Source of the DNA: an alpha proteobacterium SCGC AAA240-E13
GTDB taxonomy: Bacteria; Pseudomonadota; Alphaproteobacteria; Pelagibacterales; Pelagibacteraceae
Reading direction: 5' to 3'
Assembly: GCA_000504625.1 (NCBI GenBank)
Contig: AZHR01000004.1
Coordinates: 15,863-79,862, forward strand
Length of the DNA: 64,000 nucleotides
Part shown: in pieces, positions 1 through 64,000 of the stretch
Numbering within the stretch: position 1 is the stretch's first letter
How the letters are laid out: every line of letters starts with the position of its first letter
Notes under the pieces: model-generated
Seen by the model: the letters and a program-made list of their open reading frames with translations, nothing else
Database searches by the model: none
What the model was told of the DNA's origin: nothing
Position numbers and translations under genes: made by a program

Positions 1-408
1 CCACACTTTTTCATTCCACCTAGTAATCAAAAATTTTAGTATTGGATAAAAAATTATTTTAAAACCTTTAAGGTCAAATTTATAATTCATTTTTATCTTG
101 CTGAAATCTTTTTCTATCTCTTCTACTGTAATTGTTAGCTTTGTATCGATCCCAAATTGAAAACTATAATTCATGTATGTATTTTCGTCATGCAAAATAC
201 CAAACACGGGAAATCTAAAATAAAAAAAAGGAATGAATGGAGCTTTTACTTTATATATACTTACAAAAGAATTTCCTTTCTCATATAAAACATCAACTTC
301 TTTATAACCACCGTGCACTACATCTAAATGTTCGTGATCAAAATAATTCCACCAAACAACTGCTTTGCTAACCTTTACACTTCTTTCTATAGTTTTTTCT
401 AAAATCAT
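1..408 (-). CDS. Rieske-type oxygenase catalytic (mononuclear non-heme iron) domain protein; 3' end lies outside the window
   Basis: Own translation of the minus strand from ATG 408..406 gives 136 open codons to the window edge (MILEKTIERSVKVSKAVVWWNYFDHEHLDVVHGG...). It contains a D-x2-H-x4-H iron-ligand motif (DHEHLDVVH). Its ATG overlaps the TGA of the upstream Rieske ORF (ATGA). It is absent from the ORF track because it is open-ended. Confidence 0.55.
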   Translation of the reverse strand, partial: MILEKTIERSVKVSKAVVWWNYFDHEHLDVVHGGYKEVDVLYEKGNSFVSIYKVKAPFIPFFYFRFPVFGILHDENTYMNYSFQFGIDTKLTITVEEIEKDFSKIKMNYKFDLKGFKIIFYPILKFLITRWNEKVW

Positions 409-746
409 AATTTTAAAAAAATTTCATCATTTTCAACAAAAAAAGCATATTTTTTTAAATCTTTTGGAAAAGTATTGATTTCATAATTTCTAACATTAGA
501 TTTAATATTATAAGTTAAACATTTTCCAGTTTTTGGTTCATATTCCCAAGCATGCCATTTACATTTTAATATTAATTTGTTTCTGTCAAAATATATTTCT
601 CCACCAAAATGAGGACATATAGACGAACGAATTAATATTTCATTATTAAATTTAAAAACTATTATTTCATCTCTTATTGTATCAATATATTTTACAATAT
701 AACCATTCTCGATACTTGATAAGTTACAAACAAACAATTTTTCCAT
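405..746 (-). CDS. Rieske [2Fe-2S] domain protein (stand-alone)
   Basis: The two Rieske cluster-binding boxes are present: CPHFGG (C-x-H) and CKWHAW (C-x2-H). The size is about 113 aa. Confidence 0.8.
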   Translation of the reverse strand: MEKLFVCNLSSIENGYIVKYIDTIRDEIIVFKFNNEILIRSSICPHFGGEIYFDRNKLILKCKWHAWEYEPKTGKCLTYNIKSNVRNYEINTFPKDLKKYAFFVENDEIFLKL

Positions 747-876
747 AAGTAAAATTTAAAGGATATTACGAAATAATTAATTTATTTGCTAATAAAATAA
801 ATTCATATATTGATTGCTCCACAGTTATACTCCCATGATTTGAGGTATATCAAATTTAGAGTATTATAAAATAAAA

Positions 877-1857
877 ATGAAAAAAATCATTAAGTTATTT
901 GTAGATGATCAAAATTCAAGTAAACGCTTGGATGTTTTTATTAGTTCTAAAATAACTGATATCAGTAGAACTAGAATAAAAAATTTGATTTTAGAAGGCT
1001 CTGTAAAAATTAACAATAAAATTAATTTTGAACCGTCAAAAAAAATTAATTTGAAAGATAATCTCATAATTAAGATTGACCCGCCAAAAAAAACTCTTAT
1101 TAAGCCATATAATTACGATTTAGACATTATTTTTGAAGATAACGATATAATGCTAATTAATAAACCAGCTAGTCTTGTAGTACACCCCGGTGCTGGCAAC
1201 TTGGAAAACACTTTGGTAAACGCACTTATAAATCATTCTAAAGAAAATTTGTCAACTATTGGTGGAGAACTAAGACCAGGAATCATTCATCGATTAGACA
1301 AAGACACAAGTGGACTATTAGTTATCGCAAAAAACGACAAAGCTCATATTAATCTTTCGAAACAGTTTAATGACCATACAATAAACAGAAGATATGAAAC
1401 ATTAGTATGGGGAACACTAAGGCCCCAAAGGGGAACTATTAGAAGTTATATAACTCGAAGCAACAGAAATAGGCAATTAATGGAAACAAGTCTTACAAAG
1501 GGGAAATTTGCTATAACAAATTATAAAACTATAGAAATTTTCCAAAGTAATAAAAGCCCTACCCTAAGTTTAATAGAATGCAAACTGGAAACCGGAAGAA
1601 CTCACCAAATTAGAGTTCATATGTCTTATAAGGGTAACCCAATAGTTGGTGATAAATCTTATCAAAAAAAAAATTATAAAATTAAAAAAATAGATACAGA
1701 ATTAAATTTGATGTTAAAAAATATTAACAGACAATTTTTACATGCTAAATCTCTTGGTTTTATTCATCCGCTGAATAAAAAAAAAATTTATTTTGAAGTT
1801 CCATTACCAAAAGATTTATTAAAATTGGTTAAAAAACTAAGAAATCTATGCAAATAA
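877..1857 (+). CDS. rluD: 23S rRNA pseudouridine synthase, RluD/RluA family
   Basis: N-terminal S4-like domain. Catalytic Asp motif HRLDKDTSGLLVIAK and the GRTHQIRVH motif are present. Confidence 0.85.
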   Translation: MKKIIKLFVDDQNSSKRLDVFISSKITDISRTRIKNLILEGSVKINNKINFEPSKKINLKDNLIIKIDPPKKTLIKPYNYDLDIIFEDNDIMLINKPASLVVHPGAGNLENTLVNALINHSKENLSTIGGELRPGIIHRLDKDTSGLLVIAKNDKAHINLSKQFNDHTINRRYETLVWGTLRPQRGTIRSYITRSNRNRQLMETSLTKGKFAITNYKTIEIFQSNKSPTLSLIECKLETGRTHQIRVHMSYKGNPIVGDKSYQKKNYKIKKIDTELNLMLKNINRQFLHAKSLGFIHPLNKKKIYFEVPLPKDLLKLVKKLRNLCK

Positions 1858-1909
1858 TACACCTTGTTTTTGACAAAAAATTTATTAAATAGTACATAGT
1901 TAAACAATT

Positions 1910-2806
1910 ATGAAAACAAAAACAGCAACATATAACTTACCCAGCTTATCTAACGAAGGTGGCTTATCTAGTTACCTTGTTCAAATTAAAAAATTTCCAA
2001 TGCTTGATGCTGAGGAAGAATATATGTTAGCAAAAAGTTGGAGAGATAGAGGGGATTTAAAATCTGCGGAAAAACTTGTGACCAGTCACTTAAGGCTAGT
2101 TGCAAAAATTGCTATGGGATATCAAGGTTATGGTTTGCCCGTAAGTGAATTAGTATCAGAAGGAAATGTTGGTTTAATGAAAGCAGTAAAAAAATTTGAT
2201 CCAGAAAAAGGATTTAGACTTGCAACATACGCCATGTGGTGGATTAAAGCTTCTATGCAAGAATATATTTTAAGATCATGGAGTTTAGTTAAAATTGGTA
2301 CCACTAGTGCACAAAAAAAACTTTTTTTTAATTTAAAAAAATTAAAAAATAAAATAGCTCCAAGATCTGAAGGCGACTTAAAAAAAGAACATGTAGATGA
2401 AATTGCTGACCGTCTCAATGTTAGTGAAAATGAAGTAGTGTCAATGAATAGAAGACTTTTAGGTCAAGAAAAATCTTTAAATGATTTAATTGGAGAAGAT
2501 GGAGATCAATGGCAAGACTGGTTGACTGATAAGTCTATGGATCAAGAATTAAAAATTTCCCAAGATCAAGAATTTAAACAAAGACAAAATTTATTTGAAG
2601 AATCAATACACGTTTTAAATGATAGAGAAAAAGCAATTCTTTATGCAAGAAGACTTAATGATGAACCTATCACCTTGGACAACTTAAGCAAAAAATATAA
2701 AATTAGTAGAGAAAGAATTAGACAAATAGAAAATAAAGCTTTTGAAAAACTTCAAAAGTGCATGTTAAACGCTGCTAAATCAAAGAATTTACTTCCAGTT
2801 AGTTAA
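1910..2806 (+). CDS. rpoH: RNA polymerase sigma-32 (heat-shock sigma factor)
   Basis: Sigma-70 region 2 (GNVGLMKAVKKFDPEKGFRLATYAMWWIKA), an RpoH-box-like AQKKLFFNLKK, and a region 4 helix-turn-helix (ISRERIRQIENKA). Confidence 0.85.
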   Translation: MKTKTATYNLPSLSNEGGLSSYLVQIKKFPMLDAEEEYMLAKSWRDRGDLKSAEKLVTSHLRLVAKIAMGYQGYGLPVSELVSEGNVGLMKAVKKFDPEKGFRLATYAMWWIKASMQEYILRSWSLVKIGTTSAQKKLFFNLKKLKNKIAPRSEGDLKKEHVDEIADRLNVSENEVVSMNRRLLGQEKSLNDLIGEDGDQWQDWLTDKSMDQELKISQDQEFKQRQNLFEESIHVLNDREKAILYARRLNDEPITLDNLSKKYKISRERIRQIENKAFEKLQKCMLNAAKSKNLLPVS

Positions 2807-4099
2807 TTATTTCTTAAAAGGATCTTCAATTAAAATTGAGTCTTCTCTTTTTGGACCTGTTGAAATGCAAGATATTTTTGCTCCACAATAATCTTCGATA
2901 AAGGAAATATATTTTTTTGCATTTTCAGGTAAATCATCCCATTTTTTTATTCCAGTAATATCTTCCTGCCAACCTTTCAATTGCTTATAAATCGGTTTTA
3001 CTTTTATTTGATCTTGTAATTTACTTGGAAAATAATCAATTTTTTTTCCATCAAGTTCATATGCAACACAAATATTAATATCTTCTAATTCATTTAAAAC
3101 ATCAATTTTAGTCAAAGCTATTCCATTTATTCCAGATATAATGCAAGATTTTCTGACTAATATGGAATCAAGCCAACCACATCTCCTTTTTCTATTAGTT
3201 ACAGTTCCAAATTCTTTTCCTTTTTCACAAATTTTTTTTCCTATTTTATCGTTTAATTCCGTGGGAAATGGACCTTCACCTACTCTAGTTGTATAAGCTT
3301 TTACTATTCCCAGAACATAATTAATAGTATTTAGACCACAACCTGTACCGACTGATGCTTCTCCTGCAACCGTGTTTGAGGACGTGACGAAGGGATACGT
3401 TCCATGATCTACATCTAGTAAAATACCTTGAGCACCTTCGAAGAGTATTTTTTTTTTAACTTTTTTAAATATTTCCATGTTTTTCCAAACTGGTTTAGAA
3501 TATTTTAAAATTTTAGATGAAATTTTAAGTAACTCATACAATAATTGATTTTTGTCTATTATTTTTTTTCCTAAACCTTTTCTTATAGCATTATGATGAA
3601 ATAACATTACATCAATTTTTTTAGATAGTTTTTTTTCATCATCTAAATCAATTACTCTAATGCCTCTTCTTCCCACCTTATCTTCATAAGCTGGACCTAT
3701 TCCTCTTCTTGTGGTGCCTATTTTATCAGTATCTTTTGCATCTTCTCTAATTACATCTAATTCTTTATGAAATGGTAAAATCAGATTTGCGTTTTCCGCT
3801 ATATATAGATTATTATTATTAATTGTAACACCAAGATTTTCCATATGTTCAATTTCATTTAATAAAGCCCAAGGATCAATAACTACGCCATTACCAATAA
3901 TTGAAATTTTATTTTTTCTGACTATTCCAGAAGGTAAAAGATTTAATTTATAAGTCTTATTATTTATAACAAGAGTGTGGCCTGCATTGTGTCCGCCCTG
4001 AAATCTAACTATTACGTCGGCTCTTTCAGCAAGCCAATCAACAATTTTTCCTTTACCTTCGTCTCCCCATTGTGAACCTACAACAACTACATTAGTCAT
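2807..4099 (-). CDS. purA: adenylosuccinate synthetase
   Basis: Motifs [19 protein letters not shown] and [11 protein letters not shown]. Length is 430 aa. Confidence 0.95.
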
Positions 4100-4904
4100 T
4101 TTTATTTCTCGTATTAAATAAAACTAAATGATTTAAAGGTCCAAAACCTTCACCATAACTTGGAGCAGAAATTATTGCTTGATGAACATAATTTAAAGAA
4201 ATATTACACGAATTAATTATATTCTTTTTTTGTGATAAACACGTGGCTAAAGCTGAGGATAATGTACATCCAGTTCCGTGAGTATTTTTTGTTTTAATTT
4301 TTTTTTTTGGAAAAATATTTATTCCTTTTTTAGTAGCTAAAATATCAAAAATCATTTTGTTTTTAAGATGTCCACCTTTTAATAACACACTTTTTGACCC
4401 CATGTTGAGAATTTTTTTTGCTGCTTTAATCATATCCTCTTTATTTGAAATTGAATATCCTGTTAATATTTCTGCTTCAGGTATATTAGGAGTAACCATG
4501 CTAGATAATGGTATAAGCAATTTTTTTAAATAAATAATTGAACTGTTGTTAATTAAATTAGCACCACCTTTGGCCACCATTACTGGATCAAGAACAACAT
4601 TTTTTAATTTATATTTTTTTATAATACGATGAACACATTGAATTATACTGGCATTATGCAACATGCCAATTTTTACTGCGTCTGCTCCAATATCATCTAA
4701 AATCATTGTTAGTTGTTTTTGAACAGTTTTAGTAGGAATTGAAATAATTTTTTTTACACCTGTAGTGTTTTGTGCTGTAACCGCTGTAACGGCAGTCATT
4801 GCATAACTGCCGAAGACTGTAACGGTTTTAATATCTGCTTGTATACCTGCTCCGCCAGAGGAGTCCGAACCTGCGATGATTAAAATTTTAGATTTTGCTT
4901 TCAA
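4092..4904 (-). CDS. thiD: hydroxymethylpyrimidine / phosphomethylpyrimidine kinase
   Basis: Motifs [16 protein letters not shown] and [11 protein letters not shown], typical of ThiD in the ribokinase superfamily. Confidence 0.85.
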
Positions 4905-4905
4905 T

Positions 4906-6237
4906 TTATTTTATTGATTTCTTGATTAATTTTATACATTTCAATATTAATTTTTTATTATGTGACTCTCCCATAATTCTTATTTTTGGTTCTGTTCCTG
5001 ATTTTCTTATCAATAACCTTCCTTGATTGCTCATAAGTTTTTTTGCTTTTTTAATTACATTCTTACATTTGGGCCAATTAATTATGTTTTTATCTTTTAC
5101 AATTACATTTTCTAAAATTTGTGGCAAAGGTACAAAAACATCGAACAATTCACTAGCCTTTTTTCCTTTTCTTAATGAAAATAACACTTCTAATGCAACC
5201 ATTAGACCATCACCAGTCGTTGCGAATTTTCCAAGAATTATATGGCCAGACTGTTCACCGCCTAAATTAAAATTTGATTTTTTCATCTTTTCTTTTACGT
5301 ACCTGTCTCCTACCTTGGATCTAAAAAATCTAATTTTTTCATTTCTTAAAAAATTTTCTAATCCATAATTCGACATTAAAGTTCCAATTACACCACCTTT
5401 TAAAATTTTTTTTGATTTCCATCTGCGGGCCAACATTGCAATAATTTGATCACCATTTATAATTTTGCTGTTTTCATCGCACATAATGATTCTATCAGCA
5501 TCTCCATCAAATGAAATGCCAACATCAGCTCTGTATTTTTTCACAGCTGATTGAATTTTATATGGATAGGTAGATCCACATTTATCATTAATATTAAAAC
5601 CATTTGGTTTTACACCAATGACCACAACTTTTGCCCCAAGACTTTTAAGCAATTCAGGAGCAGCCTTATACCCAGCTCCATTAGCACAGTCTAAAACTAT
5701 CTTGATTCCCTTTAATTTAAAACTATTTGGAAAATTTTTCTTTAATATTTTAATATATTTATTATTTGCATCTTCTAATCTTTTAACCCTACCTAGTGAT
5801 TTAGGATTTGTTAGTTGTTTTGTGTTTTTAGCATCTATTAATTTTTCAATTTTATTTTCTATTTGATTTGATAATTTCATACCATCGGGTCCAAATAATT
5901 TAAGACCATTATCGTAATAGGGGTTATGGGATGCAGTAATCATAATACCTATATTTGCTTTCATTGATTTTGTTAACATTGCAAGTCCATTAGTTGGTAA
6001 AGGCCCCAGTGTAAAAACATGCATACCACCCGAAGTTAAGCCTGATACCAAAGCTGGTTCCAAAGTATATCCAGATAATCTTGTATCTTTAGCTATTATT
6101 GCAATTTGTTTGTTTTTTTTTTGGTTTTTAAAATAAGTGGCTGATGCTAAACCAAACTTAAAGAATTTTTCCCCAGTAATATTTCCTTGGTTGATGGTAC
6201 CTCTGATACCATCTGTTCCAAAATATTTATTGCTCAT
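4906..6237 (-). CDS. glmM: phosphoglucosamine mutase
   Basis: Phosphoserine loop TASHNPYYDNG, Mg loop FDGDADR, and GEQSGH. Confidence 0.9.
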   Translation of the reverse strand: MSNKYFGTDGIRGTINQGNITGEKFFKFGLASATYFKNQKKNKQIAIIAKDTRLSGYTLEPALVSGLTSGGMHVFTLGPLPTNGLAMLTKSMKANIGIMITASHNPYYDNGLKLFGPDGMKLSNQIENKIEKLIDAKNTKQLTNPKSLGRVKRLEDANNKYIKILKKNFPNSFKLKGIKIVLDCANGAGYKAAPELLKSLGAKVVVIGVKPNGFNINDKCGSTYPYKIQSAVKKYRADVGISFDGDADRIIMCDENSKIINGDQIIAMLARRWKSKKILKGGVIGTLMSNYGLENFLRNEKIRFFRSKVGDRYVKEKMKKSNFNLGGEQSGHIILGKFATTGDGLMVALEVLFSLRKGKKASELFDVFVPLPQILENVIVKDKNIINWPKCKNVIKKAKKLMSNQGRLLIRKSGTEPKIRIMGESHNKKLILKCIKLIKKSIK

Positions 6238-6240
6238 TAA

Positions 6241-7317
6241 TTAATTGGTATTTATTATTTTGTTAAAAACTAATATTCCTTGATTAATTTCTTTAACATT
6301 ATGAACCCTGAATAACTGAACTCCTTGGGAAAGTCCATACAACACTGATGCCAAGGTACCGCCGGTTCGATCGGGAGTATCAAATTTTGTTACAATATGT
6401 TCGATAAATCTTTTTCTAGAAGTTCCAATTAAAATTGGACATCCTAGACTATGAAAAATCGATATCTTAGACATTAACCTTAAATTATGGTCCAAATTTT
6501 TTCCAAATCCTAGTCCTGGATCTAAAATAATTAGTTCTTTTCTAAAATTATTTTTTAAACAAAACTTAATTTTTTTTTCAAAAAAATCGAAAATATCTAA
6601 TAAGACATCATCATAAGTTGGATTATTTTGCATTGTATTCGGAGTACCCTGCATATGGTGTAAAACAAATGGAACTTTTTTAGAATTAATTAGATCAAAC
6701 GATTTGTAGTCAAAATTTAAACCTGATACATCATTGATTATATCAACGCCATTTTGAATACCGTTGCTCATAACATAGGGTTTTCTTGTATCCAGAGATA
6801 AAGGAACATTTGTATAATTTTTTTTAAATTTTATAATAGTGTTTTTTATTCTTAACCATTCCTCTTTTTCATCAACAGTCGTTGATCCAGGTCTAGTTGA
6901 CTCTCCACCAATATCTAAAATTGTAGCTCCACTATCTACCATTAACTTAGCTTGTTCGTATGCCTTTGTTTCTTCAAAAAATAATCCACCATCGGAAAAA
7001 CTATCTGGTGTTATGTTAAGCGCTCCCATTATTTGAGGCGTATCAAATTTCAATCCCAGTATACTTGTTCTTTTTGATATTATATTTTTTATATCTCTTT
7101 CTATCTCAGGCAAGATGTAGCTATCAAGTTTTCCTATTTCTTTAATTGAAAAAAAACTACTTTTGGAAATTTTATTGCTTTTCCTTTGGATAATTTCTAT
7201 TTGATCAAAAGCTATATTTTGTCTAGAATTTAAAGGTAATGCCTCTTTATTTAAAACTAATTTTTCTGCTATTTTTCCATAATAGAAATTACACGCTCTT
7301 GTGTAATATTTTCTCAT
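6241..7317 (-). CDS. folP: dihydropteroate synthase with an N-terminal extension of about 90 aa
   Basis: Pterin-binding domain motifs LNITPDSFSDGG and DIGGESTRPG. The canonical domain starts near residue 95. Confidence 0.85.
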   Translation of the reverse strand: MRKYYTRACNFYYGKIAEKLVLNKEALPLNSRQNIAFDQIEIIQRKSNKISKSSFFSIKEIGKLDSYILPEIERDIKNIISKRTSILGLKFDTPQIMGALNITPDSFSDGGLFFEETKAYEQAKLMVDSGATILDIGGESTRPGSTTVDEKEEWLRIKNTIIKFKKNYTNVPLSLDTRKPYVMSNGIQNGVDIINDVSGLNFDYKSFDLINSKKVPFVLHHMQGTPNTMQNNPTYDDVLLDIFDFFEKKIKFCLKNNFRKELIILDPGLGFGKNLDHNLRLMSKISIFHSLGCPILIGTSRKRFIEHIVTKFDTPDRTGGTLASVLYGLSQGVQLFRVHNVKEINQGILVFNKIINTN

Positions 7318-7327
7318 TTACTAAAGC

Positions 7328-9217
7328 TTAAATCGCGGGCTTAGGTTTTAAACCCAAAGAACCTAATGCAGAAGAAGCTTCTTGTTCCTCTTCTTTTATA
7401 TCTTTTTTATTTTTTGGATGTTTATTATTAAATATTAAATTATTTATTTCATCACCAGTTAATGTCTCATATAATATTAAAGCTTTGGCTAATTTATGCA
7501 AATCATCTATTTTTTCCGTTAGTATTTTTTTTGCTTTTTTATAACCTGTATCAACAATTTTTTTAATTTCTGCATCTACTTTTTTTGCTGTTTCTTCTGA
7601 CATTTGTTGGTGTCTTGTTATTGATCTTCCAATAAAAACCTCATCCTCATTTTCGCCGTATGTCAAAGGTCCAAGTGCTGTACTCATTCCAAATCTAGTC
7701 ACCATATCTTTCGCTAGTTTTGTAGCCATTTGGATATCGGAGGATGCACCTGAAGTGACCTTTTCGTGACCAAAAATCAATTCTTCTGCAATTCGTCCAC
7801 CCATTGCTTTAGATATATTTGCCTCTAAATACTCTCTTGTATGAGAATATTTATCTCTTTCGGGTAAAGTCCAAACTACCCCCAAAGCTCTTCCTCTAGG
7901 TATTATCGTTGCCTTATGTATGGGATCTGATGCTTTTTCGTTTAAAGCAACAATTGCATGTCCTCCTTCATGATAGGCTGTTAATTTTTTATCTTCTTCA
8001 GTCATAACCATTGATCTTCTTTCAGCACCCATCATTACCTTATCCTTTGATTCCTCAACCTCTTGCATTGTAACAATTCTTTTATTTTTTCTTGCAGCTA
8101 ATAATGCAGACTCATTAATTAAATTTGCTAAATCAGCTCCTGAAAATCCTGGAGTTCCCCTTGCTATTGTTCTTAAATTTACATTTGGTCCTAGTGAAAT
8201 TTTTTTAGCATGTACTTTTAGAATTTTCTCTCTTCCAATAATGTCAGGCAATGGAACAATTACTTGTCTATCAAATCGGCCTGCTCTTAACAGAGCGGGA
8301 TCTAAAACATCAGGTCTGTTAGTTGCTGCAATGATAATTACTCCTTCATTAGTATCAAAGCCATCCATTTCTACCAATAATTGATTGAGCGTTTGTTCTC
8401 TTTCGTCGTTTCCACCTCCTAGTCCTGCCCCTCTGCTTCTGCCAACTGCATCTATTTCATCTATAAAAATTATACATGGTGAATTTTTTTTGCCTTGCTC
8501 AAACATGTCTCTTACTCTCGAAGCACCAACTCCAACAAACATTTCCACAAAATCTGATCCAGATATTGTAAAAAATGGGACATCTGCTTCCCCGGCAATT
8601 GCTCTAGCTAATAATGTTTTTCCTGTTCCAGGAGCTCCTACTACTAATACTCCTTTAGGTATTTTTCCACCAAGCTTTCTAAATTTTCTAGGATCTCTTA
8701 AAAATTCTACTACTTCTTCTACTTCTTCTTTTGCTTCTTCTATGCCAGCAACATCATTAAAAGTTATTGTACCTTTCATTTCGTTCATTAATTTTGCTTT
8801 GGATCTTCCAAAACCCATCGCTCCACCTTTGCCTCCTTGCATTTGACGCATAAAAAATACCCAAACACCTATTAACAGCAACATAGGAAACCAAGACAAA
8901 AGTACTCCAAGTAATGATGGCATTTTTTCTTCTATTGGAGTGGCGGTAATACCAACTCCTTTGTCAGACAATTTTTCTACCAGATTAGGGTCATTTGGTG
9001 CATAAGTATGAAAAAATTTTCCGTTCGCAAATGTACCTTCAATATTATTACCTTTTATATCAACTTGTACTACTCTGCCATTATCAACTTCATTCAAAAA
9101 TTCTGAAAATGATATATTATTTTTTTGCTGAATGTTTTGTGGTTGTTTGAACATATTATAGAGACCTATGGTAAGGAACGCTATAATTGCCCACATTACT
9201 AAATTTCTAAAGTTCAT
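7328..9217 (-). CDS. ftsH: ATP-dependent zinc metalloprotease FtsH
   Basis: Two N-terminal TM segments, Walker A GAPGTGKT, an AAA+ second region of homology, and the zinc motif HEGGHA. Confidence 0.97.
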
Positions 9218-9326
9218 AATTTATATTACCAGTATATCTTTTGATTAAAATAATAATTATTAAAGATTAAACAAGAGGCAAATTAACATAATAATGTTTA
9301 AAATACACACATAATTTAAAGTTAAT

Positions 9327-10370
9327 TTAAAACTCTTTTCTAATTATTAAAAAATTATTACTTTTTTCAATAATACACCGCCCCAGTGTTGATTTCTTAA
9401 ATTTTTTTGACTGTACTCTGATTATTAGATTATTGATATATTTGCCTCTTGGAGGATAGTAACTGTTAGAAACTTTAGAAATAATATCGCCAATTGTTCG
9501 GAAAATAACTTCTTCGGATTCTAAATTAAATAAATCATATCTAACTAAACATGAGTTAGATCGCAAATATCTTACATGCTTTTTTGTAGATTTTGTTTTA
9601 TAAAAATCTATAGATTCATTTGCTGATTGTAAGTTATTTAAAGTTAGTTTTACCTTATTGATATCTAAGCCATCTAATTTAAATTGATCTAAATAATTTC
9701 TAATTTTTGTACGTAAAAATTTTTCTTTAAAATTTGATGGATCAATAAGATAGAAATTAAAGACTCGTTTTGAAATATAAATTAATTCTCTTTTCTTTAT
9801 ATCTATTAAAGGTCTAATCACATTTAAAGTTTTGTTTTCTGATTGTCTTTTAATATTCAATGAAGATAGACCCTTCAAACCACTGCCTCTAAACAACCTT
9901 ATAAAAAAATTTTCTAATAAATCGCCCTCGTGATGAGCTAAAACTAAGTTTTTAATATTCAATTTTTTACACACCTTATTAAAAATAAAATATCTAATAT
10001 TACGAGCATTAAATTGGATATTTGAATTTGGAATATTACCTTTCCAAGTAAATATTTTTGCTTTGATCTTATGTATTTTTAATAATTGCTTAATTTTTGT
10101 TGCCTCGATTTTAGACTCTTTTCTTAAATTATGATCAACTATTAAAGCAATAAATTTGCAATTAAATTCACTTGAAAACACTTTACATAAAAATGCCAAA
10201 GCTAAACTATCTGGACCTCCAGATACGCCAATACAAAATTCTTTATTTCTAATATGAGAATATAATTTTTTTTTAAAAGTTAAATATATTTTGTTAATTT
10301 TTGGATCTTTAAGATATTTATTATGAAGATTAACTTTTTTTCGTTGGACAGTCGAATTTTTTTTCTTCAT
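9327..10370 (-). CDS. tilS: tRNA(Ile)-lysidine synthase
   Basis: PP-loop motif SGGPDS in a GVSGGPDSLAL context. Syntenic with ftsH. The 5' end overlaps cpoB by 41 nt, so the true start may be further downstream. Confidence 0.85.
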   Translation of the reverse strand: MKKKNSTVQRKKVNLHNKYLKDPKINKIYLTFKKKLYSHIRNKEFCIGVSGGPDSLALAFLCKVFSSEFNCKFIALIVDHNLRKESKIEATKIKQLLKIHKIKAKIFTWKGNIPNSNIQFNARNIRYFIFNKVCKKLNIKNLVLAHHEGDLLENFFIRLFRGSGLKGLSSLNIKRQSENKTLNVIRPLIDIKKRELIYISKRVFNFYLIDPSNFKEKFLRTKIRNYLDQFKLDGLDINKVKLTLNNLQSANESIDFYKTKSTKKHVRYLRSNSCLVRYDLFNLESEEVIFRTIGDIISKVSNSYYPPRGKYINNLIIRVQSKKFKKSTLGRCIIEKSNNFLIIRKEF

Positions 10371-11298
10371 ATTTTGCTTTTTGAAGAACAGATTGACTAG
10401 CTTCTGGGTACTGTTTACTAACTCCAGTGATCATTGAACAGCCCTGATCTTTTTCTCCAATTTGGACCAAAGATACACCAAGCTTTAATAAATTGACAGG
10501 ACCTTTGGTACTTTTTGGATATTTTTGATATCCTTCTAAATATGCTTCTGCCGCATCCTGGTAGAGTTGCCTAATTCTAAATGTTTCTGCATACCAGTAT
10601 TGTGCATTACCGGCAAGTTCATCATTCTCATTTGTCATAACAAATTCTCTTAATGCTATTTCAGCAGTTTCGTAGTCACCAACTTTAACAAAGCTAAGTG
10701 CAAAATCATATTGTTCTTTTGGTGTTCCTTCAGGTAAGATTTTTTCCTCGCTCATATACTTTTCAGTAACAACTGTATCAGTTGTTTCTATAGATTGAGT
10801 CTTCTGAACTATTTTAGTATTTTCTAAATCTTCATCACTAATTCTACCAAGATTTTGGGCTTCGGACGAACCAGGTAATTTTTTTTCTAATTGACTACTT
10901 AAATCATTAACTTGGGATTGACCTGAAAACTTAATATTTTCTAAATCTTGAAATCGTAATTGATTATCAGCTTGATTTTTTGAAATTCTACTTGAAAGTT
11001 TGTCAATTTTAAAATTTGTTTCCTCAAATTTATTTGTAAGTTCTTGAAACTGTTGTTCAATATCAGAAAGCTTCAGTAAATGCCGTGTGAGTGTATCTTC
11101 AGAAAAATTTGCATCACCAGTTTTTATAGTAGATAAAGAATCTCCTGAATAAACTGCTTTTTCTAAAGTTTTTAAATCTTTTTGAATGACTTGTAAAATA
11201 TTGTAAATCTCATTTTCCTCACCAAATGATTTAGTTTGAATATTTAAAATAAAGATAATTATAATTAAATTTTTAGAGTATTTTATTAGTCTATTCAT
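10330..11298 (-). CDS. cpoB: Tol-Pal system protein CpoB/YbgF
   Basis: Signal peptide, a central coiled coil and C-terminal TPR-like repeats (AQYWYAETF..., LLKLGVSLVQIG). It sits directly downstream of pal. Confidence 0.75.
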   Translation of the reverse strand: MNRLIKYSKNLIIIIFILNIQTKSFGEENEIYNILQVIQKDLKTLEKAVYSGDSLSTIKTGDANFSEDTLTRHLLKLSDIEQQFQELTNKFEETNFKIDKLSSRISKNQADNQLRFQDLENIKFSGQSQVNDLSSQLEKKLPGSSEAQNLGRISDEDLENTKIVQKTQSIETTDTVVTEKYMSEEKILPEGTPKEQYDFALSFVKVGDYETAEIALREFVMTNENDELAGNAQYWYAETFRIRQLYQDAAEAYLEGYQKYPKSTKGPVNLLKLGVSLVQIGEKDQGCSMITGVSKQYPEASQSVLQKAKYEEKKFDCPTKKS

Positions 11299-11325
11299 TT
11301 TTTAATTACTAATTAAAATAATGGC

Positions 11326-11362
11326 AAAAAAAAGACCCCGGATCATCATTCCAGGGTCTTTA
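11326..11362 (-). terminator. intrinsic terminator downstream of pal
   Basis: The minus-strand RNA forms hairpin AGACCCUGG-loop-CCGGGGUCU followed by U8. The forward sequence is A8-GACCCCGG...CCAGGGTC. It is one of the few GC-rich hairpins in the window. Confidence 0.65.
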
Positions 11363-11383
11363 AAAAATCTATTGAAATTTTTT

Positions 11384-11872
11384 TTAATTAGATTTAACCG
11401 TTACTGATCTTCTATTTTGAGACCAAGCTAGAGGAGTGGAGCCAGAATTTACTGGTCTTTCTTTCCCATAACTTATCACTGAAATTCTATTTCCTGATAT
11501 TCCATAAGTCATAAGATAATCTTTTGCAGCATTAGCTCTTCTCTCTCCCAAAGCTAAGTTGTACTCCCTAGTGCCTCTTTCATCAGCATGACCTTCTGCA
11601 GTCACATTAATACTTTTATTCTTTCTTAACCACGCAGCTTGTTTCCTTAATGTATCTCTCGCTTTTGTAGTCAAAATCGATTTATTCGTTGCAAAGAAAA
11701 CTCTATCCGGAACACCAGTAGCTAAATATTTTACAGTTTCTTCACCTGTAAAAACGTCACCAGATATTTGTGTTTCTATTTTTTTTGTTGTTGTTTTTGT
11801 AGCGCAAGCTGACATTAATAGCGTCGCTATTACTACTAAAAATAAATTTCTCAATAAATTTTTTAAAACCAT
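11384..11872 (-). CDS. pal: peptidoglycan-associated lipoprotein Pal
   Basis: Lipobox LMSAC and a C-terminal OmpA-like domain (NLALGERRANAAKDYL). Tol-Pal synteny. Confidence 0.9.
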   Translation of the reverse strand: MVLKNLLRNLFLVVIATLLMSACATKTTTKKIETQISGDVFTGEETVKYLATGVPDRVFFATNKSILTTKARDTLRKQAAWLRKNKSINVTAEGHADERGTREYNLALGERRANAAKDYLMTYGISGNRISVISYGKERPVNSGSTPLAWSQNRRSVTVKSN

Positions 11873-11950
11873 ATGTGGACTCCCTTAAATTATTTCAAAC
11901 ATTAATATTTCTAGATACACGATGCAAGCGAAATTTCAATAAAATAATGG

Positions 11951-13285
11951 CTACTTTGTTAACAAAGATGACCAGGATGGGTCTGAAGCATCGGTCAGGG
12001 TTTCAACCAACCTCTCATTATAACCTGTTAGGTCAATTGACCATAATTTAGCTGAAAACCCTTCACCCTGAGTTCCTGATTTGGTTTCCCTGTAAAAAAT
12101 TAAAACTCTTCCATTAGGAGACCAGGAAGGAGCTTCCTGATAGAAATTTTCAGTGAGCAATCTTTCTCCAGTTCCATCTATTCTCATAACTCCAATATAA
12201 AATTTACCATTGTGCATTTTTGTAAATGCTATTAAATCTCCTCTTGGAGACCAAACTGGTGTACCATATATTCCTCTTCCAAATGTAATTCTTTTAACAC
12301 TAGAACCATCTTTTCTCATTGTGTATATTTGTTGAAGTCCACTCCTGTCAGAGTTAAAACAAATATATTTTCCATCGGGAGAATAAGAAGGAGAAGTATC
12401 TATTGCAGGATGTTCAGTAATTTTTTCAACTTCTCTTGTTTCTAAGTTCATAGTAAATATATCAGAATTACCATCTTTAGCAAAACTCATAATTATTTTT
12501 TTTCCATCGGGGGAAAATCTTGGCGCAAATGTCATACCTGGAAAATCACCAACTACTTCTTGAACACCCGTTTCAATATCTAATAAATAAACTCTTGGTA
12601 AATTTCTAAAAAAAGACATATAGGTCACCAATTGATTTGTTGGGTTAAATCTTGGAGTTAAGACAAGTTCATTTCCCAAAGTTAAATATTTGGTATTAGC
12701 TCCATCTTGATCCATGATTGCTAATTTTTTTATTCTTTGATTTTTTGGGCCTTTCTCAGATACATAAATTATTCTTGTATCAAAATATCCTTTTTCTCCA
12801 GTAAGTCTTTCGTAAACCTTATCTGTAATTATATGTGCTACTCTCCGCCAGTTATTTGGTACTGTAGTGAATGCTAAAGCAATTATTTCTTTAGCTGCTA
12901 ATATATCCCATAATCTAAATTCCACTCTTAATTTATCTTTTGTAATATTAATCTTTCCTGTAATCAAAGCTTGAGCTTTAATAAGCTGCCAATCTTCAAA
13001 ACGTGGCTTAACGTGAACTATAGCTGGTTTTTGAACGAAAGAATCTTTTTCTAATGGATAAAATAAACCTGATCTTAAAAGATTGTTTTCAACGACTTTA
13101 GATATTTCAGAACCAACCTCTATTTCATTTAATATTTCTGACGATTGTGACTCGATATAAAGGGGTGAAACTGCTATTGGCAATGGATCTAAATTTCCTC
13201 TGGTTATATCAATTTCGATTAAAGCAAAAGAATTTTGATTAAAAAAAATAGAAATTAATAAAATTAAAAATAATTTATTTTTCAT
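11951..13285 (-). CDS. tolB: Tol-Pal system beta-propeller protein TolB
   Basis: Signal peptide and repeated propeller motifs [24 protein letters not shown] and WSPNGRVL. Confidence 0.93.
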
Positions 13286-14094
13286 CCTTTTAGCATCTCG
13301 TTAGCGTCAAAATTGAGTTGTAATTCTTTCCATCTTTCGTAACCTGTTGTGGGAACTCTAAGTGGCTGGCATAATCTGACAGCTCTTAAGGCACTTTCAG
13401 CTAACACTTTGTAAAAACCCTGCCCAGGTATATTCATTCTAACATGATCTAAAATTTCTGATTTAATAACTGTACCATCTTTTTTTAATTTTAGTTTAAT
13501 TCTTACCAATAAATTTTCATTGTATGGTAATCCTAAAGGAATGCTCCAACAACCAAATATCTGGGCTTTTAATGCATCCTCTTCACTGAGAGATAAATTA
13601 GATGTTATAGAGTTTTCTTCTTGGCTTTGAGTAATTTTATTGCTTTTACGTGTAGTTTCTGCTTTTTCAACTTTAGATTTGTCAATCAGTGCTGCTATTT
13701 GATCGGGATCAAAAAGTTCCTTCTTTTCAAATTCTGAAACCTGTTTTATTTCAGTATCAATTTTTTCTGGGTTTTGTTTTTTAGTTTTAATTTTCTTTTG
13801 TTTTTTAACATCTTCGGGAAGCGGAACTGCTTCAGGCTTTTCCTTTTTAACCATTTTTGGAGGAGCTTGTTCTGAAACTATTCTGTCTTTTTGCTTTTTT
13901 TTTTTAATTTTATCCAAAATTTTTTTTGCTTTAGGAGCATAAGGTATATTCGTTATATCTGAAATTTGTATTAGTTCTACTGATATAATTGGAGGCAAAT
14001 CTACAGGTTTCCTTAACATATGTGGCAAGCTAATAGCTGTCAAAATAATGATTATAGAGTGAAATAACAGTGATAAAAAAATACTTTTGGTCAT
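13282..14094 (-). CDS. tolA: TolA-like cell envelope integrity protein
   Basis: N-terminal TM anchor, a Lys/Glu/Pro-rich linker and a C-terminal globular domain. It lies between tolR and tolB. Confidence 0.65.
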
Positions 14095-14109
14095 TCATCA
14101 ATAAATAAT

Positions 14110-14526
14110 TTACCTTTGTTTATAAGGTTCAGATATTAAAGCTACTTTAGTAAAACCTGAGCCAGATAGCATACCCATAATCTCCAAAACTCTTCCATAA
14201 TTTATTGTTTTATCTCCTCTAACATAAATTCTGGTATCAGTTCTATTTTTTGCAATAGCTAAAATTTTAGCTACTACTTTATCGTACTCAACTTGATGTT
14301 CTTGAATAAAAATTTCACCCTTCGAGTTAATTGACAATGTTAAAGGCTCCTGATCTTCAGGTAAGGAATCTGCTGAACTTTCGGGTAAATCTACTGGGAC
14401 ACCAACTGTTAGTAATGGTGCCGTCACCATAAATATAATTAATAATACCAACATCACATCAACAAAGGGCGTAACGTTTATTTCACTCATAGGTGCTGTG
14501 TGTGAACGATTATATTTAAATGCCAT
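14110..14526 (-). CDS. tolR: TolR (ExbD/TolR family)
   Basis: Motif INVTPFVDVMLVLLIIFM in a single TM segment, length 138 aa, Tol-Pal synteny. Confidence 0.85.
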   Translation of the reverse strand: MAFKYNRSHTAPMSEINVTPFVDVMLVLLIIFMVTAPLLTVGVPVDLPESSADSLPEDQEPLTLSINSKGEIFIQEHQVEYDKVVAKILAIAKNRTDTRIYVRGDKTINYGRVLEIMGMLSGSGFTKVALISEPYKQR

Positions 14527-14532
14527 ATCTTA

Positions 14533-15213
14533 TTAGATAATTGATAAAAATCTTTTTGTAAAATTTTCTATTCTTCGTCCGTATATTCTAGACTCATTAT
14601 TAAATTTATTATACGCCATCACAGCAGGTATTGCTGCAAGCAAACCCAATGCTGTTGCAAATAGTGCTTCGGCGATTCCCGGTGCAACTATAGCTAAACT
14701 TGTATTTCTAGATATCGCTATTGATTGAAAAGAGTTCATGATGCCCCAAACTGTTCCGAATAATCCAATAAATGGCGCTGTAGCACCTACTGTTGCTAAA
14801 AAAGAAAAATTTTTTTCAATAGATTGAATTTCTTGATCTGCTGAAATTTCTAAAACTCTCGTAACTCTTGCAGTTTGGATATCACTATTTTTAGATTTTG
14901 ATTTGATTAATTCAACCATAGCAGACCGAAATATATTTGCTATAGGATCTTTAGTTTTACTTGGAAGACTTTTATAAAAACTTTCTGCAGATTTTGAACT
15001 CCAAAATTTATCTTCAAAAATTGTAGAAGTTTTATGAATGCTTTTAAAAAGCCTATATTTATCAAATATTAATGCCCAAGAATAAATTGAAGCCAAAATT
15101 AAAATAATAATTACACTTTTTACGACAATGTCTGCCCTTAAAAAAAGATTTATTAATGAAAAATCTGTAGCGCTGGCTAGTCCAACCGCTTGTGTTGCTA
15201 TTTCTGCTTCCAT
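14533..15213 (-). CDS. tolQ: TolQ (MotA/TolQ/ExbB proton channel)
   Basis: Three TM segments and the motif GLFGTVWGIMNSF. Tol-Pal synteny. Confidence 0.9.
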   Translation of the reverse strand: MEAEIATQAVGLASATDFSLINLFLRADIVVKSVIIILILASIYSWALIFDKYRLFKSIHKTSTIFEDKFWSSKSAESFYKSLPSKTKDPIANIFRSAMVELIKSKSKNSDIQTARVTRVLEISADQEIQSIEKNFSFLATVGATAPFIGLFGTVWGIMNSFQSIAISRNTSLAIVAPGIAEALFATALGLLAAIPAVMAYNKFNNESRIYGRRIENFTKRFLSII

Positions 15214-15270
15214 TGAAATGAATTTGCACTAAAATGTGTCATGAATTTGTCAATATTTTTCTAATTATAT

Positions 15271-15753
15271 TCATGCATTCTGCGTTTCCTCAAAATATTT
15301 AGCAATTAATATTGAATCTGCTTTATTTGAGTCTTTTTTTCTTGATATTTGTGAGGAAATATATGGAAATATTTCAATAACTTTAGTGCGACTAGCATCT
15401 TTATTCGTTTTGATCAGGTTAAAATATTTTTTCCACTTTACAGGTCTCACAAAATAAATTGGCAATTTTAATGCCGCACATATTCCTTTCACTACACCAA
15501 ACGATTGACCAAAATTGAACATACTTGTTACACCTTGCCCTGGCATTGCTGTTACGTGTTCAACAACAACTTTTGCTTTATCTTCGTTATTTAAATCTTT
15601 TAGAAAAATATTAGTTACTTCCGCACCATTAACTTGTCTTTTATTTTTTTTTCCATCTATCATTGTTGGCATTTCGTAAACTTCCAAGATCTTTCCTTCT
15701 TTTAAAACGCAAATTGCTCCACTTACACCAGGATCTATTCCAATAATTATCAT
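15271..15753 (-). CDS. ruvC: divergent RuvC-like Holliday junction resolvase
   Basis: IIGIDPG N-terminus, VVVEHV (Glu), GQSFGVVKG, and a C-terminal KDSNKADSILIA aligning to the RuvC acidic tetrad. The conserved yebC-ruvC adjacency is present. The sequence is far from canonical RuvC. Confidence 0.65.
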   Translation of the reverse strand: MIIIGIDPGVSGAICVLKEGKILEVYEMPTMIDGKKNKRQVNGAEVTNIFLKDLNNEDKAKVVVEHVTAMPGQGVTSMFNFGQSFGVVKGICAALKLPIYFVRPVKWKKYFNLIKTNKDASRTKVIEIFPYISSQISRKKDSNKADSILIAKYFEETQNA

Positions 15754-15756
15754 CTG

Positions 15757-16485
15757 TTAATATAATTTTTTCTTTTTTAAATTTGTATAAACGTTTTGTA
15801 CATCATTATCTTCCTCTAGGGATTTTAATAAATTAATAGCAGATTTATATTGATTTTCTTTTAAATCTAATTGATTTAAAGGATGCCATTCAATTCCTGA
15901 ATGGATAATATTATCAACTTTTTTTTCAATTGCTGTTTTAACTTTATAAAATTGCTCTTTAGAACAAAATATTTCATGAAAGTTTTCATTAGAAATACAT
16001 TCTTCAGCCCCTACTTCGACTGCTAGTTCTAATATTGATTCATCCAAAATAGTTTTTTTCTCAATTCTAATAATTCCTAATTGTTTAAAATTGTGAGAAG
16101 CTACTCCTGTAGTGCCTAGACTACCTCCATGCTTTTGAAAAATTGTTCTGATATTGGAAGCTGTTCTATTTTTATTATCAGTTAAAGTCTCGACTATGAC
16201 ATATACTTTTCCTGGACCCATACCCTCATATCTTTGATGATCATAATTGATATTTTGGTTTGTCTCGGATTTACTTATGGCTCTTTTAACATTTTCTTTG
16301 GGTATGTTGGCTGATTTCGCTAATTGAATTGCAGATCTTAATCTGGGATTCATATCTGGATTTTTATCTCCTAACTTAGCAGCCACTATAATTTCTCTTG
16401 AAATCTTAGAAAAAATTTTTGATCTTTGTTTATCTGCTCTTCCCTTTTTATATTTAATACCAGCCCAATGTGAATGCCCAGCCAT
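15757..16485 (-). CDS. yebC: YebC/PmpR family DNA-binding regulator
   Basis: The N-terminus MAGHSHWAGIKYKKG is diagnostic. Length is 242 aa. Confidence 0.9.
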   Translation of the reverse strand: MAGHSHWAGIKYKKGRADKQRSKIFSKISREIIVAAKLGDKNPDMNPRLRSAIQLAKSANIPKENVKRAISKSETNQNINYDHQRYEGMGPGKVYVIVETLTDNKNRTASNIRTIFQKHGGSLGTTGVASHNFKQLGIIRIEKKTILDESILELAVEVGAEECISNENFHEIFCSKEQFYKVKTAIEKKVDNIIHSGIEWHPLNQLDLKENQYKSAINLLKSLEEDNDVQNVYTNLKKKKLY

Positions 16486-16486
16486 A

Positions 16487-17296
16487 TCAATTAACTTCCT
16501 TTAATACTCCTCCAAAAAGAAATTGTTTTGCTGATTTTGCTAAACCCGTATTGATATCTCCTTCGACAATTATTCCAGATAAAGTTGCTTCACCAACGGA
16601 GGGGTAGTGTTTTTTTGCTTCCTTATTTTTAAAAAATTTTTTCAGAGAATTTTCCTTATTCATTCCAATTACTGAATTATAATCTCCGCACATGCCAGTA
16701 TCAGTTTGATAAGCTGTACCATTTTCTAAAACTCTAACATCAGAGGTTGGTACATGTGTGTGCGTACCTACAACCAAAGTTGCTTTTCCATCTAAATAGT
16801 GACCCATTGCCATTTTTTCACTGGTTATTTCTCCATGATAATCCACAACAATAAAATCTGCGTCTTTTTTAAGTTTAAATTTATTAAATATTTTTTCTGT
16901 TGTTACAAAAACATCATCACATTTGTTCATAAATATATTTCCCATTATGTTTAATACTGCAATTTTTTTTCCTGATAAGGTGTTATAAATTTCAAAACCT
17001 TTTCCTGGTGAGTTTTCAATCATATTTTCAGGTCTCAATAGTCTTGTTTCTCTCGATATATGTTCTATTGTTTCTTTTTGATCCCAAACATGATTACCCG
17101 TAGTAATTACATCTACTCCAGCTTTAAATAAATTTTCAGTAATTTTTTCCGTAATACCCACTCCTGAATCTGCGGCGTTTTCACCATTTACAATTACAAA
17201 ATCTATTTTATTTTTTTTTTTAATTTGGGGCAAATAACATTTAACTGACTTACACCCAGATGGGCCAACTACATCACCTAAAAATAAAATTTTCAT
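16487..17296 (-). CDS. YmdB-like metallophosphoesterase (TIGR00282 type)
   Basis: Motifs ILFLGDVVG, NGENAA, TTGNHVWD and GTHTHVPT. Confidence 0.8.
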   Translation of the reverse strand: MKILFLGDVVGPSGCKSVKCYLPQIKKKNKIDFVIVNGENAADSGVGITEKITENLFKAGVDVITTGNHVWDQKETIEHISRETRLLRPENMIENSPGKGFEIYNTLSGKKIAVLNIMGNIFMNKCDDVFVTTEKIFNKFKLKKDADFIVVDYHGEITSEKMAMGHYLDGKATLVVGTHTHVPTSDVRVLENGTAYQTDTGMCGDYNSVIGMNKENSLKKFFKNKEAKKHYPSVGEATLSGIIVEGDINTGLAKSAKQFLFGGVLKEVN

Positions 17297-17861
17297 TGGT
17301 TTTCTTATAAATTAAATTTCTATTTGTTAAAATACAATCTAAATTATAATCATATTGATTTGTAGGAATAAAAGAACATTCTTGAAAAGAAAACGCGATA
17401 CCTATTGTTAAAATTTTTTTATTAATAGATAATTGCCTCAAAGCCCTATCATAATAACCTTTTCCATATCCTATGCGATTCAAATTTCGATCAAAAGTGG
17501 TAAGGGGTACTAAAATTATATCAGGCTTGAATGTAATATTTTGTTTTTTTGGTTCTAAGATTCCAAATCTGTTTACATATAGAGGTTCATTTGGTACCCA
17601 AGATTTGAAAACCATTTTATAGTCTTTTTTAATTAATGGTAAACCAATATTAAACTTCTTTTTATTTGCTTTATGCAAAAAATCTATAATATTAACCTCA
17701 AAATTAGAAGGATAATAACCAGCAATTGAAATTTTTTTAGATGGAAAATTTTTTTTTATTAAAAAAAATATTTTATCAAATGGAAAAAAAATTTTATTTG
17801 AATATAATTTTTCTCTTTTCTTAGTAAATTTTAATCTTAAAAGTAATTTATCAACATGCAT
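17274..17861 (-). CDS. 5-formyltetrahydrofolate cyclo-ligase
   Basis: Motif ILVPLTTFDRNLNRIGYGKGYYDR. Adjacent to zapA, as in many proteobacteria. Confidence 0.8.
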   Translation of the reverse strand: MHVDKLLLRLKFTKKREKLYSNKIFFPFDKIFFLIKKNFPSKKISIAGYYPSNFEVNIIDFLHKANKKKFNIGLPLIKKDYKMVFKSWVPNEPLYVNRFGILEPKKQNITFKPDIILVPLTTFDRNLNRIGYGKGYYDRALRQLSINKKILTIGIAFSFQECSFIPTNQYDYNLDCILTNRNLIYKKTNENFIFR

Positions 17862-18308
17862 TTATTGCAATATATTACTTTTTGAAGAACTTTGAATAAA
17901 TTCTTCAATAGATTCAGTTGCTGTATCTAACATTTTTTCATAAACATCTTTATTTTCATCAGCCATTTTTTTAAATTTATTTAGATCTTCTTTCAATTCA
18001 TTTATTTCATTATCTTTATCATTTTTATAATCTAACACCAATGATTTTAGTTCTTTAAACTTTTCTGATAAATTATTAAATTCTTTTTTTTTAGATTCAA
18101 TTTTTTTTAATAAATCATAATATTCATCGATAACTTTAATAGATGAAATTAACAAAAGTTTATTTTCACCTATATTTCCTAAGTTTAATTTTAATTCATC
18201 AAATTTTTTATTTAAATGACCAGCTAGTTTTTTTAAATTTTCTTCTTGACCATCGTCACAAGATAGGAGGTAATCTTTTCCATTAAAATGAATATTCACA
18301 TTTGCCAT
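17862..18308 (-). CDS. zapA: cell division protein ZapA-like
   Basis: The N-terminal VNIHFNGKDYLLSCDDGQEE pattern matches the ZapA fold, followed by a C-terminal coiled coil. Synteny with the cyclo-ligase gene supports the call. Confidence 0.65.
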   Translation of the reverse strand: MANVNIHFNGKDYLLSCDDGQEENLKKLAGHLNKKFDELKLNLGNIGENKLLLISSIKVIDEYYDLLKKIESKKKEFNNLSEKFKELKSLVLDYKNDKDNEINELKEDLNKFKKMADENKDVYEKMLDTATESIEEFIQSSSKSNILQ

Positions 18309-18619
18309 TTATCTATTTCTTCTATTAAACTGTCAGTTTCTTGATTTAATTCATCAACTTTTTGTGTAAATTTATTTTGATTTTCAAATTTTTTCATCTC
18401 TTCCAAGTTAATTTTCTCTAGTTTTTTTTTTAAATTCTGATGCTCTCTGTTTAAGTTAAGAAATTTTACTTGTAATTCTTCTTTTTCAATCTTGAATTGA
18501 TTTTTTTGATTCTCAATATTTGAAATATTTGCACTTAAGTCTGCAAAATTTAATTTCAAAGCCTTAAGTTTTGATAAAGTAAACTCTAATTTTTTTTCTT
18601 TTTCTTCCAAATTTTTCAT
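18296..18619 (-). CDS. coiled-coil protein of unknown function (ZapB/DUF4164-like position)
   Basis: Heptad-rich Lys/Glu/Leu sequence. It overlaps the zapA start by 13 nt. No catalytic motifs were seen. Confidence 0.45.
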   Translation of the reverse strand: MKNLEEKEKKLEFTLSKLKALKLNFADLSANISNIENQKNQFKIEKEELQVKFLNLNREHQNLKKKLEKINLEEMKKFENQNKFTQKVDELNQETDSLIEEIDKWQM

Positions 18620-18675
18620 TTATAAGTTCCATCATAATATTGATTTGAATTAAGCAAGTCTATATAGGTTTTAAA

Positions 18676-20658
18676 GTGAACAATCACTTAAAAGAATTAT
18701 CAAACGCAATAAGGTTTTTGTCTATAGATGCGGTAGAAAAAGCTAATTCAGGTCATCCAGGTCTACCAATGGGAATGGCTGATGTGGCAACAATATTATT
18801 TAAATACCACTTAAGGTTTAATCCAAAAAATCCAGACTGGATTAACAGGGATAGATTTATTCTTTCTGCAGGTCACGGTTCTATGCTTTTATATTCACTA
18901 CTTTACTTGACTGGATACAAAAGCATTTCACTAGAAGATATAAAAAATTTTAGACAATTAAATTCTATATGCGCTGGACACCCTGAGTACAAAAAAAATT
19001 CTGGAATAGAAACTACAACGGGCCCTCTGGGTCAAGGTTTGTCAAATGCAGTTGGCATGGCAATAGCAGAAGAAATTTTAAAAAAAAGATTTGGTTCCAA
19101 TCTAATTAACCATAAAACTTATGTCCTTACCAGTGATGGAGATATGATGGAAGGAATAAGTCATGAAGTAATGAGTTTAGCAGGACATTTAAAACTTAAA
19201 AATCTTATAGTTTTTTTTGATAATAATAAAATATCTATTGATGGCCCAACCAGCCTAGCGGTATCTGATAATTTTAAAAAAAGATTTGAAAGTTACGGCT
19301 GGTCTTTTCAAGAGGTAAATGGTCATAACGAAAAGCAAATTTCTAAGGCAATTAAAAAAAGTTTAAATTCCAAAAAACCAAATTTAATTTCCTGCAAAAC
19401 AATTATAGGATATGGTTCTCCAAATAAAGCTGGTAAAGCGTCGTCTCATGGCGCAGCACTAGGAGAAGATGAGGTAAAGCTAGTTAGAAAGAAATTAAAG
19501 TGGAAACATGAACCTTTTGAAATTCCAAAAGAAATTCTTGATGAGTGGAGAGCTATTGGTAAAAAGGGCGCTTTTTACGAAAAAAAATGGAATTACATCT
19601 TAGATAAAAAAAGCAGTAATATAAAAAAAGAATTTTTAAGAATAATAAACAGTAAGCTTCCTACTAACTTCGATAAATTTATAGAAGAAAAAAAGAAAAA
19701 ATTTTTTGATTTAAAAGCTAATGTTGCCTCAAGACAAAGTTCTGCAAGTGTTTTGGAAGCAATTACAAAAAATCAGCCAGAATTAATTGGTGGATCTGCA
19801 GATTTAAGTGGTTCAAATAATACAAAAACAAAGCAATCTTTAATACTAAAACCATCTAAGTTTGATGGAAATTACATTCACTATGGAGTTAGAGAACATG
19901 GTATGGCGGGAATTATGAATGGTATGGCTTTGCATGGAGGAATAATCCCTTACGGTGGTACTTTTTTAATTTTTTTAGATTACTGTAAACCATCTTTAAG
20001 ATTATCAGCATTAATGGGATTAAAGGTTATTTATGTGTTTTCTCATGACTCAATTGGACTAGGAGAAGACGGTCCAACACACCAACCCATTGAACATTTG
20101 GCCCATTTAAGAGCTGTTCCAAATTTAAATGTTTTTAGACCAGCCGACACAATTGAGACACTTGAATGTTGGGAAATTGCCTTAAAAAGTAGTACTAATC
20201 CCAGCGTGATAGCCTTATCAAGACAAAAGATTCCATTTGTCACTGAAACACTCAACAAAAAAAATATGAGTAGCTTGGGTGGATATGAACTTAAAAAAAC
20301 TAGCCCAAATCCTGAAATTACTTTAATCGCATCTGGTTCGGAAGTTCAAATTGCCATCGATTCATTAAATAAATTAAAAGAAGCTAACATTAATTCAAAA
20401 GTGGTTTCTATGCCATGCCAAGAACTATTTGATAAACAATCAAAAGATTATAGAGAAAAAGTTATTGAAGCAAATTCTAAAAAAATATCTATTGAAGCAA
20501 GCAGCATATTTGGATGGGAAAAATATGTTGGTTCTGAAGGAACTTCTTTGGGAATGAAATCTTTTGGAAAAAGTGCTCCGTATAAAGCAATTTATGAAGA
20601 TTTTAACTTAACTAGCGATAGTGTTGTTATGATTGCTAAAAAAATGTTGGGTAAATAA
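18676..20658 (+). CDS. tkt: transketolase
   Basis: GTG start. Motifs NSGHPG, GHGS, SDGDMMEG and GEDGPTHQP. Confidence 0.95.
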   Translation: MNNHLKELSNAIRFLSIDAVEKANSGHPGLPMGMADVATILFKYHLRFNPKNPDWINRDRFILSAGHGSMLLYSLLYLTGYKSISLEDIKNFRQLNSICAGHPEYKKNSGIETTTGPLGQGLSNAVGMAIAEEILKKRFGSNLINHKTYVLTSDGDMMEGISHEVMSLAGHLKLKNLIVFFDNNKISIDGPTSLAVSDNFKKRFESYGWSFQEVNGHNEKQISKAIKKSLNSKKPNLISCKTIIGYGSPNKAGKASSHGAALGEDEVKLVRKKLKWKHEPFEIPKEILDEWRAIGKKGAFYEKKWNYILDKKSSNIKKEFLRIINSKLPTNFDKFIEEKKKKFFDLKANVASRQSSASVLEAITKNQPELIGGSADLSGSNNTKTKQSLILKPSKFDGNYIHYGVREHGMAGIMNGMALHGGIIPYGGTFLIFLDYCKPSLRLSALMGLKVIYVFSHDSIGLGEDGPTHQPIEHLAHLRAVPNLNVFRPADTIETLECWEIALKSSTNPSVIALSRQKIPFVTETLNKKNMSSLGGYELKKTSPNPEITLIASGSEVQIAIDSLNKLKEANINSKVVSMPCQELFDKQSKDYREKVIEANSKKISIEASSIFGWEKYVGSEGTSLGMKSFGKSAPYKAIYEDFNLTSDSVVMIAKKMLGK

Positions 20659-20660
20659 TT

Positions 20661-21668
20661 ATGGCTATAAAAATTGGTATAAATGGATTTGGTAGAATTG
20701 GAAGAATGGCCTTAAGATCTATTATAGAACAGGATAGAAAAGATATAGAAGTAGTTCACATAAACAATAAGAGCAGTACTGAAATAAGTAGCTTCTTGCT
20801 AGCTAATGATACTGTGCACGGAAAGTTAAAGTTAAAAAAAGAAATTAGTTACACCCCGTACACAATTCATTTTAATAGAAAAGTAATACAAATGACACAT
20901 GAAACTGAAATCTCAAAAATAGACTGGCAGGAATATGATGTGGATGTTGTTTTAGAATGCACAGGTAAGTTCAATACAATAGAAAAATCATCAGAGCATA
21001 TCAACAGTGGTGCAAGCAAAGTTATAGTTTCAGCTCCTTGCAAAGGTGCAAAAAATATTGTTTTTGGAGTGAATGAAAAAGATTTAAAATCCAAAGATAA
21101 TGTAATTTCTGCAGCATCTTGTACTACAAACTGTCTCGCTCCAGTAGCATATGTGTTGAATGAGGAGTTTGGAATTGAAAGAGGTTTCATGACAACAATA
21201 CATTCTTACACAACTGATCAAAGACTATTGGACAATTCGCACAAAGATTTAAGAAGAGCAAGAAGTGCACCCAATTCAATGATACCAACAACAACAGGTG
21301 CTACAAAATCCCTTGGTAATATTATACCCAGTCTAAAAGGTAAAATTGAAGGCATTTCAATCAGAGTACCAACTCCGAACGTATCATTGATAGAATTTGT
21401 ATTTTCTTCACCAAAAAATTTAAGTACTGAAAAAATAAATAATTCATTTAAAAAAGCTTCAAAATTTAAATTAAAAAATATTTTAGATATAAGTAATGAA
21501 CCTCTCGTTTCTTCCGATTTCAATCACAACTCACATTCTGCAATAGTAGATATTGCGTTAACAAAGGTGATAGAAAACAAAATGGCAAAGGTTTCTGCCT
21601 GGTACGATAATGAATGGGGCTTTGCATCTAGAATATGTGATTTGGCGAGTTATTTCGGCAAAATTTAA
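20661..21668 (+). CDS. gap: glyceraldehyde-3-phosphate dehydrogenase
   Basis: Motifs NGFGRIGR, active-site SCTTNCLAP, and WYDNEWG. Confidence 0.95.
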   Translation: MAIKIGINGFGRIGRMALRSIIEQDRKDIEVVHINNKSSTEISSFLLANDTVHGKLKLKKEISYTPYTIHFNRKVIQMTHETEISKIDWQEYDVDVVLECTGKFNTIEKSSEHINSGASKVIVSAPCKGAKNIVFGVNEKDLKSKDNVISAASCTTNCLAPVAYVLNEEFGIERGFMTTIHSYTTDQRLLDNSHKDLRRARSAPNSMIPTTTGATKSLGNIIPSLKGKIEGISIRVPTPNVSLIEFVFSSPKNLSTEKINNSFKKASKFKLKNILDISNEPLVSSDFNHNSHSAIVDIALTKVIENKMAKVSAWYDNEWGFASRICDLASYFGKI

Positions 21669-21674
21669 TGCAAA

Positions 21675-22868
21675 ATGGTTAAAATAAATAAATTAGATGA
21701 CATTCAAAATATAGAAGGAAAGAGGGTTTTATTAAGAGTTGACTTCAATGTTCCAATAAATGATGGATCTATCACAGAAACCTCACGAATAGAAAAAGTT
21801 CTACCGACAATAAAATTTCTAATAAGTAAGAAAGCAAAAATAATAATTATTTCTCATCTAGGAAGACCTGGGGGAAAGATTGTTCCTGAATTAACTTTAA
21901 AACCAATTGCAAAAAAATTATCAAATTATCTAAATCAAAATGTGCTTTTTTTAAATGAAAGTATTGGTCATAAAGTAATTGAAAATTCAAAAAAGATTCT
22001 TAATGGGGAAATCTTGCTCTTAGAAAACATACGATTCAACAAAGAAGAAGAATTAAATTCAGTATCTTTTGCTAAAAAACTTTCTTCAATTGGTGATATA
22101 TATATAAATGAGGCTTTTTCATGTTCTCATAGAGCTCACACTTCTGTTTGCGAAATAACACAACACATTAATTCTTTTGCGGGCAAACAATTATTACAAG
22201 AAGTAAATATTTTAAAAATATTAACAGACGATGCAAAAAAACCCGTTGCTTGTATAATAGGTGGTTCAAAAATTTCTACTAAAACAGGTGTTTTAATTAA
22301 TCTAGTAAAAAAAATGCAAAGTATAGCCATTGTTGGTGCAATGGCAAACACATTTATAAAACATAAAGGTTACAACATTGGAAAATCATTATTTGAAAAA
22401 AATCAAGAAAACTTTATAGAAAAAATAATTATAGAATCCAAAAAAAATAACTGCAATCTTTTATTGCCCGAAGATGTAATTGTATCAAAGAATCACAATT
22501 CAAAAGGTAGTTTGAAAAATTTAGATGAAATTGATAATGATGATATAATTTTGGACACTGGTGAGAAAACCATTAAAAAGATTTTTGAAATAATAGATTT
22601 ATCAAAAACAGTTTTATGGAATGGACCAGCTGGATATTTTGAAATTAACGAGTTTTCTTTTGGAAGTAAAAAAATTGCAAATAAAATATCTGAAAATACT
22701 AAATCTAAATCGCTTATTTCTATTATCGGTGGCGGTGATACTGTAGCCGCAATAAATAAATTTGGATGTTCGGATAGATTTACTTATACATCAACTGCGG
22801 GTGGAGCTTTTTTAGAACTTCTTGAAGGAAAAGATTTACCTGGTATAAAAGCTTTAGAAGTTAGTTAA
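21675..22868 (+). CDS. pgk: phosphoglycerate kinase
   Basis: Motifs RVDFNVP, SHLGRPGG and GGGDT. Confidence 0.95.
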   Translation: MVKINKLDDIQNIEGKRVLLRVDFNVPINDGSITETSRIEKVLPTIKFLISKKAKIIIISHLGRPGGKIVPELTLKPIAKKLSNYLNQNVLFLNESIGHKVIENSKKILNGEILLLENIRFNKEEELNSVSFAKKLSSIGDIYINEAFSCSHRAHTSVCEITQHINSFAGKQLLQEVNILKILTDDAKKPVACIIGGSKISTKTGVLINLVKKMQSIAIVGAMANTFIKHKGYNIGKSLFEKNQENFIEKIIIESKKNNCNLLLPEDVIVSKNHNSKGSLKNLDEIDNDDIILDTGEKTIKKIFEIIDLSKTVLWNGPAGYFEINEFSFGSKKIANKISENTKSKSLISIIGGGDTVAAINKFGCSDRFTYTSTAGGAFLELLEGKDLPGIKALEVS

Positions 22869-22872
22869 AATA

Positions 22873-23895
22873 TTGATGAGTGAAGTCGAAAAAATTGCAA
22901 AGCAAATCTTAGTCAAAGGCAAAGGTATACTCGCTGCTGATGAAAGCACTGGAACTATGACTAAAAGATTGTCCAGTGTAAATGTTGAATCTACAGCCGA
23001 AAATAGACTTAAATTTAGAGAAACATTGTTTTCTTCAGAAGGTATGAAAAATTATATTGGGGGAGTAATTCTTTATGACGAAACAATAAAACAAAAAACC
23101 TTTTCTGGAAAAACTATTCCTGAATTAATTGAAAATTCTGGAGCCGTACCAGGAATTAAAGTTGATACTGGTGCAAAAACATTAGCTGGCTCTCCAGAAG
23201 AAAAAATTACTGAAGGACTAGATGGATTAAGAGAAAGATTAGCAGAATACTATAAATTAGGAGCAAGATTCACAAAATGGAGAGCGGTGTACAATATTTC
23301 TGATAAATTCCCTTCCGAATTATCCATTAAATCCAATGCACACTCACTTGCAAGGTATGCTGCGCTAGCACAAGAGGCAAAAATGGTTCCTATAATAGAG
23401 CCAGAAGTTTTGATGGACGGCAATCATGATATTATCAAATGTTATAAAGTAACTTCTAAAATCTTACAAGAGTGCTATGAAGAATTGTTTTTTCATAATA
23501 TTAATCTTAAAGGAACTATACTAAAACCAAATATGATTTTACCTGGATCTAATTCTGTAAAGAAAAATAGTTCAATCGAAATTGCAGAATATACTTTAAA
23601 ATGTTTGAAGAAAAATGTACCTAGTGAAGTTCCTGGAATAGCCTTTTTATCGGGAGGACAATCCGAAGTTGAAGCTACTCGAAATTTAAATGAAATAAAC
23701 AAAATTAATGACACAAATTTTTTGATGTCTTTTTCCTATGGAAGAGCTTTACAACAAAGTGCATTAAAAAATTGGGCAAAAAATATTAAAGATACTAAAA
23801 ATACACAAAAAATCTTTAATCACAGATCTAAAATGAATGGTCTCTCAAGTACGGCTCAATGGAATATCAATCTTGAAAATCAGGTATTGGCTTAG
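22873..23895 (+). CDS. fba: fructose-bisphosphate aldolase, class I
   Basis: The motif GILAADESTGTMTKRL and the class I aldolase length. The track start is TTG; the ATG at 22876 is the more likely start. Confidence 0.9.
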   Translation: MMSEVEKIAKQILVKGKGILAADESTGTMTKRLSSVNVESTAENRLKFRETLFSSEGMKNYIGGVILYDETIKQKTFSGKTIPELIENSGAVPGIKVDTGAKTLAGSPEEKITEGLDGLRERLAEYYKLGARFTKWRAVYNISDKFPSELSIKSNAHSLARYAALAQEAKMVPIIEPEVLMDGNHDIIKCYKVTSKILQECYEELFFHNINLKGTILKPNMILPGSNSVKKNSSIEIAEYTLKCLKKNVPSEVPGIAFLSGGQSEVEATRNLNEINKINDTNFLMSFSYGRALQQSALKNWAKNIKDTKNTQKIFNHRSKMNGLSSTAQWNINLENQVLA

Positions 23896-23901
23896 TTAAA
23901 A

Positions 23902-24510
23902 TTGAAAAAATTTGTCTATTTAATATCACCTACAAAAATAAAGGGGAATAAATTTTACAAAGAACTTCGTCTGATATTTAAAACTAATAAAGTTAAGTTT
24001 TTTCAATTAAGACTTAAAAAAATAACTACCAATAATCTTATAAGAATAGCTAAAAAAATAAAAAAAATAGCTCAAAAAAATAACGTTAAATTTTTAATTA
24101 ATGATAGACCTTTAATTGCAAAAAAAGTTGATGCAGATGGTTGCCATATAGGTCAAAAAGATATGAATTACAAAAAAAGCAGAAAAATTTTAGGAAAAAA
24201 TAAAATTATTGGAGTTACGTGTCATAATTCTAAAAAATTAGCTTTAAAGGCAAAAAAAGATTGTGCTAATTACATAGCCATTGGATCTTTTTTTGAATCT
24301 TCAACAAAAAAATCCCCTTTTAGAGCCAACTTAGCAATATTGCGTTGGGTCAAAAAAAAAATTAATATGCCCGTCGTTGCAATTGGTGGAATTGATAGTT
24401 ACAACTACAAAAAAATATTATCAAACGGAGCAGATTTTATAGCTTGTTCAAACTATGTTTGGAATAATAAAAAATTAGATCCTGTTTTAGCGATAAAGAA
24501 ATTTAAATAA
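23902..24510 (+). CDS. thiE: thiamine-phosphate synthase
   Basis: TMP-TENI pattern: FFQLRLKK, LINDR, DGCHIGQKD, VVAIGGI. TTG start. Confidence 0.8.
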   Translation: MKKFVYLISPTKIKGNKFYKELRLIFKTNKVKFFQLRLKKITTNNLIRIAKKIKKIAQKNNVKFLINDRPLIAKKVDADGCHIGQKDMNYKKSRKILGKNKIIGVTCHNSKKLALKAKKDCANYIAIGSFFESSTKKSPFRANLAILRWVKKKINMPVVAIGGIDSYNYKKILSNGADFIACSNYVWNNKKLDPVLAIKKFK

Positions 24511-24513
24511 AAA

Positions 24514-25077
24514 ATGAAAATATTAGGAAATGAAATGAAACCTGGAATGATAATAAATCATGACAACGACTTATGGGAAGTTATAAAAGCTCAACATGTC
24601 AAACCTGGCAAGGGTGGTGCTTTCAATCAAGTAGAATTAAAAAGTATAAACAAAGATACCAAGCGCAATGAAAGATTCAGATCTAGCGATAGTGTAGAAA
24701 GAGTTACCTTGGAAGAAAAAAAATATAATTTTCTTTTTGAAGACGATAACAATTGTCATTTTATAGATCAGACAACTTTTGAACAAATAGCGGTTAATAA
24801 AAAAAAAATTGGAGAAAAAGCCAAACTCCTAAAGGAAAACTTAGAAGTAACAATTAATTTTTTTGAAGACGATCCTCTATCTGTTGAATTACCTATTTCA
24901 ATAGAATGCAAAGTCATTAATACTGATGTAGCCTTAAAAGGGCAGACTGTTTCTTCGTCTTACAAACCAGCAATAATAGATAATAATCTTAAAATTCTAG
25001 TACCCCCTTTTATAAAAAACGGTGACGAGATTATAGTTGATAGTAGAAGCTTAGAATACATTAAAAAAATAAAGTAA
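24514..25077 (+). CDS. efp: elongation factor P
   Basis: KPGKGGAF loop and three-domain length of 187 aa. Confidence 0.93.
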   Translation: MKILGNEMKPGMIINHDNDLWEVIKAQHVKPGKGGAFNQVELKSINKDTKRNERFRSSDSVERVTLEEKKYNFLFEDDNNCHFIDQTTFEQIAVNKKKIGEKAKLLKENLEVTINFFEDDPLSVELPISIECKVINTDVALKGQTVSSSYKPAIIDNNLKILVPPFIKNGDEIIVDSRSLEYIKKIK

Positions 25078-25868
25078 TGAAAACAATTTCTGCAAATATG
25101 AATGTAATAATAATGGCTTGTGAAAAAGCTTCAAAAACATTAATCAGAGATTTTGGGGAAATTGAAAAATTACAGGTTTCGGTTAAAGGGCCTTCGGATT
25201 TTGTATCCAGTGCTGACAAAAAAGTTGAAAAAACTTTGATCAGTGAATTAAAAAAATCCAGACCAAATTATTCTTTTCTCAGTGAAGAAATAGGAGAAAT
25301 TAAAACTGAAAATTCTGAATACAGATGGATAATAGATCCTATTGATGGAACATTAAATTTTTTACATGGTATTCCACATTTTGCTATATCGGTAGCTTTA
25401 GAAAAAAAAAATGAAATAATATGTGGTGTAATTTACGATCCCATAAAAAATGAAATGTTTCTAGCAGAAAAAGAAAAGGGAGCTTATGTAAACAATCAAA
25501 GAATAAGAGTATCTAGCAGAAAAAAATTAAATGACTGCATGATATTCACGGGAGGACCTACTTTTAAATCTAATGAAAGAGAATTAAGTTTGGATGAATA
25601 TAAAAAAATTTCAAAATTTTTATCTTCACCCTTAAGAAAAATGGGAAGTGCATCACTTGATATTGCTTACGTAGCCGCCGGAAGAGCTGATGGATTTTTT
25701 CAAAGAAATTTAAATTACTGGGATATTGCTGCTGGAATTATAATTGTAAAAGAAGCTGGGGGCTCCATAAGTGATTACTCTGGAAATTCAGACTACATAA
25801 ATAAAAAAAATGTCCTAGTCACAAATTCCTTTATAAATAAGGATTTAGTTAATTTAATTAACAGTTAA
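25077..25868 (+). CDS. suhB: inositol monophosphatase family protein
   Basis: IMPase motifs WIIDPIDGT and WDIAAG. Confidence 0.85.
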
Positions 25869-25923
25869 AACAGTAAGTTTTAATTGTTTATTCAAATCTT
25901 TTGTTATAAAAACTCATAAAATT

Positions 25924-26151
25924 ATGAAAAAAAAAATACATCCTAATTATCACAAGATTAAAGTTGAAATGACTGACGGAACTCAGTTTGAAACTAGATC
26001 AACCTGGGGTAAAGAAGGAGATATACTTAAATTAGATATAGACCCTAAATCTCATTATGCGTGGATTGGTGGAAAACAAAAAATTCTTGATAAAGGTAGA
26101 GTAAGTAAATTTAACAAAAAGTTTCAAAACTTTAAATCATTTTTCAAATGA
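25924..26151 (+). CDS. rpmE: 50S ribosomal protein L31
   Basis: N-terminal KKIHPNYH and a length of 75 aa. There is no CxxC pair. Confidence 0.85.
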
Positions 26152-26711
26152 AAAACATTCCATTAATGCCAAAAGCTACAGCTGTATGGTTGGTTGAAAA
26201 TACGTCGTTATCATTTAAGCAAATTGCAAGTTTTTGCAATCTGCATGAAGTAGAAGTTCAAGGCATTGCTGATGGTGAAGTAGCCAAGGGAATTAAAGCT
26301 TATAATCCTATTATAACTAATCAACTCACTAGAGAAGAAATTGAACTTTCGTCTAAAGATGTCAATAGACCATTGCAACTACTTAGAAAAGAAATAGATA
26401 TATCACAAAAAGAGAGAAAAAAACCTAAATATACACCTCTTTCAAAAAGACAGGATAGACCTGATGCAATTCTATGGCTAATTAAAAACCATCCAGAATT
26501 ATTAGATACACAAATTGCTAAATTAATTGGAACTACAAAAAATACGGTTATGTCAATAAAAAAAAGAACTTATTGGAATTTTAATAATTTATCTTTAAAG
26601 GATCCAATCGCGATAAATCTTTGTTCACAACTAGACTTGGAAAAAGCGTTAGCGAGAGCAGAAAAAAGAATCAAAAAGGAAGAAAAAAAAATTGAAAAAG
26701 AAGAAGTATAG
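26148..26711 (+). CDS. DUF1013 family protein (alphaproteobacterial putative regulator)
   Basis: [40 protein letters not shown] matches my memory of the DUF1013 N-terminus. Its start overlaps the rpmE stop (ATGA). Confidence 0.7.
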
Positions 26712-27180
26712 TTTAATAGCAATCATAATGGGTAGCAAGTCTGATTGGAATACCATGAAATTTTGCAGTGACACACTCGAAAAATTTAATATCAAACATG
26801 ATGTAAGAATTATATCTGCTCATAGAACGCCTAAAAGATTACACGATTATCTTAAGATTGCTGAAAAAAAAGGTATAGAGATAATTATAGCTGGTGCTGG
26901 CGGAGCCGCACATTTGGCTGGCGTTTCTGCTTCAATAACTACATTGCCAGTATTGGGTGTGCCAATTGAAAGCAAACTTAAAGGACTTGATAGTTTGCTA
27001 TCAACCGTACAAATGCCAAGCGGTATACCTGTTGGAACTTTTGCAATTGGCAAAGCGGGATCAATAAATGCTGCATTATTCGCAATATCAATTTTATCAA
27101 CAAGATACTCGAATATCTTAAAAAAATTGATCGCTTTTAGAAATAATTTTGAAAGGAAAATTCCAAAAAAACCTTTTTAA
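26692..27180 (+). CDS. purE: N5-carboxyaminoimidazole ribonucleotide mutase
   Basis: Motifs MGSKSDW and AGGAAHLAGV. Confidence 0.9.
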   Translation: MKKKKYSLIAIIMGSKSDWNTMKFCSDTLEKFNIKHDVRIISAHRTPKRLHDYLKIAEKKGIEIIIAGAGGAAHLAGVSASITTLPVLGVPIESKLKGLDSLLSTVQMPSGIPVGTFAIGKAGSINAALFAISILSTRYSNILKKLIAFRNNFERKIPKKPF

Positions 27181-27226
27181 TTTTTATGTAGAAAAAAAAA
27201 ATAAAAAATGCTAGTTAAATCAACTT

Positions 27227-27433
27227 TTGGAGGTAGTTATTAAAATAGAAGTCAAAGATAATAATGTCGAGCAAGCACTAAGAATTTTGAAAAAAAAACT
27301 TCAAAGGGATGGATTTTTCAAAATTGTAAAGTTGAAGAATACCTACGAAAAACCTTCTGAAAAAAAAAAAAGAATTAAGCAAGAAAATATTAAAAGAGCG
27401 AAAAAAATCCAGAAAATGAGGAATAGAATTTAA
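27227..27433 (+). CDS. rpsU: 30S ribosomal protein S21 (start codon uncertain: TTG 27227 or ATT 27239)
   Basis: VKDNNVEQALRILKKKLQRDGFF matches S21. GGAGG at 27229-27233 lies inside the TTG-started ORF. Confidence 0.85.
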   Translation: MEVVIKIEVKDNNVEQALRILKKKLQRDGFFKIVKLKNTYEKPSEKKKRIKQENIKRAKKIQKMRNRI

Positions 27434-27439
27434 TTTTAT

Positions 27440-27516
<77 letters not shown>

Positions 27517-27669
27517 ATCACTGAGCCAATAATTTAACATTAACAAATTTTCATAACCTTCTTTTTTACGGAAAATTATTATAATTTTTTCATTTATCCC
27601 GCCTCTAGTTTCGGGTGCCTTATTTATTTATAAAATTTTTTAGAGTTAAATATTTTTTCTATAAAATTC

Positions 27670-28721
27670 TTAAAAGCAGCCTAAAGAGTTAATATTAATT
27701 TCTTTTTTTATAGCCAAAATAAATATGTCTGAAAAATTTCTATCGTATAAAACGCTTGCTGTTAAATCCTTTTCAATTTTAAGATATTCTAATTTACTTG
27801 TATTATTTAGATATGATTGCTGTGTTGTCCAGTCGACTGAGATTAGGTTGCGATAACCATCTGAATGCGGAGATATCATATAGCAATTAAAATCAAGATC
27901 TATTAACTCTTTTATGATATCTGCTTTTGTAAATCCTGGTGAATATTTTTCTAGTTCTTTTGAAGTATGAAGTTCCATTAGTAAATAATTTACATTTTTC
28001 TTTAGCAAATTTTTGCTACCAGATAATATCTTGCCCTCCGCACCATGAACATCTATTTTTAAAATATTTGGAATAATTTTTTTTTTTTCAAAAACATCAT
28101 CCATTGTAGTTGTTAATTTCTTTTTACCAAATTTTAAAATTTTTTTTAAATAATCACTATCTATTAGTTTTTTTTTTGCAATTCCTCAGGATTCATAACA
28201 GTTACATCATAAACGAATAATTCTTCTTTTTTGTCTGATAAAAGACAATTTAATACTTCAATATTTGAAATTTTACTTAAAGAGGCTGATTTTTTAAGAT
28301 CTTCACAAAACTTATCATTACTTTCTAGAGCATAAACGGGAAGATCATAATTTAAAAATTTTGAAACATAGCAAGCATAGTGACCTACAAAAGCACCTAC
28401 ATCAGCAAAAACAGGTATTTTTTCATTTTTTAAAATGCTGTTTAAACAAACTGTTATAGAAAGTTCATAAGTGCGCTTACCATCTAACAATTGTGTATAA
28501 GTGTAATGAGCTTGGGTATTATTTTTTCGTACATAAATCTTGAAATTTATATTTTGGATTTGTTGATCAACAATAATAGTATGTCCCAATGATATTTTTT
28601 TTGTGTATAAGATGAATTTTTCTAAAATGAAAATTATATTTTTATAAAATTTCTGCGGGATAGACTTTAATATTACGAAGTACGAATAATAAATGATTTT
28701 TCCTAATAAAGATTTCAACAT
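27670..28721 (-). pseudogene. FkbM family SAM-dependent methyltransferase, split by a frameshift in an A10 tract
   Basis: The 185-aa ORF carries the SAM-binding half (FADVGAFVGHYA). The 144-aa ORF carries the C-terminal half (ILKIDVHGAEGKIL). The frame of the downstream ORF is open back to the homopolymer at 28168-28177. Confidence 0.65.
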
Positions 28722-28765
28722 TAAATATATTTAATAATTTACAGTTCAAAGTCTATCAGCTTAAT

Positions 28766-28900
28766 TTATTTAATTGCTAGAAAAATTTCAAAACAAATTA
28801 ATTTTTTTATTGATGAAATATCTGAAAAACCAGTTCTTTTAAGCATTTCGTTATTGCCTTTGGTGAAAATGGATCTAACACGCCCTTTTAGTTTTTGCAT
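28766..28900 (-). CDS. small ORF, 44 aa, hypothetical
   Basis: Own translation: MQKLKGRVRSIFTKGNNEMLKRTGFSDISSIKKLICFEIFLAIK. Its ATG overlaps the TAA of the preceding small ORF (TAATG). No homology was recognised. Confidence 0.2.
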   Translation of the reverse strand: MQKLKGRVRSIFTKGNNEMLKRTGFSDISSIKKLICFEIFLAIK

Positions 28901-29073
28901 TATTTAAACTTATCTACACAGATTTGTTTGGCTTCTTCTAAATTAGAAGTTTGTGTTTGAGCTAAAATACATGCACCAATAACTTTTTTTAAGTTATGGT
29001 CGCTATATATAGTTCGAGCTAAAAAAAGAATTATTATTACAACTATTAATGAAATAACTGTCCTACTTTTCAT
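28900..29073 (-). CDS. small membrane-anchored ORF, 57 aa, hypothetical
   Basis: Own translation: MKSRTVISLIVVIIILFLARTIYSDHNLKKVIGACILAQTQTSNLEEAKQICVDKFK. It has an N-terminal TM/signal segment and two Cys. Its start overlaps the preceding mini-ORF. Confidence 0.3.
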   Translation of the reverse strand: MKSRTVISLIVVIIILFLARTIYSDHNLKKVIGACILAQTQTSNLEEAKQICVDKFK

Positions 29074-29158
29074 TTTGTCCTTCTGTTAAAGAATCAACAG
29101 AAATTGCTGTATTACACGCCAATAAACCCATAACCAAAATCCCTAGAAACTTTTTCAT
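29063..29158 (-). CDS. mini lipoprotein-like ORF, 31 aa, hypothetical
   Basis: Own translation: MKKFLGILVMGLLACNTAISVDSLTEGQNEK, with a lipobox-like LLAC. Its ATG overlaps the msrA stop (TAATG). Confidence 0.3.
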   Translation of the reverse strand: MKKFLGILVMGLLACNTAISVDSLTEGQNEK

Positions 29159-29742
29159 TATTGCCATATTCTTTTTAATTGTTCTTCTCTACCACAGGCT
29201 TTTTTGTACATTAAATAATTAATAAAACTTTCCTGATAATAGTCTTGGTGATAGTTCTCTGCTGAATAAAACTTTTCAAATTTTCTTACAAATGTCACGA
29301 CTTTCTTTCCATTAAATTTTTTTTCAATCTTCTTGATGGATTTTTCTGTTAACTGTTTCTGCAAATTATTTTGATAAAATACAACTGTTCTATAACTAAG
29401 TCCTTTATCGCAGAATTGACCCGCGGCGTCAAAAGGATCTATGTTCGTCCAATATAAATCTAGTAACCGTTCAAAACTAATCTTGCTTTGGTCGTAGATA
29501 ATTTTCACTGTTTCAAAATGGCCAGTATTTTTATAAGTAACTTCTTTATAGGTCGGATTAACTAGATGCCCCCCCGAATAGCCCGAAATAACTTCTTGTA
29601 CACCAATTGCCTTCTCAAAAGATTCCTCCATACACCAAAAACACCCTCCGGCAAAATATGCATGTCTTATATTTTCAGCATTAACAAAATTAATATTGAA
29701 AAAAAATAAAACTAAAAACACGTATAGAGATAGTTTATTCAT
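29158..29742 (-). CDS. msrA: peptide-methionine (S)-S-oxide reductase MsrA with an N-terminal signal peptide
   Basis: Catalytic motif GGCFWCME preceded by MNKLSLYVFLVLFFFNINFVNA. Confidence 0.9.
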   Translation of the reverse strand: MNKLSLYVFLVLFFFNINFVNAENIRHAYFAGGCFWCMEESFEKAIGVQEVISGYSGGHLVNPTYKEVTYKNTGHFETVKIIYDQSKISFERLLDLYWTNIDPFDAAGQFCDKGLSYRTVVFYQNNLQKQLTEKSIKKIEKKFNGKKVVTFVRKFEKFYSAENYHQDYYQESFINYLMYKKACGREEQLKRIWQ

Positions 29743-30108
29743 CTAAAACTTTTTTTTAAGTTTAATAATTATAAATCCATAAATAATCATATTTATAACT
29801 ATAAGACCTATTCCTAGGTATATCTGTAGATCTTTACTCATGTTTGTTGGATAAACAATGGACACTAAGTAATTGTGAATAAAACCTTCAGAATATGTTG
29901 TCAAGTTAGCTTTATGTAAAAACCAATTTTCAAGATAAGTCAGAGGACATATAGAATGAGTTAATTCAACATAAGATCCCAAAATAAAAGATGGAATATG
30001 TATAAAAACTATTTTTGTTGTAACAAAAAACAATAACGCGCCAAATATAACAAAGAGAATAAAAGCAAAATGAACAATTAATGTTAAATTTGCAGCTATT
30101 TCATACAT
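29743..30108 (-). CDS. DUF2784 family membrane protein
   Basis: Four TM segments with an HSICPLTYLENW motif, the CPLT..E signature as I recall it for DUF2784. Confidence 0.65.
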   Translation of the reverse strand: MYEIAANLTLIVHFAFILFVIFGALLFFVTTKIVFIHIPSFILGSYVELTHSICPLTYLENWFLHKANLTTYSEGFIHNYLVSIVYPTNMSKDLQIYLGIGLIVINMIIYGFIIIKLKKKF

Positions 30109-30257
30109 TTATTTTTGACTTTTCTTGGTTATTAAAAAAATAACTATAATCAAAAGTATTGATATTCATAGCAACACCCTCCTCCATTCAAGGTTGCCAT
30201 CAAAAGTCATTATTTTATTTAGTTCGTTTAAATATTCTGGCATAAAACAATCTTTAT

Positions 30258-30938
30258 TTAATTCAATAATTCTTTAACTTGTTCAAAAAGAAAAACCATT
30301 TTTTTTACATTTAATCGTTTTGTATTTACATTTCTTGGGCTAGGATGGTAACAACCCACCAATATTTTTTTATCTGGTAAAGTATATTGTGCACCATGGC
30401 TAAAAACATAATATTTATTTTTTACTGAATAATTTTCTTTGTACAATTTCAAACAAGCATCAAAAGCAATCTTCCCTAAAGCAACAATAATTTTTATATT
30501 ACCAAGAAAACTGATTTCTTGTTTAAAAAAAATAGAACAATTTTTAAGCTCTTGATTGGTAGGTTTGTCTTTAGGAGGCGCACATTTTAATGCTGGAGTT
30601 AAGTATGTATTATAAAGTATAAGACCATCATTTTTATATTCCGATGTCGGTTGATTGGATAATTTTGATTTAAACAAGCATCGAAATAAAAATTCGGCTG
30701 ATTTATCACCAGTAAAAACTCTGCCTGTACGTGTTCCTCCATGCGCGGCAGGTGCTAGGCCAACTAATAATAATTGAGCATTATAATCGCCATAACCTGT
30801 AATCGGCTTTGCCCAATAGGTTTCACGAATAAATCTTTTTCTTTTTTCTTTAGCAATTTTTTTTCTAAATTTTACAAGCCGTTCACACTTAGTACACCTG
30901 ATTATCTTACGATTTAAAATATTTAGTGAATTATTCAC
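30258..30938 (-). CDS. uracil-DNA glycosylase, family 5 (UDGb)-like
   Basis: Motif A is GLAPAAHGG rather than the family-4 GE(A/G)PG. An N-terminal Cys pair (CTKCERL) could ligate an Fe-S cluster. HPSPRN lies near the C-terminus. Confidence 0.75.
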   Translation of the reverse strand: MNNSLNILNRKIIRCTKCERLVKFRKKIAKEKRKRFIRETYWAKPITGYGDYNAQLLLVGLAPAAHGGTRTGRVFTGDKSAEFLFRCLFKSKLSNQPTSEYKNDGLILYNTYLTPALKCAPPKDKPTNQELKNCSIFFKQEISFLGNIKIIVALGKIAFDACLKLYKENYSVKNKYYVFSHGAQYTLPDKKILVGCYHPSPRNVNTKRLNVKKMVFLFEQVKELLN

Positions 30939-30950
30939 AATAAATTTTTC

Positions 30951-31301
30951 TTAATTAGTTCTAGATTTTAAATAATATTGTGATCCATCAAATTTGGTAA
31001 AAAGAGAATTGATGAGCGGGTGTTGTATTGCTTTAGGATATTCTTCCAGATCAAGATTTTGTTCAGCAACATATGTTGTGTGTTCAGCTGCATGAACTAA
31101 AACGTGATACCAAGGTTTATTTTTTGGAGGACGTGATCGAGCTATTTGTTCATACCACTCATCTGAACTTTGAAAAAAGGGATCAATATCAAAAACTACT
31201 CCTGTATAATCAAATAATTTATGGTGTACAATCTGACCTATTAGAAATTTAGCTTTATAATCTGTCATACAAGTTTCTTTTTCCTTTTTTTCATTATTCA
31301 T
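30951..31301 (-). CDS. hspQ: heat shock protein HspQ (hemimethylated-DNA-binding YccV family)
   Basis: FLIGQIVHHKLFDYTGVVFDIDP and HTTYVAEQNL. The internal Met at 31268 (MTDYKAKF) fits the canonical N-terminus better than the track start. Confidence 0.8.
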   Translation of the reverse strand: MNNEKKEKETCMTDYKAKFLIGQIVHHKLFDYTGVVFDIDPFFQSSDEWYEQIARSRPPKNKPWYHVLVHAAEHTTYVAEQNLDLEEYPKAIQHPLINSLFTKFDGSQYYLKSRTN

Positions 31302-31500
31302 CTGACATAGGACTATTAATCGGTGTTGATATAATAGGTTCTAATTCGTCTTGTGATTGCTCCGATACCGTTTTTCTTTGCTTCTCTAAACGCTTTGGAA
31401 ATTTCACGTATTTTTTCTTTTTATTTTTATTTTGCTTTATCTTTTTTCTTCTATGGTAAGGATGACTTCCCCTAGTTTTACCGCTTGATACACTTTTCAT
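31294..31500 (-). CDS. hypothetical highly basic 68-aa protein
   Basis: ORF only. It has a Lys/Arg-rich N-terminal two-thirds and an acidic, Ser/Pro-rich tail. No family was recognised. Confidence 0.3.
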   Translation of the reverse strand: MKSVSSGKTRGSHPYHRRKKIKQNKNKKKKYVKFPKRLEKQRKTVSEQSQDELEPIISTPINSPMSDE

Positions 31501-31513
31501 TTTAATTGTTCAT

Positions 31514-32227
31514 TTAACGTTGTTCAATTAGTTTAGATTCTTTCCAGATACCTTTTAAAATTATTCCATCATGAAATGTGTAAGTTCCTAATCCGTTGAA
31601 TTTAGCATCTTTCCATTCTCCAACGTATTTTGCACCGTTTGCCCATATGTAAATTCCTTGTCCGTGCTTTATGTTATCTTTAATTTCTCCAATGTATTTA
31701 TTTCCATTAGCATATATGTTGGTTCCCTTTCCATTTCGTTTATTATCTTTATATTTTCCAATATATTTATTTCCAATAGAGTCTATCAAAATCCCTTTTC
31801 CATGATAGCTACCATCTTTAAATTGACCTATATATTTATTTCCATTTAGATATGACATGGTTCCTCGTCCATTCGGAAGACCGTATTTGAATTCACCAAT
31901 ATATTTTATTCCGTTCGAAAAATTCATGGTTCCATGTCCGTTTGGTTTATTATATTTTAATTCTCCAATATATTTTATTCCATCGGGATAAGTTAAAATT
32001 CCATGCCCATGAAATTTCCCATTCCTATATTCCCCTTCATATAAAACTTTTTTGTATTTGTATTGTTCCTGATATAAGAGATCATATGCAATGTTTTTTT
32101 TTTCAGTTCCAAAACAATTCGTCCATTTGAAAGAATCGGTCCCCTTACAGTTGGGCAACAAACTGTCTGCTTGGCTCATATTGTAAAAAGCCAAAACCAG
32201 AAATACACATAGAGATAGTTTTTTCAT
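31514..32227 (-). CDS. secreted MORN-repeat protein (about 8 repeats)
   Basis: Signal peptide, then SLLPNCKGTD...WTNCFGT, then tandem YxGExxxGxxxGxG units (KYIGEFKYGLPNGRGT and others). Confidence 0.85.
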   Translation of the reverse strand: MKKLSLCVFLVLAFYNMSQADSLLPNCKGTDSFKWTNCFGTEKKNIAYDLLYQEQYKYKKVLYEGEYRNGKFHGHGILTYPDGIKYIGELKYNKPNGHGTMNFSNGIKYIGEFKYGLPNGRGTMSYLNGNKYIGQFKDGSYHGKGILIDSIGNKYIGKYKDNKRNGKGTNIYANGNKYIGEIKDNIKHGQGIYIWANGAKYVGEWKDAKFNGLGTYTFHDGIILKGIWKESKLIEQR

Positions 32228-32323
32228 TATTTTTTTTTATTTTGTAAAAGAAAAGAAAAGTTTCAATCTTTTTATTACACTTGTAAACAGAATGTAATTA
32301 AAGAGAATTTAAATACCTAACAA

Positions 32324-33853
32324 TCAATTTGTAACTTTGCGCCTTAATTTTTTGACAAGTAGTTGTGATAATTTAAGAAAAAATCCGTTCTCTTTATCTT
32401 TTGTAACAAACATTGCCTTATAGTTTAATACGCCTTCATAAAACAATCTCCTGATAGTTGATTTTGAAGACCATTTCCGCCATTCCCATGCTTGAGAAAT
32501 CATATAAACAAAAGAAAAAAATGAATTATGTGGTAATTCACATAATCTTCTAACTAGTGGTTCCAAAATTGGAAATCTTAAGACTACAATCGCCCATTTT
32601 TGTAAATTACTTATTTTAACAATGTCTTTATTACGTTCTGGGCGCAAAGCTAATAAACTTAAATGGTAGTTATAAGGTGGCTTTTGTGACATTTCAAGAT
32701 CTTTTTTATCTATAAGACCTTTCTCAAGAGTAAAATCAGTTAAACCTAGGCCTGGAAAAAAATAGACAATATACATTCCCACAGCATTTGGTTTTATTTT
32801 TTGATTAATTTTTATAGTTTTCCATGCCTGCTCATAGGTTTCTGTAGGTATTCCAAACATATTAAATGTCTGAAATGGAATTTTATATTTTTTCAATAAA
32901 TATGCGCAATCATATATTTTTTGATCAGGCAACCTTCCTTTTTTTAAAACATTGCAACGAATATTCTCATCTCCAGATTCTACTCCAAAACGCACATTAT
33001 CAATATTTGCAGACTTCATTACTTTAACTTGATCTTCATCAACCAATTCAGCTCTAAGATTACAAGTCCATGGTAAATTAATTCTTTCTTTGTATTTTTG
33101 ACAAAACTCAACAAACCACTTTTTGTGAGAATTAAAAGTTGAGTCTGTAAACATTAATAATTTACCTTTAAGAAAACCTTTCTTTTTCACATTCTCTATT
33201 TCATCTATAAAAGAATCTACATTTTGATAAACTGTCGATTTTCCAGTACCAGAAAGGTTTACTATTGTAGGAACCTCACAAAATGAACATTTAAAAGGAC
33301 ATCCTCTTGATCCAACAAAAGTTACAAATGGGTAATTTTTAAAATATTCATATTTGGTATACAATTCACGATCTGGAAATGGAAGAGCAGTTAATTCACC
33401 TGATGTGAGTTTTGGTCTTATTCCATTTTTAATAATATCATTTCTTTTTTTTATCCATAAATTTTTTATGTTGAAATAATCAATCTTTTTATCAATAGCA
33501 TTGCATAATTCTACCATTGCATGTTCTCCTTCACCTCTACAAATCATGTCAATGCCATCATGTTTTAATGTAGAATCAGGAGCCATAGTTGGATGAATTC
33601 CTCCGACAATTTGTGGACAATGTATTCCATTTTTTTTTATGAATGTTGACATTGACTTTAGCCAATTCCACTGCATAGACATTATTGAATAAGCTATCAA
33701 ATCTGGTTTTATTTTCTTTATTTCTTCAACTGCTTTTTCTTCATCGTCAAATAATATGCTTGTATCATGGCCATGTTTCTTAAGCACAGCAGAAAGCTGC
33801 ATAACACCGTAGTATTCAATCCACAAATCCTGTAAAAATAAGACCTTTGCCAT
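32324..33853 (-). CDS. B12-binding-domain radical SAM protein (class B-like)
   Basis: N-terminal Rossmann-like cobalamin-binding domain pattern (PDLIAYSIMS, IVGGIHPT) and radical SAM cluster motif CPFKCSFC (CX3CX2C). Confidence 0.85.
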   Translation of the reverse strand: MAKVLFLQDLWIEYYGVMQLSAVLKKHGHDTSILFDDEEKAVEEIKKIKPDLIAYSIMSMQWNWLKSMSTFIKKNGIHCPQIVGGIHPTMAPDSTLKHDGIDMICRGEGEHAMVELCNAIDKKIDYFNIKNLWIKKRNDIIKNGIRPKLTSGELTALPFPDRELYTKYEYFKNYPFVTFVGSRGCPFKCSFCEVPTIVNLSGTGKSTVYQNVDSFIDEIENVKKKGFLKGKLLMFTDSTFNSHKKWFVEFCQKYKERINLPWTCNLRAELVDEDQVKVMKSANIDNVRFGVESGDENIRCNVLKKGRLPDQKIYDCAYLLKKYKIPFQTFNMFGIPTETYEQAWKTIKINQKIKPNAVGMYIVYFFPGLGLTDFTLEKGLIDKKDLEMSQKPPYNYHLSLLALRPERNKDIVKISNLQKWAIVVLRFPILEPLVRRLCELPHNSFFSFVYMISQAWEWRKWSSKSTIRRLFYEGVLNYKAMFVTKDKENGFFLKLSQLLVKKLRRKVTN

Positions 33854-34144
33854 ATCTATCTTCTATCTATTAAAGAAGCTTAACAATTTTAACAAAATCA
33901 ACTCGATATCTCTTACGTCTCTTATTAATTTTTGACAATACCATTGTAAAAGATCATTTTATCTTAAAAGTTATGTTCGTCAATTTAAATGATATGCATC
34001 TTTATAGTGTAAATCTGCGTCTCCCTCTCAATCTTCCATTAATGTTATAGATGTGGTAATTTTTATGTTATAAAATCTCATTTGGATCAACATCAAACTA
34101 CAATTTCAAAAGCCTTATTTAGTTCACAAAAATCAAAACATAAA

Positions 34145-34270
34145 ATGAACATCCGATTAGCTTGCGTTGAGAACGGATTAGACAATACAGGTTTCCATAA
34201 AATTGCGGCTTTCATAAAATCAATTCATCAAAATACAAAAGTTGCATATGTACCTACCGCAAATCATCGT
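34145..34270 (+). pseudogene. possible 5' remnant of a second B12-binding radical SAM gene
   Basis: MNIRLACVENGLDNTGFHKIAAFIKSIHQNTKVAYVPTANHR resembles the N-terminus of a B12-binding domain. It is locally GC-richer. The frame then runs into antisense MORN sequence. Confidence 0.3.
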
Positions 34271-34314
34271 AATATTAAAATATCAATAAATATTTTTGAA
34301 AATTTTATTATTAA

Positions 34315-34914
34315 TTATTTTGGTTTAACTAACTTATCGTTTTTCCAAATTCCTTCCTCAATTTTTCCGTTCTCTTGTGTAAAAGTTCCTTGTCCGCGTC
34401 GTTTTCCTTTTTTCCATTCTCCAACGTATTTATCTCCATTAATGTATGTGTATGTTCCTTGTCCATGACGCCCTTTTAAATTATCGGGAACATGATACTC
34501 ATCCCTTTTCCATTCCCCAACGTATTTATCTCCATTTGAATATATATATGTTCCCTGTCCATAATATTCAGCTTTTTTCCATTCTCCAGTATATTGGTCT
34601 CCATTAGCATAAGTATATGTTCCTTGCCCATGTCTCTTATGATTTTTATACTGTCCAACATATTCTCTCCCTTCATGTCTAAAGATTCCCTGTCCATGGA
34701 ATTCTCCTTTATAAAATTCGCCAATATATTTCTGACCTTTTGGGCCCAACGCAGTACCATGGCAGCTTGTCCATTTTCTCATCATACTAAAATGTTTTCT
34801 TGTGTACTTCGAAATATTTTCATCATTTCCTTTGCATTCTGGTAGGGAGCTTTGTGCCATCGCAATTTGGCATAACATTAAGATAAAATACCAATAAAAG
34901 AGCAATTTTTTCAT
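34315..34914 (-). CDS. secreted MORN-repeat protein (about 6 repeats), paralog of 31514-32227
   Basis: Signal peptide, SSLPECKGND...WTSCHGT, MORN units (KYVGEWKKGKRRGQGT), and the same C-terminal GIWKxxKL ending as the paralog. Confidence 0.85.
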   Translation of the reverse strand: MKKLLFYWYFILMLCQIAMAQSSLPECKGNDENISKYTRKHFSMMRKWTSCHGTALGPKGQKYIGEFYKGEFHGQGIFRHEGREYVGQYKNHKRHGQGTYTYANGDQYTGEWKKAEYYGQGTYIYSNGDKYVGEWKRDEYHVPDNLKGRHGQGTYTYINGDKYVGEWKKGKRRGQGTFTQENGKIEEGIWKNDKLVKPK

Positions 34915-34960
34915 TTATGTTATGTACTGGGTAGTCAAAATATTTAATTTTTAACAGAAA

Positions 34961-35491
34961 TTAATTTGGTTTAGTTACTAATTTTTTTTTTTCATAAAAA
35001 TAATTAGCAATGAAAGCGCCATAAGAAAAAATTACCGTAGAGAAAACAGTATTTTTGAAAAAAGGTATTGCCATAAAATAACAATTTATTAATCCATTTA
35101 AATTTTTTTCATAAAGTGATCCAAAAGCCCAAACCCCAAAATTGGAAATTAAGTAAAATATTAATGAACCAACAAAACCAAAAACAAACAAATTTTTAAA
35201 ATTCATTTTATTTGCTATTTTAGAAAAAATAATAGTGATTAAAAATAGTGACAGGTAAACAAAAAACATGTGTTCATAAAATCCAACAAAAACATCTGCT
35301 AACAACATAGAGGCCATTAAAACAATGAAAGATAAGTTTATATTTTTAAACAAATAACTGCTCATTATTGCAACAGCTATTATAGGAGTAAAATTTGGTG
35401 GATGAGGTATTAGTCTGGAAAAAGCTAACAATAAAATTAAACTTATCGGGAAAATTTCTTTTTGTAATATTATTGTTAATTTTTTCATCAT
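34961..35491 (-). CDS. small polytopic membrane protein, putative inner-membrane transporter component (DUF6580-like)
   Basis: About 5-6 TM segments. The RLIPHPPNFTPIIAVAIM motif matches my memory of the DUF6580 putative transport family. A 2-nt gap separates it from the upstream receptor gene. Confidence 0.55.
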   Translation of the reverse strand: MMKKLTIILQKEIFPISLILLLAFSRLIPHPPNFTPIIAVAIMSSYLFKNINLSFIVLMASMLLADVFVGFYEHMFFVYLSLFLITIIFSKIANKMNFKNLFVFGFVGSLIFYLISNFGVWAFGSLYEKNLNGLINCYFMAIPFFKNTVFSTVIFSYGAFIANYFYEKKKLVTKPN

Positions 35492-35493
35492 AA

Positions 35494-37422
35494 TTAATAT
35501 ACCTTCCTTATACCAAAATTCAAATTCCTACCCGGAGTTGAATATTGATACCCTTCTTCGTAATTTACGTCAAATATATTCGACGCTGAAAAATATATTT
35601 TATATTTGTTAAATAAGTTATAATTACCTGAAAGATCTACTGTGACATAATCATCTAATATTACATCATTATATCCCCCATTACTTGTATTGGCGTTTCC
35701 GTAATCTCTTCTCTCTGCTGCATACTTAATTAAAAGTGATGTATTAATTTTATTATTAATTTTTTTATTTATGGATGCATTCATTGAGTGCCTAGGTACC
35801 CTCACTGGCATCTCATCAAGACATGTATGCCAATCAGCCTGATATTTGGCATAATCTGGATCATCGCAGTCTTCTCCATCATAAGCATCAGTAAAAGTAT
35901 ACCCTAAATCAAAACTTAAAGTTTTTTCAGGTTTCCATTTGGTTGTAAGTTCAAAACCTCTGCTTTTAATGTTTCCTTCTGAATTTTGTATAGTTTGAGA
36001 TGGCCCTTTTCCATTATCAGTATTTTCTATCCAGTTGGAAAGATTATCATCATAGATCACATGGAATAAAGTTAGATCTAAATTGAGATTATGTTTTTCA
36101 ATAAATTTTTCAATACCAAAATCAAAACTGGTACTCTTTTCAGGAACCAGGTCTTCTTTATTATCAACGTTATAATCATAAAAGTAATCATTCAAAGAAG
36201 GAAATCTTATTCCAGTACCCAAAGAAGATCTGAATTTAGTTCTTTTATCTGGTATGTAGGCAAAAGTAATTCTTCCTGTTTCATAAGCTCCTGCCGTTGT
36301 ATGATCATCTCTTCTTAACCCAATTGTTGAATATATTTTTTCTGTAGGTCTAAATTGTAAATCTATATATTGTGAGTAGACTGCTTCATCACTTTCAAGG
36401 TTACCGGTAACAGACCATGTTGTAAAATCTGCTCTGTCAAATTCGTTATCCAAACCGTAAACAATTTTTGTATCATAATTAAAATTATATTCACCAATAA
36501 GATTAATGGCATCTCTGTATCCCCAGTAAATATCATTTGTGCCTGAGTAGCCTATTACGGATCTTTTTATATACGTATTATTATATGATAATGTATTTTT
36601 AAGATTCCCATCATCACGAATTAATCTTAAACTGTAAGAACTTTCTTCATCATCAGTATTATTACCATCTGTTCTTCCAGAAGTAACTTCGTCATACTCC
36701 AAATATGAGTCTGCATATCTTAGGTAATTTTCTAATCTAAATTTATCATTAATATTGTAACCAAAATTTGCAACAACACTGTCATTGTAATATTTATCTT
36801 TTTCATCATTATCGTTCATGGCTGAAATTCCGTCGGTTAGGAATTTATTGAAACCAACAAAATAATCATAGTTGTTTTCTTTTCCATCGAAGGAAATATT
36901 AAAATTCTTTGTATCATTTGAGCCTGTGGATACTTCTATGTCATTATGATGACCTTCTTTACCTTTTTTTGTAAAAAGATTGATAGTTCCTCCTATGGCA
37001 CTACTACCATACAAAGAACTTTGTGTACCTTTCAAAATTTCAACACGATCTATTGAACCCTTCATTAAATTGCCAAAATAATAATCATTTGATGGGCTTG
37101 AGGGATCTGAGACTTTTACACCATCTATATACACTGTAGAATATCTTTTTGGTAGACCTCTTAGCTGTACCCCCGAAGTAGTACCATGACCTCCTGATTG
37201 AAAATAATTCATTCCATTTAAATTTTTACTTAAAACATCTCCAAGAAAAAACTCATTAGATTCTGAAATTGCTTTACTATCAACTATCACAACATCGCTT
37301 CCTACAATGCTTTTTGATTGATAAGTTTTTCCTGCCGAAATAACAATAATAGGAATATTCTCAGCAAACAATTTTTTAGATGAGAACGTAATAATTAATA
37401 AAAAAATAATAATTCTTAGCAT
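35494..37422 (-). CDS. TonB-dependent outer-membrane receptor, BtuB-like
   Basis: Signal peptide, a TonB-box-like IPIIVISA, plug motifs (RVEILKGTQSSLYGSSAIGGTINL), and a beta-barrel ending in NFGIRKVY with a terminal aromatic residue. Confidence 0.9.
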   Translation of the reverse strand: MLRIIIFLLIITFSSKKLFAENIPIIVISAGKTYQSKSIVGSDVVIVDSKAISESNEFFLGDVLSKNLNGMNYFQSGGHGTTSGVQLRGLPKRYSTVYIDGVKVSDPSSPSNDYYFGNLMKGSIDRVEILKGTQSSLYGSSAIGGTINLFTKKGKEGHHNDIEVSTGSNDTKNFNISFDGKENNYDYFVGFNKFLTDGISAMNDNDEKDKYYNDSVVANFGYNINDKFRLENYLRYADSYLEYDEVTSGRTDGNNTDDEESSYSLRLIRDDGNLKNTLSYNNTYIKRSVIGYSGTNDIYWGYRDAINLIGEYNFNYDTKIVYGLDNEFDRADFTTWSVTGNLESDEAVYSQYIDLQFRPTEKIYSTIGLRRDDHTTAGAYETGRITFAYIPDKRTKFRSSLGTGIRFPSLNDYFYDYNVDNKEDLVPEKSTSFDFGIEKFIEKHNLNLDLTLFHVIYDDNLSNWIENTDNGKGPSQTIQNSEGNIKSRGFELTTKWKPEKTLSFDLGYTFTDAYDGEDCDDPDYAKYQADWHTCLDEMPVRVPRHSMNASINKKINNKINTSLLIKYAAERRDYGNANTSNGGYNDVILDDYVTVDLSGNYNLFNKYKIYFSASNIFDVNYEEGYQYSTPGRNLNFGIRKVY

Positions 37423-37534
37423 GTTTGCACCTTTACTCCTTAATTTCGAGTCTATTAAAAACCCAAAAAATTAATGCCACTGCTAATTTTTCATTGTAGA
37501 ACTAGACTTTTCTCGGCCTTTATTCGACAGCGGA

Positions 37535-37629
37535 CTATACCGGGTAGTGTTCGGACTTGGATTAGCTCCTTACCTTTGCGAGCACAGTTAATGATTCACA
37601 CATTATTCCCCACCGTAGTAACGGTACAG
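37535..37629 (-). promoter_or_regulatory. cobalamin riboswitch aptamer, compact (class II / AdoCbl-variant-like)
   Basis: The minus-strand RNA has a GGGAAUAAUGUGUGAAUCAUUAACUGUGCUCGCAAAGGUAAGGA core and the B12-box-like CCAAGUCCGAACACUACCCGG. An 8-bp helix CUGUACCG/CGGUAUAG closes it. It lies 5' of the BtuB-like gene. Confidence 0.7.
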
Positions 37630-37688
37630 TGAACGCAATAAACTATTCGAAAAAAAAAGTCAAATTTTTTTTGTTAACAAAAAATTAA

Positions 37689-38504
37689 TTATTTAATAAA
37701 AATTGAGCATATAACTCTATCAATAAAATATTTTGTATATTTTAAAAGAAAAATCATTGAGACCAATAAAATGTTTTGCCCATTGTCTATTCTAATTTTA
37801 ACAGTTTCGGAAAGATAATCCATAAAGGATATTTTGGATGATATTCCTCCCCTCCTAAACTTACCAAATATCTCATTTTTTTTAGTAGCCATTCCATTTA
37901 ATTTGTGTTTTACGATCATTCTATAAAAAAGATCATAATCAGCTGAATATTTATATTTAATATTATAAAGGCCAATTTTTTTTTGTGCCTTTTTTTTTAT
38001 AAAAAAACCAATTGAATGAGTTGTATAAAAACCAAAACTCCAATGTATTTTCCAAGGATTATATCCGTGCAAAAGTTTATATTTAATTACACTCCCGAAA
38101 AGGAAATCTATATATTTATTTCGATTAAAATAATTTGCAGCTATTTTGAGAGCTCGCTTATAATAAATATCATCAGAATTAAGAATTGCAATTATTGAAC
38201 CATGACTTAATTTTATTCCTTTATTCATAGCATCGTAAATACCTTTATCTTTTTCTGATATCCAATAATTTATTTTTGAATCATTTTTTTTTAAAATATC
38301 TATTGTTCCATCAGTTGATTTTCCATCAACAATTATTAGTTCATAATTTTTATAACTCTGATCTATAACGCTTTGAATAGATTGTTTTAAAAATTTTTTA
38401 TTATTTAATACAACTGTAATTATTGATATTAAAGGTAAGTTTTTTTTATCTTTTTTAAAATAACCTTTTTTTCTCAACCCACCTGAAATTTTTTTCCGTT
38501 TCAT
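37689..38504 (-). CDS. glycosyltransferase family 2
   Basis: ISIITVVLNN...SIQSVIDQSYKNYELIIVDGKSTDGT, and the DxD region NSDD. Confidence 0.85.
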   Translation of the reverse strand: MKRKKISGGLRKKGYFKKDKKNLPLISIITVVLNNKKFLKQSIQSVIDQSYKNYELIIVDGKSTDGTIDILKKNDSKINYWISEKDKGIYDAMNKGIKLSHGSIIAILNSDDIYYKRALKIAANYFNRNKYIDFLFGSVIKYKLLHGYNPWKIHWSFGFYTTHSIGFFIKKKAQKKIGLYNIKYKYSADYDLFYRMIVKHKLNGMATKKNEIFGKFRRGGISSKISFMDYLSETVKIRIDNGQNILLVSMIFLLKYTKYFIDRVICSIFIK

Positions 38505-38508
38505 TTTT

Positions 38509-39594
38509 TTAAAAATACTTTGATATTATTTGAAAATATCTATCGCAGTTAGTTTTATAATCAAATCTTATAAGACTTTTATATCCCCTATTAATTTTAA
38601 GTTTTGTTTCTCGGGATTTTTTATTAAAATTTTTTAGCAAATAAAATAATTGATTATAATCCCCAACTTTAAATAAACCTCCATACAAACCACGTTTGAG
38701 TATTTCTCTTGGTCCGGTGGGACAATCAGAAGAGATAATGTATTTTTTAAGATATAAGGTTTCGATCAAAACATTTGGTAATCCTTCAAAAATAGAAGAT
38801 AAAACAAACACATCAGAAGTTTTTACATAAGACTCCGGATTTTTTTGATAGCCAATTAATTTTACAATTTTTTGTAATTCATTTTGCAATATATATTTTC
38901 TTAACTTTTTTTCTCTGTACCCTCTGCCTATAATGGCCAGTTTACATTTTTTAAACTCACTTAGTTTTTTTACAGCTTTCAATAAAGTGAAATGATCTTT
39001 TTGATCAGTCAACCTAGCTACATTAATTATTTTTAAAGATTTTTTATCACTAAAAAAAGAGAAATTTACTTTTTTAACTTTTTTTCCAACAAAAGGATTG
39101 TAGATAACGTTGGGTATTATAGAAAAAAATTTTCTAAATTTTTTCTTAAAATCAAAACTGTTAACAATTATTTCATCAGCTAGATTAAAAAAAAACTTGA
39201 AAATTATTTTATAAATACCATTTTTTATATATTTTTCAGGACTTGTATTTGATCTAATTATGGTTTTTTTTTTAAAAATTAGCCCTAGCATTATTGCAAT
39301 GATATTCGATTGGAATGACAAAATTACAACATCTTCATTACGACAATTTTTGAAAAATAGAAAAATCGCAACTAACGTTTTTATTAATCTTGAATTTTTT
39401 ATACTTTTTTTATTTTTTACAGATATAATTTTTATCTTTTCATCAAAAAATCTTCTTTTGTTATTTGATGCTGTAAGAACTTTTATGGGTATATTTTTTC
39501 TTGCAAGATAGTTTGCTATTAAATATAAATTTTTTTCAACTCCAGCATTTTCTATAGATGGAATAAATATAATAAGAGATCTTTTTTTTTTCAT
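38509..39594 (-). CDS. glycosyltransferase family 4 (GT-B)
   Basis: C-terminal EGLPNVLIE motif (the E-x7-E region) and GT-B length. Confidence 0.8.
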   Translation of the reverse strand: MKKKRSLIIFIPSIENAGVEKNLYLIANYLARKNIPIKVLTASNNKRRFFDEKIKIISVKNKKSIKNSRLIKTLVAIFLFFKNCRNEDVVILSFQSNIIAIMLGLIFKKKTIIRSNTSPEKYIKNGIYKIIFKFFFNLADEIIVNSFDFKKKFRKFFSIIPNVIYNPFVGKKVKKVNFSFFSDKKSLKIINVARLTDQKDHFTLLKAVKKLSEFKKCKLAIIGRGYREKKLRKYILQNELQKIVKLIGYQKNPESYVKTSDVFVLSSIFEGLPNVLIETLYLKKYIISSDCPTGPREILKRGLYGGLFKVGDYNQLFYLLKNFNKKSRETKLKINRGYKSLIRFDYKTNCDRYFQIISKYF

Positions 39595-39619
39595 ATTAAT
39601 AAAAACTTAGATTAACAAT

Positions 39620-40849
39620 TTAAGAGTAATAATTAAATGGATCTAAAACTTTGTTTTTATTTTTAGATGATATAACTTCCTTAAAAATTTTTTTAAATAT
39701 ATTGTGATACGAAAGAAATAAAATCACATCAAATTCTATATTTTTATTTATTTTATTATAAATTCCATACATTTTTTTTGTTTTTTCTTGAGCAAAAGGA
39801 TCACATCCACTTATTTTTTTATTATTTTTTTTAATTTTTTTAAATATTTTAAAACCTAACGAATTCCTCATGTCTGCCACCCCGGCTTTATAAGTTAATC
39901 CAACGATCATAATTTTAGAATTTCTTAAAGACTTATTTTTTTTTTTTAAAAAATCATTTAATTCTTTAATTATATAATTTAACATTCCATCATTAATTTT
40001 TCTCCCAGCTAAAGCAACTTCGGTTTTAAAATTATTTTTATTTGCTATACTTGACAAATAATATGGATCTACAGGCAAGCAATGTCCTCCTACTAACCCT
40101 GGTCTAAAATTCAAAAAATTCCATTTAGATTTAGCTAATCTAACAACTTCGCTGAAACTTATTTTCAACCTCTTGCATGTAAGTAAAATTTCATTCATCA
40201 GAGCAATATTAATATCTCTCTGAATATTTTCTATGACTTTAGCAGTTTCTGCTGCTTCAATATTGTTAGATTTAATTAATTGCTTCGATATTTTATTATA
40301 AATTTTAGTAATCTTTTTTATTACAATTTTATTTTTTGTTTCAAATGCTATAATTTTCTTAATACCTAACAAAGTATATTTTTTGTCTCCAGGATTTATT
40401 CTTTCAGGACTATAACCAATGAAAAAATCTTTATTATTTTTTAAATTAGTTTTTTTTTCAAAATAATTTTTACAATCTTTAGTCACACCTGGAAAAACAG
40501 TTGACTCAATAAATATAATATCATTCTTTTTTAATACTTTTGAAACTGTTTTAACAGCATTTTTTAATGATCTTAAATCGGGCATTTTATTTTTGTGTAT
40601 TGGTGTTGGCACACAAAGAATAAAAAAATTACAGTTTTTTATATCATTTATTTTATTTGTAAAAATAATTTTTTCAAAATTGTTAAATGTCTTAGGCTTA
40701 TACTCTTTATTAATATCAATTTTTTTATTTAGATTTTTTATTCTTTCTTCATCTTTGTCAAATCCATAAGTTAAAAAATTGTTAGCGAGTCTTAGAGCGA
40801 TTGGTAAACCCACATATCCTAATCCGATAACGCAGGGAATTATTTTCAT
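39620..40849 (-). CDS. nucleotide-sugar 6-dehydrogenase (UDP-glucose/GDP-mannose dehydrogenase family, TviB/WbpO-like)
   Basis: N-terminal NAD fold VIGLGYVGLPIAL and catalytic Cys context LVGGHCLPVDPYY. Confidence 0.85.
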   Translation of the reverse strand: MKIIPCVIGLGYVGLPIALRLANNFLTYGFDKDEERIKNLNKKIDINKEYKPKTFNNFEKIIFTNKINDIKNCNFFILCVPTPIHKNKMPDLRSLKNAVKTVSKVLKKNDIIFIESTVFPGVTKDCKNYFEKKTNLKNNKDFFIGYSPERINPGDKKYTLLGIKKIIAFETKNKIVIKKITKIYNKISKQLIKSNNIEAAETAKVIENIQRDINIALMNEILLTCKRLKISFSEVVRLAKSKWNFLNFRPGLVGGHCLPVDPYYLSSIANKNNFKTEVALAGRKINDGMLNYIIKELNDFLKKKNKSLRNSKIMIVGLTYKAGVADMRNSLGFKIFKKIKKNNKKISGCDPFAQEKTKKMYGIYNKINKNIEFDVILFLSYHNIFKKIFKEVISSKNKNKVLDPFNYYS

Positions 40850-40900
40850 CGTATAAATAAATATACTTAAAATAAAATAATTGGTATATTTTTTTTTGTT

Positions 40901-41866
40901 ATGAAAATTTTAATAACAGGATGTTGTGGGTTTATTGGGTTTAATTTTGCAAACTTTCTAGCTAAATCAAATAAAAAGGTAAGAATTTTAGGAATTGATA
41001 ATTTAGATAATTACTATTCAGTTAGTCTTAAGCAGGATAGATTAAAAAAGTTATTAAAATATAAAAATTTTCATTTTTTTAAATTTAATTTAGAGAATTT
41101 TGAATTATTAAAAAAGATATTCCAAAAAAATAAATTTGATTATATATTTCATCTGGCTGCTCAAGCTGGTGTAAGATATTCGATTATTAATCCAAAAAAA
41201 TACATAAATTCAAATGTAAATGGATTTTTTAATATCATTGAACTTTCAAGGTATAATAATGTCAAAAAAATTTTTTACGCTTCTTCAAGTTCGGTATACG
41301 GTGATAGTAAAGTTTTTCCTTTACATGAAAAAAATATAATTAAACCTAAAAACGTATATAGTTTGACAAAAAAATTTAATGAAGAATTAGCAGAAATTTT
41401 TTCAAAATTTTATAACATGAAATTTGTAGGACTTAGATTTTTTACTGTTTATGGTGAATGGGGAAGACCTGATATGATGATATTTAAATATATCAAAGCT
41501 TCAATTATGAAAAAAATATTCTATTTAAATAATTATGGAAACCACACAAGAGATTTTACTTATATTGATGATGTAATTAAAATAATGCATAAATTAATAC
41601 ATTTACGGATTAAGAAAAATCATGAAATTTTTAATATATGTTCTAACAAACCAATTAAATTAATTAAAATAGTTAACTTGTTAAATAATTTAACAAAAAC
41701 TCCAAAGATAAAAAAAATTGCATTTCAAAAAGCTGATGTATTAAAAACACATGGTTCAAATAAAAAAATAATAAAATATTTAAAATATAGTAAATTTACA
41801 AACATAGACAAAGGTTTATTAAATACTTGCAAGTGGTATAGCAATTATTTAAAAAATAAATTATAA
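40901..41866 (+). CDS. NAD-dependent epimerase, UDP-glucuronate 4-epimerase-like
   Basis: ITGCCGFIGFN, DNLDNYYSVSLKQDRL, SSSSVYG, a YSLTK catalytic Tyr-x3-Lys, and RFFTVYGEWGRPDM. Confidence 0.85.
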   Translation: MKILITGCCGFIGFNFANFLAKSNKKVRILGIDNLDNYYSVSLKQDRLKKLLKYKNFHFFKFNLENFELLKKIFQKNKFDYIFHLAAQAGVRYSIINPKKYINSNVNGFFNIIELSRYNNVKKIFYASSSSVYGDSKVFPLHEKNIIKPKNVYSLTKKFNEELAEIFSKFYNMKFVGLRFFTVYGEWGRPDMMIFKYIKASIMKKIFYLNNYGNHTRDFTYIDDVIKIMHKLIHLRIKKNHEIFNICSNKPIKLIKIVNLLNNLTKTPKIKKIAFQKADVLKTHGSNKKIIKYLKYSKFTNIDKGLLNTCKWYSNYLKNKL

Positions 41867-42949
41867 ATTTTCAAATATTTTTTGATATTCATCAACACAA
41901 TTGGCCACATTAAATTTTGTTATTTTATTTTTCGCATAGTTTAATTTTTTTTGGAATTTTTTTTGTTTATTTAAAAATTTCTTTATTAAATTTGCTAGAT
42001 TTAAATGATCACCGGCATCAAAAAAATAACCTCCCTTTCCTCGTGAAAGTATTTCACTAACTCCTCCATGGCTTCTAGAACAAATAACTGGAATATTATA
42101 ACTTATTGCTTCAATTACTGAATTGGGAAAACCTTCAAAAAACGAACAGTTAATGTATAGATCAGCCTTTTTGAAATATTTACTGGTATCTTTGTAATAA
42201 CCTCTTAGATAGATTTTATCTCCTAGCTTAAGTTGCCTTATTAATTTATTTAAATTATTCTTTTGGTTTCCATCCCCAATTATTTCAAGAACAAATGTTC
42301 TATCTTTTATTAAATTTACCGCATGAATTAAAGTTTCGTATCCTTTTTCTTTTGATAATCTTCCTACACTTAATATTTTTTTAATAATATTTTTTTTTTT
42401 TACTTTCTTGCTAAATTTTTTGAATGCTGGAGAATAGATTGTTTTTACATTTGATTTACATAAAGTTTTTAAATGTTCACTTGATTTTTTGGAATTAGTA
42501 ATAATTACATTTGCTTTTTTGTACAAAAATTTTATTAGAAATTTTATAGTCTTTTTCTTTATAAAATCTATTGGGTTAAAATAAATATCAAGTTCTTTTA
42601 TTGCAGTTCTTTCTACAAGAATAATTTTCAAATTAGAATATGTGCGTAATGCCAAAATAGTTATAACGTTTGCATAATTTATATTTGATACAAATATGCT
42701 ATTATTATGAATATTTAATTTATTTATTATCTTTCTAAGTGCAAATATTGAATAAATTGCTCTGCTTGTTTTTAATTCATAAAACTTTTTTACATATTTC
42801 TTTAGTTCTTTTTTGTAGCTACATGGTCCGATTGAAATAATATACAAATCATATTTTGATTTATCAAATTTTTTGCACATTCTGGAAATAGCATTCCCGG
42901 CACCACCAGGTATAAAAACTGGTAAAAAAAATAATATGTTTTTTTTCAT
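41861..42949 (-). CDS. glycosyltransferase family 4 (GT-B)
   Basis: GRLSKEKGY and FEGFPNSVIEA motifs. Confidence 0.8.
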   Translation of the reverse strand: MKKNILFFLPVFIPGGAGNAISRMCKKFDKSKYDLYIISIGPCSYKKELKKYVKKFYELKTSRAIYSIFALRKIINKLNIHNNSIFVSNINYANVITILALRTYSNLKIILVERTAIKELDIYFNPIDFIKKKTIKFLIKFLYKKANVIITNSKKSSEHLKTLCKSNVKTIYSPAFKKFSKKVKKKNIIKKILSVGRLSKEKGYETLIHAVNLIKDRTFVLEIIGDGNQKNNLNKLIRQLKLGDKIYLRGYYKDTSKYFKKADLYINCSFFEGFPNSVIEAISYNIPVICSRSHGGVSEILSRGKGGYFFDAGDHLNLANLIKKFLNKQKKFQKKLNYAKNKITKFNVANCVDEYQKIFENL

Positions 42950-43019
42950 AAAAAGGACTACTATCCCATTTAACTTTTATTTATAAATTCAATTATCATT
43001 AAATTTCTTATAATAAATA

Positions 43020-44291
43020 ATGGCAAATATTTTAAATAAAAAGATTATAGTTGATTATTTCAATAAGAATAAATTAAAAATTTTTATTGCAATATTATTT
43101 GTTGTAATTATCAATATTTTATTAAAATCAGGAATATTATATAATTTTATTTTTGGATCTACTGAAGTATTTGGAGACCACAAATATAATATTAGTTTGC
43201 TAAAGTGTCACTATCTTGGTTTTGATGTTTACCATAATAATACTTGTACTTCCGCAATATGTAATTTTGGACGAATTTTTTTACTAATACCTTTTAATTT
43301 AAAATTAGAACATTTTTACTTAGATTACCTCCCATATATTGTAATAATATTATTTTCATTTTCTACAATTTTTATTATTAGTCCAAAAAATAAAATCCAG
43401 TATGTAGTGCTATTTTTATCAATTTTTAACCCTTCAACTTTATTGTTAATAGAACGAATTAATTTTGATATATTTATATTTTTAATATTAATTTTTATTA
43501 TCTTTAATAGAATTTATTTTATAAATTGGATTTTGATTTCTTTTGTTACTTTATCAAAGTTTTATCCTGCCATTTTAGGAATAAATATTTTATTAGAAAA
43601 TAAAAATAGAAAACTTTTAGAATTAGTATACATAATTTTGGGTATTTCTTTGTTATCAACAATTTACATATATTTTAATTATGAAAAATACCTATTGGGT
43701 CTTCAATTATTAGATCCTGCTGGATATCTTTTTTTGTTTTCATTAAAAACGATTCCAAAAATAATGAAATATTTATTTAGTTGGAATTATATTGTTCTTA
43801 TTATGTGTTTTTTAATTTTGTTCGCTTTATTAACTATTAATTTTTATAAACTTATAAAAAAAAATAAATTTGATAATTTGATTGATATATATTCATCAGA
43901 AACTAAATTATTTATATTAGGCGGTTATATTTTATTAATTTGTTATCTGATTTTTTCTAATTATGTTTATAGAGAAGTATTTTTAATTACATTGTTGCCA
44001 TTATTATTTAAGCTTCATAACATTAAGAACATAAAATTTTTAACTTTTTTTGTATATTTTATTTTTTGTAGATACGTATTTTTATTTATTTATGGATATA
44101 TAAATGCATATGAACTTTATCATGTTACATATATTAATGATGTTAGATATTTTTCAAAAGAATTTTTATTTATTACAACTCTTAAAGGAATTATAGATAT
44201 TGTTTTAATGTCTTTTATTGGATCTGTATTATTTTTAATTAGTAAAAAAATAATCTATCAGTTTAAAGCTAAACATTTTGAACAAATATAA
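43020..44291 (+). CDS. polytopic membrane protein, GT87/DUF2029- or polymerase-like (function uncertain)
   Basis: At least 10 predicted TM segments. IERINFDIFIFLIL resembles the GT-C / DUF2029 loop motif. There is no soluble domain. Confidence 0.4.
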   Translation: MANILNKKIIVDYFNKNKLKIFIAILFVVIINILLKSGILYNFIFGSTEVFGDHKYNISLLKCHYLGFDVYHNNTCTSAICNFGRIFLLIPFNLKLEHFYLDYLPYIVIILFSFSTIFIISPKNKIQYVVLFLSIFNPSTLLLIERINFDIFIFLILIFIIFNRIYFINWILISFVTLSKFYPAILGINILLENKNRKLLELVYIILGISLLSTIYIYFNYEKYLLGLQLLDPAGYLFLFSLKTIPKIMKYLFSWNYIVLIMCFLILFALLTINFYKLIKKNKFDNLIDIYSSETKLFILGGYILLICYLIFSNYVYREVFLITLLPLLFKLHNIKNIKFLTFFVYFIFCRYVFLFIYGYINAYELYHVTYINDVRYFSKEFLFITTLKGIIDIVLMSFIGSVLFLISKKIIYQFKAKHFEQI

Positions 44292-44304
44292 TAATAAATA
44301 ATTA

Positions 44305-45048
44305 ATGAACACCTTAGTAAGCGTAATAATGCCATATTACAAAAAGAAAAATTATTTTTTAAAATCTATAAACTCTGTATTAAATCAAACCTACAGAAAC
44401 CTAGAAGTGATAATTATATATGATGATCAAAACACAAATGATCTGGAATATATTGAGAGTTGCATAAAAAAAGATATGAGAGTTCAAGTAATATGCAATA
44501 ATAAAAATAAAGGTGTAGCCTATTCAAGAAATAGAGGAATATCAATAGCCCAGGGTGAGTATATAGCTTTTTTAGATTGTGATGATTATTGGGAGATTAA
44601 CAAAATTGAAGTGCAATTAAATTTTATGCTTTTTCATGGTTATGATTTTTCTCACACAACATATAAGGTCATAAATTGTAATGACCAAGTAATACGTACA
44701 ATTAAAGTGAGGAAAAAATTAGAATATAAAGAATTGTTGAAGTCTTGTGATATAGGTTTGTCTTCTGTAATTTTAAAACGGAAACTATTAGGTAATATGA
44801 GGTTTCCTGAACTTAAAACAAAAGAAGACTTTGTATTATGGTTAAGTCTAGCTAAAAAATCGGTTGATCTGATTGGTTTTGATAAACCGTTAATTTTTTG
44901 GAGACAAACTTCCAATTCATTATCAAGTTCCGTAATACAAAAATTAAAAGATGCATTTAAAGTTTATTATTTTTATGAGAAAAAAAATTTTTTTTATTCA
45001 ATTTTCTGTGTAATTAGATTATCTACTTATGCAATGTTAAAAAAATAA
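44305..45048 (+). CDS. glycosyltransferase family 2
   Basis: VSVIMPYYKK...SVLNQTYRNLEVIIIYDD and LDCDD (DxD). Confidence 0.85.
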   Translation: MNTLVSVIMPYYKKKNYFLKSINSVLNQTYRNLEVIIIYDDQNTNDLEYIESCIKKDMRVQVICNNKNKGVAYSRNRGISIAQGEYIAFLDCDDYWEINKIEVQLNFMLFHGYDFSHTTYKVINCNDQVIRTIKVRKKLEYKELLKSCDIGLSSVILKRKLLGNMRFPELKTKEDFVLWLSLAKKSVDLIGFDKPLIFWRQTSNSLSSSVIQKLKDAFKVYYFYEKKNFFYSIFCVIRLSTYAMLKK

Positions 45049-45083
45049 ATTAATGAATAATATTGCTTTAGATTACAAAAATC

Positions 45084-45758
45084 ATGAAAGAACTTACCCT
45101 TATAATTCCTGCAAAAAATGAGGCTGAATGCATACCAACAGTTTTAAATGAATTAAAAAATTTTGATTGCAAAAAAATTATTATTATTCCTAAAACTGAC
45201 TTAAATACACAAAACGCCGCAAAAAAGTTTGATTGTAAAATTTTTATACAAGACCAAGATAACGATGGATTTGGTGGAGCTTTAATACGAGGTATTAAAG
45301 AAGTCGAAACTAACTATCTATGTATATTTAATGCCGATGGTTCATTTAATCCAAAATATCTTAAAGGTATGCTTAATGAGTTATCAAACAACTGCGATTT
45401 TATATTTAATAGTAGATATGAAAATGATGGAGGAAGTGATGATGATACTTTGTTGACTTACATTGGCAATAAAGTATTTACATTTATTTGTAATTTATTG
45501 TTTAGACTAAATATTTCTGATGTATTATTTACTTTTGTTATGGGTAAAACCTCAGCTTTTAAATCTCTGAACCTTAAAAGGAATGATTTTACATTTTGTA
45601 TTGAATTACCGGTCTTAGCTAAGTTGAAAAAGTATAAACTAATTTCAAAACCTAGTTTTGAGAGATCAAGATTGTCAGGTAAAAAAAAAGTAAATGAAAT
45701 TAAAGATGGATTTTTAATATTATTATGTATATTGACAATGTTTATACTTAGAAAATGA
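45084..45758 (+). CDS. GT2, polyprenol-phosphate glycosyltransferase-like (DPM1/ArnC/GtrB type)
   Basis: [27 protein letters not shown], and a C-terminal TM helix. Confidence 0.7.
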
Positions 45759-46819
45759 AAAATAAGATTGCTCTAATAACTGGAATTACTGGTCAAGATG
45801 GATCATATTTAGCGGAACTTTTATTAAAAAAAAAATATAAGGTACATGGAATAATTAGAAAATCTTCATCTTTTAATACTAAAAGAATAGATCATCTTTA
45901 CATTGATCCTCACAACAGAACTAATTTTTTTTTACATTATGGAGATCTTACAGATAGTAATAGCATTTATAATTTAATTCATAATATTAAACCAAACGAA
46001 ATTTACAATTTAGGTGCGCAAAGTCATGTTGGAGTTTCTTTTGAAAATCCTGAATACACCGCTGAAGTTACAGGAATAGGAACTCTAAGAGTTTTAGAAG
46101 CTATAAGATTTTTGAAAATGAAAAATATTAAATTTTATCAAGCCAGTACTTCGGAATTATTTGGTGAAAAAGATAATAATATTTTTTTTGATGAAAAATC
46201 AAAATTTCATCCTAAGTCTCCTTATGGAGTAGCAAAATTATATTCTTATTGGATAACCTCAGTATATAGGGAGGCCTACGGCTTATATGCGTGTAATGGA
46301 ATTTTATTTAACCACGAAAGTCCTAGAAGAGGAGAAACATTTGTAACAAGAAAAATCACCAGGTTTCTTACAAGAAAAAAACTTGGTTCAAATGAAATAC
46401 TTTATTTAGGTAATTTAAATGCAAAAAGAGATTGGGGTCATGCCAAAGATTACGTAGAAATGCAATGGAGAATTTTGCAACAAAAAAAACCCGAAGACTA
46501 CGTTATTGCAACTGGAAAAACTCACACAGTACGTGAATTTATTAATACTGTAGGAAAATTATTGAATATGAAAATATATTGGATTGGAAAAGGGTTAAAA
46601 GAAACTGGATATATCTACGAACACAATAGAAATAAAACAATTATTAAAATAGACAAAAAATACTTCAGGCCGAATGAGGTTCACTATTTAAGAGGAAATG
46701 CAAAAAAAGCTCATAAAAAATTAAATTTCAAACCAAAATATTCTTTTTCTAATCTCGTCAACGATATGGTAAATGAAGATTTATTTTTGGCTCAAGAAGA
46801 ACTAAGTAAAAAATATTAA
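45755..46819 (+). CDS. gmd: GDP-mannose 4,6-dehydratase
   Basis: [33 protein letters not shown] and [17 protein letters not shown]. Confidence 0.93.
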
Positions 46820-46827
46820 TATATTGA

Positions 46828-47865
46828 ATGAATATAATAGGAACTGTTATTTCTGTTCTTTTTATTACAATAATAATAAATTTTGTATTTAAAAAATATA
46901 ATATACTAATTGATCAAACAAATTTATCAAATCATAAAAGCTTCGTTAATGAAAATAAAATTGTGCCTCTTTCGGGAGGATTGATTTTTTTTTTAGCACT
47001 GGTTTTTTTTTTACCGGAAAATTATAAACATTTTAATATATTAATATTATTTATTTTTATAACAGGTTTATTATCTGATTTAAATATTTTACATTCTCCA
47101 ACTTTTAGAATCATATTTCAAACAATCATAATTGTGATATACTTGCTGTTATTTGATAATTTCGTATCCTCAATTAGAGTAGATTTTTTTGATAATTTAT
47201 TAAATATTTTTTTTATCAAATTATTTTTTACTTCATTTTGTATATTAATTTTAATTAACGGAACTAATTTTATAGATGGAGTTAATACTTTAGTTGTTGG
47301 ATACTTTATTTTGGTTTTTTCTAATATACTTTATTTATCTGAGATCAATAACCTTAATTTGGATAAGACATTAGTGTACACATCTTTAATTGCTTTATCG
47401 GTTATATATGTATTCAATTTATTTGGGAAAATGTTCTTAGGTGATGGAGGATCATATTTAATTAGTTTTATTGCTGGAGTAATATTAATAAAGTTTTCCA
47501 ATGACAACTACTTGGTTTCACCATACTATATTATTACTTTATTATGGTATCCAGCTTACGAAAATCTATTCTCAATAATAAGAAAAAAAATTTTAAATAA
47601 ATCTCCATCAACACCTGATAATGAGCATTTGCACCAGCTTATGTACTTATATTTTAAAAAATCATTTGATATTAGCAAAAATTTTTCCAATCTTCTATCA
47701 GGCATTTTAATTTGCTTGTATAATTTGTGTTACTTTTTTATTATTTTTGATAACTTCAATCGCACAAAAACATTAGTATTTTTTATTATTTCCAGTGTAT
47801 TTATTTACAACCTTTTATATTTTTTGTTGAAAAAAAAATTAATTAAAAATGGTAATAATGGTTAA
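46828..47865 (+). CDS. polyprenyl-phosphate sugar-1-phosphate transferase (WecA/MraY family, glycosyl transferase family 4)
   Basis: About 10 TM segments, with NFIDGVNTL and LGDGGSY motifs. Confidence 0.8.
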   Translation: MNIIGTVISVLFITIIINFVFKKYNILIDQTNLSNHKSFVNENKIVPLSGGLIFFLALVFFLPENYKHFNILILFIFITGLLSDLNILHSPTFRIIFQTIIIVIYLLLFDNFVSSIRVDFFDNLLNIFFIKLFFTSFCILILINGTNFIDGVNTLVVGYFILVFSNILYLSEINNLNLDKTLVYTSLIALSVIYVFNLFGKMFLGDGGSYLISFIAGVILIKFSNDNYLVSPYYIITLLWYPAYENLFSIIRKKILNKSPSTPDNEHLHQLMYLYFKKSFDISKNFSNLLSGILICLYNLCYFFIIFDNFNRTKTLVFFIISSVFIYNLLYFLLKKKLIKNGNNG

Positions 47866-49561
47866 ATTTTTTTTATTATATTTTTATTTAATATTAATTG
47901 TATCTTCGATTTTAGGTTATGGTTTTTTATTAGCAAATTTTATAAATAAAAATCTGTTAAAGTATAATTTAGGATATATCGGGATATTGGGATTATTATC
48001 TCTAGTTCTTGTATCGTACACTACAATTTTTTTTTTTAAACATGACTACATTCATAATATAATTATACACTTTATTGGTTTATTCTCTTTTGTTTTTTTT
48101 TTTCGTAAATTAAAATTAAATAAAGATTATATTTTATTAATTATACTAATATTTATCCTAGGCTCATCATTGTTGATTCTAAAAAATCACGATGATTTTC
48201 CCTACTATCATCTAACTTTTTCACTTGGTTTAACTGAAAATAAAATCCAAATGGGATTAGGCAACTTAATGCATGGTTATAAACATCATTCATCTTTATT
48301 TTTTTTAAATTCTTTAATTTTTTTACCATATATTAAATTTTATCTTTTTCATTCGTTTGGTTTAATTTCATTACTTTTTACTAATTATATATGTTTAAGT
48401 TTTATAATTAATAAAAAAGAATTTAAAGATTTTAATTATATATATATTTTTTATTTATTAGTTTTTGCATATGTTAATGTTAAGTTTTATAGAATCGGCG
48501 GATATGGCACAGATATTGCTGCACAACTGATTGTCTTAATTTTAATTCCCTTAGTTTTAATTACGATAAAAAAAAATTTAAACAAACTCGAATTCAAATG
48601 TAATATTCAATTATTAATTTTATTAGTATGCTACTTAATAACAATTAAAACGTATTTAATTGTTTATGCATTATTTTTACTTTTGATTTTAATCCTTTAT
48701 CATAAGAGAAGTAACTTGATTAAACTATTTTTTGCCAGCAGAACAACAATTATTGTGCTTGTAACTTTTGTTTTATTTACATTAATAAATTTATCTTATA
48801 CTGGTTGCGTAATTTATCCTTTAAAAGAAACCTGTTTTTCAAAAAAAATTTCCTGGGCACTTAGCCAAGAAGAAGTTCAATATTTAAAAGTATGGTATGA
48901 GTTATGGTCAAAAGGAGGGGCAAGTCCTCATCATAGAGTCGAAAACAAAAAAGAATATATAGAAGGGTTTAACTGGCTAAAAGGGTGGACGGTGGTTTAT
49001 TTTTTTAATAAAGGCCTTGAAAATTTAACACACATATTATTTTTCACAATTTTATTTATCATAATTTTTTATCGAAATAAAAAAAAATTTCCTGAAAATA
49101 TTGACAAAAATATATATAAAATATGGTTTGTTATATTAATATTGTCTGGGGAATGGTTTTATAAACACCCAACACTTCGTTACGGAGGTTATAGTTTATT
49201 AGCATCATTTATTTTTCTACCTGCAGCGATATTTTTATCTTGTTCACTCATTAAAAAAGAGACAAAAAAAAAATTAGTTGCTGGACTAGTAATAATTACT
49301 TTACTAATTTTTAACGCAAGAAATATAAAAAGAATAAACAAAGAGATGAAAATTTATGATGCCAGCGGTTTTCCTTACTTTTATGTTCCAAAAGTTGATT
49401 TTACATCCATTGAATTAAATGAAGATATAAATATTTATGTTCCCATTAATGAAGCTTGTTGGGCAATAAAAACTCCTTGTACAGGCGGAGCTGACGGTCT
49501 TAACACAAAAAAAATATTCGGATATAGTGTTTTTCTCAATAAAGATAAACCGAAAAAATAA
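47849..49561 (+). CDS. large polytopic membrane protein with a C-terminal extracytoplasmic domain (polymerase/ligase/GT-C-like, uncertain)
   Basis: At least 12 TM segments, then a soluble tail of about 110 aa containing a conserved-looking CWAIKTPCTGG. Confidence 0.4.
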   Translation: MVIMVKFFLLYFYLILIVSSILGYGFLLANFINKNLLKYNLGYIGILGLLSLVLVSYTTIFFFKHDYIHNIIIHFIGLFSFVFFFRKLKLNKDYILLIILIFILGSSLLILKNHDDFPYYHLTFSLGLTENKIQMGLGNLMHGYKHHSSLFFLNSLIFLPYIKFYLFHSFGLISLLFTNYICLSFIINKKEFKDFNYIYIFYLLVFAYVNVKFYRIGGYGTDIAAQLIVLILIPLVLITIKKNLNKLEFKCNIQLLILLVCYLITIKTYLIVYALFLLLILILYHKRSNLIKLFFASRTTIIVLVTFVLFTLINLSYTGCVIYPLKETCFSKKISWALSQEEVQYLKVWYELWSKGGASPHHRVENKKEYIEGFNWLKGWTVVYFFNKGLENLTHILFFTILFIIIFYRNKKKFPENIDKNIYKIWFVILILSGEWFYKHPTLRYGGYSLLASFIFLPAAIFLSCSLIKKETKKKLVAGLVIITLLIFNARNIKRINKEMKIYDASGFPYFYVPKVDFTSIELNEDINIYVPINEACWAIKTPCTGGADGLNTKKIFGYSVFLNKDKPKK

Positions 49562-49605
49562 AAAAATAAATGACTTTTGATTTAAAAAATTTATCAAAGT
49601 TATAA

Positions 49606-50373
49606 ATGAAAAAATTCAAAAAAAATCTAAAAAAAGACCATACCTCCATGATTATACCACTGTATAATGAAGAATCTAGATTAGATGACTGTTTTAGTAT
49701 AATAAAAAAATTTTTTAAAAAAAAAAGGAAAATTTTTTCTGAAATCATTTTTGTTAATGATGGAAGTACTGATCAATCAAAAAAAAAAATAACTGAATTT
49801 ATAAATAAAAATAATACAAAATTCTTTAGTACTAAAATAAAATTAGTCTCTTATACAAAAAATATTGGTAAAGGTTATGCTATTAAAAGAGGAATGCTTA
49901 TTTCTAGATCGGATTGGATTTTAACGTGCGATCTTGACATGTCGGTATTACCTAACCAGTACTTGATTTGGAAAAAAAGAAAATTAATAAAAAATATAAA
50001 CTGTGCCTATATTGCATCTCGGAAGCACAAGAATTCAAAAATAAAATCTAAATTTATTAGAAGAAAATTTGGAAATATTTTAAATTTCATTCTTATTAAT
50101 TTTTTCAATCTAAAAATTTCAGATACACAATGTGGTTTTAAACTTTTTCATTCTTCTTATGCTAAAAAAATATTTAATAAAATTAAAAGTTATGACTATG
50201 TATTTGATGTAGAAACAATGTTATTGCTTAAAAAAAACAATATTAGGATTGTCGAACTACCCGTATCATGGATACATAAACCCGGAAGTAAAGTTCATTT
50301 AATAAAAGATTCGATTAAATTTTTTTTAGATTTATTAATTTTAAAAAAAAATTTCAAAATAATAATCGATTGA
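49606..50373 (+). CDS. GT2, dolichyl/polyprenyl-phosphate beta-glucosyltransferase-like
   Basis: SMIIPLYNEESRL, IFVNDGSTDQS, GKGYAIKRG, CDLDMS and DTQCGFKLF. Confidence 0.8.
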   Translation: MKKFKKNLKKDHTSMIIPLYNEESRLDDCFSIIKKFFKKKRKIFSEIIFVNDGSTDQSKKKITEFINKNNTKFFSTKIKLVSYTKNIGKGYAIKRGMLISRSDWILTCDLDMSVLPNQYLIWKKRKLIKNINCAYIASRKHKNSKIKSKFIRRKFGNILNFILINFFNLKISDTQCGFKLFHSSYAKKIFNKIKSYDYVFDVETMLLLKKNNIRIVELPVSWIHKPGSKVHLIKDSIKFFLDLLILKKNFKIIID

Positions 50374-50393
50374 ATTTGCTACTTAAATAAAAT

Positions 50394-52526
50394 TTAATAA
50401 GTCAATATTTCCATACTTTCAACTAAAAGTCCTAATTTTCTGGCATCAGGTGATTCATATAATTCTAAAGGAGAAACAGGATTATTGATTTTAAATTTAA
50501 TATAGTGAGTATTATCAGATATTAAATCTTTTTTCAGTCTCAATTCAATTGAATTTTCATTTAATTCATCAATGTTTTTCAAAGAAAATTTTTTAATAAA
50601 TAAATCATTTATACTAATCTCAAAATTTATTGGTTCGTTTTTATTAACAATCAATGATCCCAATTTAATTTTAATTAAATAATCTTCATTTTCTGTATTA
50701 TTAAATTTAAAAAGCAATGTTGAAATATTTCCTTCAGTCCATATACCTGGCTTAGGCGAATTAAAGTTATGTGACCATCCAAAACCGTGTACACCTTTTT
50801 TATCTTGGAATTTAAAAATATTTTTTTTTTTCTCAGATAATATCATCGGATCGTACTTACTTAATTCTTGTTTATCGAAATTTGTCATTTCATTTTTTTT
50901 ATCTGCAACAACAACCCAAACATTATCTCTAAAGAAAAAACCAACATTTTTATTTTTAAATAAATATTTTAAATTTCTTAAATGATTGTTGTTATCAATT
51001 GCAAATATTGTATTTTTGTCAATTATACCTTGGTCAAATGATTTGTATAAATTCGATCTACTGATTGAAGCTATTTTTCTATTATATCTTGCATGTTTTG
51101 CGATGTCTGTACTTTTGAAAATTCTTGAAATTAAAATTTCCTTTAAAGACATGAGCAAGTGTGTTTCGTTGTTTAGATATGTAGTTCTTAAAAACTGATT
51201 TTCCTGACTTAGTTTATTCCAAAATAAATAGTTCATTTCTTTTTTTTCAGTTTTGAATTCATTTGAGTTAAAATAATTTTTTAAACCTGGAGAAATATCA
51301 ATGACTTGCAAAAAAAATAATAACGTCAAAATATATAATGAATTTTTGGTCGAAAATTTATTGTATAATACCAATATAGATCCTAAAAATAATAAATAGT
51401 ATACGGGCCAAAACAATCTACCAGAAGCTCTAACTAAACTCAGTATACCATAGATATATTTAGGTAGTTCGAATTCAAAAAGTAAATGATCAGCGAATGA
51501 AATTTTGTTGGTTAGGGCAATTAATGGAAATAAAATAATAATAAAAAAATAAGGTCTATATTTTTTTTTTTTAAATTGGTTAAAATTAAAAAAGAAATGA
51601 AAAATACCAATTATTAAAAGAAAAATACCACCAATCCCCAAATAATTAAATCCTTCAACTCTTTCTTGCCATTGAGAAGAAATTTCTGGCAAGAATAAAG
51701 ACCAATTTATTATATTGTTTGGCGTTTGAGAAATTGGGTTAATTATACTTGCCAAATTTAATTTATAAAATCCATATCCATGTCCCAAAGCATCAGTGTA
51801 TGGCACCTCAAAAAATCCAAAAACATACATTGTTATAAATAAAAAAATTAATGGAGACAATATTTGTATTATCAACTTTTTAATATTTAAATTAATTAGA
51901 TGTTCATTAATAATAAATAAAAAAAATATTCCAAACAAAATCATTGTAAAATAAAAATGAGTTAATGCAGACAATAAAATTACCACTGTCCAATAAAATA
52001 TTTTTTTGTATGATTCTTTTTTTGTCTCTATATAAAAGCCCAATAAAATAAGCCAATGCGCAGACAATGATAGATGCCATGAGATTCTATGAATAAAAAT
52101 TGGAGACAATAAAAAAAATAATGATCCAATTATTGAAAAGGTTAAATTTTTTGTATGATAATAAATAATTAAAAATGAAATATATGATTGTAAAAAAAAA
52201 CAAATAAAAACCCATAAACTAAAAAAATGAAAATCACTTGGAAGAATATTGTGAAATAATTTAAATATGACAGAAAGCAATGGAATAGATGAAAAAACAA
52301 TACCACTTGCTATATCCATTCCATAATTGGGATTGCTAGCTATTGGAAATCTCCAAACATCATCCTTAAAATATTTCCAAGAAATTAAATCCGAAGTCAT
52401 ATCTGTACTTGATGTCAGCCAATGATGACTTGTGAAAGATATATAATCAAATCCCAAAATATATGTTGTGGCAAAAAAACTTAAAAAAATATATAGCAAT
52501 AAAACTATCTTATTTTTTTCTATCAT
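50394..52526 (-). CDS. large polytopic membrane protein with a C-terminal soluble domain (DUF6311-like, uncertain)
   Basis: N-terminal HHWLTSSTDMTSDLISWKYFKDDVWRFPI loop motif, about 13 TM segments, and a C-terminal domain of about 270 aa. Confidence 0.45.
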   Translation of the reverse strand: MIEKNKIVLLLYIFLSFFATTYILGFDYISFTSHHWLTSSTDMTSDLISWKYFKDDVWRFPIASNPNYGMDIASGIVFSSIPLLSVIFKLFHNILPSDFHFFSLWVFICFFLQSYISFLIIYYHTKNLTFSIIGSLFFLLSPIFIHRISWHLSLSAHWLILLGFYIETKKESYKKIFYWTVVILLSALTHFYFTMILFGIFFLFIINEHLINLNIKKLIIQILSPLIFLFITMYVFGFFEVPYTDALGHGYGFYKLNLASIINPISQTPNNIINWSLFLPEISSQWQERVEGFNYLGIGGIFLLIIGIFHFFFNFNQFKKKKYRPYFFIIILFPLIALTNKISFADHLLFEFELPKYIYGILSLVRASGRLFWPVYYLLFLGSILVLYNKFSTKNSLYILTLLFFLQVIDISPGLKNYFNSNEFKTEKKEMNYLFWNKLSQENQFLRTTYLNNETHLLMSLKEILISRIFKSTDIAKHARYNRKIASISRSNLYKSFDQGIIDKNTIFAIDNNNHLRNLKYLFKNKNVGFFFRDNVWVVVADKKNEMTNFDKQELSKYDPMILSEKKKNIFKFQDKKGVHGFGWSHNFNSPKPGIWTEGNISTLLFKFNNTENEDYLIKIKLGSLIVNKNEPINFEISINDLFIKKFSLKNIDELNENSIELRLKKDLISDNTHYIKFKINNPVSPLELYESPDARKLGLLVESMEILTY

Positions 52527-52571
52527 ATGAAATAACTTTACAATTATTTGAATTAATATAATTAAATCTTT

Positions 52572-53237
52572 ATGTATAAAAAAGATATATTTAAAAAACT
52601 AGACGCTAAATATAACACACATCTATATAGTGGTTTACTTGGATATGCTATGAGATACTGCCATAAACAACTTGAAAAGTTTAATGGAAAGAAAAAATAT
52701 TCAAAAGTTTTAGAAATTGGTGCTGGCAGTGCTCCACACATAAGTTATTTAAAGCATGAATATGATGAATATTTTGTCGCGGAAGTTTCAAATAGTGCAC
52801 TAAAATTTTATGAAGAAATGAAAAACATTAAAGCATATTCATACGATGGAGTAAATTTACCTTTCGAAAATAATTTTTTTGATAGAATAATTATCTCGCA
52901 ATGTTTAGAACATGTAAATGAGCCAGAGAAATTTTTGTTTGAAATGATGAGTAAATTAAAAGAAGGTGGCATTCTTTCGATATCTTTGCCTACGGATCCA
53001 GGAGTGTCATGGAGATTAGGTAGGTTATTCATTAGATGTTTTATTGTAAAAAAAACATATAATGTCTCTAAAGAAGAATATGAGTACATTAATGCAACCG
53101 AACATATAAATTCGATTTTTACTTTAATTAATTTAATAAGATACAATTTTAAAAATCAAATTGAGGAACATTACCTACCTTTTAGAATTAAATTATTGGA
53201 TATAAACTTATTTTACAATGTTCATATTACAAAATGA
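52572..53237 (+). CDS. class I SAM-dependent methyltransferase
   Basis: VLEIGAGSAPH (motif I) and FDRIIISQCLEHV...LKEGGILSISLP. Confidence 0.8.
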   Translation: MYKKDIFKKLDAKYNTHLYSGLLGYAMRYCHKQLEKFNGKKKYSKVLEIGAGSAPHISYLKHEYDEYFVAEVSNSALKFYEEMKNIKAYSYDGVNLPFENNFFDRIIISQCLEHVNEPEKFLFEMMSKLKEGGILSISLPTDPGVSWRLGRLFIRCFIVKKTYNVSKEEYEYINATEHINSIFTLINLIRYNFKNQIEEHYLPFRIKLLDINLFYNVHITK

Positions 53238-53386
53238 AACCTTCTAGAAGAAATTTTTTTAAAACATTTTTTATATCATTATCAATTTGGCCTTTTATAA
53301 AATTTGATTTGTTTTTTCCCAATTACAAAAGGTTTAAATTAAAAAAGAAAAAAAAATTTATTTGGTATCTAAATAGTGATGATTAA
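53234..53386 (+). CDS. 50-aa micro-ORF with a twin-arginine (Tat) signal motif
   Basis: Own translation: MKPSRRNFFKTFFISLSIWPFIKFDLFFPNYKRFKLKKKKKFIWYLNSDD. SRRNFFK matches S/T-R-R-x-F-L-K. Its ATG overlaps the methyltransferase TGA (ATGA) and its TAA overlaps the GMC ATG (TAATG). It is below the ORF-track size cutoff. Confidence 0.45.
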   Translation: MKPSRRNFFKTFFISLSIWPFIKFDLFFPNYKRFKLKKKKKFIWYLNSDD

Positions 53387-54795
53387 TGATTCTAAAAAAA
53401 TTAGATAGTGTCAATTTAGATAATTTTCCTGTAGCTATTTTTGGAAGTGGTCCAGCTGGAATTACCACTGCATTAGAATTAGAAAAAAAAAATATAAAAT
53501 GCTTGATAATAGAAGCGGGTGGTGAAAATTACAGCGAAATTTCACAAGAATTTTATAAAGGTAAAATTATCGGAGATCAAATTACAGATTTATCAGTAAG
53601 CAGGCTAAGACAATTTGGAGGAACTTCAGGTCATTGGGGTGGTTGGTCAAAACCTATGGAGAAATACAATTTTAATCTTTGGCCTATAAAAGATAATGAG
53701 TTAAATCCATATTTGAAAAGAACTTCCGAAATACTAAATATCAATAATAAATTCAGAAAATCATCATTGAACGAGTTTTTTAATCAAATAGAATTTCAAT
53801 ACTCAAATGTAAAATTTGCGGATAAATTTAAAAATCATATAAAAAATTCAAATAACATATTGCTGATCCTAAACACTCAATTATCACATTTTGTTGGTCA
53901 TAATAACAATACCAAGTATGCAGTATGCATATCTGACAAAAAAATAAAGAAAGTAAATACAAAATATTTTATTTTAGCTTGTGGTGGTATTGAAAATTCT
54001 AGACTTTTACTTTGGACAAAAAATAAAAATCAAGAGTTTATTGATAATAATTTACCTATCGGAAAATATTGGATGAATCATCCTTGGATATTGGGAGGCG
54101 TGGGAATAATTAATAAAAAAAAATTAAAAAGTAAACTTGAAAATAATTTTTTAGAATATGGCGGCCCACTTCATTTTGCAGCAAAAAAGGAGTTAATAAA
54201 TAAAAAAAAAATTTTGAGTGCTGCAATTTATATGAATGCTAAAGAAAATACAAAAATATATAAAGAGATTATAAAAGATATCCTTTGTATAGCTCCAGAA
54301 TATGGAAAAAAAATAGCAAGTATGATTTTTAAAAAAAGCCTTAAATGCGGAAATATTTTTATGAATTTAGAGGAAAATGCAAATGAAAATAATAAAATTG
54401 TTCTAGATGAAAAAAAGGATGAATTTGGAATGCCTATGGTAAAATTATTTTATAAAAAATCTCGAGATTCACTTAAGACTGCAAAATTTTTTTTAGAAGA
54501 ATTTGGAAATTTGTGCAGACAAGATGATTTGGGAAGAATTGCAATTAAAGATAGTATTTATAATTTAGAAGACTTTGACAGTATAGCTGCCCACCATCAC
54601 ATGGGAGGTACTAGAATGGGAATAGATAAATTTGACTCGGTTGTAAATAAAGATTTAAAAATACATAACATTAACAATCTTTATGTTAGCGGGAGTTCGA
54701 ATTTTGTAACTAGTGGTTATACGAATCCAACTTTTACAATTGTTCAGTTGGCAATCAGACTTGCAGAAAAAATTAATGAAAGATTGCACACATAA
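53386..54795 (+). CDS. GMC family FAD-dependent oxidoreductase
   Basis: The ADP-binding fold VAIFGSGPAGITTALEL...IIEAGG and the C-terminal GMC signature AHHHMGGTRMG...NLYVSGSSNF. Confidence 0.85.
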   Translation: MILKKLDSVNLDNFPVAIFGSGPAGITTALELEKKNIKCLIIEAGGENYSEISQEFYKGKIIGDQITDLSVSRLRQFGGTSGHWGGWSKPMEKYNFNLWPIKDNELNPYLKRTSEILNINNKFRKSSLNEFFNQIEFQYSNVKFADKFKNHIKNSNNILLILNTQLSHFVGHNNNTKYAVCISDKKIKKVNTKYFILACGGIENSRLLLWTKNKNQEFIDNNLPIGKYWMNHPWILGGVGIINKKKLKSKLENNFLEYGGPLHFAAKKELINKKKILSAAIYMNAKENTKIYKEIIKDILCIAPEYGKKIASMIFKKSLKCGNIFMNLEENANENNKIVLDEKKDEFGMPMVKLFYKKSRDSLKTAKFFLEEFGNLCRQDDLGRIAIKDSIYNLEDFDSIAAHHHMGGTRMGIDKFDSVVNKDLKIHNINNLYVSGSSNFVTSGYTNPTFTIVQLAIRLAEKINERLHT

Positions 54796-54832
54796 ATGAG
54801 TTTGGGTATTTCAATTAAAGAAATATTTGTAA

Positions 54833-55561
54833 ATGTTTAGATATAAAAAAAAAACACAAATAATAGTATTATTAATATTAATAATTGTTTTAGGAATAAA
54901 TACCAATTTTTTTAGAAACCTTGTTGAAGTTATTGTATACAAATTCGATAATAGAATAATCAACAAATATGGATATTGTTCTAATGAAAGTATTGGATAT
55001 TTATTATATCTTAAAAAAAAATATCAAATAGAGGATAATCCTAAAATTATAAATTATATTCATGAACCACAAACAAGTTGGGCAATAATAAATACTAAAA
55101 TAATAAATGAAAACTCGAAAAAATTAATATTACTTAATTATCCTGGTCCAGAAATTAGAATAAATTTAAAAAAAATTAACGGTAATTTATTTGAATTTCA
55201 AGATTCTGAATTTTTTTCTGATAAATTCGATAAAATTGAAAGTATAGAAATTTTTAATAATTCAGAAAATCTTGAAAAGATAAACTGGACAATTAATATT
55301 TTGACAATTGACAAATCAAAGAATAAAAAAAAAATTAAAGTATTAAATGTTAAAAATTTTTTAAACGAAAGTTTAAAAATTAAATTAGATTTATTGTTTG
55401 AAAATTTAAATTTAATTGGAGAAAAATTTTATTTTGAAATAATAAATAAAGATATATCTAAGTTTAAAAATTTACAGTTACATATTGTGTTAAAAAATAA
55501 ATATATTTTAAAAGACTTTCAAATAATAGACAGAAAAGATAACTGTTACTACATTAAGTAA
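54833..55561 (+). CDS. hypothetical membrane-anchored protein
   Basis: One N-terminal TM segment (IIVLLILIIVLGI), then an Asn/Lys-rich domain of about 210 aa. No family was recognised. Confidence 0.4.
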   Translation: MFRYKKKTQIIVLLILIIVLGINTNFFRNLVEVIVYKFDNRIINKYGYCSNESIGYLLYLKKKYQIEDNPKIINYIHEPQTSWAIINTKIINENSKKLILLNYPGPEIRINLKKINGNLFEFQDSEFFSDKFDKIESIEIFNNSENLEKINWTINILTIDKSKNKKKIKVLNVKNFLNESLKIKLDLLFENLNLIGEKFYFEIINKDISKFKNLQLHIVLKNKYILKDFQIIDRKDNCYYIK

Positions 55562-55563
55562 AA

Positions 55564-56871
55564 ATGATTGAACTTCTGCAAATAATATTGACTTTTTTTC
55601 TATTTTTTTTAATGATTGCGACTCCAATTGATATTTTTGATTCAAAACCTTTTATTAATAAAAAATTTTTTAGCCTAGATGTTGCCTCTTTTAATTTAAT
55701 ATTAAATTGCAATATTTTATTATTATTATCTATTCTCCCTATTTCTCTAAACACATTCAGTTTATTTTTGATTTTACTATATATATTCATATTTATTTAT
55801 ATTTATTTTATCCGAAATTTTAAATTTGATTTACAAAAAAACTTTATTCAATTTTTATCTATATTTTTTGTTATATATCTTATTATTGCCATTAATGTTG
55901 CCGGTGAATTATATCTTGGATGGGATGCAAAATATTTTTACTACATCAAAGCATTATTTTTTATAGAAAATCAAAATTTTTATGATTTAAATAATTTTAG
56001 TTATAATGCTTGGCACCCACATCTTGGTTCATATTTTTGGGCCTTTTTTTGGAATTTGATGCCTATAAAATTAGAATATTTTGGAAGGCTATTTTATGTT
56101 TTTCTTCTTTGTTTTTCTATATTTTATACATGTCACAATAATTTAAAAGATAAATTTGTAGGCAACGTCATATTTATTTTAATAATTTTAATTTTTTATG
56201 TGTATGAAAGATTTTCTGGTCTACAGGAAATCCTAATTTTTTCTATTTTGATAATTTTATCAAAATACTTTTTATTATTAAAAAATTTTAATAACAAATA
56301 TTATGTTTTATTTATAATTTTGGGTTGTAATCTTATAATTTGGTTTAAAGCTGAGGGAATAGCATATGCTTCTATAATTATACTGCTATTAAATTTTAGC
56401 GATCAAATTCCTAAAAAATTTAAAACTTATATAAACTTATCTTATGTTTTCATTATTATTTTTAAAATTATGATTTATAATACTTTTAATGCAACAATAA
56501 TTGACCCCAGTGGTCATCCTTATTATTTGAAATATCTGTTGAATTTAAATATTGAATTTGTAATATATAAATTAAAATTCATTATACCTTACCTTTTTTA
56601 CTATACCTTAACCAACGTCTTTTTTATTTCTGGAGTTATAATTTTATTCATACTTAATTTCAAAAAAAAAATTCATAGCTATACTAAACTTTTAAATCTT
56701 TATTTCATTTCCAATCTTATATTTATATTTAGTGCCTATTTATTTAGAGATATGGAAATTGAATACTCAATTAAAACCACTATGGAACGTGTGGTTTTTA
56801 CATCATCGGGCTTTTATATATTTTTGATAATTAATTTTTTTAGAGGCTTAAATAAAAATTATTTGAAATAA
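55564..56871 (+). CDS. polytopic membrane protein, GT-C-like (uncertain)
   Basis: About 11 TM segments. The loop GWDAKYFYYIKALFF...WHPHLGSYFW resembles GT-C/PMT-like families. Confidence 0.4.
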   Translation: MIELLQIILTFFLFFLMIATPIDIFDSKPFINKKFFSLDVASFNLILNCNILLLLSILPISLNTFSLFLILLYIFIFIYIYFIRNFKFDLQKNFIQFLSIFFVIYLIIAINVAGELYLGWDAKYFYYIKALFFIENQNFYDLNNFSYNAWHPHLGSYFWAFFWNLMPIKLEYFGRLFYVFLLCFSIFYTCHNNLKDKFVGNVIFILIILIFYVYERFSGLQEILIFSILIILSKYFLLLKNFNNKYYVLFIILGCNLIIWFKAEGIAYASIIILLLNFSDQIPKKFKTYINLSYVFIIIFKIMIYNTFNATIIDPSGHPYYLKYLLNLNIEFVIYKLKFIIPYLFYYTLTNVFFISGVIILFILNFKKKIHSYTKLLNLYFISNLIFIFSAYLFRDMEIEYSIKTTMERVVFTSSGFYIFLIINFFRGLNKNYLK

Positions 56872-58313
56872 TATAAAAATCTTTTTAGCAAAATCAACTT
56901 TAACATTTTTAATGCCGTTATGGAAACCTTGAGATATGTATCTGAAAATTTCGAAACACCATATATTCTAGGGTAATAATTAACTGGAATTTCTACAACT
57001 CTACAACCACTATTTATAAATTCAATTGTTAATTCAGGTGCGAAAGCTGGACTTTCTGAAATAATATTTTGTTTAATTTTATCATATTTTGTTTTCCAAA
57101 AAACTCTATATGTACAACCTACGTCTGATAAAAGAGTCTTATTTTTCGGCCATAGAATTGAAACCAAATTAGCAAAAAGTTTATTAAAAAAAATTCTTGG
57201 CCTATTCATATTTGCTTTATATTGTATATAACTAGGATTTGTTCTTGTTCCTTGAACTACGTCATTATCCATCAAACAATTCAGCATTTTTTCTAAATCT
57301 GAACTTCTAAATGTTCCATCAGCTTCGGCAAGAACTATAATATCTGCGGTAGAGTGATCTATGCCAGTTTTTAGTGCATGACCATATCCACGGTAATTGT
57401 CCGAAATCACTTTTGCTCCATTTTCAGTTGCAATTTTACTAGTTTTGTCTGAAGATATTTTATTTGCGACAATTACATTATTTACTATATGTTTAAAATC
57501 TTTAACAACAAAAGATATAGTTTCTTCTTCAAGATATGAGGGAATTATGACATCAACAGTAAATTTTTTATTTTTTCTAATTTTTTTTTCAGTTTCATAA
57601 ATATCAACTCTTGTATTAATGTTACAATAAATACTTTTAAGTATGTGATATCTTGGAATTTCAACTTTATGTAACAAGGAAAACAAAGGGGTTTTTATAC
57701 CAATACTTAAATTTTTAGTTATCAATTCTGTAAAGTTTTTATTTACACAAGTCAATCCAGTTCCAAAGAAATTGGAAATAATTTTATTGCTCTTTTCGAC
57801 AGAATTAGTAATAACTTTATTTTTTTCGTCTATAGTTACAGCATAATTTTTCAAGTATTCTTCAGGAAAGTTAAATTCTTTGATTGCAGCCATTATAGAA
57901 AAATTATTATTAGAGATTGAATTACAAAAATCTTTAAAATCATTTTCAGCATAATATTCATCTACTAAAGTAATAAGAACATGTTCTTTGTGATCCAGAA
58001 ATTTATTAATATTTTTTATAGCAAGAAGTAACTCTAAGCCCTCTTTATTGCTTACTTCTTCGTTAAAGATTAGTTCCACACCTTTGAAATCTTTTATACT
58101 TTCCTGAAAGAGTTTTTCATGAGCAGTAATTACTACGTAAATTTTTTCAGGATTTAAATACTGTTTTATTAAATTAATATGTCTTTTTAAAAGTTGTTTA
58201 TTATCTATTTCAATAAATGCTTTTAAATTTTGCTTTTTATCTAATTGAATTCTATTACCTTTTCCTCCTGCTAAAATAAAAGCCTTCCTTATTTTTTCTA
58301 CTTTTTCAGCCAT
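56859..58313 (-). CDS. bifunctional fusion: sugar-phosphate nucleotidyltransferase (N-terminal) and GT2 polyprenol-phosphate glycosyltransferase-like (C-terminal)
   Basis: The N-terminus has AFILAGGKGNRI (the nucleotidyltransferase G-x-G-x-R loop). From about residue 250: VDVIIPSYLEEE, GYGHALKTG and AEADGT, a DPM1-like GT2 pattern. Confidence 0.75.
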   Translation of the reverse strand: MAEKVEKIRKAFILAGGKGNRIQLDKKQNLKAFIEIDNKQLLKRHINLIKQYLNPEKIYVVITAHEKLFQESIKDFKGVELIFNEEVSNKEGLELLLAIKNINKFLDHKEHVLITLVDEYYAENDFKDFCNSISNNNFSIMAAIKEFNFPEEYLKNYAVTIDEKNKVITNSVEKSNKIISNFFGTGLTCVNKNFTELITKNLSIGIKTPLFSLLHKVEIPRYHILKSIYCNINTRVDIYETEKKIRKNKKFTVDVIIPSYLEEETISFVVKDFKHIVNNVIVANKISSDKTSKIATENGAKVISDNYRGYGHALKTGIDHSTADIIVLAEADGTFRSSDLEKMLNCLMDNDVVQGTRTNPSYIQYKANMNRPRIFFNKLFANLVSILWPKNKTLLSDVGCTYRVFWKTKYDKIKQNIISESPAFAPELTIEFINSGCRVVEIPVNYYPRIYGVSKFSDTYLKVSITALKMLKLILLKRFLYYFK

Positions 58314-58496
58314 ATAAATTCACAATTATTTAAAATAATTCCTAACAAATAAATATACAAAGAATAATTACAAAATTAGTTGCATCTTATTATAACAAAC
58401 CTTTATTTTAACTACCATTATCAAAATATTTTAATTTAGTTTTAAAAAAAAATGGTTTATTAGAGTCTTATAATTTCACAAATTATTTATTATAGT

Positions 58497-60110
58497 TTGA
58501 ATATGCTAAAGATTAAACACGTAATTTATATATTTATAATTTTGATTGTTTCTTATCTGTTTTCCTTGTTTTTTATTAATTTCAATATGCATCCTTATGA
58601 AGATGCCGCAATGTCAATGAGATATGCTCAGAATTTTGCCGATGGACATGGTATTGTTTGGAATATAGGTGAAGAACCACTTGCTGGTTCAAATGATTTT
58701 CTATTTATAATTTTTGTTGGAGCATTAAAATTCGTTGGAATTTCTATAGAATCTGCTGTTTTATATCTTAATATTTTTGCTTTTTTGTCTACATTAATTA
58801 TTCTTTATTATTCTTTAAGAAATATTTATGACGCTGGAACTTTAGCTACAATTTTTGTTTGTTTATATTTTATATTCAGTCCTATTCTATTTATTAGTTC
58901 CGCATACTTTGGCACCATATTATTAACTCTTTTTGTAATTTTATCTTGGTCAACTGCTTTGCATATCATTATAAAAAAAAGAAGAGAGATAAAATATTAC
59001 TGGCTGTTTTCCATCGCAACTTTATGTATGGGATTAGCACGATCGGAAGGCTGTATAATAGCTTTGTTTATGTTGATTGCTGTTCTTTTTTCTCTAGACA
59101 AAAAAGAGAAAAATAAAATACTTTCAATTTTTTTTTTCGTATTTCTAATTTTTGGAGGAACATACTTGGCATGGAGATGGAGTTATTTTGGACAACCATT
59201 TCCAAGTCCATTTTACATTAGAGGAGGAGGCAATTTTTATTTTGATAGTCTTCAAACTTCATTGCATAATGTCAGAAAATTGAGTTGGCCATTTCTTATA
59301 AGTATATTTATTGGTTTTCTCTTTCAAGATATTAGAAAGCTATCCTTGCAGTTATTATTGCCGATATTTGGAGCTTCTGCTATGTGGATGATATTGTCTA
59401 ATTGTGAAATCTGTCACGGTATGAACTTTGGAGGACGCTATCAGTTTCCTATATTAGTAATTGTCCTTCTTTCTTGGTATCCATCAGCTATCAAAATCTG
59501 GAATCATTATATCAAACCACGAGTAAATTTATTAAAGAAACAAAGTAGATTGCTGTTATCTATTTTATATAGTTTTTTTCTTATATTTATTTTGGCAAAG
59601 GAAATAGAAAGTTCACGAAAATGGACTAGACATATACATATAAAGGACGGTCGATATGATGTTGCCGTTATGCTAAAAAAATACTCTAAAAAAAAATATA
59701 CTATGGCTGTCACCGAAGCTGGCTTATTACCCTTATATTCAAAATGGAAAGCTATTGATACATACGGATACAATGATTCATGGATTGCTAAAAACAAAGG
59801 TATCACAAAAGAATATCTTAGCAAGATTTCTCCTGAAATGATTATGTGGCACGAATATTTTTCTCCTTTATCGCCCCCAAAGAAAGAAAGAGTGAACAAT
59901 TCTTGGTTTAAAATGGTAAAAGTATTACAAGAATATGCAGAAGAAAATAATTATATATTGGTAGCAATTTATGGAGTTCAAAACGATAATACCCATTATT
60001 ACTACATAAAATCAGATCTTCACGAAAAAGATGAAATCATCTCAACAATCAGAGAAATGGATTATTACTGGTATGAATCAGGAGAAATAAGCAATAACTA
60101 TAATGAGTAG
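58497..60110 (+). CDS. polytopic membrane glycosyltransferase-like protein (GT-C fold candidate) with a C-terminal soluble domain
   Basis: The first-loop motif HPYEDAAMSMRYAQNFADGHGIVWNIGEEPLAGSNDF resembles arabinofuranosyl/GT-C-type transferases. About 11 TM segments. The ATG at 58503 is the more likely start than the TTG at 58497. Confidence 0.5.
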   Translation: MNMLKIKHVIYIFIILIVSYLFSLFFINFNMHPYEDAAMSMRYAQNFADGHGIVWNIGEEPLAGSNDFLFIIFVGALKFVGISIESAVLYLNIFAFLSTLIILYYSLRNIYDAGTLATIFVCLYFIFSPILFISSAYFGTILLTLFVILSWSTALHIIIKKRREIKYYWLFSIATLCMGLARSEGCIIALFMLIAVLFSLDKKEKNKILSIFFFVFLIFGGTYLAWRWSYFGQPFPSPFYIRGGGNFYFDSLQTSLHNVRKLSWPFLISIFIGFLFQDIRKLSLQLLLPIFGASAMWMILSNCEICHGMNFGGRYQFPILVIVLLSWYPSAIKIWNHYIKPRVNLLKKQSRLLLSILYSFFLIFILAKEIESSRKWTRHIHIKDGRYDVAVMLKKYSKKKYTMAVTEAGLLPLYSKWKAIDTYGYNDSWIAKNKGITKEYLSKISPEMIMWHEYFSPLSPPKKERVNNSWFKMVKVLQEYAEENNYILVAIYGVQNDNTHYYYIKSDLHEKDEIISTIREMDYYWYESGEISNNYNE

Positions 60111-60768
60111 CAATTATTTAAAATTTTTAAAATTGGTTTTTAAAAAAAATAGTTTATTAAGAATTTTACAAATTTATGAATGTTTAAATATCAATCTTCA
60201 TGGTACCACTATTGAGTTTGGGGTAACAAATAATAAAAATAAAACTTTCTCTAATTTTGTGAAAGGTACATCAAAATTTCATTATTCCAATAAAATAAGC
60301 AATAAAAAACTGAATATATTTTATTCTGATTTAACAAAAAAACTGAAAATTTCCTCAAAAAAATACGACAATGTTCTATTTTTTAATGTCCTAGAACATT
60401 TACCAGAATACGAATTGTCTTTTTTGGAAATTTACAGAATTATAAAAAAAGGAGGGAAGTTTATTGGTTCAGTTCCGTTTATTTATCAAATTCATGCTGC
60501 GCCAAACGATTATTTTAGATTTAGTAAGCAATTTTTTGAGCTAAATTTAAAAAAATATCATTTTAAACAAGTAAAAATTAAATCTATGGGATTTGGTCCC
60601 TTTACGGCCAGTTATTCACTTCTCCATGCATATTTAAGATATTTGCCTTTTTTTAGTCAGTTATGTTTATTATTAGCTTATATTCTAGATAGCATTATAC
60701 AGATTTTCGTTAAAACGGATCTTAAAGAGATATTTCCTATCGGTTATTTTTTTACAGCAAAAAAATAA
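60103..60768 (+). CDS. class I SAM-dependent methyltransferase (Methyltransf_11-like)
   Basis: YDNVLFFNVLEHLPE...IIKKGGKFIGSVPF. The glycine-rich motif I is degenerate. Confidence 0.7.
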   Translation: MSSNYLKFLKLVFKKNSLLRILQIYECLNINLHGTTIEFGVTNNKNKTFSNFVKGTSKFHYSNKISNKKLNIFYSDLTKKLKISSKKYDNVLFFNVLEHLPEYELSFLEIYRIIKKGGKFIGSVPFIYQIHAAPNDYFRFSKQFFELNLKKYHFKQVKIKSMGFGPFTASYSLLHAYLRYLPFFSQLCLLLAYILDSIIQIFVKTDLKEIFPIGYFFTAKK

Positions 60769-60806
60769 TTTAAAGTAAATTTAAAATCCGTTATTAAAAT
60801 ATTTAA

Positions 60807-61970
60807 ATGCAAATGAAAATTTTTTATTGGTCCCCTTTTATATCAAAAGTTGCCACTGTTACTTCGGTAATAAAATCTGCAGAGTCCATATTAAAATATT
60901 CTAAAAAAGAAAATAATATCAAGGTAGCTATCATTGATGCAATTGGAGAATGGAAAAATTATAAAAGATCAATTGATCCAAAAATTGAAATTATAAATTT
61001 AAATAAAAAAAATATCACGGAACATTTGCCAAAAGGAAGTTTTTTAAAAAGTAGATTATCTTACATTTTAATTTTCTTTCTGTCTTTTTTTAAGTTATTA
61101 GATTTAATAAATAAAAAAAAACCTGATTACTTAATTACTCATCTACTTACTTCGCTTCCAATTTTTCTAACATTGATTTCTAAAAATAAAACTAGAATTG
61201 TTCTTAGAATTTCTGGATTGCCAAAATTAAATTTCTTCCGCTACATTTTTTGGAAGTCATTTTCAAGAAATATTTATAGAATTACGTGTCCGACAGTGGC
61301 AACTTTTGAATACCTAAAAAAAAAAAATATCTTTGATGAAAATAAAATCTTTGTTTTAAGAGATCCGGTCATTCAATTACATGAATTTTTAAAAAAAAAA
61401 AATGAGAAAATTAAAGATTTAAAAAAAGAAAAAAAAGATACTATTATTGGAATTGGCAGATTAACAAAGCAGAAAAATTTGCTTTTATTGATTAAGGCTT
61501 TCAAAAAAATATTATTTAAATATCCAAACTATCACCTGGTTTTGTTAGGAGAGGGTGAGCAAAAAAATTTATTGATAAAAGAATCAAAAAAATTAGAAAT
61601 TCATGGCAAAATATCATTCTTGGGTTATCAAAGTAATGTATATAAGTACTTGCTAAATTCAGATTGTTTTATATTAACATCCTTATGGGAAGACCCTGGA
61701 TTTGTGATTCTTGAGGCAGCTTTAAGTAATACTTTTATTATATCAAGCAATTGTCCTAATGGTCCTAGTGAAATTTTATCAAATGGAAAAAATGGATTAT
61801 TATTTCAAAACAACAACTTATCCGATCTCCTAAATAAATTTGACGAATTTAAAAACATGAGCAGAACTGAATTAAATAAAAAAAAAATTCTTGCCAAAAA
61901 AAAAACAAAAATATTTACTCAATTTGCTCATTTTAGTTCATTAGAAAAAATTATTAACTTAAATTTATGA
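60807..61970 (+). CDS. glycosyltransferase family 4 (GT-B)
   Basis: GRLTKQKN and WEDPGFVILEA motifs. Confidence 0.8.
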   Translation: MQMKIFYWSPFISKVATVTSVIKSAESILKYSKKENNIKVAIIDAIGEWKNYKRSIDPKIEIINLNKKNITEHLPKGSFLKSRLSYILIFFLSFFKLLDLINKKKPDYLITHLLTSLPIFLTLISKNKTRIVLRISGLPKLNFFRYIFWKSFSRNIYRITCPTVATFEYLKKKNIFDENKIFVLRDPVIQLHEFLKKKNEKIKDLKKEKKDTIIGIGRLTKQKNLLLLIKAFKKILFKYPNYHLVLLGEGEQKNLLIKESKKLEIHGKISFLGYQSNVYKYLLNSDCFILTSLWEDPGFVILEAALSNTFIISSNCPNGPSEILSNGKNGLLFQNNNLSDLLNKFDEFKNMSRTELNKKKILAKKKTKIFTQFAHFSSLEKIINLNL

Positions 61971-62884
61971 CACTTGTTATTTGCATATGTACTTATAATA
62001 GAAATCTTAATTTAATTAGATGTTTAAATAGTATAAAAAAATTATATTTTGTAGCAAATATTAAAATTAAAATTATAGTTGTTGATAATTCAAATAAGTA
62101 TACATCATTTAAATTAGTTAAAAAATTAAAGAAATCATTTAAATATAAAATAATACAATTGCACGAAAAAAGAAGAGGAATTGTTTATGCAAGAAATAAA
62201 TGTTTACATGAGGCAAAAAAAATAAATCCTAAATTTATATGTTTTTTTGATGATGATTGTATCGTAGATCGTTTTTGGCTTAAAAATGTATTTAAAGTAA
62301 TAAAACTTACTAATGCCAAGATTGTTACCGGCCCTCAATTGTCTTTAAAAAAAAAATCTTTGAATGACTCTAAATTAATTAATTATTCTCAATTTTTTGA
62401 GAAGAATCATAAAGGGAATTTAAAAAGAGTTAATTGGGCTGCAAGTAATAATGTTTTTTTAGAATATGATATTGTGACAAAACATAAGCTGTTTTTTGAC
62501 AAGTCTCTAAATAAGTTTGGGATTGGCGAAGATCAATTATTTTTTTTAAAACTTAATAATTATGGATACAAAATATATTGGAGTAAGAAAATAAAAGTAT
62601 TTGAGAGTGTTCATAAACATAGACTAAATTTAAAATGGTTAATTAGGAGAAGCTTTAGATTAGGAGTTCTTGGACATTACATAGATATCAATATACATGG
62701 AAAAGCAATGGGTTATGTAATGAATTATTTAAAATGTATTTATTATTTTATAAAAAGCCTATGTTACATTTTTCTTCTTTTTAATAATAAATTTATGTAC
62801 GACGCATTGAATTATTTCTCTAGATTTTGTGGAAGACTGATTGGTCCATTTGTTTTTAAAAAAATAGATTATTTTAGAAAATGA
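61967..62884 (+). CDS. glycosyltransferase family 2
   Basis: LVICICTYNR...IIVVDNS and FFDDDC (DxD). Confidence 0.8.
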   Translation: MTLVICICTYNRNLNLIRCLNSIKKLYFVANIKIKIIVVDNSNKYTSFKLVKKLKKSFKYKIIQLHEKRRGIVYARNKCLHEAKKINPKFICFFDDDCIVDRFWLKNVFKVIKLTNAKIVTGPQLSLKKKSLNDSKLINYSQFFEKNHKGNLKRVNWAASNNVFLEYDIVTKHKLFFDKSLNKFGIGEDQLFFLKLNNYGYKIYWSKKIKVFESVHKHRLNLKWLIRRSFRLGVLGHYIDINIHGKAMGYVMNYLKCIYYFIKSLCYIFLLFNNKFMYDALNYFSRFCGRLIGPFVFKKIDYFRK

Positions 62885-64000
62885 ATATTAATTCTAGAAA
62901 TATTTATATAATTTATTTATTATTATATTTTTCTTTACTAATTGGCTTTTACTTTAATGAAGATTTTGGATCTGGATATAAAACTGATTATTTTTTAGAT
63001 AAAAAATTTGTTTTTTTGTTTAAGGAAAATATTCTAAAAACTTTATTAAATTTTGATAAATTTACAACAAGTCATTCACCAATTTATTATATTTTTTTTG
63101 TATTATTAGAAAAAATCTCATTTAATGAAATAACATCGAGATTAATTAATTTGCATCTTTCTTTGTTAATACCTTTTTTTTTTTATTTGTGCTTAAAGTT
63201 AAAATATAAATTTCAGATAGAAGATCCTAAAAGTTTAATACCCTGTTTAATATTTTTGTCTCCATACTTTCGATCTAGTGCAATTTGGGTAGGCAGCGAA
63301 AACTTATCTCTTTTATTTGTGGTAATTTGTTTTTATTTTTTTTTAAAATATGAATCAAATAAAGAAAAAAATTTATCTTATATTTTATTGAATGTATTCT
63401 TTTTAGCTTGTGCTTCTTATTTTAGACCAATTTACGCTTTATTTAGTATTTATTTTTTTTTAAGATTTTATTTAGATTTAAAATTTTCAAACAAATTATT
63501 ATATTATATTTTACTAAATATATTTTTAAGTTTTCCTGCATTATATTATATATTTATTCTCAATGTAAATTTCATGCTAATACATATTAGTCAACCAATA
63601 ACTGTATCTAGATTTGTCAATCAGTTTTCTGTATGTATTTCGATTATTTGGTTTTACTCAATTCCTTTTTTATTGGCTAATATAAAGGAAAACTTTAAAT
63701 TATCAATATTTAAAATTGAAAATATTTTTGTATCTATAATTTTTACATATCTACTTATATTTTATTTTAATTATGAATTAACTCATGGGGGAGGTATTTT
63801 CTATAAAACTTCTATACTATTTTTCGGCAATAATTATTTGTTTTATTTTTTTTCTTTAATAAGTTTAAATTTGTTACTTGCAACTTTTTCTTTAAATTTA
63901 AATTTTAAAGACAAAATTTCCGATTTTGTTTTATTTTTCACGCTTATTCTTTTTGAACCGGATATAGCTTTTTATCATGAAACCTATGACCCGCTATTGT
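62881..64000 (+). CDS. polytopic membrane protein, GT-C/ArnT-PMT-like; 3' end lies outside the window
   Basis: Own translation from ATG 62881 (MNINSRNIYIIYLLLYFSLLIGFYFNEDFGSGYKTDYF...) is open to the window end. It has an early acidic loop (NEDFG) and many TM segments. Its ATG overlaps the preceding TGA (ATGA). Confidence 0.5.
   Translation, partial: MNINSRNIYIIYLLLYFSLLIGFYFNEDFGSGYKTDYFLDKKFVFLFKENILKTLLNFDKFTTSHSPIYYIFFVLLEKISFNEITSRLINLHLSLLIPFFFYLCLKLKYKFQIEDPKSLIPCLIFLSPYFRSSAIWVGSENLSLLFVVICFYFFLKYESNKEKNLSYILLNVFFLACASYFRPIYALFSIYFFLRFYLDLKFSNKLLYYILLNIFLSFPALYYIFILNVNFMLIHISQPITVSRFVNQFSVCISIIWFYSIPFLLANIKENFKLSIFKIENIFVSIIFTYLLIFYFNYELTHGGGIFYKTSILFFGNNYLFYFFSLISLNLLLATFSLNLNFKDKISDFVLFFTLILFEPDIAFYHETYDPLL

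Follow-up and report, generated by a model that had tools for sequence, protein, structure and literature searches.

The window, i.e., the whole 64,000-nt stretch of DNA that was analysed, contains a riboswitch, a TonB-dependent receptor, a DUF6580 membrane protein, two MORN-repeat proteins and a B12-binding radical SAM enzyme (Table 1). Six of the seven items that an earlier note on this DNA had listed were confirmed in place, all on the minus strand. The exception is a supposed gene remnant in the gap that precedes the radical SAM gene. A single long open stretch is found there, a plus-strand ORF (34082-34468). This ORF has no Pfam match; it gave neither a blastx nor a tblastx match in 124 related loci, nor was it matched by hhalign to the N-termini of B12-radical SAM proteins, and the remnant has no support. 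The absence of an ABC transporter and of a BtuG/H-like gene, also pointed out earlier, holds within 31.5-37.7 kb, and none was seen in the window at 1-29 kb either. In the part of the window that was annotated, only Tol-Pal was found and no TonB gene. The order riboswitch, receptor, DUF6580 recurs in dozens of independent genomes, which indicates that the gene array is not a product of chance.

Table 1. Features of the locus, with positions in the window
Feature	Position	Strand	Evidence
Second MORN-repeat protein, 237 aa	31514..32227	-	Pfam MORN, 144 bits
B12-binding (class B) radical SAM enzyme, 509 aa	32324..33853	-	Pfam B12-binding and Radical_SAM
Intergenic gap, 461 bp, with sigma-70-like promoter match	33854..34314	-	Consensus match only
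First MORN-repeat protein, 199 aa, signal-peptide-like N-terminus	34315..34914	-	Pfam MORN, 87.5 bits
DUF6580 protein, 176 aa	34961..35491	-	Pfam DUF6580, 136 bits
BtuB-like TonB-dependent outer-membrane receptor, 642 aa	35494..37422	-	Pfam Plug and TonB_dep_Rec_b-barrel
Conserved 62-nt 3' extension of the riboswitch, candidate expression platform	37475..37536	-	16 aligned SAR11 leaders
AdoCbl-II (class II cobalamin) riboswitch aptamer, 5' leader of the receptor gene	37537..37627	-	Rfam RF01689

The riboswitch and the receptor

The leader, described previously as a B12 sensor, is a cobalamin riboswitch. It matched the Rfam model AdoCbl-II over its full length (51.6 bits, E=1.2e-9, model positions 1-81 of 81), above the gathering score of 36.5 bits, and the orthologous leaders scored 62-100 bits. 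The alignment of 16 SAR11 leaders revealed compensatory changes in P1 and the inner helices, with double changes at 12 of the 31 predicted pairs; the P1 column pair 10-98 is UA in nine leaders and CG in five, and the pair 61-86 is GC in eight and CG in the other eight. The aptamer is located 114 nt 5' of the ATG of the receptor gene, and a Shine-Dalgarno sequence AAGGAG precedes this ATG by 13 nt. The 3' extension of the aptamer lies outside the Rfam model, is near-invariant in most of the aligned leaders and is folded into a hairpin by RNAalifold with almost no covariation. Judging by these sequences, it is a candidate expression platform. AdoCbl-II is the "marine" riboswitch class, known mainly from metagenomes (PMC2864571), and it can now be traced to SAR11-type genomes, where it heads the receptor/DUF6580 operon.

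The receptor contains the Pfam domains Plug (PF07715, 63 bits) and barrel (PF00593, 112 bits). As was found in the NCBIfam search, its top model is TonB-B12 (TIGR01779, 187 bits vs 102 bits for the best non-B12 model), and the only full-length matches among PDB sequences were those of E. coli BtuB (residues 26-532, E about 2e-13). These comparisons bear out its earlier description as BtuB-like. The scores are far below the NCBIfam equivalog cutoffs for BtuB (187 vs 599.7 for TIGR01779, 112 vs 836 for PRK10641); despite this, the protein is most likely a BtuB-like corrinoid importer, as far as its sequence tells. The arrangement resembles that of E. coli, where a repressing cobalamin riboswitch precedes the gene for the TonB-dependent B12 receptor BtuB, which works with BtuFCD. 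However, the E. coli riboswitch is of the classic class and the one described here is of class II (the "marine" variant; PMC2864571), and the inner-membrane step in the present system would not be that of the ABC system BtuFCD, nor is there a gene for a periplasmic binding protein.

The DUF6580 protein and its genomic associations

The DUF6580 gene starts 2 nt past the receptor stop codon. Its product, which carries RLIPHPPNFTPI, had been called DUF6580-like, which proved correct (PF20221, 136.3 bits, cutoff 27); a weak match to ECF-ribofla_trS (24 bits) was obtained as well. The earlier note had also suggested checking the protein for an ECF-S/BtuM-like fold. The AF2 model (pLDDT 95) has the six-helix fold of ECF S-components, and its top Foldseek match in the PDB is BtuM (8c7p, probability 0.98, TM-score 0.60 over 183 columns), followed by ThiT; the E-value for BtuM is weak (0.27), though the probability and the TM-score are good. 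No sequence similarity to BtuM was found among all PDB chains (E up to 10) by phmmer or with a profile of 100 DUF6580 sequences. The only PDB chain that the family profile matched was 6FNP_A of ECF-CbrT, with E=0.0085 and 19 bits, in the N-terminal half. This 182-aa membrane-protein chain is presumably the S-component CbrT.

BtuM of Thiobacillus denitrificans is a solitary S-component-like B12 transporter. It combines binding with decyanation, and its Cys80, which is invariant, ligates cobalt (Rempel et al. 2018, PMC6072759). Both BtuB with BtuM and the pair considered here consist of a TonB-dependent B12 receptor and a six-helix protein of about 20 kDa with the S-component fold; both small proteins are encoded next to btuB-like genes, and neither is accompanied by an adjacent ECF module or BtuCDF. 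The differences are substantial, however. Besides having no detectable homology with BtuM in sequence, DUF6580 has a motif set of its own (RLIPHPPNFTP, D66, Y79, NxxVW, Y127 and PF), and its conserved residues gather in loops L1, L3 and L5. There is no invariant cysteine comparable to Cys80 in the 100 sequences; the sole conserved one, C137, is Cys in 87, Ser in 9 and Ala in 3. Since it is present in only 87% of the members, the cysteine-ligation chemistry of BtuM is probably inapplicable to DUF6580. The family is also far larger: it comprises 4,109 clusters at 50% identity, compared with a reported 131 homologues of BtuM. The second solved system of relevance, the ECF-type B12 transporter ECF-CbrT of Lactobacillus delbrueckii (PDB 6FNP; Santos et al. 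2018, PMC5997447), is B12-linked as well and includes the single solved chain that the DUF6580 profile detects, albeit marginally. CbrT requires the EcfAA'T module, and solitary CbrT does not support growth; an ABC ATPase, sought as an ORF with Walker A plus LSGGQ, is present in none of the 80 DUF6580 loci.

A receptor gene adjoins the DUF6580 gene in 57 of these 80 genomic loci, and a cobalamin-clan riboswitch is present in 44 of the 66 that were scanned. AdoCbl-II lies 5' of the receptor gene in 23 of 26 close SAR11 loci, and in a second SAR11 lineage a riboswitch of the classic Cobalamin type precedes another receptor and DUF6580 (9/9 loci scanned). Examples of riboswitches outside SAR11 are loci L069, L070, L071, L098, L099 and L102, and in L116 the DUF6580 gene itself comes immediately after the riboswitch. 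Neither a receptor gene nor a riboswitch adjoins DUF6580 in some loci (Marinimicrobia, Ignavibacteria and several others). The receptor/DUF6580 operons contain no further gene for an inner-membrane transporter. The functional core is a three-part unit of AdoCbl-II riboswitch, BtuB-like receptor and DUF6580 protein, and it is this unit that recurs out of the six-gene module proposed earlier; the MORN genes and the orthologues of the radical SAM gene are not its constant partners.

It is most likely that the receptor and the DUF6580 protein together import vitamin B12. Based on the predicted structure, DUF6580 reads as a further family of solitary S-component-type corrinoid transporters. The idea that the small membrane protein serves the inner-membrane step gains from the BtuM-like fold and from the linkage to B12 riboswitches and receptors across phyla, which make it the best candidate. 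The substrate assignment is nevertheless indirect. What DUF6580 imports might be related to B12 but different from it (cobalt, cobinamide, alpha-ribazole or DMB); alternatively, the protein might face the periplasm and serve in processing or reduction. In either case intact B12 would pass the inner membrane by some other route. In other bacteria, according to Rodionov and colleagues, B12 riboswitches reportedly control transporters of cobalt and precursors too, and in the candidate phylum Roizmanbacteria the DUF6580 gene is located upstream of the riboswitch and not under it; furthermore, BtuM itself both binds and decyanates (PMC6072759). Against this stand the frequent direct pairing with a BtuB-like receptor, which is of a size class suitable for corrinoids, the lack of any other inner-membrane transporter in the operons and of an ABC ATPase in any locus, and the fact that the nearest fold is a B12 transporter and the lone weak profile match a chain of the ECF-CbrT structure. 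In addition, SAR11 has been described as a B12 auxotroph and not a producer (PMC9296465), so that import of cobalt or precursors under B12 control would be less sensible. A substrate or role other than corrinoid import is, on balance, very unlikely.

The radical SAM enzyme and the MORN proteins

The 509-aa enzyme exceeds the Pfam cutoff for the B12-binding domain (PF02310, 62.6 bits vs 32.1), contains a Radical_SAM domain (PF04055, 63.6 bits) and carries the motifs IVGGIHPT and CPFKCSFC. The cysteines of the latter form the CxxxCxxC motif (C185-PFK-C189-SF-C192), invariant in alignments A3 and A4. Its AF2 model (pLDDT 92.9) was matched by Foldseek to MgmA, TsrM, CysS, AprD4, TokK and OxsB (E from 1e-21 to 1e-15), and the matches to MgmA, TsrM, TokK and OxsB are full-length. 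The enzyme shares with these class B radical SAM proteins the Rossmann B12-binding domain, the radical SAM barrel and CxxxCxxC, but is only 14-19% identical to them. It reached none of the NCBIfam equivalog cutoffs; the highest score was that for HpnJ (119 vs 578), and PhpK (109 vs 600), BchE (85 vs 481) and the ladderane model (104 vs 360) were missed likewise. The lack of a cobalamin-binding fold in the N-terminal domain had been named as a finding that would speak against the proposed module; the model predicts a cobalamin-dependent radical SAM fold, and this test does not refute the proposal.

The fold alone is no proof of B12 use, since AprD4 keeps the N-terminal domain and does not use cobalamin. 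The enzyme could be of the same type, with a vestigial B12-like domain and no dependence on B12 supply: AprD4 is its best PDB sequence match (6fd2, E=3e-15), no equivalog model claims it, and in class B the use of B12 cannot be read from the sequence. This seems distinctly unlikely in view of the Pfam score for the B12-binding domain, of the top fold matches MgmA and TsrM, which are cobalamin-dependent methylases, and of the orthologues and paralogues that are repeatedly situated beside the B12 uptake operon.

The neighbours of the enzyme orthologues include GT2, DegT, DUF6311, NDP-hexose 2,3-dehydratase and HldE-like genes. This context of nucleotide-sugar and glycan biosynthesis distinguishes the enzyme from known class B enzymes of antibiotic, hopanoid or methanogenesis pathways, and it is in line with the former suggestion that the enzyme may methylate a glycan or lipid of the envelope. 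It is probable that the enzyme modifies a sugar or glycan, and plausible, in the light of the modelled fold, that it uses imported B12 in cell-surface sugar chemistry. The gap 5' of its gene contains a match to the promoter consensus (TTGACG-16-TAAAAT, 33983 to 33956, minus strand). Judged by this consensus match, the gene probably has its own promoter, and it is not demonstrably under the riboswitch.

The MORN proteins had been considered as possible participants in periplasmic corrinoid handling, but they read as bystanders, as none of the 124 related loci contains a MORN match. The second protein is 34% identical to the first, and the N-termini of both, read by eye, are signal-peptide-like (MKKLLFYWYFILMLCQIAMA before QS in the first, MKKLSLCVFLVLAFYNMSQA before DS in the second). 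Their homologues occur in varied and unrelated envelope contexts (lpxI-lpxB, TPR, NlpC/P60). The two proteins read as members of a large SAR11 family of small envelope proteins and probably contribute nothing specific to the handling of B12; the first MORN gene is possibly co-transcribed with the operon.

Predicted supply and use of B12

The orthologues of the radical SAM enzyme are usually not located beside the uptake operon. Among the recovered loci they adjoin it only in L029 and L031, where the orthologue is divergent and next to an operon of AdoCbl-II, receptor and DUF6580; L029 is one of 16 orthologue loci with at least 2.5 kb of upstream sequence, and L031 is an additional case, whose 1-kb flank already reaches the receptor gene. 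A riboswitch is absent from all six scanned orthologue loci in which no uptake operon is adjacent. At the level of the enzyme class the association is closer: of the 27 SAR11 loci of the AdoCbl-II type, 16 have at least one B12-binding radical SAM gene no more than 8 kb from the operon, as against none of the 53 other loci (Fisher p=5e-10, with no correction for relatedness), and these genes belong to at least 15 subfamilies. In L051 and L116 such a gene and the riboswitch share one gene string. In the second SAR11 lineage the operon occupies a fixed core context, and none of the 24 loci has a radical SAM gene in the vicinity.

Thus, of the co-conservation and of the acquisition-and-use linkage postulated in the earlier note, the receptor/DUF6580 pairing and a looser clustering with B12-binding radical SAM genes remain, and the same enzyme as a fixed neighbour does not. 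The notion of a self-contained accessory module of six genes is not supported, given the MORN counts and the rarity of the enzyme orthologue beside the operon. The locus probably comprises two neighbouring units that are separable from each other, a corrinoid import operon and a cobalamin-dependent radical SAM gene, both at the margin of a SAR11-type glycan island. A rather unlikely alternative is that they are coincidental neighbours, the operon supplying B12 in general to enzymes encoded elsewhere in the genome and the radical SAM and MORN genes being unrelated cargo of the adjacent hypervariable island, in which case there would be no acquisition-and-use module. The restriction of the enzyme orthologue to two operon loci, the operon lineage devoid of radical SAM neighbours, the inconstancy of the MORN genes and the promoter-like site in the gap fit coincidence, and the clustering itself could have arisen because both kinds of gene reside at the border of a hypervariable island, with no functional tie between them. 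The clustering in 16 of 27 loci with its diversity of subfamilies and the two radical SAM genes inside operon strings argue for a functional connection; so does the finding that neither the loci nor the portion of the window that was annotated showed a different enzyme dependent on B12.

From the domain identities, folds, gene order and cross-genome linkage we infer a substrate, a direction of transport, a mode of regulation and an enzyme reaction for the two units. The first would be an operon of riboswitch, receptor and DUF6580, to which the first MORN gene may be attached as a passenger. With cobalamin in good supply, the class II riboswitch would bind it and switch expression off, as its class suggests. 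When B12 is scarce, the BtuB-like receptor would take a corrinoid through the outer membrane, and the DUF6580 protein, putatively coupled to it in translation, would pass it through the inner membrane. The predicted corrinoid pocket would be formed in conserved periplasm-facing loops by R26, H30, N33, D66, G70, Y79, N117, W121, Y127 and P143, and the protein would work alone, with no ECF ATPase module, as proposed for BtuM. The second unit, the radical SAM enzyme, probably with its own promoter, would use the imported cofactor in nucleotide-sugar or envelope-glycan chemistry, for C-methylation or a related radical reaction.

About half of the B12-auxotrophic Gram-negative bacteria have no BtuCDF, and it is not known which protein carries B12 across their inner membrane (PMC6072759). 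DUF6580, with its 4,109 clusters and with B12 riboswitches and receptors as neighbours in several phyla, is a concrete candidate for many of them. That the operon recurrently clusters, at the borders of glycan islands, with B12-binding radical SAM genes of diverse kinds gives a hint of the use that SAR11 makes of B12. A broader proposal can be made only tentatively, and we hold it to be somewhat doubtful: DUF6580 may be a large, unrecognised third family of S-component-type B12 transporters, acting solo with a BtuB-like receptor and providing the main B12 route of SAR11, and in the AdoCbl-II lineage glycan-tailoring cobalamin-dependent radical SAM enzymes may be the principal consumers. If so, a diversified radical SAM set would tailor the hypervariable cell-surface glycans of this lineage, and the B12 demand of SAR11, the most abundant marine heterotroph, would be tied to surface diversity and not to central metabolism.

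Whether SAR11 btuB is regulated by B12 was stated as unknown in a mesocosm study of 2022 (PMC9296465). A cobalamin riboswitch precedes the btuB-like gene in 32 scanned SAR11 (Pelagibacteraceae) loci, 23 of the AdoCbl-II type and nine of the classic type, and B12-responsive regulation is predicted on this basis.

The gene array and its position in the genome

Rfam, ORF and Pfam evidence confirmed the series of minus-strand genes between 37.6 and 31.5 kb that the earlier note had read from the sequence, with the exception of a gene remnant placed in the gap upstream of the radical SAM gene. Gene order, domain identities, the translational proximity of the receptor and DUF6580 genes (see the table), the folds and the linkage across genomes are shown by the analysis; regulation, transport and B12 use are inferred from them. 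No support for the remnant came from blastx and tblastx comparisons of the gap with 124 related loci, from a Pfam search with its plus-strand ORF or from hhalign against the N-termini of B12-radical SAM proteins (probability 0.4%), and blastn returned AT-rich chance matches only.

The GC content is about 0.30 in the array and in the core genes on its left; at 38 kb it falls to about 0.22, and the genes of glycosyltransferases and sugar-nucleotide enzymes start there. The nearest relatives of the array proteins belong to Pelagibacteraceae single-cell genomes and marine metagenomes. This indicates a SAR11-type genome with the array at the border of a hypervariable glycan island. A scan of 31.2-37.8 kb found no intrinsic terminators, and promoter-like sites, one of which lies in the gap upstream of the radical SAM gene, were not more frequent there than in shuffled sequences, so the operon boundaries are putative. 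The 68-aa ORF beyond the end of the array may not be a real gene.

Coordinates of the array, of neighbouring features and of loci in other genomes
Feature	Sequence	Positions	Strand	Remarks
Tol-Pal cluster	window	11384-15213	minus	TolQ, TolR, unannotated 270-aa ORF, TolB, Pal
MsrA, periplasmic-type	window	29158-29742	minus	
68-aa ORF	window	31294-31500	minus	very basic; no family match; overlaps start of HspQ/YccV-like gene
MORN2	window	31514-32227	minus	237-aa MORN protein; last gene of array; 34% identity to MORN1
Radical SAM enzyme	window	32324-33853	minus	509 aa; B12-binding and Radical_SAM domains
Gap	window	33854-34314		461 bp; between MORN1 and radical SAM gene
MORN1	window	34315-34914	minus	199-aa MORN protein; downstream of DUF6580
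DUF6580 protein	window	34961-35491	minus	176 aa; start 2 nt past receptor; Pfam 136 bits
TonB-dependent receptor	window	35494-37422	minus	642 aa; Plug and barrel domains
62-nt stretch	window	37475-37536	minus	directly 3' of Rfam AdoCbl-II aptamer
AdoCbl-II cobalamin riboswitch	window	37537-37627	minus	Rfam 51.6 bits vs gathering 36.5
Glycan island	window	38000-64000		
DUF6311-type membrane protein	window	50394-52526	minus	710 aa; in glycan island
Operon with radical SAM gene	L051	4026-8447		single-cell genome
Operon with radical SAM gene	L116	7850-14781		single-cell genome
DUF6580 and riboswitch	L075	5567-7422		Roizmanbacteria
DUF6580 and riboswitch	L113	7989-10033		Roizmanbacteria
Riboswitch and lipoprotein	L089	10069-11329	minus	Marinimicrobia-type
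Riboswitch and lipoprotein	L106	9983-13221	minus	Marinimicrobia-type
MORN and radical SAM genes	L126	8001-10342		GCA_000513055.1, sibling genome
MORN1 homologue	L130	5210-7712		lipid A biosynthesis cluster

The riboswitch, receptor and DUF6580 operon

The search for DUF6580 relatives, with a 17-sequence alignment as a query and one genome per species, revealed at least 80 loci. Among the 80 matches listed, most belong to Pelagibacteraceae; the other hosts are SAR116, other Alphaproteobacteria, Marinimicrobia, Ignavibacteria/Kapaibacteria, Flavobacteriales, Bdellovibrionales and the candidate phylum Roizmanbacteria. A TonB-dependent receptor immediately adjoins DUF6580 in 57 of these 80 loci, and a cobalamin-clan riboswitch was found in 44 of the 66 of them that were scanned with Rfam. 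B12 riboswitches occur only a few times per genome, so the linkage of receptor, DUF6580 and riboswitch is far beyond chance. The conserved unit is the riboswitch, the receptor and DUF6580.

SAR11 contains two lineages of the receptor-DUF6580 operon. In the lineage of the window, DUF6580 is 50-72% and the receptor 40-47% identical to the window proteins, and Rfam detected AdoCbl-II in 23 of the 26 loci scanned; L049, among the three negatives, lacks upstream sequence. In the second lineage, DUF6580 is about 40% identical, the receptor is different, and a classic RF00174 riboswitch is present in all nine loci scanned, in a fixed core context. Window-type loci (L046-L068) carry AdoCbl-II at the borders of glycan islands, often beside a tRNA gene; core neighbours in the second lineage (L074-L124) are acyl-CoA dehydrogenases, TauE, phosphoglucomutase, GlmU and GlmS.

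The arrangement of the genes varies. In locus L116, the riboswitch is followed by DUF6580 and then the receptor, and in SAR116 a TonB gene sits between DUF6580 and the receptor. Both Roizmanbacteria loci have DUF6580 without a receptor, with a cobalamin riboswitch directly after it and then an ORF that matches nothing in Pfam and is 379 or 449 aa long. In Marinimicrobia-type loci (L089, L092 and L106), a cobalamin riboswitch drives a lipoprotein gene with a weak DUF5074 match, convergent with DUF6580, which follows feoAB, fur and an HD-domain gene rather than a receptor.

The case for the predicted riboswitch comes from the covariance model and from covariation; thermodynamics gives it no support, as the entire leader does not fold with a lower minimum free energy than shuffled sequences (z=-0.5). 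At sufficient cobalamin, the riboswitch would repress the uptake operon. Class II switches reportedly favour cobalamins with small upper ligands. The 62-nt stretch next to the aptamer hardly varies in most of 16 aligned SAR11 leaders (L046-L067); L116, with DUF6580 right after the riboswitch, lacks it. In this stretch, RNAalifold predicts a hairpin with almost no covariation. This stretch may be the expression platform of the AdoCbl-II class in SAR11.

The top NCBIfam model of the receptor is TonB-B12 (TIGR01779), with 187 bits vs 102 bits for the best non-B12 model. Its only full-length PDB sequence alignments are to E. coli BtuB, the colicin I receptor matching the plug alone. The receptor scores far below the NCBIfam equivalog cutoffs and is therefore called BtuB-like, not BtuB; the riboswitch is a stronger argument for its substrate than its own matches. 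Energised by a TonB system, the receptor would bring corrinoid into the periplasm. The annotated part of the window (1-29 kb) showed only Tol-Pal and neither TonB nor ExbBD genes; the unannotated ORF of the Tol-Pal cluster may be TolA.

DUF6580 is a family of 4,109 clusters at 50% identity. The AlphaFold2 model, built from a 100-sequence alignment, has six to seven helices (pLDDT 95, pTM 0.88). Its best PDB match is BtuM with cyanocobalamin (8c7p; probability 0.98, TM 0.60 over the full length, Foldseek E 0.27), and the next meaningful one is ThiT, the thiamine S-component. There is also a sub-threshold Pfam match to the riboflavin S-component family (24 bits), and the single match of the family profile in the PDB is 6FNP_A, a 182-aa membrane-protein chain of the ECF-CbrT B12 transporter structure (E=0.0085). 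Conserved in 100 DUF6580 sequences are R26 (99%), H30 (94%), N33 (98%), D66 (98%), G70 (99%), Y79 (99%), F112 (100%), N117 (99%), W121 (98%), Y127 (100%) and P143 (100%). Under the usual S-component topology, these residues would lie in loops L1, L3 and L5 and at the ends of the helices next to them, on the face with which S-components bind their substrate. No ORF with an ABC ATPase signature was found in any of the 80 DUF6580 loci listed. We conclude that DUF6580, like BtuM, probably functions as a corrinoid transporter of the solitary S-component type, with the outer-membrane receptor as its partner; it would carry corrinoid across the inner membrane without an ATPase.

Sequence homology to BtuM was considered and rejected, neither phmmer nor the 100-sequence profile against the PDB giving a BtuM match. 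As DUF6580 also differs from the BtuM family (PMC6072759) in having no invariant cysteine (C137 is 87% conserved), it is, judged by its sequence, not a member of that family.

Riboswitch, BtuB-like receptor, S-component fold and class B radical SAM enzyme are all parts of known kinds; the inner-membrane component belongs to an uncharacterised family. That family still has DUF status in Pfam and no NCBIfam model. Literature searches found nothing on DUF6580 or PF20221, and those on SAR11 and B12, including TonB-dependent receptors and radical SAM, yielded no account of the present system.

Fold and gene context of the radical SAM enzyme, and its possible link to the proposed uptake operon

The B12-binding fold proposed for the radical SAM enzyme withstood structure prediction. 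The model (pLDDT 92.9) matches in Foldseek every solved cobalamin-dependent radical SAM enzyme (MgmA, TsrM, CysS, TokK and OxsB) and AprD4, with E from 1e-21 to 1e-15. Assignment to a named radical SAM family as an orthologue was rejected, all NCBIfam matches being far below the cutoffs.

Orthologues with 50-86% identity were found in 44 metagenome loci. A GT2 glycosyltransferase, sometimes fused to a nucleotidyltransferase, neighbours the orthologue in 29 of the 44, and further B12-radical SAM paralogues recur beside it. Genes that also recur nearby encode DegT aminotransferases, DUF6311 and further large polytopic membrane proteins, NAD-dependent epimerases and an NDP-hexose 2,3-dehydratase. 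The smallest cassette (L020), an insertion between core genes, comprises a polytopic membrane protein, the radical SAM enzyme and GT2. This gene context places the enzyme, as a prediction, in nucleotide-sugar or envelope-glycan chemistry, in line with the earlier guess of an envelope-glycan role. The enzyme would consume the imported corrinoid in glycan tailoring. The DUF6311-type protein of the glycan island is 36% identical to the DUF6311 accompanying the orthologues elsewhere, so partners of the enzyme may lie inside the island.

The orthologues usually lie away from the uptake operon: AdoCbl-II, receptor and DUF6580 are adjacent only in L029 and L031, where they are divergent, and no riboswitch was detected in the six loci scanned that had no adjacent operon. 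In the AdoCbl-II lineage of SAR11, B12 uptake and use are linked more loosely: 16 of 27 loci have one or more genes with B12-binding and Radical_SAM domains within 8 kb of the operon, against none of 53 other loci (Fisher p=5e-10, uncorrected for relatedness or two near-duplicate pairs). All 18 such genes tested have both domains, and they form at least 15 subfamilies below 45% identity. In L051, riboswitch, receptor, radical SAM and DUF6580 make up one gene string; in L116, the radical SAM gene follows the receptor and precedes an acyl carrier protein and an E1-type dehydrogenase. Both the operon and the B12-radical SAM genes may simply reside at island borders, which would bring them together without any functional tie; this explanation is less favoured, and a mutual attraction between the uptake operon and its consumers is the likelier one.

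MORN proteins

The suggestion that the MORN proteins handle corrinoids found no support: a MORN gene is missing from all 124 loci with radical SAM or DUF6580 genes, and the MORN proteins were rejected as partners. MORN1 homologues are abundant in marine metagenomes, and the six contexts examined are unrelated to B12 except in L126. The contexts are envelope-related and varied: the homologues adjoin TPR proteins or an NlpC/P60 peptidase, follow pntAB and an epimerase gene, or lie between lpxI and lpxB. The last position, within the lipid A biosynthesis cluster, is occupied by close homologues in L130, L131 and L132 and hints that the small MORN proteins are envelope-associated.

In L126, a MORN gene 63% identical to MORN1 lies immediately upstream of another B12-binding radical SAM gene, of 546 aa; L060 and L062 carry a gene 69% identical to the latter next to their uptake operon. 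Here MORN and B12-radical SAM genes are neighbours for a second time, which is a lead, not evidence. At their N-termini, the MsrA of the window and MORN2 carry signal-like sequences that closely resemble each other, MNKLSLYVFLVLFFF... and MKKLSLCVFLVLAFY..., respectively.

Follow-up and report, generated by a model that had tools for sequence, protein, structure and literature searches.

The 64-kb window, that is, the whole stretch of DNA that was analysed, carries ahead of a gene for a TonB-dependent receptor a leader RNA that, judging from its sequence, is almost certainly a class-II cobalamin riboswitch with the operon of this receptor and a DUF6580 membrane protein as its target. The class of RNA is already known, and there is little novelty in the RNA itself; what is new is its attribution to SAR11, its links to DUF6580 and radical SAM proteins, and an outer helix and sequestor that lie beyond the reach of the alignment published in 2010. 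Because the RNA class is well characterised, the gain is one of ecological and mechanistic detail and not of a new principle. In the proposed mechanism, the riboswitch, located at the 5' end of its own transcript, would control a two-gene corrinoid uptake operon (receptor and DUF6580). When B12 is bound, the loop of hairpin P13 (L13) would dock on loop L5 once P13 has been transcribed, and this docking would hold the 5' strand of the outer helix (Pa) stretched out and single-stranded, as the J1/13 linker. The 3' strand of Pa would then remain available, in the bound RNA, for pairing with the translation initiation region, so that the receptor and the DUF6580 gene that overlaps it would be translationally repressed. 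In the absence of B12, Pa would form first and the initiation region would remain open. Taken as a whole (riboswitch, operon, Pa/sequestor switch, and B12 as the OFF signal), this explanation is held with somewhat better than even confidence, whereas its component of control through competition between Pa and the predicted sequestor is, by itself, likely.

A scan with Rfam models (cmscan) matches positions 37627..37537 of the minus strand to RF01689 (AdoCbl-II, formerly AdoCbl-variant) with 51.6 bits (E = 1.2e-09) against a gathering score of 36.5 bits, and the alignment of the window RNA covers the full model (1-81). This is the sole riboswitch match within the 64-kb window, and no other family of the cobalamin clan scores as well as RF01689 at this position. 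Thus, the initial annotation, which had proposed a compact class II/AdoCbl-variant riboswitch, was correct in its principal call. The RNA that it quoted is found letter for letter on the minus strand, and the core string that it gave for the E. coli btuB leader is exact (100% identity in >5,200 E. coli genomes, where the feature is annotated as a riboswitch). The coordinates given there for the element, 37423-37640, take in the entire leader, which runs from the -10 region up to the nucleotide preceding the ATG, whereas the aptamer itself occupies 37537-37627. Of the 8-bp outer helix that had been proposed to close it, the 6 bp of P1 are conserved, but the extra CU/AG pairs are not kept in relatives, and the AG is part of a conserved helix farther downstream. 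The aptamer and its kissing-loop partner consist of the following elements:

37537..37627, minus strand: cobalamin class-II aptamer (RF01689 match and homologue covariation)
37627-37622 with 37542-37537, minus strand: P1, part of the aptamer
37621-37615, minus strand: J1/3, a 7-nt bulge, part of the aptamer
37614-37610 with 37547-37543, minus strand: P3, part of the aptamer
37605-37589, minus strand: P4 hairpin, part of the aptamer
37577..37586, minus strand: P5 hairpin UGU-GCUC-GCA, with kissing-loop nucleotides CUCG at 37582-37579 (partner, L13)
37552..37575, minus strand: P6 including an inserted mini-hairpin GGA-GCUAA-UCC (37569-37559), from the cmscan alignment
37551-37548, minus strand: J6/3 B12-box core, part of the aptamer
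37499..37525, minus strand: two-part P13 hairpin (pair counts, RNAalifold, and annotation of the 2010 alignment)
37515-37508, minus strand: L13 CGAGAAAA, with kissing-loop nucleotides CGAG at 37515-37512

The features of this aptamer are those of Cbl-II rather than Cbl-I riboswitches: J1/3 is a 7-nt bulge, P6 bears just an 11-nt mini-hairpin, and there is neither a P2 loop-stem-loop between P1 and P3 nor a P7-P11 extension of P6. According to the class definitions (PMC7367189), the hydroxo/methylcobalamin-selective Cbl-IIa has a bulged J1/3 and a simple loop capping P6, whereas the AdoCbl-selective Cbl-IIb has a short, paired or mismatched J1/3 and a short hairpin on P6; the window mixes a IIa-like J1/3 bulge with a IIb-like P6 hairpin. 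The P6 mini-hairpin is optional, being also present in approximately one-third of orthologous leaders, and both forms of P6 occur. Among 70 distinct homologues, 98.5% of the cells at aptamer pairs are paired (31-46% in slid controls) and 16 of the 22 pairs have compensatory changes, which are found in all five helices (P1, P3, P4, P5, and P6), although this result is biased upward, as the alignment was fitted to the model. The kissing loop was tested on a MAFFT alignment that was not fitted to the structure; here, 99.6% of cells are paired, compared with 4-50% in slid controls, and both sides have changed in three of the four pairs, the L5:L13 variants being CCUG:CAGG (most loci), CUCG:CGAG (the window), UCUG:CAGA, and CCCG:CGGG. 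Pairing of L5 with L13 of the downstream hairpin in a 4-bp kissing loop can therefore be regarded as shown at the level of covariation, and such a loop is shared by every class of cobalamin riboswitch (PMC7367189). P13 itself is paired in 93.8% of cells, with U.G, C-G, and U-A alternating at one pair. Homologous leaders thus keep and covary all helices and the kissing loop, a comparison that the initial annotation had named as a check on its call.

A purpose-built covariance model located the same aptamer 5' of the TonB-dependent receptor orthologue in 76 of the 89 sources, and 11 of the 13 sources without a match have less than 140 nt of upstream DNA. At one exceptional locus (L065), the intergenic region is only 104 nt and there is no riboswitch; at another (L069), the receptor directly follows a radical SAM gene. 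The RF01689 family was built from marine metagenomes (Weinberg et al. 2010, PMC2864571) and has in common with the window the P3-P6 four-way-junction core, the bulged J1/3 that replaces the P2 module, the lack of a P7-P11 extension, an L5-L13 kissing loop, and a marine-metagenome origin. The 2010 seed alignment is dominated by near-identical leaders (...CAGUAU AGUCCGCUGUUGAA UGAAGGC CAGGAAAAGUC U A G UUCUAC...), and its consensus line already shows the optional P6 hairpin, the two-part P13, and the pseudoknot. However, the outer helix Pa of the window, the 3' strand of which is the putative anti-SD element, falls past the 3' end of that alignment, and the family was labelled only 'Marine', whereas the window leader is attributed to Pelagibacteraceae. 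In riboswitches of the env8 hydroxocobalamin type (PDB 4FRN, class Cbl-IIa), L13 itself holds the ribosome-binding site; in contrast, approximately 90 nt separate L13 of the window from the start codon downstream, and P13 lies within a three-way junction. The E. coli btuB leader (Cbl-I, RF00174) and, by prediction, the window leader both control an outer-membrane B12 receptor, and both have the core motifs GGGAA, GGUAAGGA..., and CCAAGYCCGAA and an L5-L13 kissing loop, but a P2 module and the long P7-P11 extension that recognises the adenosyl group occur in the E. coli leader and not in the window. Control of E. coli btuB is translational and proceeds by alternative pairing involving the expression platform.

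Two hexamers upstream of P1 point to a promoter that belongs to the leader itself:

37658..37663, minus strand: -35 box TTGACT of the leader's own promoter, at a position conserved in relatives
37635..37640, minus strand: putative -10-like hexamer TATTGC, assigned by its positional match to the hexamers of relatives

TATTGC, separated from the -35 box by 17 nt and from P1 by 7 nt, is the positional counterpart of TATTTA or TATAAT-like hexamers in close relatives; most of 58 related leaders have a TTGACA-like hexamer at an equal distance ahead of P1. A generic promoter scan made no call for the window promoter because the -10 is weak. The conserved promoter sets the transcript start within a few nucleotides of P1, and an extension of P1 into the Pa 5' strand, which would have set ligand binding against Pa, was rejected on this ground; moreover, the sequences upstream are not complementary.

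Beyond P1, the leader continues into what is likely its expression platform:

37527..37535, minus strand: outer helix Pa, 5' strand G-U-CCGCUGU, which pairs with 37483-37476
37476..37483, minus strand: outer helix Pa, 3' strand GCAGUGGC, followed by a near-invariant AU; also the putative anti-SD/anti-start strand
37484..37496, minus strand: P14, a small AU-rich hairpin CAAU-GAAAA-AUUA, tentatively the third arm of the junction
37444..37468, minus strand: hairpin UUUUGGGU-UUUUAAUAG-ACUCGAAA, with position kept and sequence variable
37420..37441, minus strand: translation initiation region (TIR), read from the sequence as AAGGAG 37441-37436, AGGUG 37432-37428, and ATG 37422-37420

Pair counts give 89.9% paired cells for Pa, a helix that is independently recovered by RNAalifold; Pa and the extended P13 together reach 87.9%, compared with 24-43% in slid controls, and RNAalifold recovers both. 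P14 is paired in 72.8% of cells, with some compensatory changes, and is not predicted by RNAalifold. The counts show P13, as a predicted structure, to be one arm of a three-way junction closed by Pa.

The Pa 3' strand and the AU-rich linker after Pa are, as read from the aligned leaders, complementary to the SD/start region of the receptor gene. In relatives, the duplex between the Pa 3' strand and the leader's own TIR has a mean energy of -6.1 kcal/mol, compared with -1.8 kcal/mol for 271 other gene starts of the same contigs and -3.6 for GC-matched controls; in the window, it has -4.9 kcal/mol, which is weaker than in most relatives. Direct reading of the window sequence also reveals that UUAGCA (37486-37481) is complementary to UGCUAA (37421-37416). 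When the variable hairpin is left out, the flanks reach -8.16 in cognate and -7.21 in non-cognate combinations (permutation p < 1e-4, although p-values are optimistic here, as the loci share ancestry). The energy test of the Pa 3'/TIR duplex took the place of a count of the UGYC motif, which was enriched (25% vs 1.8%), because the count captured a single pairing register only. Complementarity tracks variants of the strand, e.g., CAGAGG with UGCCUU or UGCUUUU, and covariation of Pa 3' position 58 with the TIR is suggestive only (8/10, 17/39, and 2/2 in the expected classes). In two relatives with short linkers (L077 and L074), AGCAGGGC pairs with GCUUUGCU immediately 5' of the AUG. Pa and the sequestor stem are mutually exclusive, and the variable hairpin (8-10 bp; mean dG -8.4, z = -1.9) forms the apex of the long sequestor stem. 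From the Pa conformer to the sequestor conformer, the unpaired fraction of the TIR falls from 0.67 to 0.40 in the window and, as a mean of 51 leaders, from 0.56 to 0.36. A conserved structure in competition for the SD/start region thus speaks for translational control, which the initial annotation had considered plausible.

Other candidates for the platform were rejected. Scanning called no intrinsic terminator. Further anti-SD candidates (P1 5' strand with J1/3, P5/L5, P1 3' strand with Pa 5' strand, and P13 3' strand) gave mean z values from -0.06 to +0.56, i.e., no signal, and the pairing of the P1 5' strand with the SD in the single-sequence MFE fold (z = -0.36) was therefore treated as chance. 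A small ORF after L13 (AUG AAA AAU UAG) was dismissed as the regulated target; its AUG is missing in approximately 40% of leaders.

With regard to the direction of the switch, repression by B12 is preferred over activation, at slightly better than an even chance. The same RNA and the same two folds could also follow the opposite logic, in which docking locks the junction, Pa withholds its 3' strand, and B12 turns the operon on, while the B12-free RNA would adopt the more stable sequestor stem and leave the operon silent; this reading is considered less likely. It draws on the tight three-way junction, which, with its conserved junction nucleotides and conserved third arm, speaks against repression in that it resembles a pre-organised scaffold placing P13 for docking, and Pa would then belong to the bound state. 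In addition, nearest-neighbour energies favour the sequestor over the Pa conformer by approximately 3.3 kcal/mol in 90% of the 51 leaders, which fits activation better than repression, as ligand would be needed to favour Pa; however, a generic multiloop penalty of +6.6 kcal/mol makes the sign of this difference unreliable, and, because energy models take no account of tertiary structure and penalise multiloops too heavily, the computed preference lies within error. The sequestor of the two short-linker relatives is a local 8-bp hairpin that should displace Pa readily, and where the receptor follows the gene of a B12-dependent enzyme (L069), apparently in one operon, feed-forward induction would fit. 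Nonetheless, scavenging of a picomolar nutrient is defeated if its uptake system is switched on only once the nutrient has already entered the cell, and, to our knowledge, every characterised cobalamin riboswitch in front of btuB represses. Repression of btuB by its riboswitch is likewise described in PMC9296465.

A genuine riboswitch might also act by another route (Rho-dependent termination, RNase-mediated decay, or non-canonical termination at the variable hairpin), with the Pa 3'/TIR complementarity being incidental, but this is improbable. The variable hairpin is kept in position in 47 of the 47 leaders analysed without itself sequestering the SD, the window has modest Pa 3'/TIR complementarity, and flank complementarity has a dinucleotide-shuffle z-score of only about -1; however, the hairpin lacks a U tract (the 8 nt that follow contain a mean of 1.7 U), the C-poor leader is unfavourable as a Rho loading site, and the complementarity is specific when compared with real and GC-matched gene starts and follows the strand variants. 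Far less probable still is a reading in which the element regulates nothing in this genome, being either a riboswitch in decay or a chance resemblance. The window aptamer does have the lowest score of three relatives compared with the Rfam model (the others reach 73.9 and 84.4 bits), and the basal pair of its P6 is an A-G mismatch, but its E-value of 1e-09 in a 64-kb window argues against such a reading, as do the compensatory CUCG:CGAG kissing pair, the intact outer helix, P13, the positional hairpin, and the promoter, all of which are kept. Moreover, an identical leader is found in an independent assembly (L007).

The operon has the order own promoter, riboswitch, BtuB-like receptor, and DUF6580 membrane protein; a radical SAM gene lies beyond it:

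35494..37422, minus strand: TonB-dependent receptor, BtuB-like, 642 aa, with Plug and beta-barrel domains
34961..35491, minus strand: DUF6580 membrane protein, 176 aa (PF20221, E = 1.5e-39)
32324..33853, minus strand: B12-binding radical SAM enzyme (class B), 509 aa (PF02310, 62.6 bits; PF04055, 63.6 bits)

A TonB-dependent receptor downstream of the leader had been annotated from the outset, and its best family match is indeed BtuB. Domains PF07715 and PF00593 each score over their cutoffs, the hydrophobic N-terminus followed by a conserved IPIIVISAGK was counted as a signal peptide, and BtuB structures match residues 26-516. Among NCBIfam models, TIGR01779 (TonB-B12) scores best, at 187 bits (E = 5.7e-55), but a BtuB equivalog (TIGR01779/NF007926) would have to exceed 599.7; the protein is therefore called BtuB-like and is not a certified equivalog. 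The start of the DUF6580 gene overlaps the receptor stop codon, and the gene comes after the receptor in 62 of 63 loci; taken from synteny only, its product is a candidate inner-membrane corrinoid permease. In BtuB-BtuM type uptake, a TonB-dependent receptor is combined with a solitary ECF-S-like inner-membrane transporter, BtuM, which has an invariant cobalt-ligating cysteine (Cys80) in L3 (Rempel et al. 2018, PMC6072759). Similarly, in the window, the gene of a small multi-helix membrane protein adjoins a btuB-like gene in a proteobacterium, with no BtuCDF seen near the receptor, and the logic of an outer-membrane receptor plus a small solitary permease (here a candidate) would be the same. 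Unlike BtuM, however, the DUF6580 protein matches neither BtuM nor any solved structure in sequence (no PDB sequence match was obtained, even with a profile). It also has no fold match (the fold search with a low-confidence AlphaFold model, pLDDT 65 and pTM 0.45, was empty) and, in an alignment, no cysteine near the position of Cys80. There is a weak match to an ECF riboflavin S component (24.4 bits). The DUF6580 protein is thus at most an analogue of BtuM and not a family member. TonB/ExbBD are absent from the 64-kb window.

A 461-nt gap lies upstream of the radical SAM gene, which is probably not part of the receptor transcript; the enzyme is a probable user of the imported cofactor. Radical SAM homologues are found near the receptor in 24 loci, with PF02310 and PF04055 together in 10 of 10 tested, and B12-binding radical SAM enzymes encoded within the adjacent surface-glycan island or next to it are the probable users of the imported corrinoid. 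The operon sits at the border of this low-GC island. A bolder view, in which a B12-activated translational switch and DUF6580 constitute an unrecognised corrinoid import system that feeds class-B radical SAM enzymes belonging to the hypervariable surface-glycan island, is rather unlikely; if true, B12 use in SAR11 would be a strain-variable cell-surface trait.

SAR11 is the most abundant bacterial group of the surface ocean, where B12 is scarce. The source genome is, on the evidence of its proteins, a member of Pelagibacteraceae (SAR11), and the description of the genome as SAR11-like is borne out: the best named matches of PurA are Pelagibacteraceae MAGs (78% identity), and receptor orthologues are found in a Pelagibacteraceae SAG, a Ca. 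Pelagibacter MAG, and as a protein named Ca. P. ubique. The overall GC content of 27% is that of a low-GC, streamlined context. The literature is split on B12 use in this group, which is said neither to need nor to make B12 (PMC8552899), whereas elsewhere SAR11 is called a B12 auxotroph and SAR11 btuB is discussed, its regulation by B12 being stated as not known (PMC9296465). Strains HTCC1062 and HTCC1002 lack TonB-dependent transporters (PMC3400609). The initial view that a corrinoid sensor in SAR11 would be unexpected is therefore in agreement with PMC8552899 and PMC3400609, but not with the auxotrophy described in PMC9296465 or with the dominance of this leader type in the 2010 seed. The window locus and its approx. 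70 distinct relatives suggest that a widespread subset of SAR11 bears a dedicated riboswitch-controlled pair of receptor and candidate permease, often with genes of B12-binding radical SAM enzymes nearby and adjoining the hypervariable surface-glycan island. As read from the locus, some SAR11 members would sense and import B12. The disagreement on SAR11 and B12 thus becomes directly testable, with the locus pointing to a flexible-genome, strain-level B12 demand, and DUF6580 gains a candidate function. The element had further been described as the most GC-rich non-tRNA segment of the window, which is not strictly the case: the GC content of the 91-nt aptamer is 0.46, with a local maximum of 0.495, and it ties with or falls just below two coding segments that reach 0.505 and 0.495.

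The leader upstream of the TonB-dependent receptor gene is a real cobalamin riboswitch, and the interpretation given in the initial annotation is essentially correct. The leader RNA quoted there matches the minus strand at 37640-37423 exactly, and the E. coli btuB core with which it was compared was also exact. When the whole window was scanned with Rfam 15, two matches were obtained at the gathering threshold, i.e., one tRNA and RF01689 (AdoCbl-II, formerly AdoCbl-variant). The latter covers the full model length at 37627..37537 (minus strand) and, at 51.6 bits (E = 1.2e-09), exceeds the gathering score of 36.5, which bears out the proposed class II assignment; in a permissive scan of the leader, RF01689 was the top-scoring member of the cobalamin clan at 37627..37537. 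The 8-bp outer helix proposed initially holds in part: six P1 pairs are conserved, whereas the two extra pairs are dropped because their AG is part of a conserved downstream helix. Similarly, the aptamer, which had been described as the most GC-rich non-tRNA segment, ranks within the top three or four 91-nt stretches by GC content without being the richest of all. The GC content of the window peaks in the tRNA gene at 27440-27513 (plus strand, 65.5 bits), whose anticodon loop, CUCAUAA, contains a CAU anticodon.

The assumed SAR11 origin of the window is supported by its adenylosuccinate synthase, which is closest to proteins of Pelagibacteraceae MAGs (78% identity among named matches), by receptor orthologues (in a Pelagibacteraceae single-cell genome and a Candidatus Pelagibacter MAG, and as a protein named by NCBI as Candidatus Pelagibacter ubique), by a GC content of 27%, and by a gene set, including a Tol-Pal cluster, glycolysis genes, FtsH, and TilS, like that of a streamlined alphaproteobacterium. 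SAR11 bacteria are stated to neither need nor make B12 (PMC8552899), cultured strains are stated to be without TonB-dependent transporters (PMC3400609), and B12 regulation of SAR11 btuB is stated to be unknown (PMC9296465). Our literature search found no paper tying the AdoCbl-II riboswitch to SAR11. It should be noted that the RNA is a further RF01689 member of a subtype already in the seed alignment of that family. Weinberg et al. 2010 built their supplementary seed alignment from Global Ocean Sampling scaffolds labelled only 'Marine', and leaders of almost the same sequence as the SAR11 ones described here make up the bulk of it; one row shares the GCUC/CGAG pair of the window, and the consensus line already annotates an optional P6 hairpin, a two-part P13, and an L5-L13 pseudoknot (PMC2864571). 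However, because that alignment ends before the 3' strand of the outer helix Pa, the three-way junction and the sequestor, a stem that would bury the translation initiation region (TIR) of the receptor, are absent from it (PMC2864571). What is added here is the SAR11 attribution, a conserved DUF6580 partner, and recurrent radical SAM neighbours, together with the outer-helix/sequestor architecture.

The aptamer is widely conserved. A covariance model derived from three confirmed aptamers was used to search 80 metagenomic and several genomic loci encoding receptor relatives. In 76 of 89 sources, an aptamer lies directly 5' of the receptor. Of the 13 sources with no match, 11 have less than 140 nt of upstream sequence, and the other two (loci L065 and L069) are real exceptions. 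In L065, the 104-nt region 5' of the receptor-DUF6580 pair (5873-5976) contains no riboswitch, and riboswitch control is therefore not universal in this operon family; the receptor of this locus, which adjoins a 23S rRNA gene, shares 52% identity with that of the window. In L069, only approx. 25 nt, and no riboswitch, separate the receptor from the radical SAM gene that precedes it (370-1743). As anticipated, homologous leaders conserve the proposed helices and covary in them: among 70 distinct aptamer sequences, 98.5% of cells are paired, with changes on both sides in 16 of 22 pairs, and pairing falls to 31-46% in a slid-partner control.

A strongly conserved segment of approx. 62 nt, common to all leaders, lies immediately 3' of P1 and holds the two-part hairpin P13. 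The first four nucleotides of its loop, L13, are complementary to L5 and to the base that opens the 3' strand of P5. The L5-L13 pairing covaries among leaders (CCUG:CAGG in most loci, CUCG:CGAG in the clade of the window, and UCUG:CAGA and CCCG:CGGG in single loci each), and 99.6% of cells are paired, compared with 4-50% for slid partners, in a MAFFT alignment made without structural fitting. P13 and a small AU-rich hairpin are enclosed by an outer helix:

37535-37527 with 37483-37476, minus strand: outer helix Pa

Together, these three elements form a tight three-way junction. Pairing in Pa and P13 reaches 87.9% versus 24-43% for slid partners, and RNAalifold independently agrees with the pair counts on both helices.

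The start codon lies approx. 50 nt past the junction. In every leader, an AU-rich linker of approx. 11 nt is followed by an 8-10-bp hairpin, constant in position and unrelated in sequence among leaders; no U tract follows it, and the leader scan calls no terminator. An anti-SD test compared the SD/start region with five conserved segments as well as the 5' arm of the variable hairpin; the signal was clear for the Pa 3' strand and linker alone, and weaker for the hairpin arm (mean z -0.55). With the variable hairpin excluded, cognate flanks paired more strongly than non-cognate combinations (-8.16 versus -7.21 kcal/mol; permutation p < 1e-4), the pairing being between the GC-rich CGGCAU of the Pa 3' strand and the bases at -10 to -3 relative to the AUG. 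The difference is large when real gene starts serve as controls: the Pa 3' strand pairs with the TIR of its own gene at -6.1 kcal/mol, compared with -1.8 for the starts of 271 other genes from the same contigs and -3.6 for starts matched for GC. Strand variants tend to have a matching TIR (e.g., CAGAGG with UGCCUU or UGCUUUU), and in short-linker relatives, the strand folds into a local hairpin of 8 bp that reaches the AUG. Given this complementarity, Pa and a long sequestor stem with the variable hairpin at its tip cannot form together, with an unpaired TIR fraction of 0.36 in the sequestor conformer versus 0.56 in the Pa conformer.

It is somewhat more probable that B12 turns receptor translation off than that it acts otherwise, a preference that follows from precedent and physiology. 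Such repression would need early docking of the kissing loop, which, once docked, would hold the Pa 5' strand unpaired, as a J1/13 linker. Activation of translation by B12 would fit the three-way junction, which looks pre-organised, and the computed preference for the sequestor (3.3 kcal/mol in 90% of leaders), although the sign of this preference is unreliable because of the generic multiloop penalty; activation appears rather unlikely. With regard to the ligand, a bulged J1/3 has been defined as IIa-type and a short hairpin on P6 as IIb-type (PMC7367189). The window aptamer mixes both features, and both P6 forms are found 5' of orthologous receptors, so selectivity for AdoCbl versus methyl- or hydroxocobalamin is not readable from the sequence.

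The first gene 3' of the riboswitch does encode a TonB-dependent receptor (642 aa), with both Plug and barrel domains. Among curated families, the B12 receptor family TIGR01779 matches it best (E = 5.7e-55, below the equivalog cutoff), and E. coli BtuB structures align with residues 26-516. The start of the next conserved gene overlaps the receptor stop codon:

34961-35491, minus strand: DUF6580 membrane protein, 176 aa; also at L009:9203-9688 and 60 other loci

DUF6580 lies 3' of the receptor in 62 of the 63 related loci with enough downstream DNA; its motifs RLIPHPPNFTP and NFGVW are invariant. One clade, unlike the window, has a 54-aa DUF1289 ORF between the two genes (L009:8957-9121; same position in L010-L014). 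Sequence and profile searches of DUF6580 against solved structures gave no match, nor did a fold search with its low-confidence AlphaFold model. The protein is unrelated by sequence to BtuM and lacks the invariant cysteine that defines BtuM. From synteny alone, we propose DUF6580 as a candidate inner-membrane corrinoid permease. No TonB, ExbB, or ExbD was seen within the 64-kb window; a cluster of TolQ, TolR, TolA-like, TolB, Pal, and TPR (CpoB-like) genes is located at 10330-15213 (minus strand).

The B12 unit lies exactly on the border of a 26-kb island (37689-64000; 21-25% GC versus approx. 30% elsewhere in the window), which encodes glycosyltransferases, sugar-nucleotide dehydratases/epimerases, methyltransferases, and unannotated ORFs and resembles the SAR11 hypervariable surface-glycan region. 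The same kind of neighbour genes surround the receptor unit in related loci. Two genes past DUF6580 is a possible corrinoid user, with homologues in other loci:

32324-33853, minus strand: B12-binding radical SAM protein (class B)
L072:8544-9932, L070:10928-12334, L043:8628-9857, and L069:370-1743, among others: radical SAM homologues

In 24 loci, such a homologue lies no more than a few kb from the receptor (10 of the 25 loci that span 9 kb or more, and 8 of the 29 that span 5-9 kb), and all ten homologues that were tested have both Pfam domains (B12-binding and radical SAM). This recurrence points to use of the imported corrinoid by class-B radical SAM enzymes of the flexible genome, without proving it. 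In the window, the radical SAM gene is flanked by genes for MORN-repeat proteins with N-terminal signal-like sequences (34315-34914 and 31514-32227, both minus strand), for which the only counterparts among the other fetched loci are on L007, a contig of the same strain. The 461-nt gap that separates the radical SAM gene from the first MORN gene (33854-34314) contains no Rfam match and no second cobalamin aptamer, and the only ORF overlapping it, 128 aa long and on the opposite strand, is probably spurious; this gap may hold a separate promoter for the radical SAM gene.

What the first reader, a model, noticed from the sequence alone, without database searches (positions are those of the whole stretch)
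37689..64000. Envelope-glycan island of at least 26 kb built around polyprenyl-phosphate-sugar synthases and many GT-C-like membrane proteins, with no recognisable Wzx/Wzy/Wzz or ABC exporter
**Cytoplasmic machinery.** The island encodes four GT2 (37689, 44305, 61967, plus the fusion), three GT4 (38509, 41861, 60807), a WecA/MraY-type initiating transferase and Gmd. It also encodes a dehydrogenase with a UDP-GlcA-4-epimerase-like partner and two methyltransferases.

**Periplasmic-face candidates.** There are three DPM1/ArnC/GtrB-like GT2 domains (45084-45758, 49606-50373, and the C-terminal half of 56859-58313). There are also six or seven large polytopic membrane proteins with extracytoplasmic loops or domains: 43020, 47849, 50394, 55564, 58497, 62881, and possibly the anchored 54833.

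**Precedents.** This pairing is the signature of periplasmic-face glycosylation from polyprenyl-P-sugar donors. Examples are ArnC/ArnT, GtrB/GtrC, Rhizobium RgtE with RgtA-D plus the LpsL epimerase, and mycobacterial Emb/Aft.

**Why it matters.** Such a density of putative GT-C enzymes in a streamlined genome is unusual. I recognised no conventional flippase, polymerase, chain-length regulator or ABC exporter. SAR11 genomes are known to carry a hypervariable envelope-glycosylation region (HVR2). The chemistry and assembly route of its product, and which acceptor is decorated (lipid A-core, a polysaccharide, or proteins), remain essentially uncharacterised.
Basis: partly seen in the sequence, partly recalled or inferred. 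Interest (0 to 1): 0.65.

Follow-up and report, generated by a model that had tools for sequence, protein, structure and literature searches.

The report
SAR11 surface-glycan island with GT-C enzymes

Summary
The gene content is real. Positions 37689-64000 are a low-GC (23.3% vs 29.4%) Pelagibacter glycan island. It runs on to about 66557 (28.9 kb) and ends at a tRNA-Val.

All three short GT2 domains rank nearest to polyprenyl-phosphate sugar synthases (DPM synthase, GtrB, ArnC, PpgS). The classical GT2s do not.

GT-C evidence is uneven:
- 50394 (DUF6311): strong. A confident model matches AglB, PglB, DPY19 and EmbC, with a CBM-like domain.
- 43020: moderate. It is a remote GT87/PimE relative, and its invariant Lys aligns with PimE K195.
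- 55564: moderate. It has only GT-C top hits, all weak, and sits beside lipid-sugar synthases of two unrelated families in other genomes.
- 58497: weak.
- 47849 and 62881: untested.

"No Wzy" is a window-edge artefact, because a Wzy_C gene follows 62881. No Wzx, ABC, GtrA or SMR flippase was found.

The layout is typical of SAR11: a core kit recurs in over 60 species, with swappable cassettes. I rate it a new variant of known three-component periplasmic glycosylation, of moderate interest.

The parts
37689..38504 (-). Classical GT2 glycosyltransferase (GT2a); left-most island gene
   Evidence: Pfam Glycos_transf_2 1e-24. NCBIfam best hits are WcaE and TuaG, not a polyprenyl-P synthase.
38509..39594 (-). 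GT4 glycosyltransferase (GT4a)
   Evidence: Pfam Glycos_transf_1 4e-27.
39620..40849 (-). UDP-glucose/GDP-mannose dehydrogenase family enzyme (makes a uronic-acid nucleotide sugar)
   Evidence: All three UDPG_MGDP_dh domains hit.
40901..41866 (+). SDR nucleotide-sugar epimerase/dehydratase
   Evidence: Pfam Epimerase 3e-48. NCBIfam hits are generic (RmlB, GalE, TviC-like), all below cut-off.
41861..42949 (-). GT4 glycosyltransferase (GT4b)
   Evidence: Pfam Glycos_transf_1 3e-35.
43020..44291 (+). m43020: polytopic membrane protein, remote GT87/PimE-like GT-C candidate
   Evidence: No direct Pfam hit. It has 538 relatives, and 13 of 90 aligned family members hit Pfam GT87. D53 (first loop) and K180 are invariant. 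K180 aligns with PimE K195 and N148 with PimE Q163, at E=0.17 (PMC12041525).
44305..45048 (+). Classical GT2 (GT2b), TuaG-like; part of the SAR11 core kit
   Evidence: Pfam GT2 7e-31. NCBIfam TuaG 6.5e-54. Present in 32 of 64 related loci.
45084..45758 (+). PPS1: short DPM1-type GT2, putative polyprenyl-phosphate sugar synthase with a C-terminal TM anchor
   Evidence: The best PDB hit is P. furiosus Dol-P-Man synthase 5MLZ, 6e-6. NCBIfam ranks AglJ 7e-23, Dol-P-hexose transferase and PpgS. The motif N-A-D-G-S is present in 30 of 31 family sequences. It is adjacent to m47849, m62881 or Wzy_C homologs in 24 of 35 loci.
45755..46819 (+). GDP-mannose 4,6-dehydratase (Gmd)
   Evidence: Pfam GDP_Man_Dehyd 2.6e-140. 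Its partner Fcl lies at window-equivalent 65586-66557.
46828..47865 (+). WecA/MraY-family polyprenyl-phosphate HexNAc-1-P transferase (initiating enzyme)
   Evidence: Pfam Glycos_transf_4 7e-15. NCBIfam ECA_wecA 1.7e-14.
47849..49561 (+). m47849: 570-aa polytopic protein, the most conserved membrane protein of the SAR11 kit; function unproven (GT-C-like enzyme, or polymerase)
   Evidence: NCBIfam LIC_10190 family 1e-21, below cut-off. Found in 65 loci, nearly all Pelagibacteraceae. H114-D115-D116-F117, R215, C320/C329 and R444-Y-G-G are invariant. No Pfam or PDB link. Faint hhalign links to the m62881 family (27%) and DUF6311 (21%), and none to Wzy_C.
49606..50373 (+). PPS2: GtrB/ArnC-type GT2, putative polyprenyl-phosphate sugar synthase
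   Evidence: PDB best hits are GtrB 5EKP 4e-9, ArnC 9HWJ 2e-7 and DPMS 6e-7. NCBIfam ranks PgfS, ArnC and PpgS among its hits. D-L-D motif.
50394..52526 (-). m50394: DUF6311 protein, a GT-C-fold glycosyltransferase with a C-terminal periplasmic alpha/beta domain and a CBM-like beta-sandwich
   Evidence: Pfam DUF6311 3e-28. AF2 pLDDT 91, pTM 0.89. Foldseek: AglB 6.6e-4 (prob 1.0), PglB 1.9e-3, DPY19 3e-3 (TM 0.41-0.45), EmbC 8e-3, and CBM36/35/6 for the C-terminal sandwich. D56 is invariant in the first loop.
52572..53237 (+). SAM methyltransferase (MT1); travels with DUF6311 in related loci
   Evidence: Pfam Methyltransf_11 2e-12. Synteny in L005 and L007.
53386..54795 (+).
   Evidence: Pfam GMC_oxred_C 1e-17 plus an N-terminal FAD motif. 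The same gene order occurs in L035 and L037.
54833..55561 (+). m54833: single N-terminal TM anchor plus a roughly 210-aa extracytoplasmic domain; obligate partner of m55564
   Evidence: No Pfam or NCBIfam hit. Adjacent to m55564 in all 5 scanned loci that hold m55564 (L005-L069), and also in L002.
55564..56871 (+). m55564: polytopic protein of an unannotated marine family; probable new GT-C-like glycosyltransferase
   Evidence: 455 homologs, none with a Pfam domain. AF2 pLDDT 84.6, pTM 0.90. Seven of the top 9 Foldseek PDB hits are GT-C enzymes, but the best E is 0.45. G119-W-D121-A, H153 and E171-Y-x-G-R175 are invariant. In 4 of 6 loci its neighbour is a polyprenyl-P-sugar synthase, drawn from two unrelated families.
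56859..58313 (-). NT-PPS3: fusion of a sugar-1-phosphate nucleotidylyltransferase (res 10-200) with a DPM1/ArnC-type GT2 (res 253-456)
   Evidence: Pfam NTP_transf_3 plus Glycos_transf_2. NCBIfam AglJ 5e-26, PpgS 3e-19, Dol-P-hexose transferase 2e-18. PDB ArnC 8VXH 2e-6 for the C-terminal half. E-A-D motif.
58497..60110 (+). m58497: polytopic protein with a roughly 165-aa C-terminal soluble domain; weak GT-C candidate
   Evidence: NCBIfam LA_3751/LA_3752 putative glycosyltransferase 4e-9, far below cut-off. An acidic E34-D35 motif sits in a K/R-poor first loop. No relatives were retrieved.
60103..60768 (+). SAM methyltransferase (MT2)
   Evidence: Pfam Methyltransf_11 2e-6. 78-84% identical in L002 and L003.
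60807..61970 (+). GT4 glycosyltransferase (GT4c)
   Evidence: Pfam Glycos_transf_1 9e-35.
61967..62884 (+). Classical GT2 (GT2c), HpsE-like
   Evidence: Pfam GT2 3e-18. NCBIfam HpsE 4e-23.
62881..64000 (+). m62881: polytopic protein cut by the window end (complete 418 aa, ends at window-equivalent 64137); core-kit member next to Wzy_C; function unproven
   Evidence: Full length taken from L001. Present in 21 of 64 loci, usually next to PPS1 or Wzy_C. D36, S66-P67, S127-P128, W136 and G303-305 are invariant. No Pfam or PDB link. It probably corresponds to the 'unknown, 11 TM' gene next to the 'o-antigen polymerase' in HTCC1062 HVR2.

Best explanation
This is the SAR11 O-chain/HVR2-type envelope-glycan island. 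It most likely works as a hybrid pathway.

Cytoplasmic face (inferred from enzyme families):
- The WecA-like enzyme starts a glycan on undecaprenyl phosphate.
- Three GT4 and three classical GT2 enzymes extend it. Their donors include GDP-fucose (Gmd + Fcl) and a uronic-acid nucleotide sugar (dehydrogenase + epimerase).
- Two methyltransferases decorate it.

Lipid-monophosphate donors (supported by homology):
- In parallel, three DPM1/GtrB/ArnC-type GT2 domains load single sugars onto polyprenyl phosphate.
- One of these is fused to its own nucleotidyltransferase.

Periplasmic face:
- After flipping, GT-C-fold membrane enzymes transfer those sugars onto the glycan or its acceptor.
- This is shown by fold for DUF6311/50394. 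It is probable for 43020 and for the 54833+55564 pair. It is only possible for 47849, 62881 and 58497.
- The Wzy_C-family protein just beyond the window then polymerises the product or ligates it to its final acceptor.

In effect the island holds several Gtr/Arn-like 'synthase + GT-C' modules plugged into one O-chain cluster. Some of them are exchangeable cassettes. The flippase or flippases are not identified.
For: Taxon and island:
- Relatives are Pelagibacter.
- GC is 23.3% against 29.4%, matching the published 23.8% against 29.4% for SAR11 O-chain clusters.

Cytoplasmic enzymes.

Synthases:
- Best solved relatives are DPMS, GtrB and ArnC.
- NCBIfam ranking separates them from the three classical GT2s.

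GT-C evidence:
- The DUF6311 model (pLDDT 91) matches AglB, PglB, DPY19 and EmbC at prob 0.87-1.0, and carries a CBM-like domain. GT136, Emb and AftD have the same kind of architecture (PMC11127046).
- Members of the m43020 family hit GT87, and its invariant K180 and conserved N148 align with the essential K195 and Q163 of PimE.
- For the m55564 model (pTM 0.90), 7 of the top 9 PDB hits are GT-C enzymes, and none is a flippase, WaaL or SEDS protein.

Genomic coupling:
- PPS1 abuts m47849, m62881 or Wzy_C in 24 of 35 loci.
- The m54833-m55564 cassette abuts a DPM1-type GT2 in the window, L002 and L053, and a UbiA/decaprenyl-phosphate-phosphoribosyltransferase-like gene in L035. The donor synthase has therefore been replaced by a non-homologous one beside the same membrane protein.
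- Each polytopic protein has a conserved acidic motif just after a TM helix.

Wzy_C.
Against: - There is no biochemical evidence.
- All three synthase domains score below NCBIfam curated cut-offs.
- PPS1 has N-A-D instead of D-x-D, although this is fixed across the family.
- The Foldseek hits for m55564 are not significant (best E 0.45, TM 0.40), and its conserved loop follows TM4, not TM1.
- The m43020-PimE link is transitive and weak (E 0.17).
- m47849 and m62881 have no fold evidence, no Pfam or PDB link, and only faint profile similarity to each other and to DUF6311. They could be a polymerase or a flippase.
- m58497 rests on a 36-bit hit.
- No GtrA, SMR, MATE, Wzx or ABC flippase is present, so the 'three-component' logic is incomplete here.
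- The acceptor is unknown.
Confidence: 0.55

Rival explanations
1. This is a conventional Wzx/Wzy-dependent O-antigen cluster. The unclassified core-kit proteins (m47849, m62881, perhaps m58497) are highly divergent Wzx flippase, Wzy polymerase or chain-length factors that HMMs miss. Only one or two Gtr-like side-branch modules (DUF6311, m43020, m55564) use polyprenyl-P-sugars.
For: - A Wzy_C gene sits next to m62881.
- HTCC1062's HVR2 was annotated with an 'o-antigen polymerase' (10 TM) beside an 'unknown' (11 TM), plus two O-antigen export genes.
- Wzy and Wzx proteins are notoriously divergent (general knowledge).
- m47849 and m62881 have no fold evidence.
- WecA-type initiation and cytoplasmic GT2/GT4 enzymes fit this route.
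- An ABC exporter occurs in another SAR11 island, L063.
Against: - No Pfam Wzx, Wzy, Wzz or MOP hit even at E<=10.
- The m47849 and m62881 profiles do not resemble the SAR11 Wzy_C family (hhalign <=5%), but faintly resemble each other and DUF6311.
- Both carry invariant acidic/aromatic motifs, and m47849 also carries conserved loop Cys pairs. These are more typical of enzymes than of flippases.
- PPS1 is their preferred immediate neighbour.
Confidence: 0.25
2. The island is mainly a protein-glycosylation system rather than an LPS system. The Wzy_C protein is a PglL-type O-oligosaccharyltransferase, and some GT-C proteins glycosylate periplasmic or surface proteins directly from polyprenyl-P-sugars, in the manner of PMT, AglJ or Pgf.
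For: - The top NCBIfam names for the synthases include the archaeal S-layer glycoprotein enzyme AglJ and the streptococcal protein-glycosylation enzyme PgfS.
- The best Foldseek hits of DUF6311 are the oligosaccharyltransferases AglB and PglB and the C-mannosyltransferase DPY19.
- Pfam Wzy_C also covers PglL-type enzymes (general knowledge).
Against: - All name matches are far below family cut-offs.
- The CBM-like domain of DUF6311 suggests a polysaccharide acceptor, as in Emb, AftD and GT136.
- The literature treats the region as an LPS/O-chain cluster.
- No acceptor protein is evident.
Confidence: 0.1
3. The short GT2 domains are ordinary cytoplasmic transferases acting on the growing Und-PP-glycan, not polyprenyl-monophosphate sugar synthases. 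Any GT-C-like proteins use Und-PP-linked oligosaccharide donors (an OST, ligase or polymerase-like role).
For: - All scores are below equivalog cut-offs.
- PPS1 lacks the first Asp of the DxD motif.
- PPS2 and PPS3 have no clear TM anchor.
- AglJ-type enzymes are close relatives of ordinary GT2s (general knowledge).
Against: - The best solved relatives are consistently DPMS, GtrB and ArnC for all three domains, while the island's other GT2s rank with WcaE, TuaG and HpsE.
- Their length (about 220-255 aa) matches short PpgS/DPM1-type enzymes.
- In L035 the same cassette sits next to a UbiA/DPPRS-like lipid-phosphate sugar synthase instead.
Confidence: 0.1

Closest known systems
Three-component periplasmic glycosylation systems: GtrA/GtrB/Gtr* of Shigella and Salmonella, and the Citrobacter PPPRS + MATE + GT136 system (Kelly et al. 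2024, PMC11127046)
   Same: - A polyprenyl-phosphate sugar synthase is encoded beside a GT-C-fold transferase inside an O-antigen locus.
- The GT-C enzyme can carry a CBM-like periplasmic domain, as DUF6311/50394 does here.
- The modules act as serotype-diversifying add-ons.
   Different: - No GtrA, SMR or MATE flippase is recognisable.
- Three synthases and up to six candidate transferases sit in one island.
- The transferase families belong to no CAZy or Pfam GT-C family, apart from a remote GT87 link for 43020.
- One synthase is fused to a nucleotidyltransferase.
- One transferase comes with an obligate single-pass partner (54833).
ArnC/ArnT (+ArnE/F) lipid A aminoarabinose pathway
   Same: PPS2 and PPS3 have ArnC among their best solved relatives. 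The logic is the same: a GT2 loads Und-P and a GT-C transfers in the periplasm.
   Different: No ArnT (PMT_2/GT83) HMM hit, no ArnA/B/D genes and no ArnE/F. The acceptor is not known to be lipid A.
Mycobacterial Ppm1/PimE and DPPRS-DprE1/E2-Emb/Aft arabinosylation
   Same: - The m43020 family is linked to GT87, and its invariant Lys aligns with PimE K195.
- AftB and AftA are the top hits for m55564.
- EmbC matches DUF6311.
- In L035 the m55564 cassette sits with a DPPRS-like UbiA enzyme and an FAD oxidoreductase.
   Different: - The similarities are remote (E 0.17-0.45).
- The FAD enzyme is GMC-type, not DprE1 (VAO-type, from general knowledge).
- This is a Gram-negative LPS context.
- There is no DPPRS in this window.
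SAR11 HVR2 / O-chain biosynthetic cluster (Wilhelm 2007 PMC2217521; Grote 2012 PMC3448164; Haro-Moreno 2025 PMC11898729; 'Pelagibacter, resolved' bioRxiv 2026)
   Same: - Low-GC, genome-specific island of glycosyltransferases, epimerases, methyltransferases and 'unknown membrane proteins', with an O-antigen polymerase/ligase.
- The GC values match the published ones.
   Different: - Here the island is flanked by a B12-riboswitch/TonB operon and tRNA-Val, and no rRNA is in view. This resembles the relocated Ib.4 version.
- In the passages I read or searched, those papers do not assign the membrane proteins or discuss the assembly route.

Membership tests
Polyprenyl-phosphate glycosyltransferases of GT2 (DPM1/Ppm1/GtrB/ArnC/PpgS type) | GT-A GT2 catalytic domain | tested here: met
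   Pfam Glycos_transf_2 for 45084 (2e-17), 49606 (6e-19) and 56859 residues 255-380 (9e-14).
Polyprenyl-phosphate glycosyltransferases of GT2 (DPM1/Ppm1/GtrB/ArnC/PpgS type) | Closer to characterised lipid-phosphate sugar synthases than to other GT2s | tested here: met
   PDB best hits are DPMS 5MLZ, GtrB 5EKP and ArnC 8VXH/9HWJ. NCBIfam top names are AglJ, PpgS, Dol-P-hexose transferase, PgfS and ArnC. The island's other GT2s rank with WcaE, TuaG and HpsE.
Polyprenyl-phosphate glycosyltransferases of GT2 (DPM1/Ppm1/GtrB/ArnC/PpgS type) | Score above a curated family threshold | tested here: not met
   All NCBIfam hits are far below the equivalog cut-offs, for example 81-92 bits against 325 for AglJ.
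Polyprenyl-phosphate glycosyltransferases of GT2 (DPM1/Ppm1/GtrB/ArnC/PpgS type) | DxD metal/nucleotide-binding motif | tested here: inconclusive
   PPS2 has D-L-D and PPS3 has E-A-D. PPS1 has N-A-D, present in 30 of 31 family sequences. The second Asp is always kept.
Polyprenyl-phosphate glycosyltransferases of GT2 (DPM1/Ppm1/GtrB/ArnC/PpgS type) | Membrane-association element (C-terminal TM or amphipathic interface helices) | tested here: inconclusive
   PPS1 ends in a hydrophobic helix ([14 protein letters not shown]). PPS2 and PPS3 end in amphipathic, K-rich hydrophobic segments. No structure was predicted.
Polyprenyl-phosphate glycosyltransferases of GT2 (DPM1/Ppm1/GtrB/ArnC/PpgS type) | Forms polyprenyl-monophosphate sugar from NDP-sugar | not testable with these tools
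   Needs a biochemical assay.
GT-C superfamily glycosyltransferases | Polytopic membrane domain (about 7-13 TM helices) | tested here: met
   Hydropathy shows 7-10 or more hydrophobic stretches in all six proteins. The AF2 helices for 55564 and 50394 agree.
GT-C superfamily glycosyltransferases | Structural similarity to solved GT-C enzymes | tested here: inconclusive
   - Met for 50394: AglB, PglB, DPY19 and EmbC at E 7e-4 to 8e-3, prob 0.87-1.0.
- Suggestive only for 55564: 7 of the top 9 hits are GT-C enzymes, best E 0.45.
GT-C superfamily glycosyltransferases | Conserved acidic residue in an extracytoplasmic loop at the start of the core (first loop in GT-C_A) | tested here: inconclusive
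   - Invariant D56 in 50394, D53 in 43020 and D36 in 62881 (with near-invariant E27) lie in the first loop. E34-D35 of 58497 also lies in the first loop, but its conservation could not be assessed because no family alignment was obtained.
- In 47849 (D115-D116) and 55564 (D121) the motif follows TM4.
- Sidedness is inferred only from charge bias and Cys pairs.
GT-C superfamily glycosyltransferases | Sequence membership in a recognised GT-C family (Pfam/CAZy) | tested here: not met
   No window protein hits a GT-C Pfam model, even at E<=10. The only link is indirect: 13 of 90 relatives of 43020 hit GT87.
GT-C superfamily glycosyltransferases | Genomic coupling to a lipid-phosphate sugar donor synthase | tested here: met
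   - In the window, 47849 is followed by 49606, which is convergent with 50394. 55564 is convergent with 56859, which is divergent from 58497.
- Across genomes, PPS1 is adjacent to kit membrane proteins in 24 of 35 loci. The m55564 cassette is adjacent to a DPM1-type or DPPRS-type synthase in 4 of 6 loci.
Gtr-type three-component modification system | Dedicated small flippase (GtrA, SMR/ArnEF or MATE) | tested here: not met
   No such Pfam hit. No credible small hydrophobic ORF in 37600-64000 or in L001.
Wzx (MOP) flippase / Wzz / ABC (Wzm-Wzt, PglK) exporters | HMM match to Polysacc_synt/MOP, Wzz, ABC_tran or ABC2_membrane | tested here: not met
   - None in any island ORF.
- No ORF with both the Walker A and ABC signature motifs, and no polytopic ORF, in window 1-37 kb.
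- An ABC exporter does occur in another SAR11 island, L063.
Wzy_C (O-antigen ligase/polymerase, PF04932) | Pfam Wzy_C above the gathering threshold, with a large periplasmic loop late in the protein | tested here: met
   - Met only by the gene just outside the window (L001 2274-3593, window-equivalent 64169-65488): 58.2 bits against a cut-off of 31.7, with a 99-aa loop at residues 254-352.
- None of the in-window proteins matches this Pfam model. The m43020, m47849, m55564, m62881 and DUF6311 family profiles and the single sequence of 58497 do not resemble the SAR11 Wzy_C profile; 54833 was not included in that comparison.
SAR11 HVR2 / O-chain biosynthetic cluster | Pelagibacterales genome, GC dip, glycan-gene content, and flanking 23S/5S rRNA | tested here: inconclusive
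   - Taxon, GC dip (23.3% against 29.4%) and gene content are met.
- Kit homologs lie at about 160-180 kb in several complete Pelagibacter genomes.
- No rRNA is in the window or L001.
- The flanks are tRNA-Met and tRNA-Val, as reported for the relocated Ib.4 cluster.

The most novel reading that the evidence does not exclude
SAR11 may assemble or diversify most of its surface glycan on the periplasmic face. It would use a modular, cassette-exchangeable set of previously unrecognised GT-C-type families (m47849, m62881, m55564+m54833, DUF6311, a GT87-like family). Each would be fed by its own polyprenyl-phosphate sugar synthase. Lipid-linked intermediates would be flipped by a non-canonical component, perhaps one of the conserved unknown membrane proteins, rather than by Wzx, ABC, GtrA or SMR proteins. 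That would be an assembly logic distinct from the two textbook O-antigen pathways, in the ocean's most abundant bacterium.
Probability: 0.15. Interest if true: 0.8.

Novelty: new variant of a known kind. Interest (0 to 1): 0.5.

Why it matters
SAR11 is the most abundant bacterial clade in the ocean. Its hypervariable surface-glycan island is the main locus of strain-level diversity and the presumed target of phage recognition. Yet neither the chemistry nor the assembly route of the product is known, and the island's membrane proteins have been listed as 'unknown' since 2007.

This analysis assigns some of those proteins to lipid-donor (GT-C) glycosyltransferases paired with dedicated polyprenyl-P-sugar synthases. 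It also identifies a conserved core kit and swappable cassettes. Together these give concrete, testable hypotheses:
- which genes create glycan variants;
- that diversification happens post-export;
- that a flippase is missing or non-canonical.

It also proposes a fold for Pfam DUF6311 and flags at least one unclassified candidate GT family (m55564, with partner m54833).

Tried and rejected
1. I concatenated two membrane proteins into one homolog-search query to save quota. The word pre-filter saturated and only 3 hits returned, so one search was wasted.
2. A single-sequence PDB search of all seven membrane proteins (concatenated) found nothing. Family-profile searches against PDB for m55564, DUF6311, m62881 and m47849 also found nothing meaningful. 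The m43020 profile gave one spurious hit to a designed TM protein and the weak PimE hit.
3. All-against-all BLASTP and hhalign among the membrane families showed no convincing paralogy. The best values were 27% and 21% probability. I therefore rejected the idea that they are one expanded family.
4. m58497 relatives: genome and metagenome pattern scans both failed, because the tool chose low-complexity peptide patterns.
5. PF26626, precomputed on two m47849 relatives, is not in the local Pfam copy, so its identity could not be read.
6. Pfam scans of every member of the m47849 and m62881 families gave only isolated chance hits.
7. I considered m54833 as a Wzz-like co-polymerase and rejected it. 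It has one TM rather than two, no Wzz HMM hit, and is always paired with m55564.
8. I considered short antisense hydrophobic ORFs as hidden GtrA/SMR flippases and rejected them. They are 58-83 aa and lie inside other genes on the opposite strand.
9. A viral structure library search for m55564 returned only uncharacterised Nitrosopumilus virus proteins.

Full report
**What is there.**
- Classical GT2: 37689, 44305, 61967.
- GT4: 38509, 41861, 60807.
- UDP-Glc/GDP-Man dehydrogenase family: 39620.
- SDR epimerase: 40901.
- Gmd: 45755 (468 bits).
- WecA/MraY-type transferase: 46828.
- Methyltransferases: 52572 and 60103.
- Short GT2s: 45084 and 49606.
- Nucleotidyltransferase + GT2 fusion: 56859-58313.

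Six polytopic proteins (43020, 47849, 50394, 55564, 58497, 62881) and one single-anchor protein (54833) fill the rest. Only 50394 has a Pfam match (DUF6311), even at E<=10. The region is 97% coding. GC is 23.3% against 29.4% upstream.

**True extent and context.** A public contig identical to the last 2105 bases of the window (L001) shows what follows.
- 62881 is a complete 418-aa protein.
- Next is a Wzy_C-family (O-antigen ligase/polymerase) gene at window-equivalent 64169-65488 (58 bits, cut-off 31.7).
- Then GDP-L-fucose synthase Fcl, the partner of Gmd (4e-114).
- Then tRNA-Val, after which GC returns to 29.6%.

The island therefore spans 37689 to about 66557 (28.9 kb). Its left edge abuts an AdoCbl riboswitch at 37537-37627 that controls a TonB-receptor operon. 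Upstream are housekeeping genes and a tRNA-Met.

Relatives are all Pelagibacter/Pelagibacteraceae. The published SAR11 O-chain cluster has the same GC contrast, 23.8% against 29.4%. That paper also describes a relocated version in genomospecies Ib.4 next to tRNA-Val and tRNA-Met. This fits the present flanks and the absence of rRNA in the window.

**The DPM1-like GT2 domains.** All three have a polyprenyl-phosphate glycosyltransferase as their best solved relative.

| Domain | Best solved relatives |
|---|---|
| 45084 | P. furiosus Dol-P-Man synthase (6e-6) |
| 49606 | GtrB (4e-9), then ArnC and DPMS |
| 56859, C-terminal half | ArnC (2e-6) |

- NCBIfam ranks AglJ, PpgS, Dol-P-hexose transferase, PgfS and ArnC on top.
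- The three classical GT2s rank with WcaE, TuaG and HpsE, so the split is real.
- All scores are below curated cut-offs.
- PPS1 has N-A-D rather than D-x-D, but this is fixed in 30 of 31 family sequences.
- The N-terminal half of the fusion is a sugar-1-phosphate nucleotidylyltransferase. This suggests channelling from sugar-1-P to NDP-sugar to lipid-P-sugar (inference).

**Are the membrane proteins GT-C?** Sequence methods alone fail. Neither single sequences nor family profiles match any solved GT-C, Wzx, WaaL or transporter. The families are not detectably related to one another. I had two structure predictions.

- *50394 (DUF6311).* The model has pLDDT 91 and pTM 0.89. Foldseek finds AglB (6.6e-4, prob 1.0), PglB, the C-mannosyltransferase DPY19 (TM 0.41-0.45) and EmbC. 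The C-terminal beta-sandwich matches CBM36, CBM35 and CBM6. This is a GT-C enzyme with a carbohydrate-binding-like periplasmic domain, an architecture known from Emb, AftD and GT136. D56 in the first loop is invariant.
- *55564.* It belongs to a family of 455 unannotated marine proteins. The model has pLDDT 84.6 and pTM 0.90. Seven of the nine best PDB matches are GT-C enzymes (AftB, AftA, STT3, AglB, DPY19, PglB), and none is a flippase or ligase. The scores are not significant, though (best E 0.45, TM 0.40). Its conserved loop (G-W-D121-A, H-P-H-L-G, E171-Y-x-G-R) follows the fourth helix.
- *43020.* The exhaustive search found 538 relatives. Thirteen of 90 aligned members hit Pfam GT87. The family profile aligns weakly (E 0.17) with the PimE structure 9DM5. 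That alignment places the family-invariant Lys of K-F-Y-P on PimE K195 and N148 on PimE Q163. Both residues are essential in PimE. The other invariant residue, D53, sits in the first loop, as the catalytic D58 of PimE does.
- *58497.* It has only a 36-bit match to a Leptospira 'putative glycosyltransferase' family, plus an E-D motif in its first loop.
- *47849 and 62881.* No fold evidence. Their profiles resemble each other faintly (27%, probably bringing N-E-D-F opposite H-D-D-F). 47849 resembles DUF6311 faintly (21%). Neither resembles the SAR11 Wzy_C family at 5% or less.

**Comparative context.** This is the strongest indirect evidence.
- The 47849 family occurs in 65 species-representative loci, nearly all Pelagibacteraceae. 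In several complete genomes it lies at about 160-180 kb.
- Mapping all island proteins onto these loci reveals a recurrent core kit: 47849, PPS1, WecA, GT2b, Gmd, Fcl, an epimerase, 62881, Wzy_C, GT4a, GT4c and GT2a.
- The remaining genes are rare: DUF6311 with MT1, the GMC-54833-55564 operon, NT-PPS3 and 43020. No 58497 homolog was found in these loci. These behave like exchangeable cassettes.
- PPS1 lies within 400 bp of 47849, 62881 or Wzy_C in 24 of 35 loci. A frequent arrangement is Wzy_C-PPS1-62881 divergent from 47849.
- 54833 and 55564 are adjacent in all 5 scanned loci that hold 55564, and also in L002.
- The cassette's neighbour is a DPM1-type GT2 in the window, L002 and L053. In L035 it is a UbiA-family gene whose best matches are decaprenyl-phosphate phosphoribosyltransferases (1.6e-37). 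The donor-synthase family changes while the membrane protein stays, which is what one expects if 55564 uses polyprenyl-phosphate sugars.

**Flippase and exporter.**
- No Wzx/MOP, Wzz, ABC, GtrA, SMR or MATE protein is detectable in the island, its extension or the rest of the window.
- Other SAR11 islands do carry exporters: an ABC half-transporter in L063 and two 'O-antigen export' genes in HTCC1062.
- The flippase here may be elsewhere in the genome, or it may be one of the unassigned membrane proteins.

**Mechanism proposed.**
- *Supported by analysis:* the enzyme families, one GT-C fold (from a confident predicted structure), and synteny.
- *Inferred:* WecA-initiated Und-PP-glycan assembly by cytoplasmic GT2/GT4 enzymes using GDP-Fuc and a uronic-acid donor. 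Then export, followed by periplasmic addition of single sugars by GT-C enzymes from Und-P-sugars made by PPS1-3. Last, polymerisation or ligation by the Wzy_C protein.
- The acceptor (O-chain, core or protein) is unknown.

**Comparison with what is known.**
- The logic is that of Gtr, Arn and GT136 three-component systems and of mycobacterial PPM/DPA-dependent GT-C enzymes.
- It differs in five ways: the number of modules, the lack of a recognisable flippase, transferase families outside any CAZy or Pfam GT-C family, the nucleotidyltransferase-synthase fusion, and a two-gene transferase cassette.
- HVR2 itself and its general content are long known.
- In the passages I read or searched, those papers leave the membrane proteins as 'unknown' and do not discuss Wzx, Wzy, flippases or GT-C. 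The 2025 paper has zero occurrences of those terms. A search for 'Pelagibacter' with 'GT-C' found nothing relevant.

**Verdict.**
- This is a typical SAR11 O-chain island, not an oddity of this genome.
- The assignment of its unknown membrane proteins to lipid-donor glycosyltransferases appears new.
- Novelty: new variant of a known kind. Interest: 0.5.

Noticed in passing
window 34961-37627 (-): An AdoCbl-II (B12) riboswitch at 37537-37627 (Rfam 51.6 bits) sits directly upstream of a TonB-dependent receptor (35494-37422) and a DUF6580/ECF-S-like membrane protein (34961-35491). This looks like a B12-regulated uptake operon forming the island's left border.
   Followed up: partly
window 27440-27516; L001 4686-4760 (window-equivalent 66581-66655): The region is bracketed by tRNA-Met(CAT) and tRNA-Val(GAC), and no rRNA gene is in view. 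A 2025 paper reports that SAR11 genomospecies Ib.4 has its O-chain cluster relocated next to tRNA-Val and tRNA-Met, so this genome may carry that relocated arrangement.
   Followed up: partly
window 56859-58313 (-): A single polypeptide fuses a sugar-1-phosphate nucleotidylyltransferase to a DPM1/ArnC-type GT2. This implies a self-contained route from sugar-1-P to polyprenyl-P-sugar. Only distant, GT2-only relatives (24-30% identity) were seen in five other loci.
   Followed up: partly
window 53386-56871 (+); L035 176-4500; L037 14-2138: The operon GMC FAD-oxidoreductase, then 54833, then 55564 recurs in other SAR11 genomes. In L035 it is convergent with a UbiA/decaprenyl-phosphate-phosphoribosyltransferase-like gene. 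That combination echoes the DPPRS + FAD-epimerase + GT-C logic of arabinan synthesis, although the FAD enzyme is of a different family.
   Followed up: partly
L063 1771-3498 (+): Another SAR11 island encodes an ABC_membrane + ABC_tran half-transporter (MsbA/PglK-like) near the 54833-55564 cassette. This is a candidate lipid-linked-glycan flippase, and this window lacks it.
   Followed up: no
window 45084-45758 and 30 homologs (L006-L067): The PPS1 family has N-A-D-G-S in place of the canonical D-x-D motif in 30 of 31 sequences. It is a conserved variant, not decay.
   Followed up: yes
window 55564-56871 (model mebc368f15d81): In the viral structure library, the best structural matches to 55564 are uncharacterised membrane proteins of Nitrosopumilus spindle-shaped viruses (TM 0.50/0.63, prob 1.0, E 0.03).
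   Followed up: no
window 47849-49561; P0001, P0002: Two metagenomic relatives of 47849 carry a precomputed Pfam label, PF26626, that is absent from the local Pfam copy. 47849 also matches the NCBIfam 'LIC_10190 family membrane protein' of Leptospira over its full length (77 bits, below the cut-off of 100). The family therefore reaches beyond SAR11.
   Followed up: partly
window 7328-17296 (-): By eye, the upstream flank looks like conserved housekeeping genes (FtsH-like with a Walker A motif, a TolQ/R/A/B-Pal-like run, then transketolase/GAPDH/PGK-like ORFs on the other strand). These were not scanned with HMMs.
   Followed up: no
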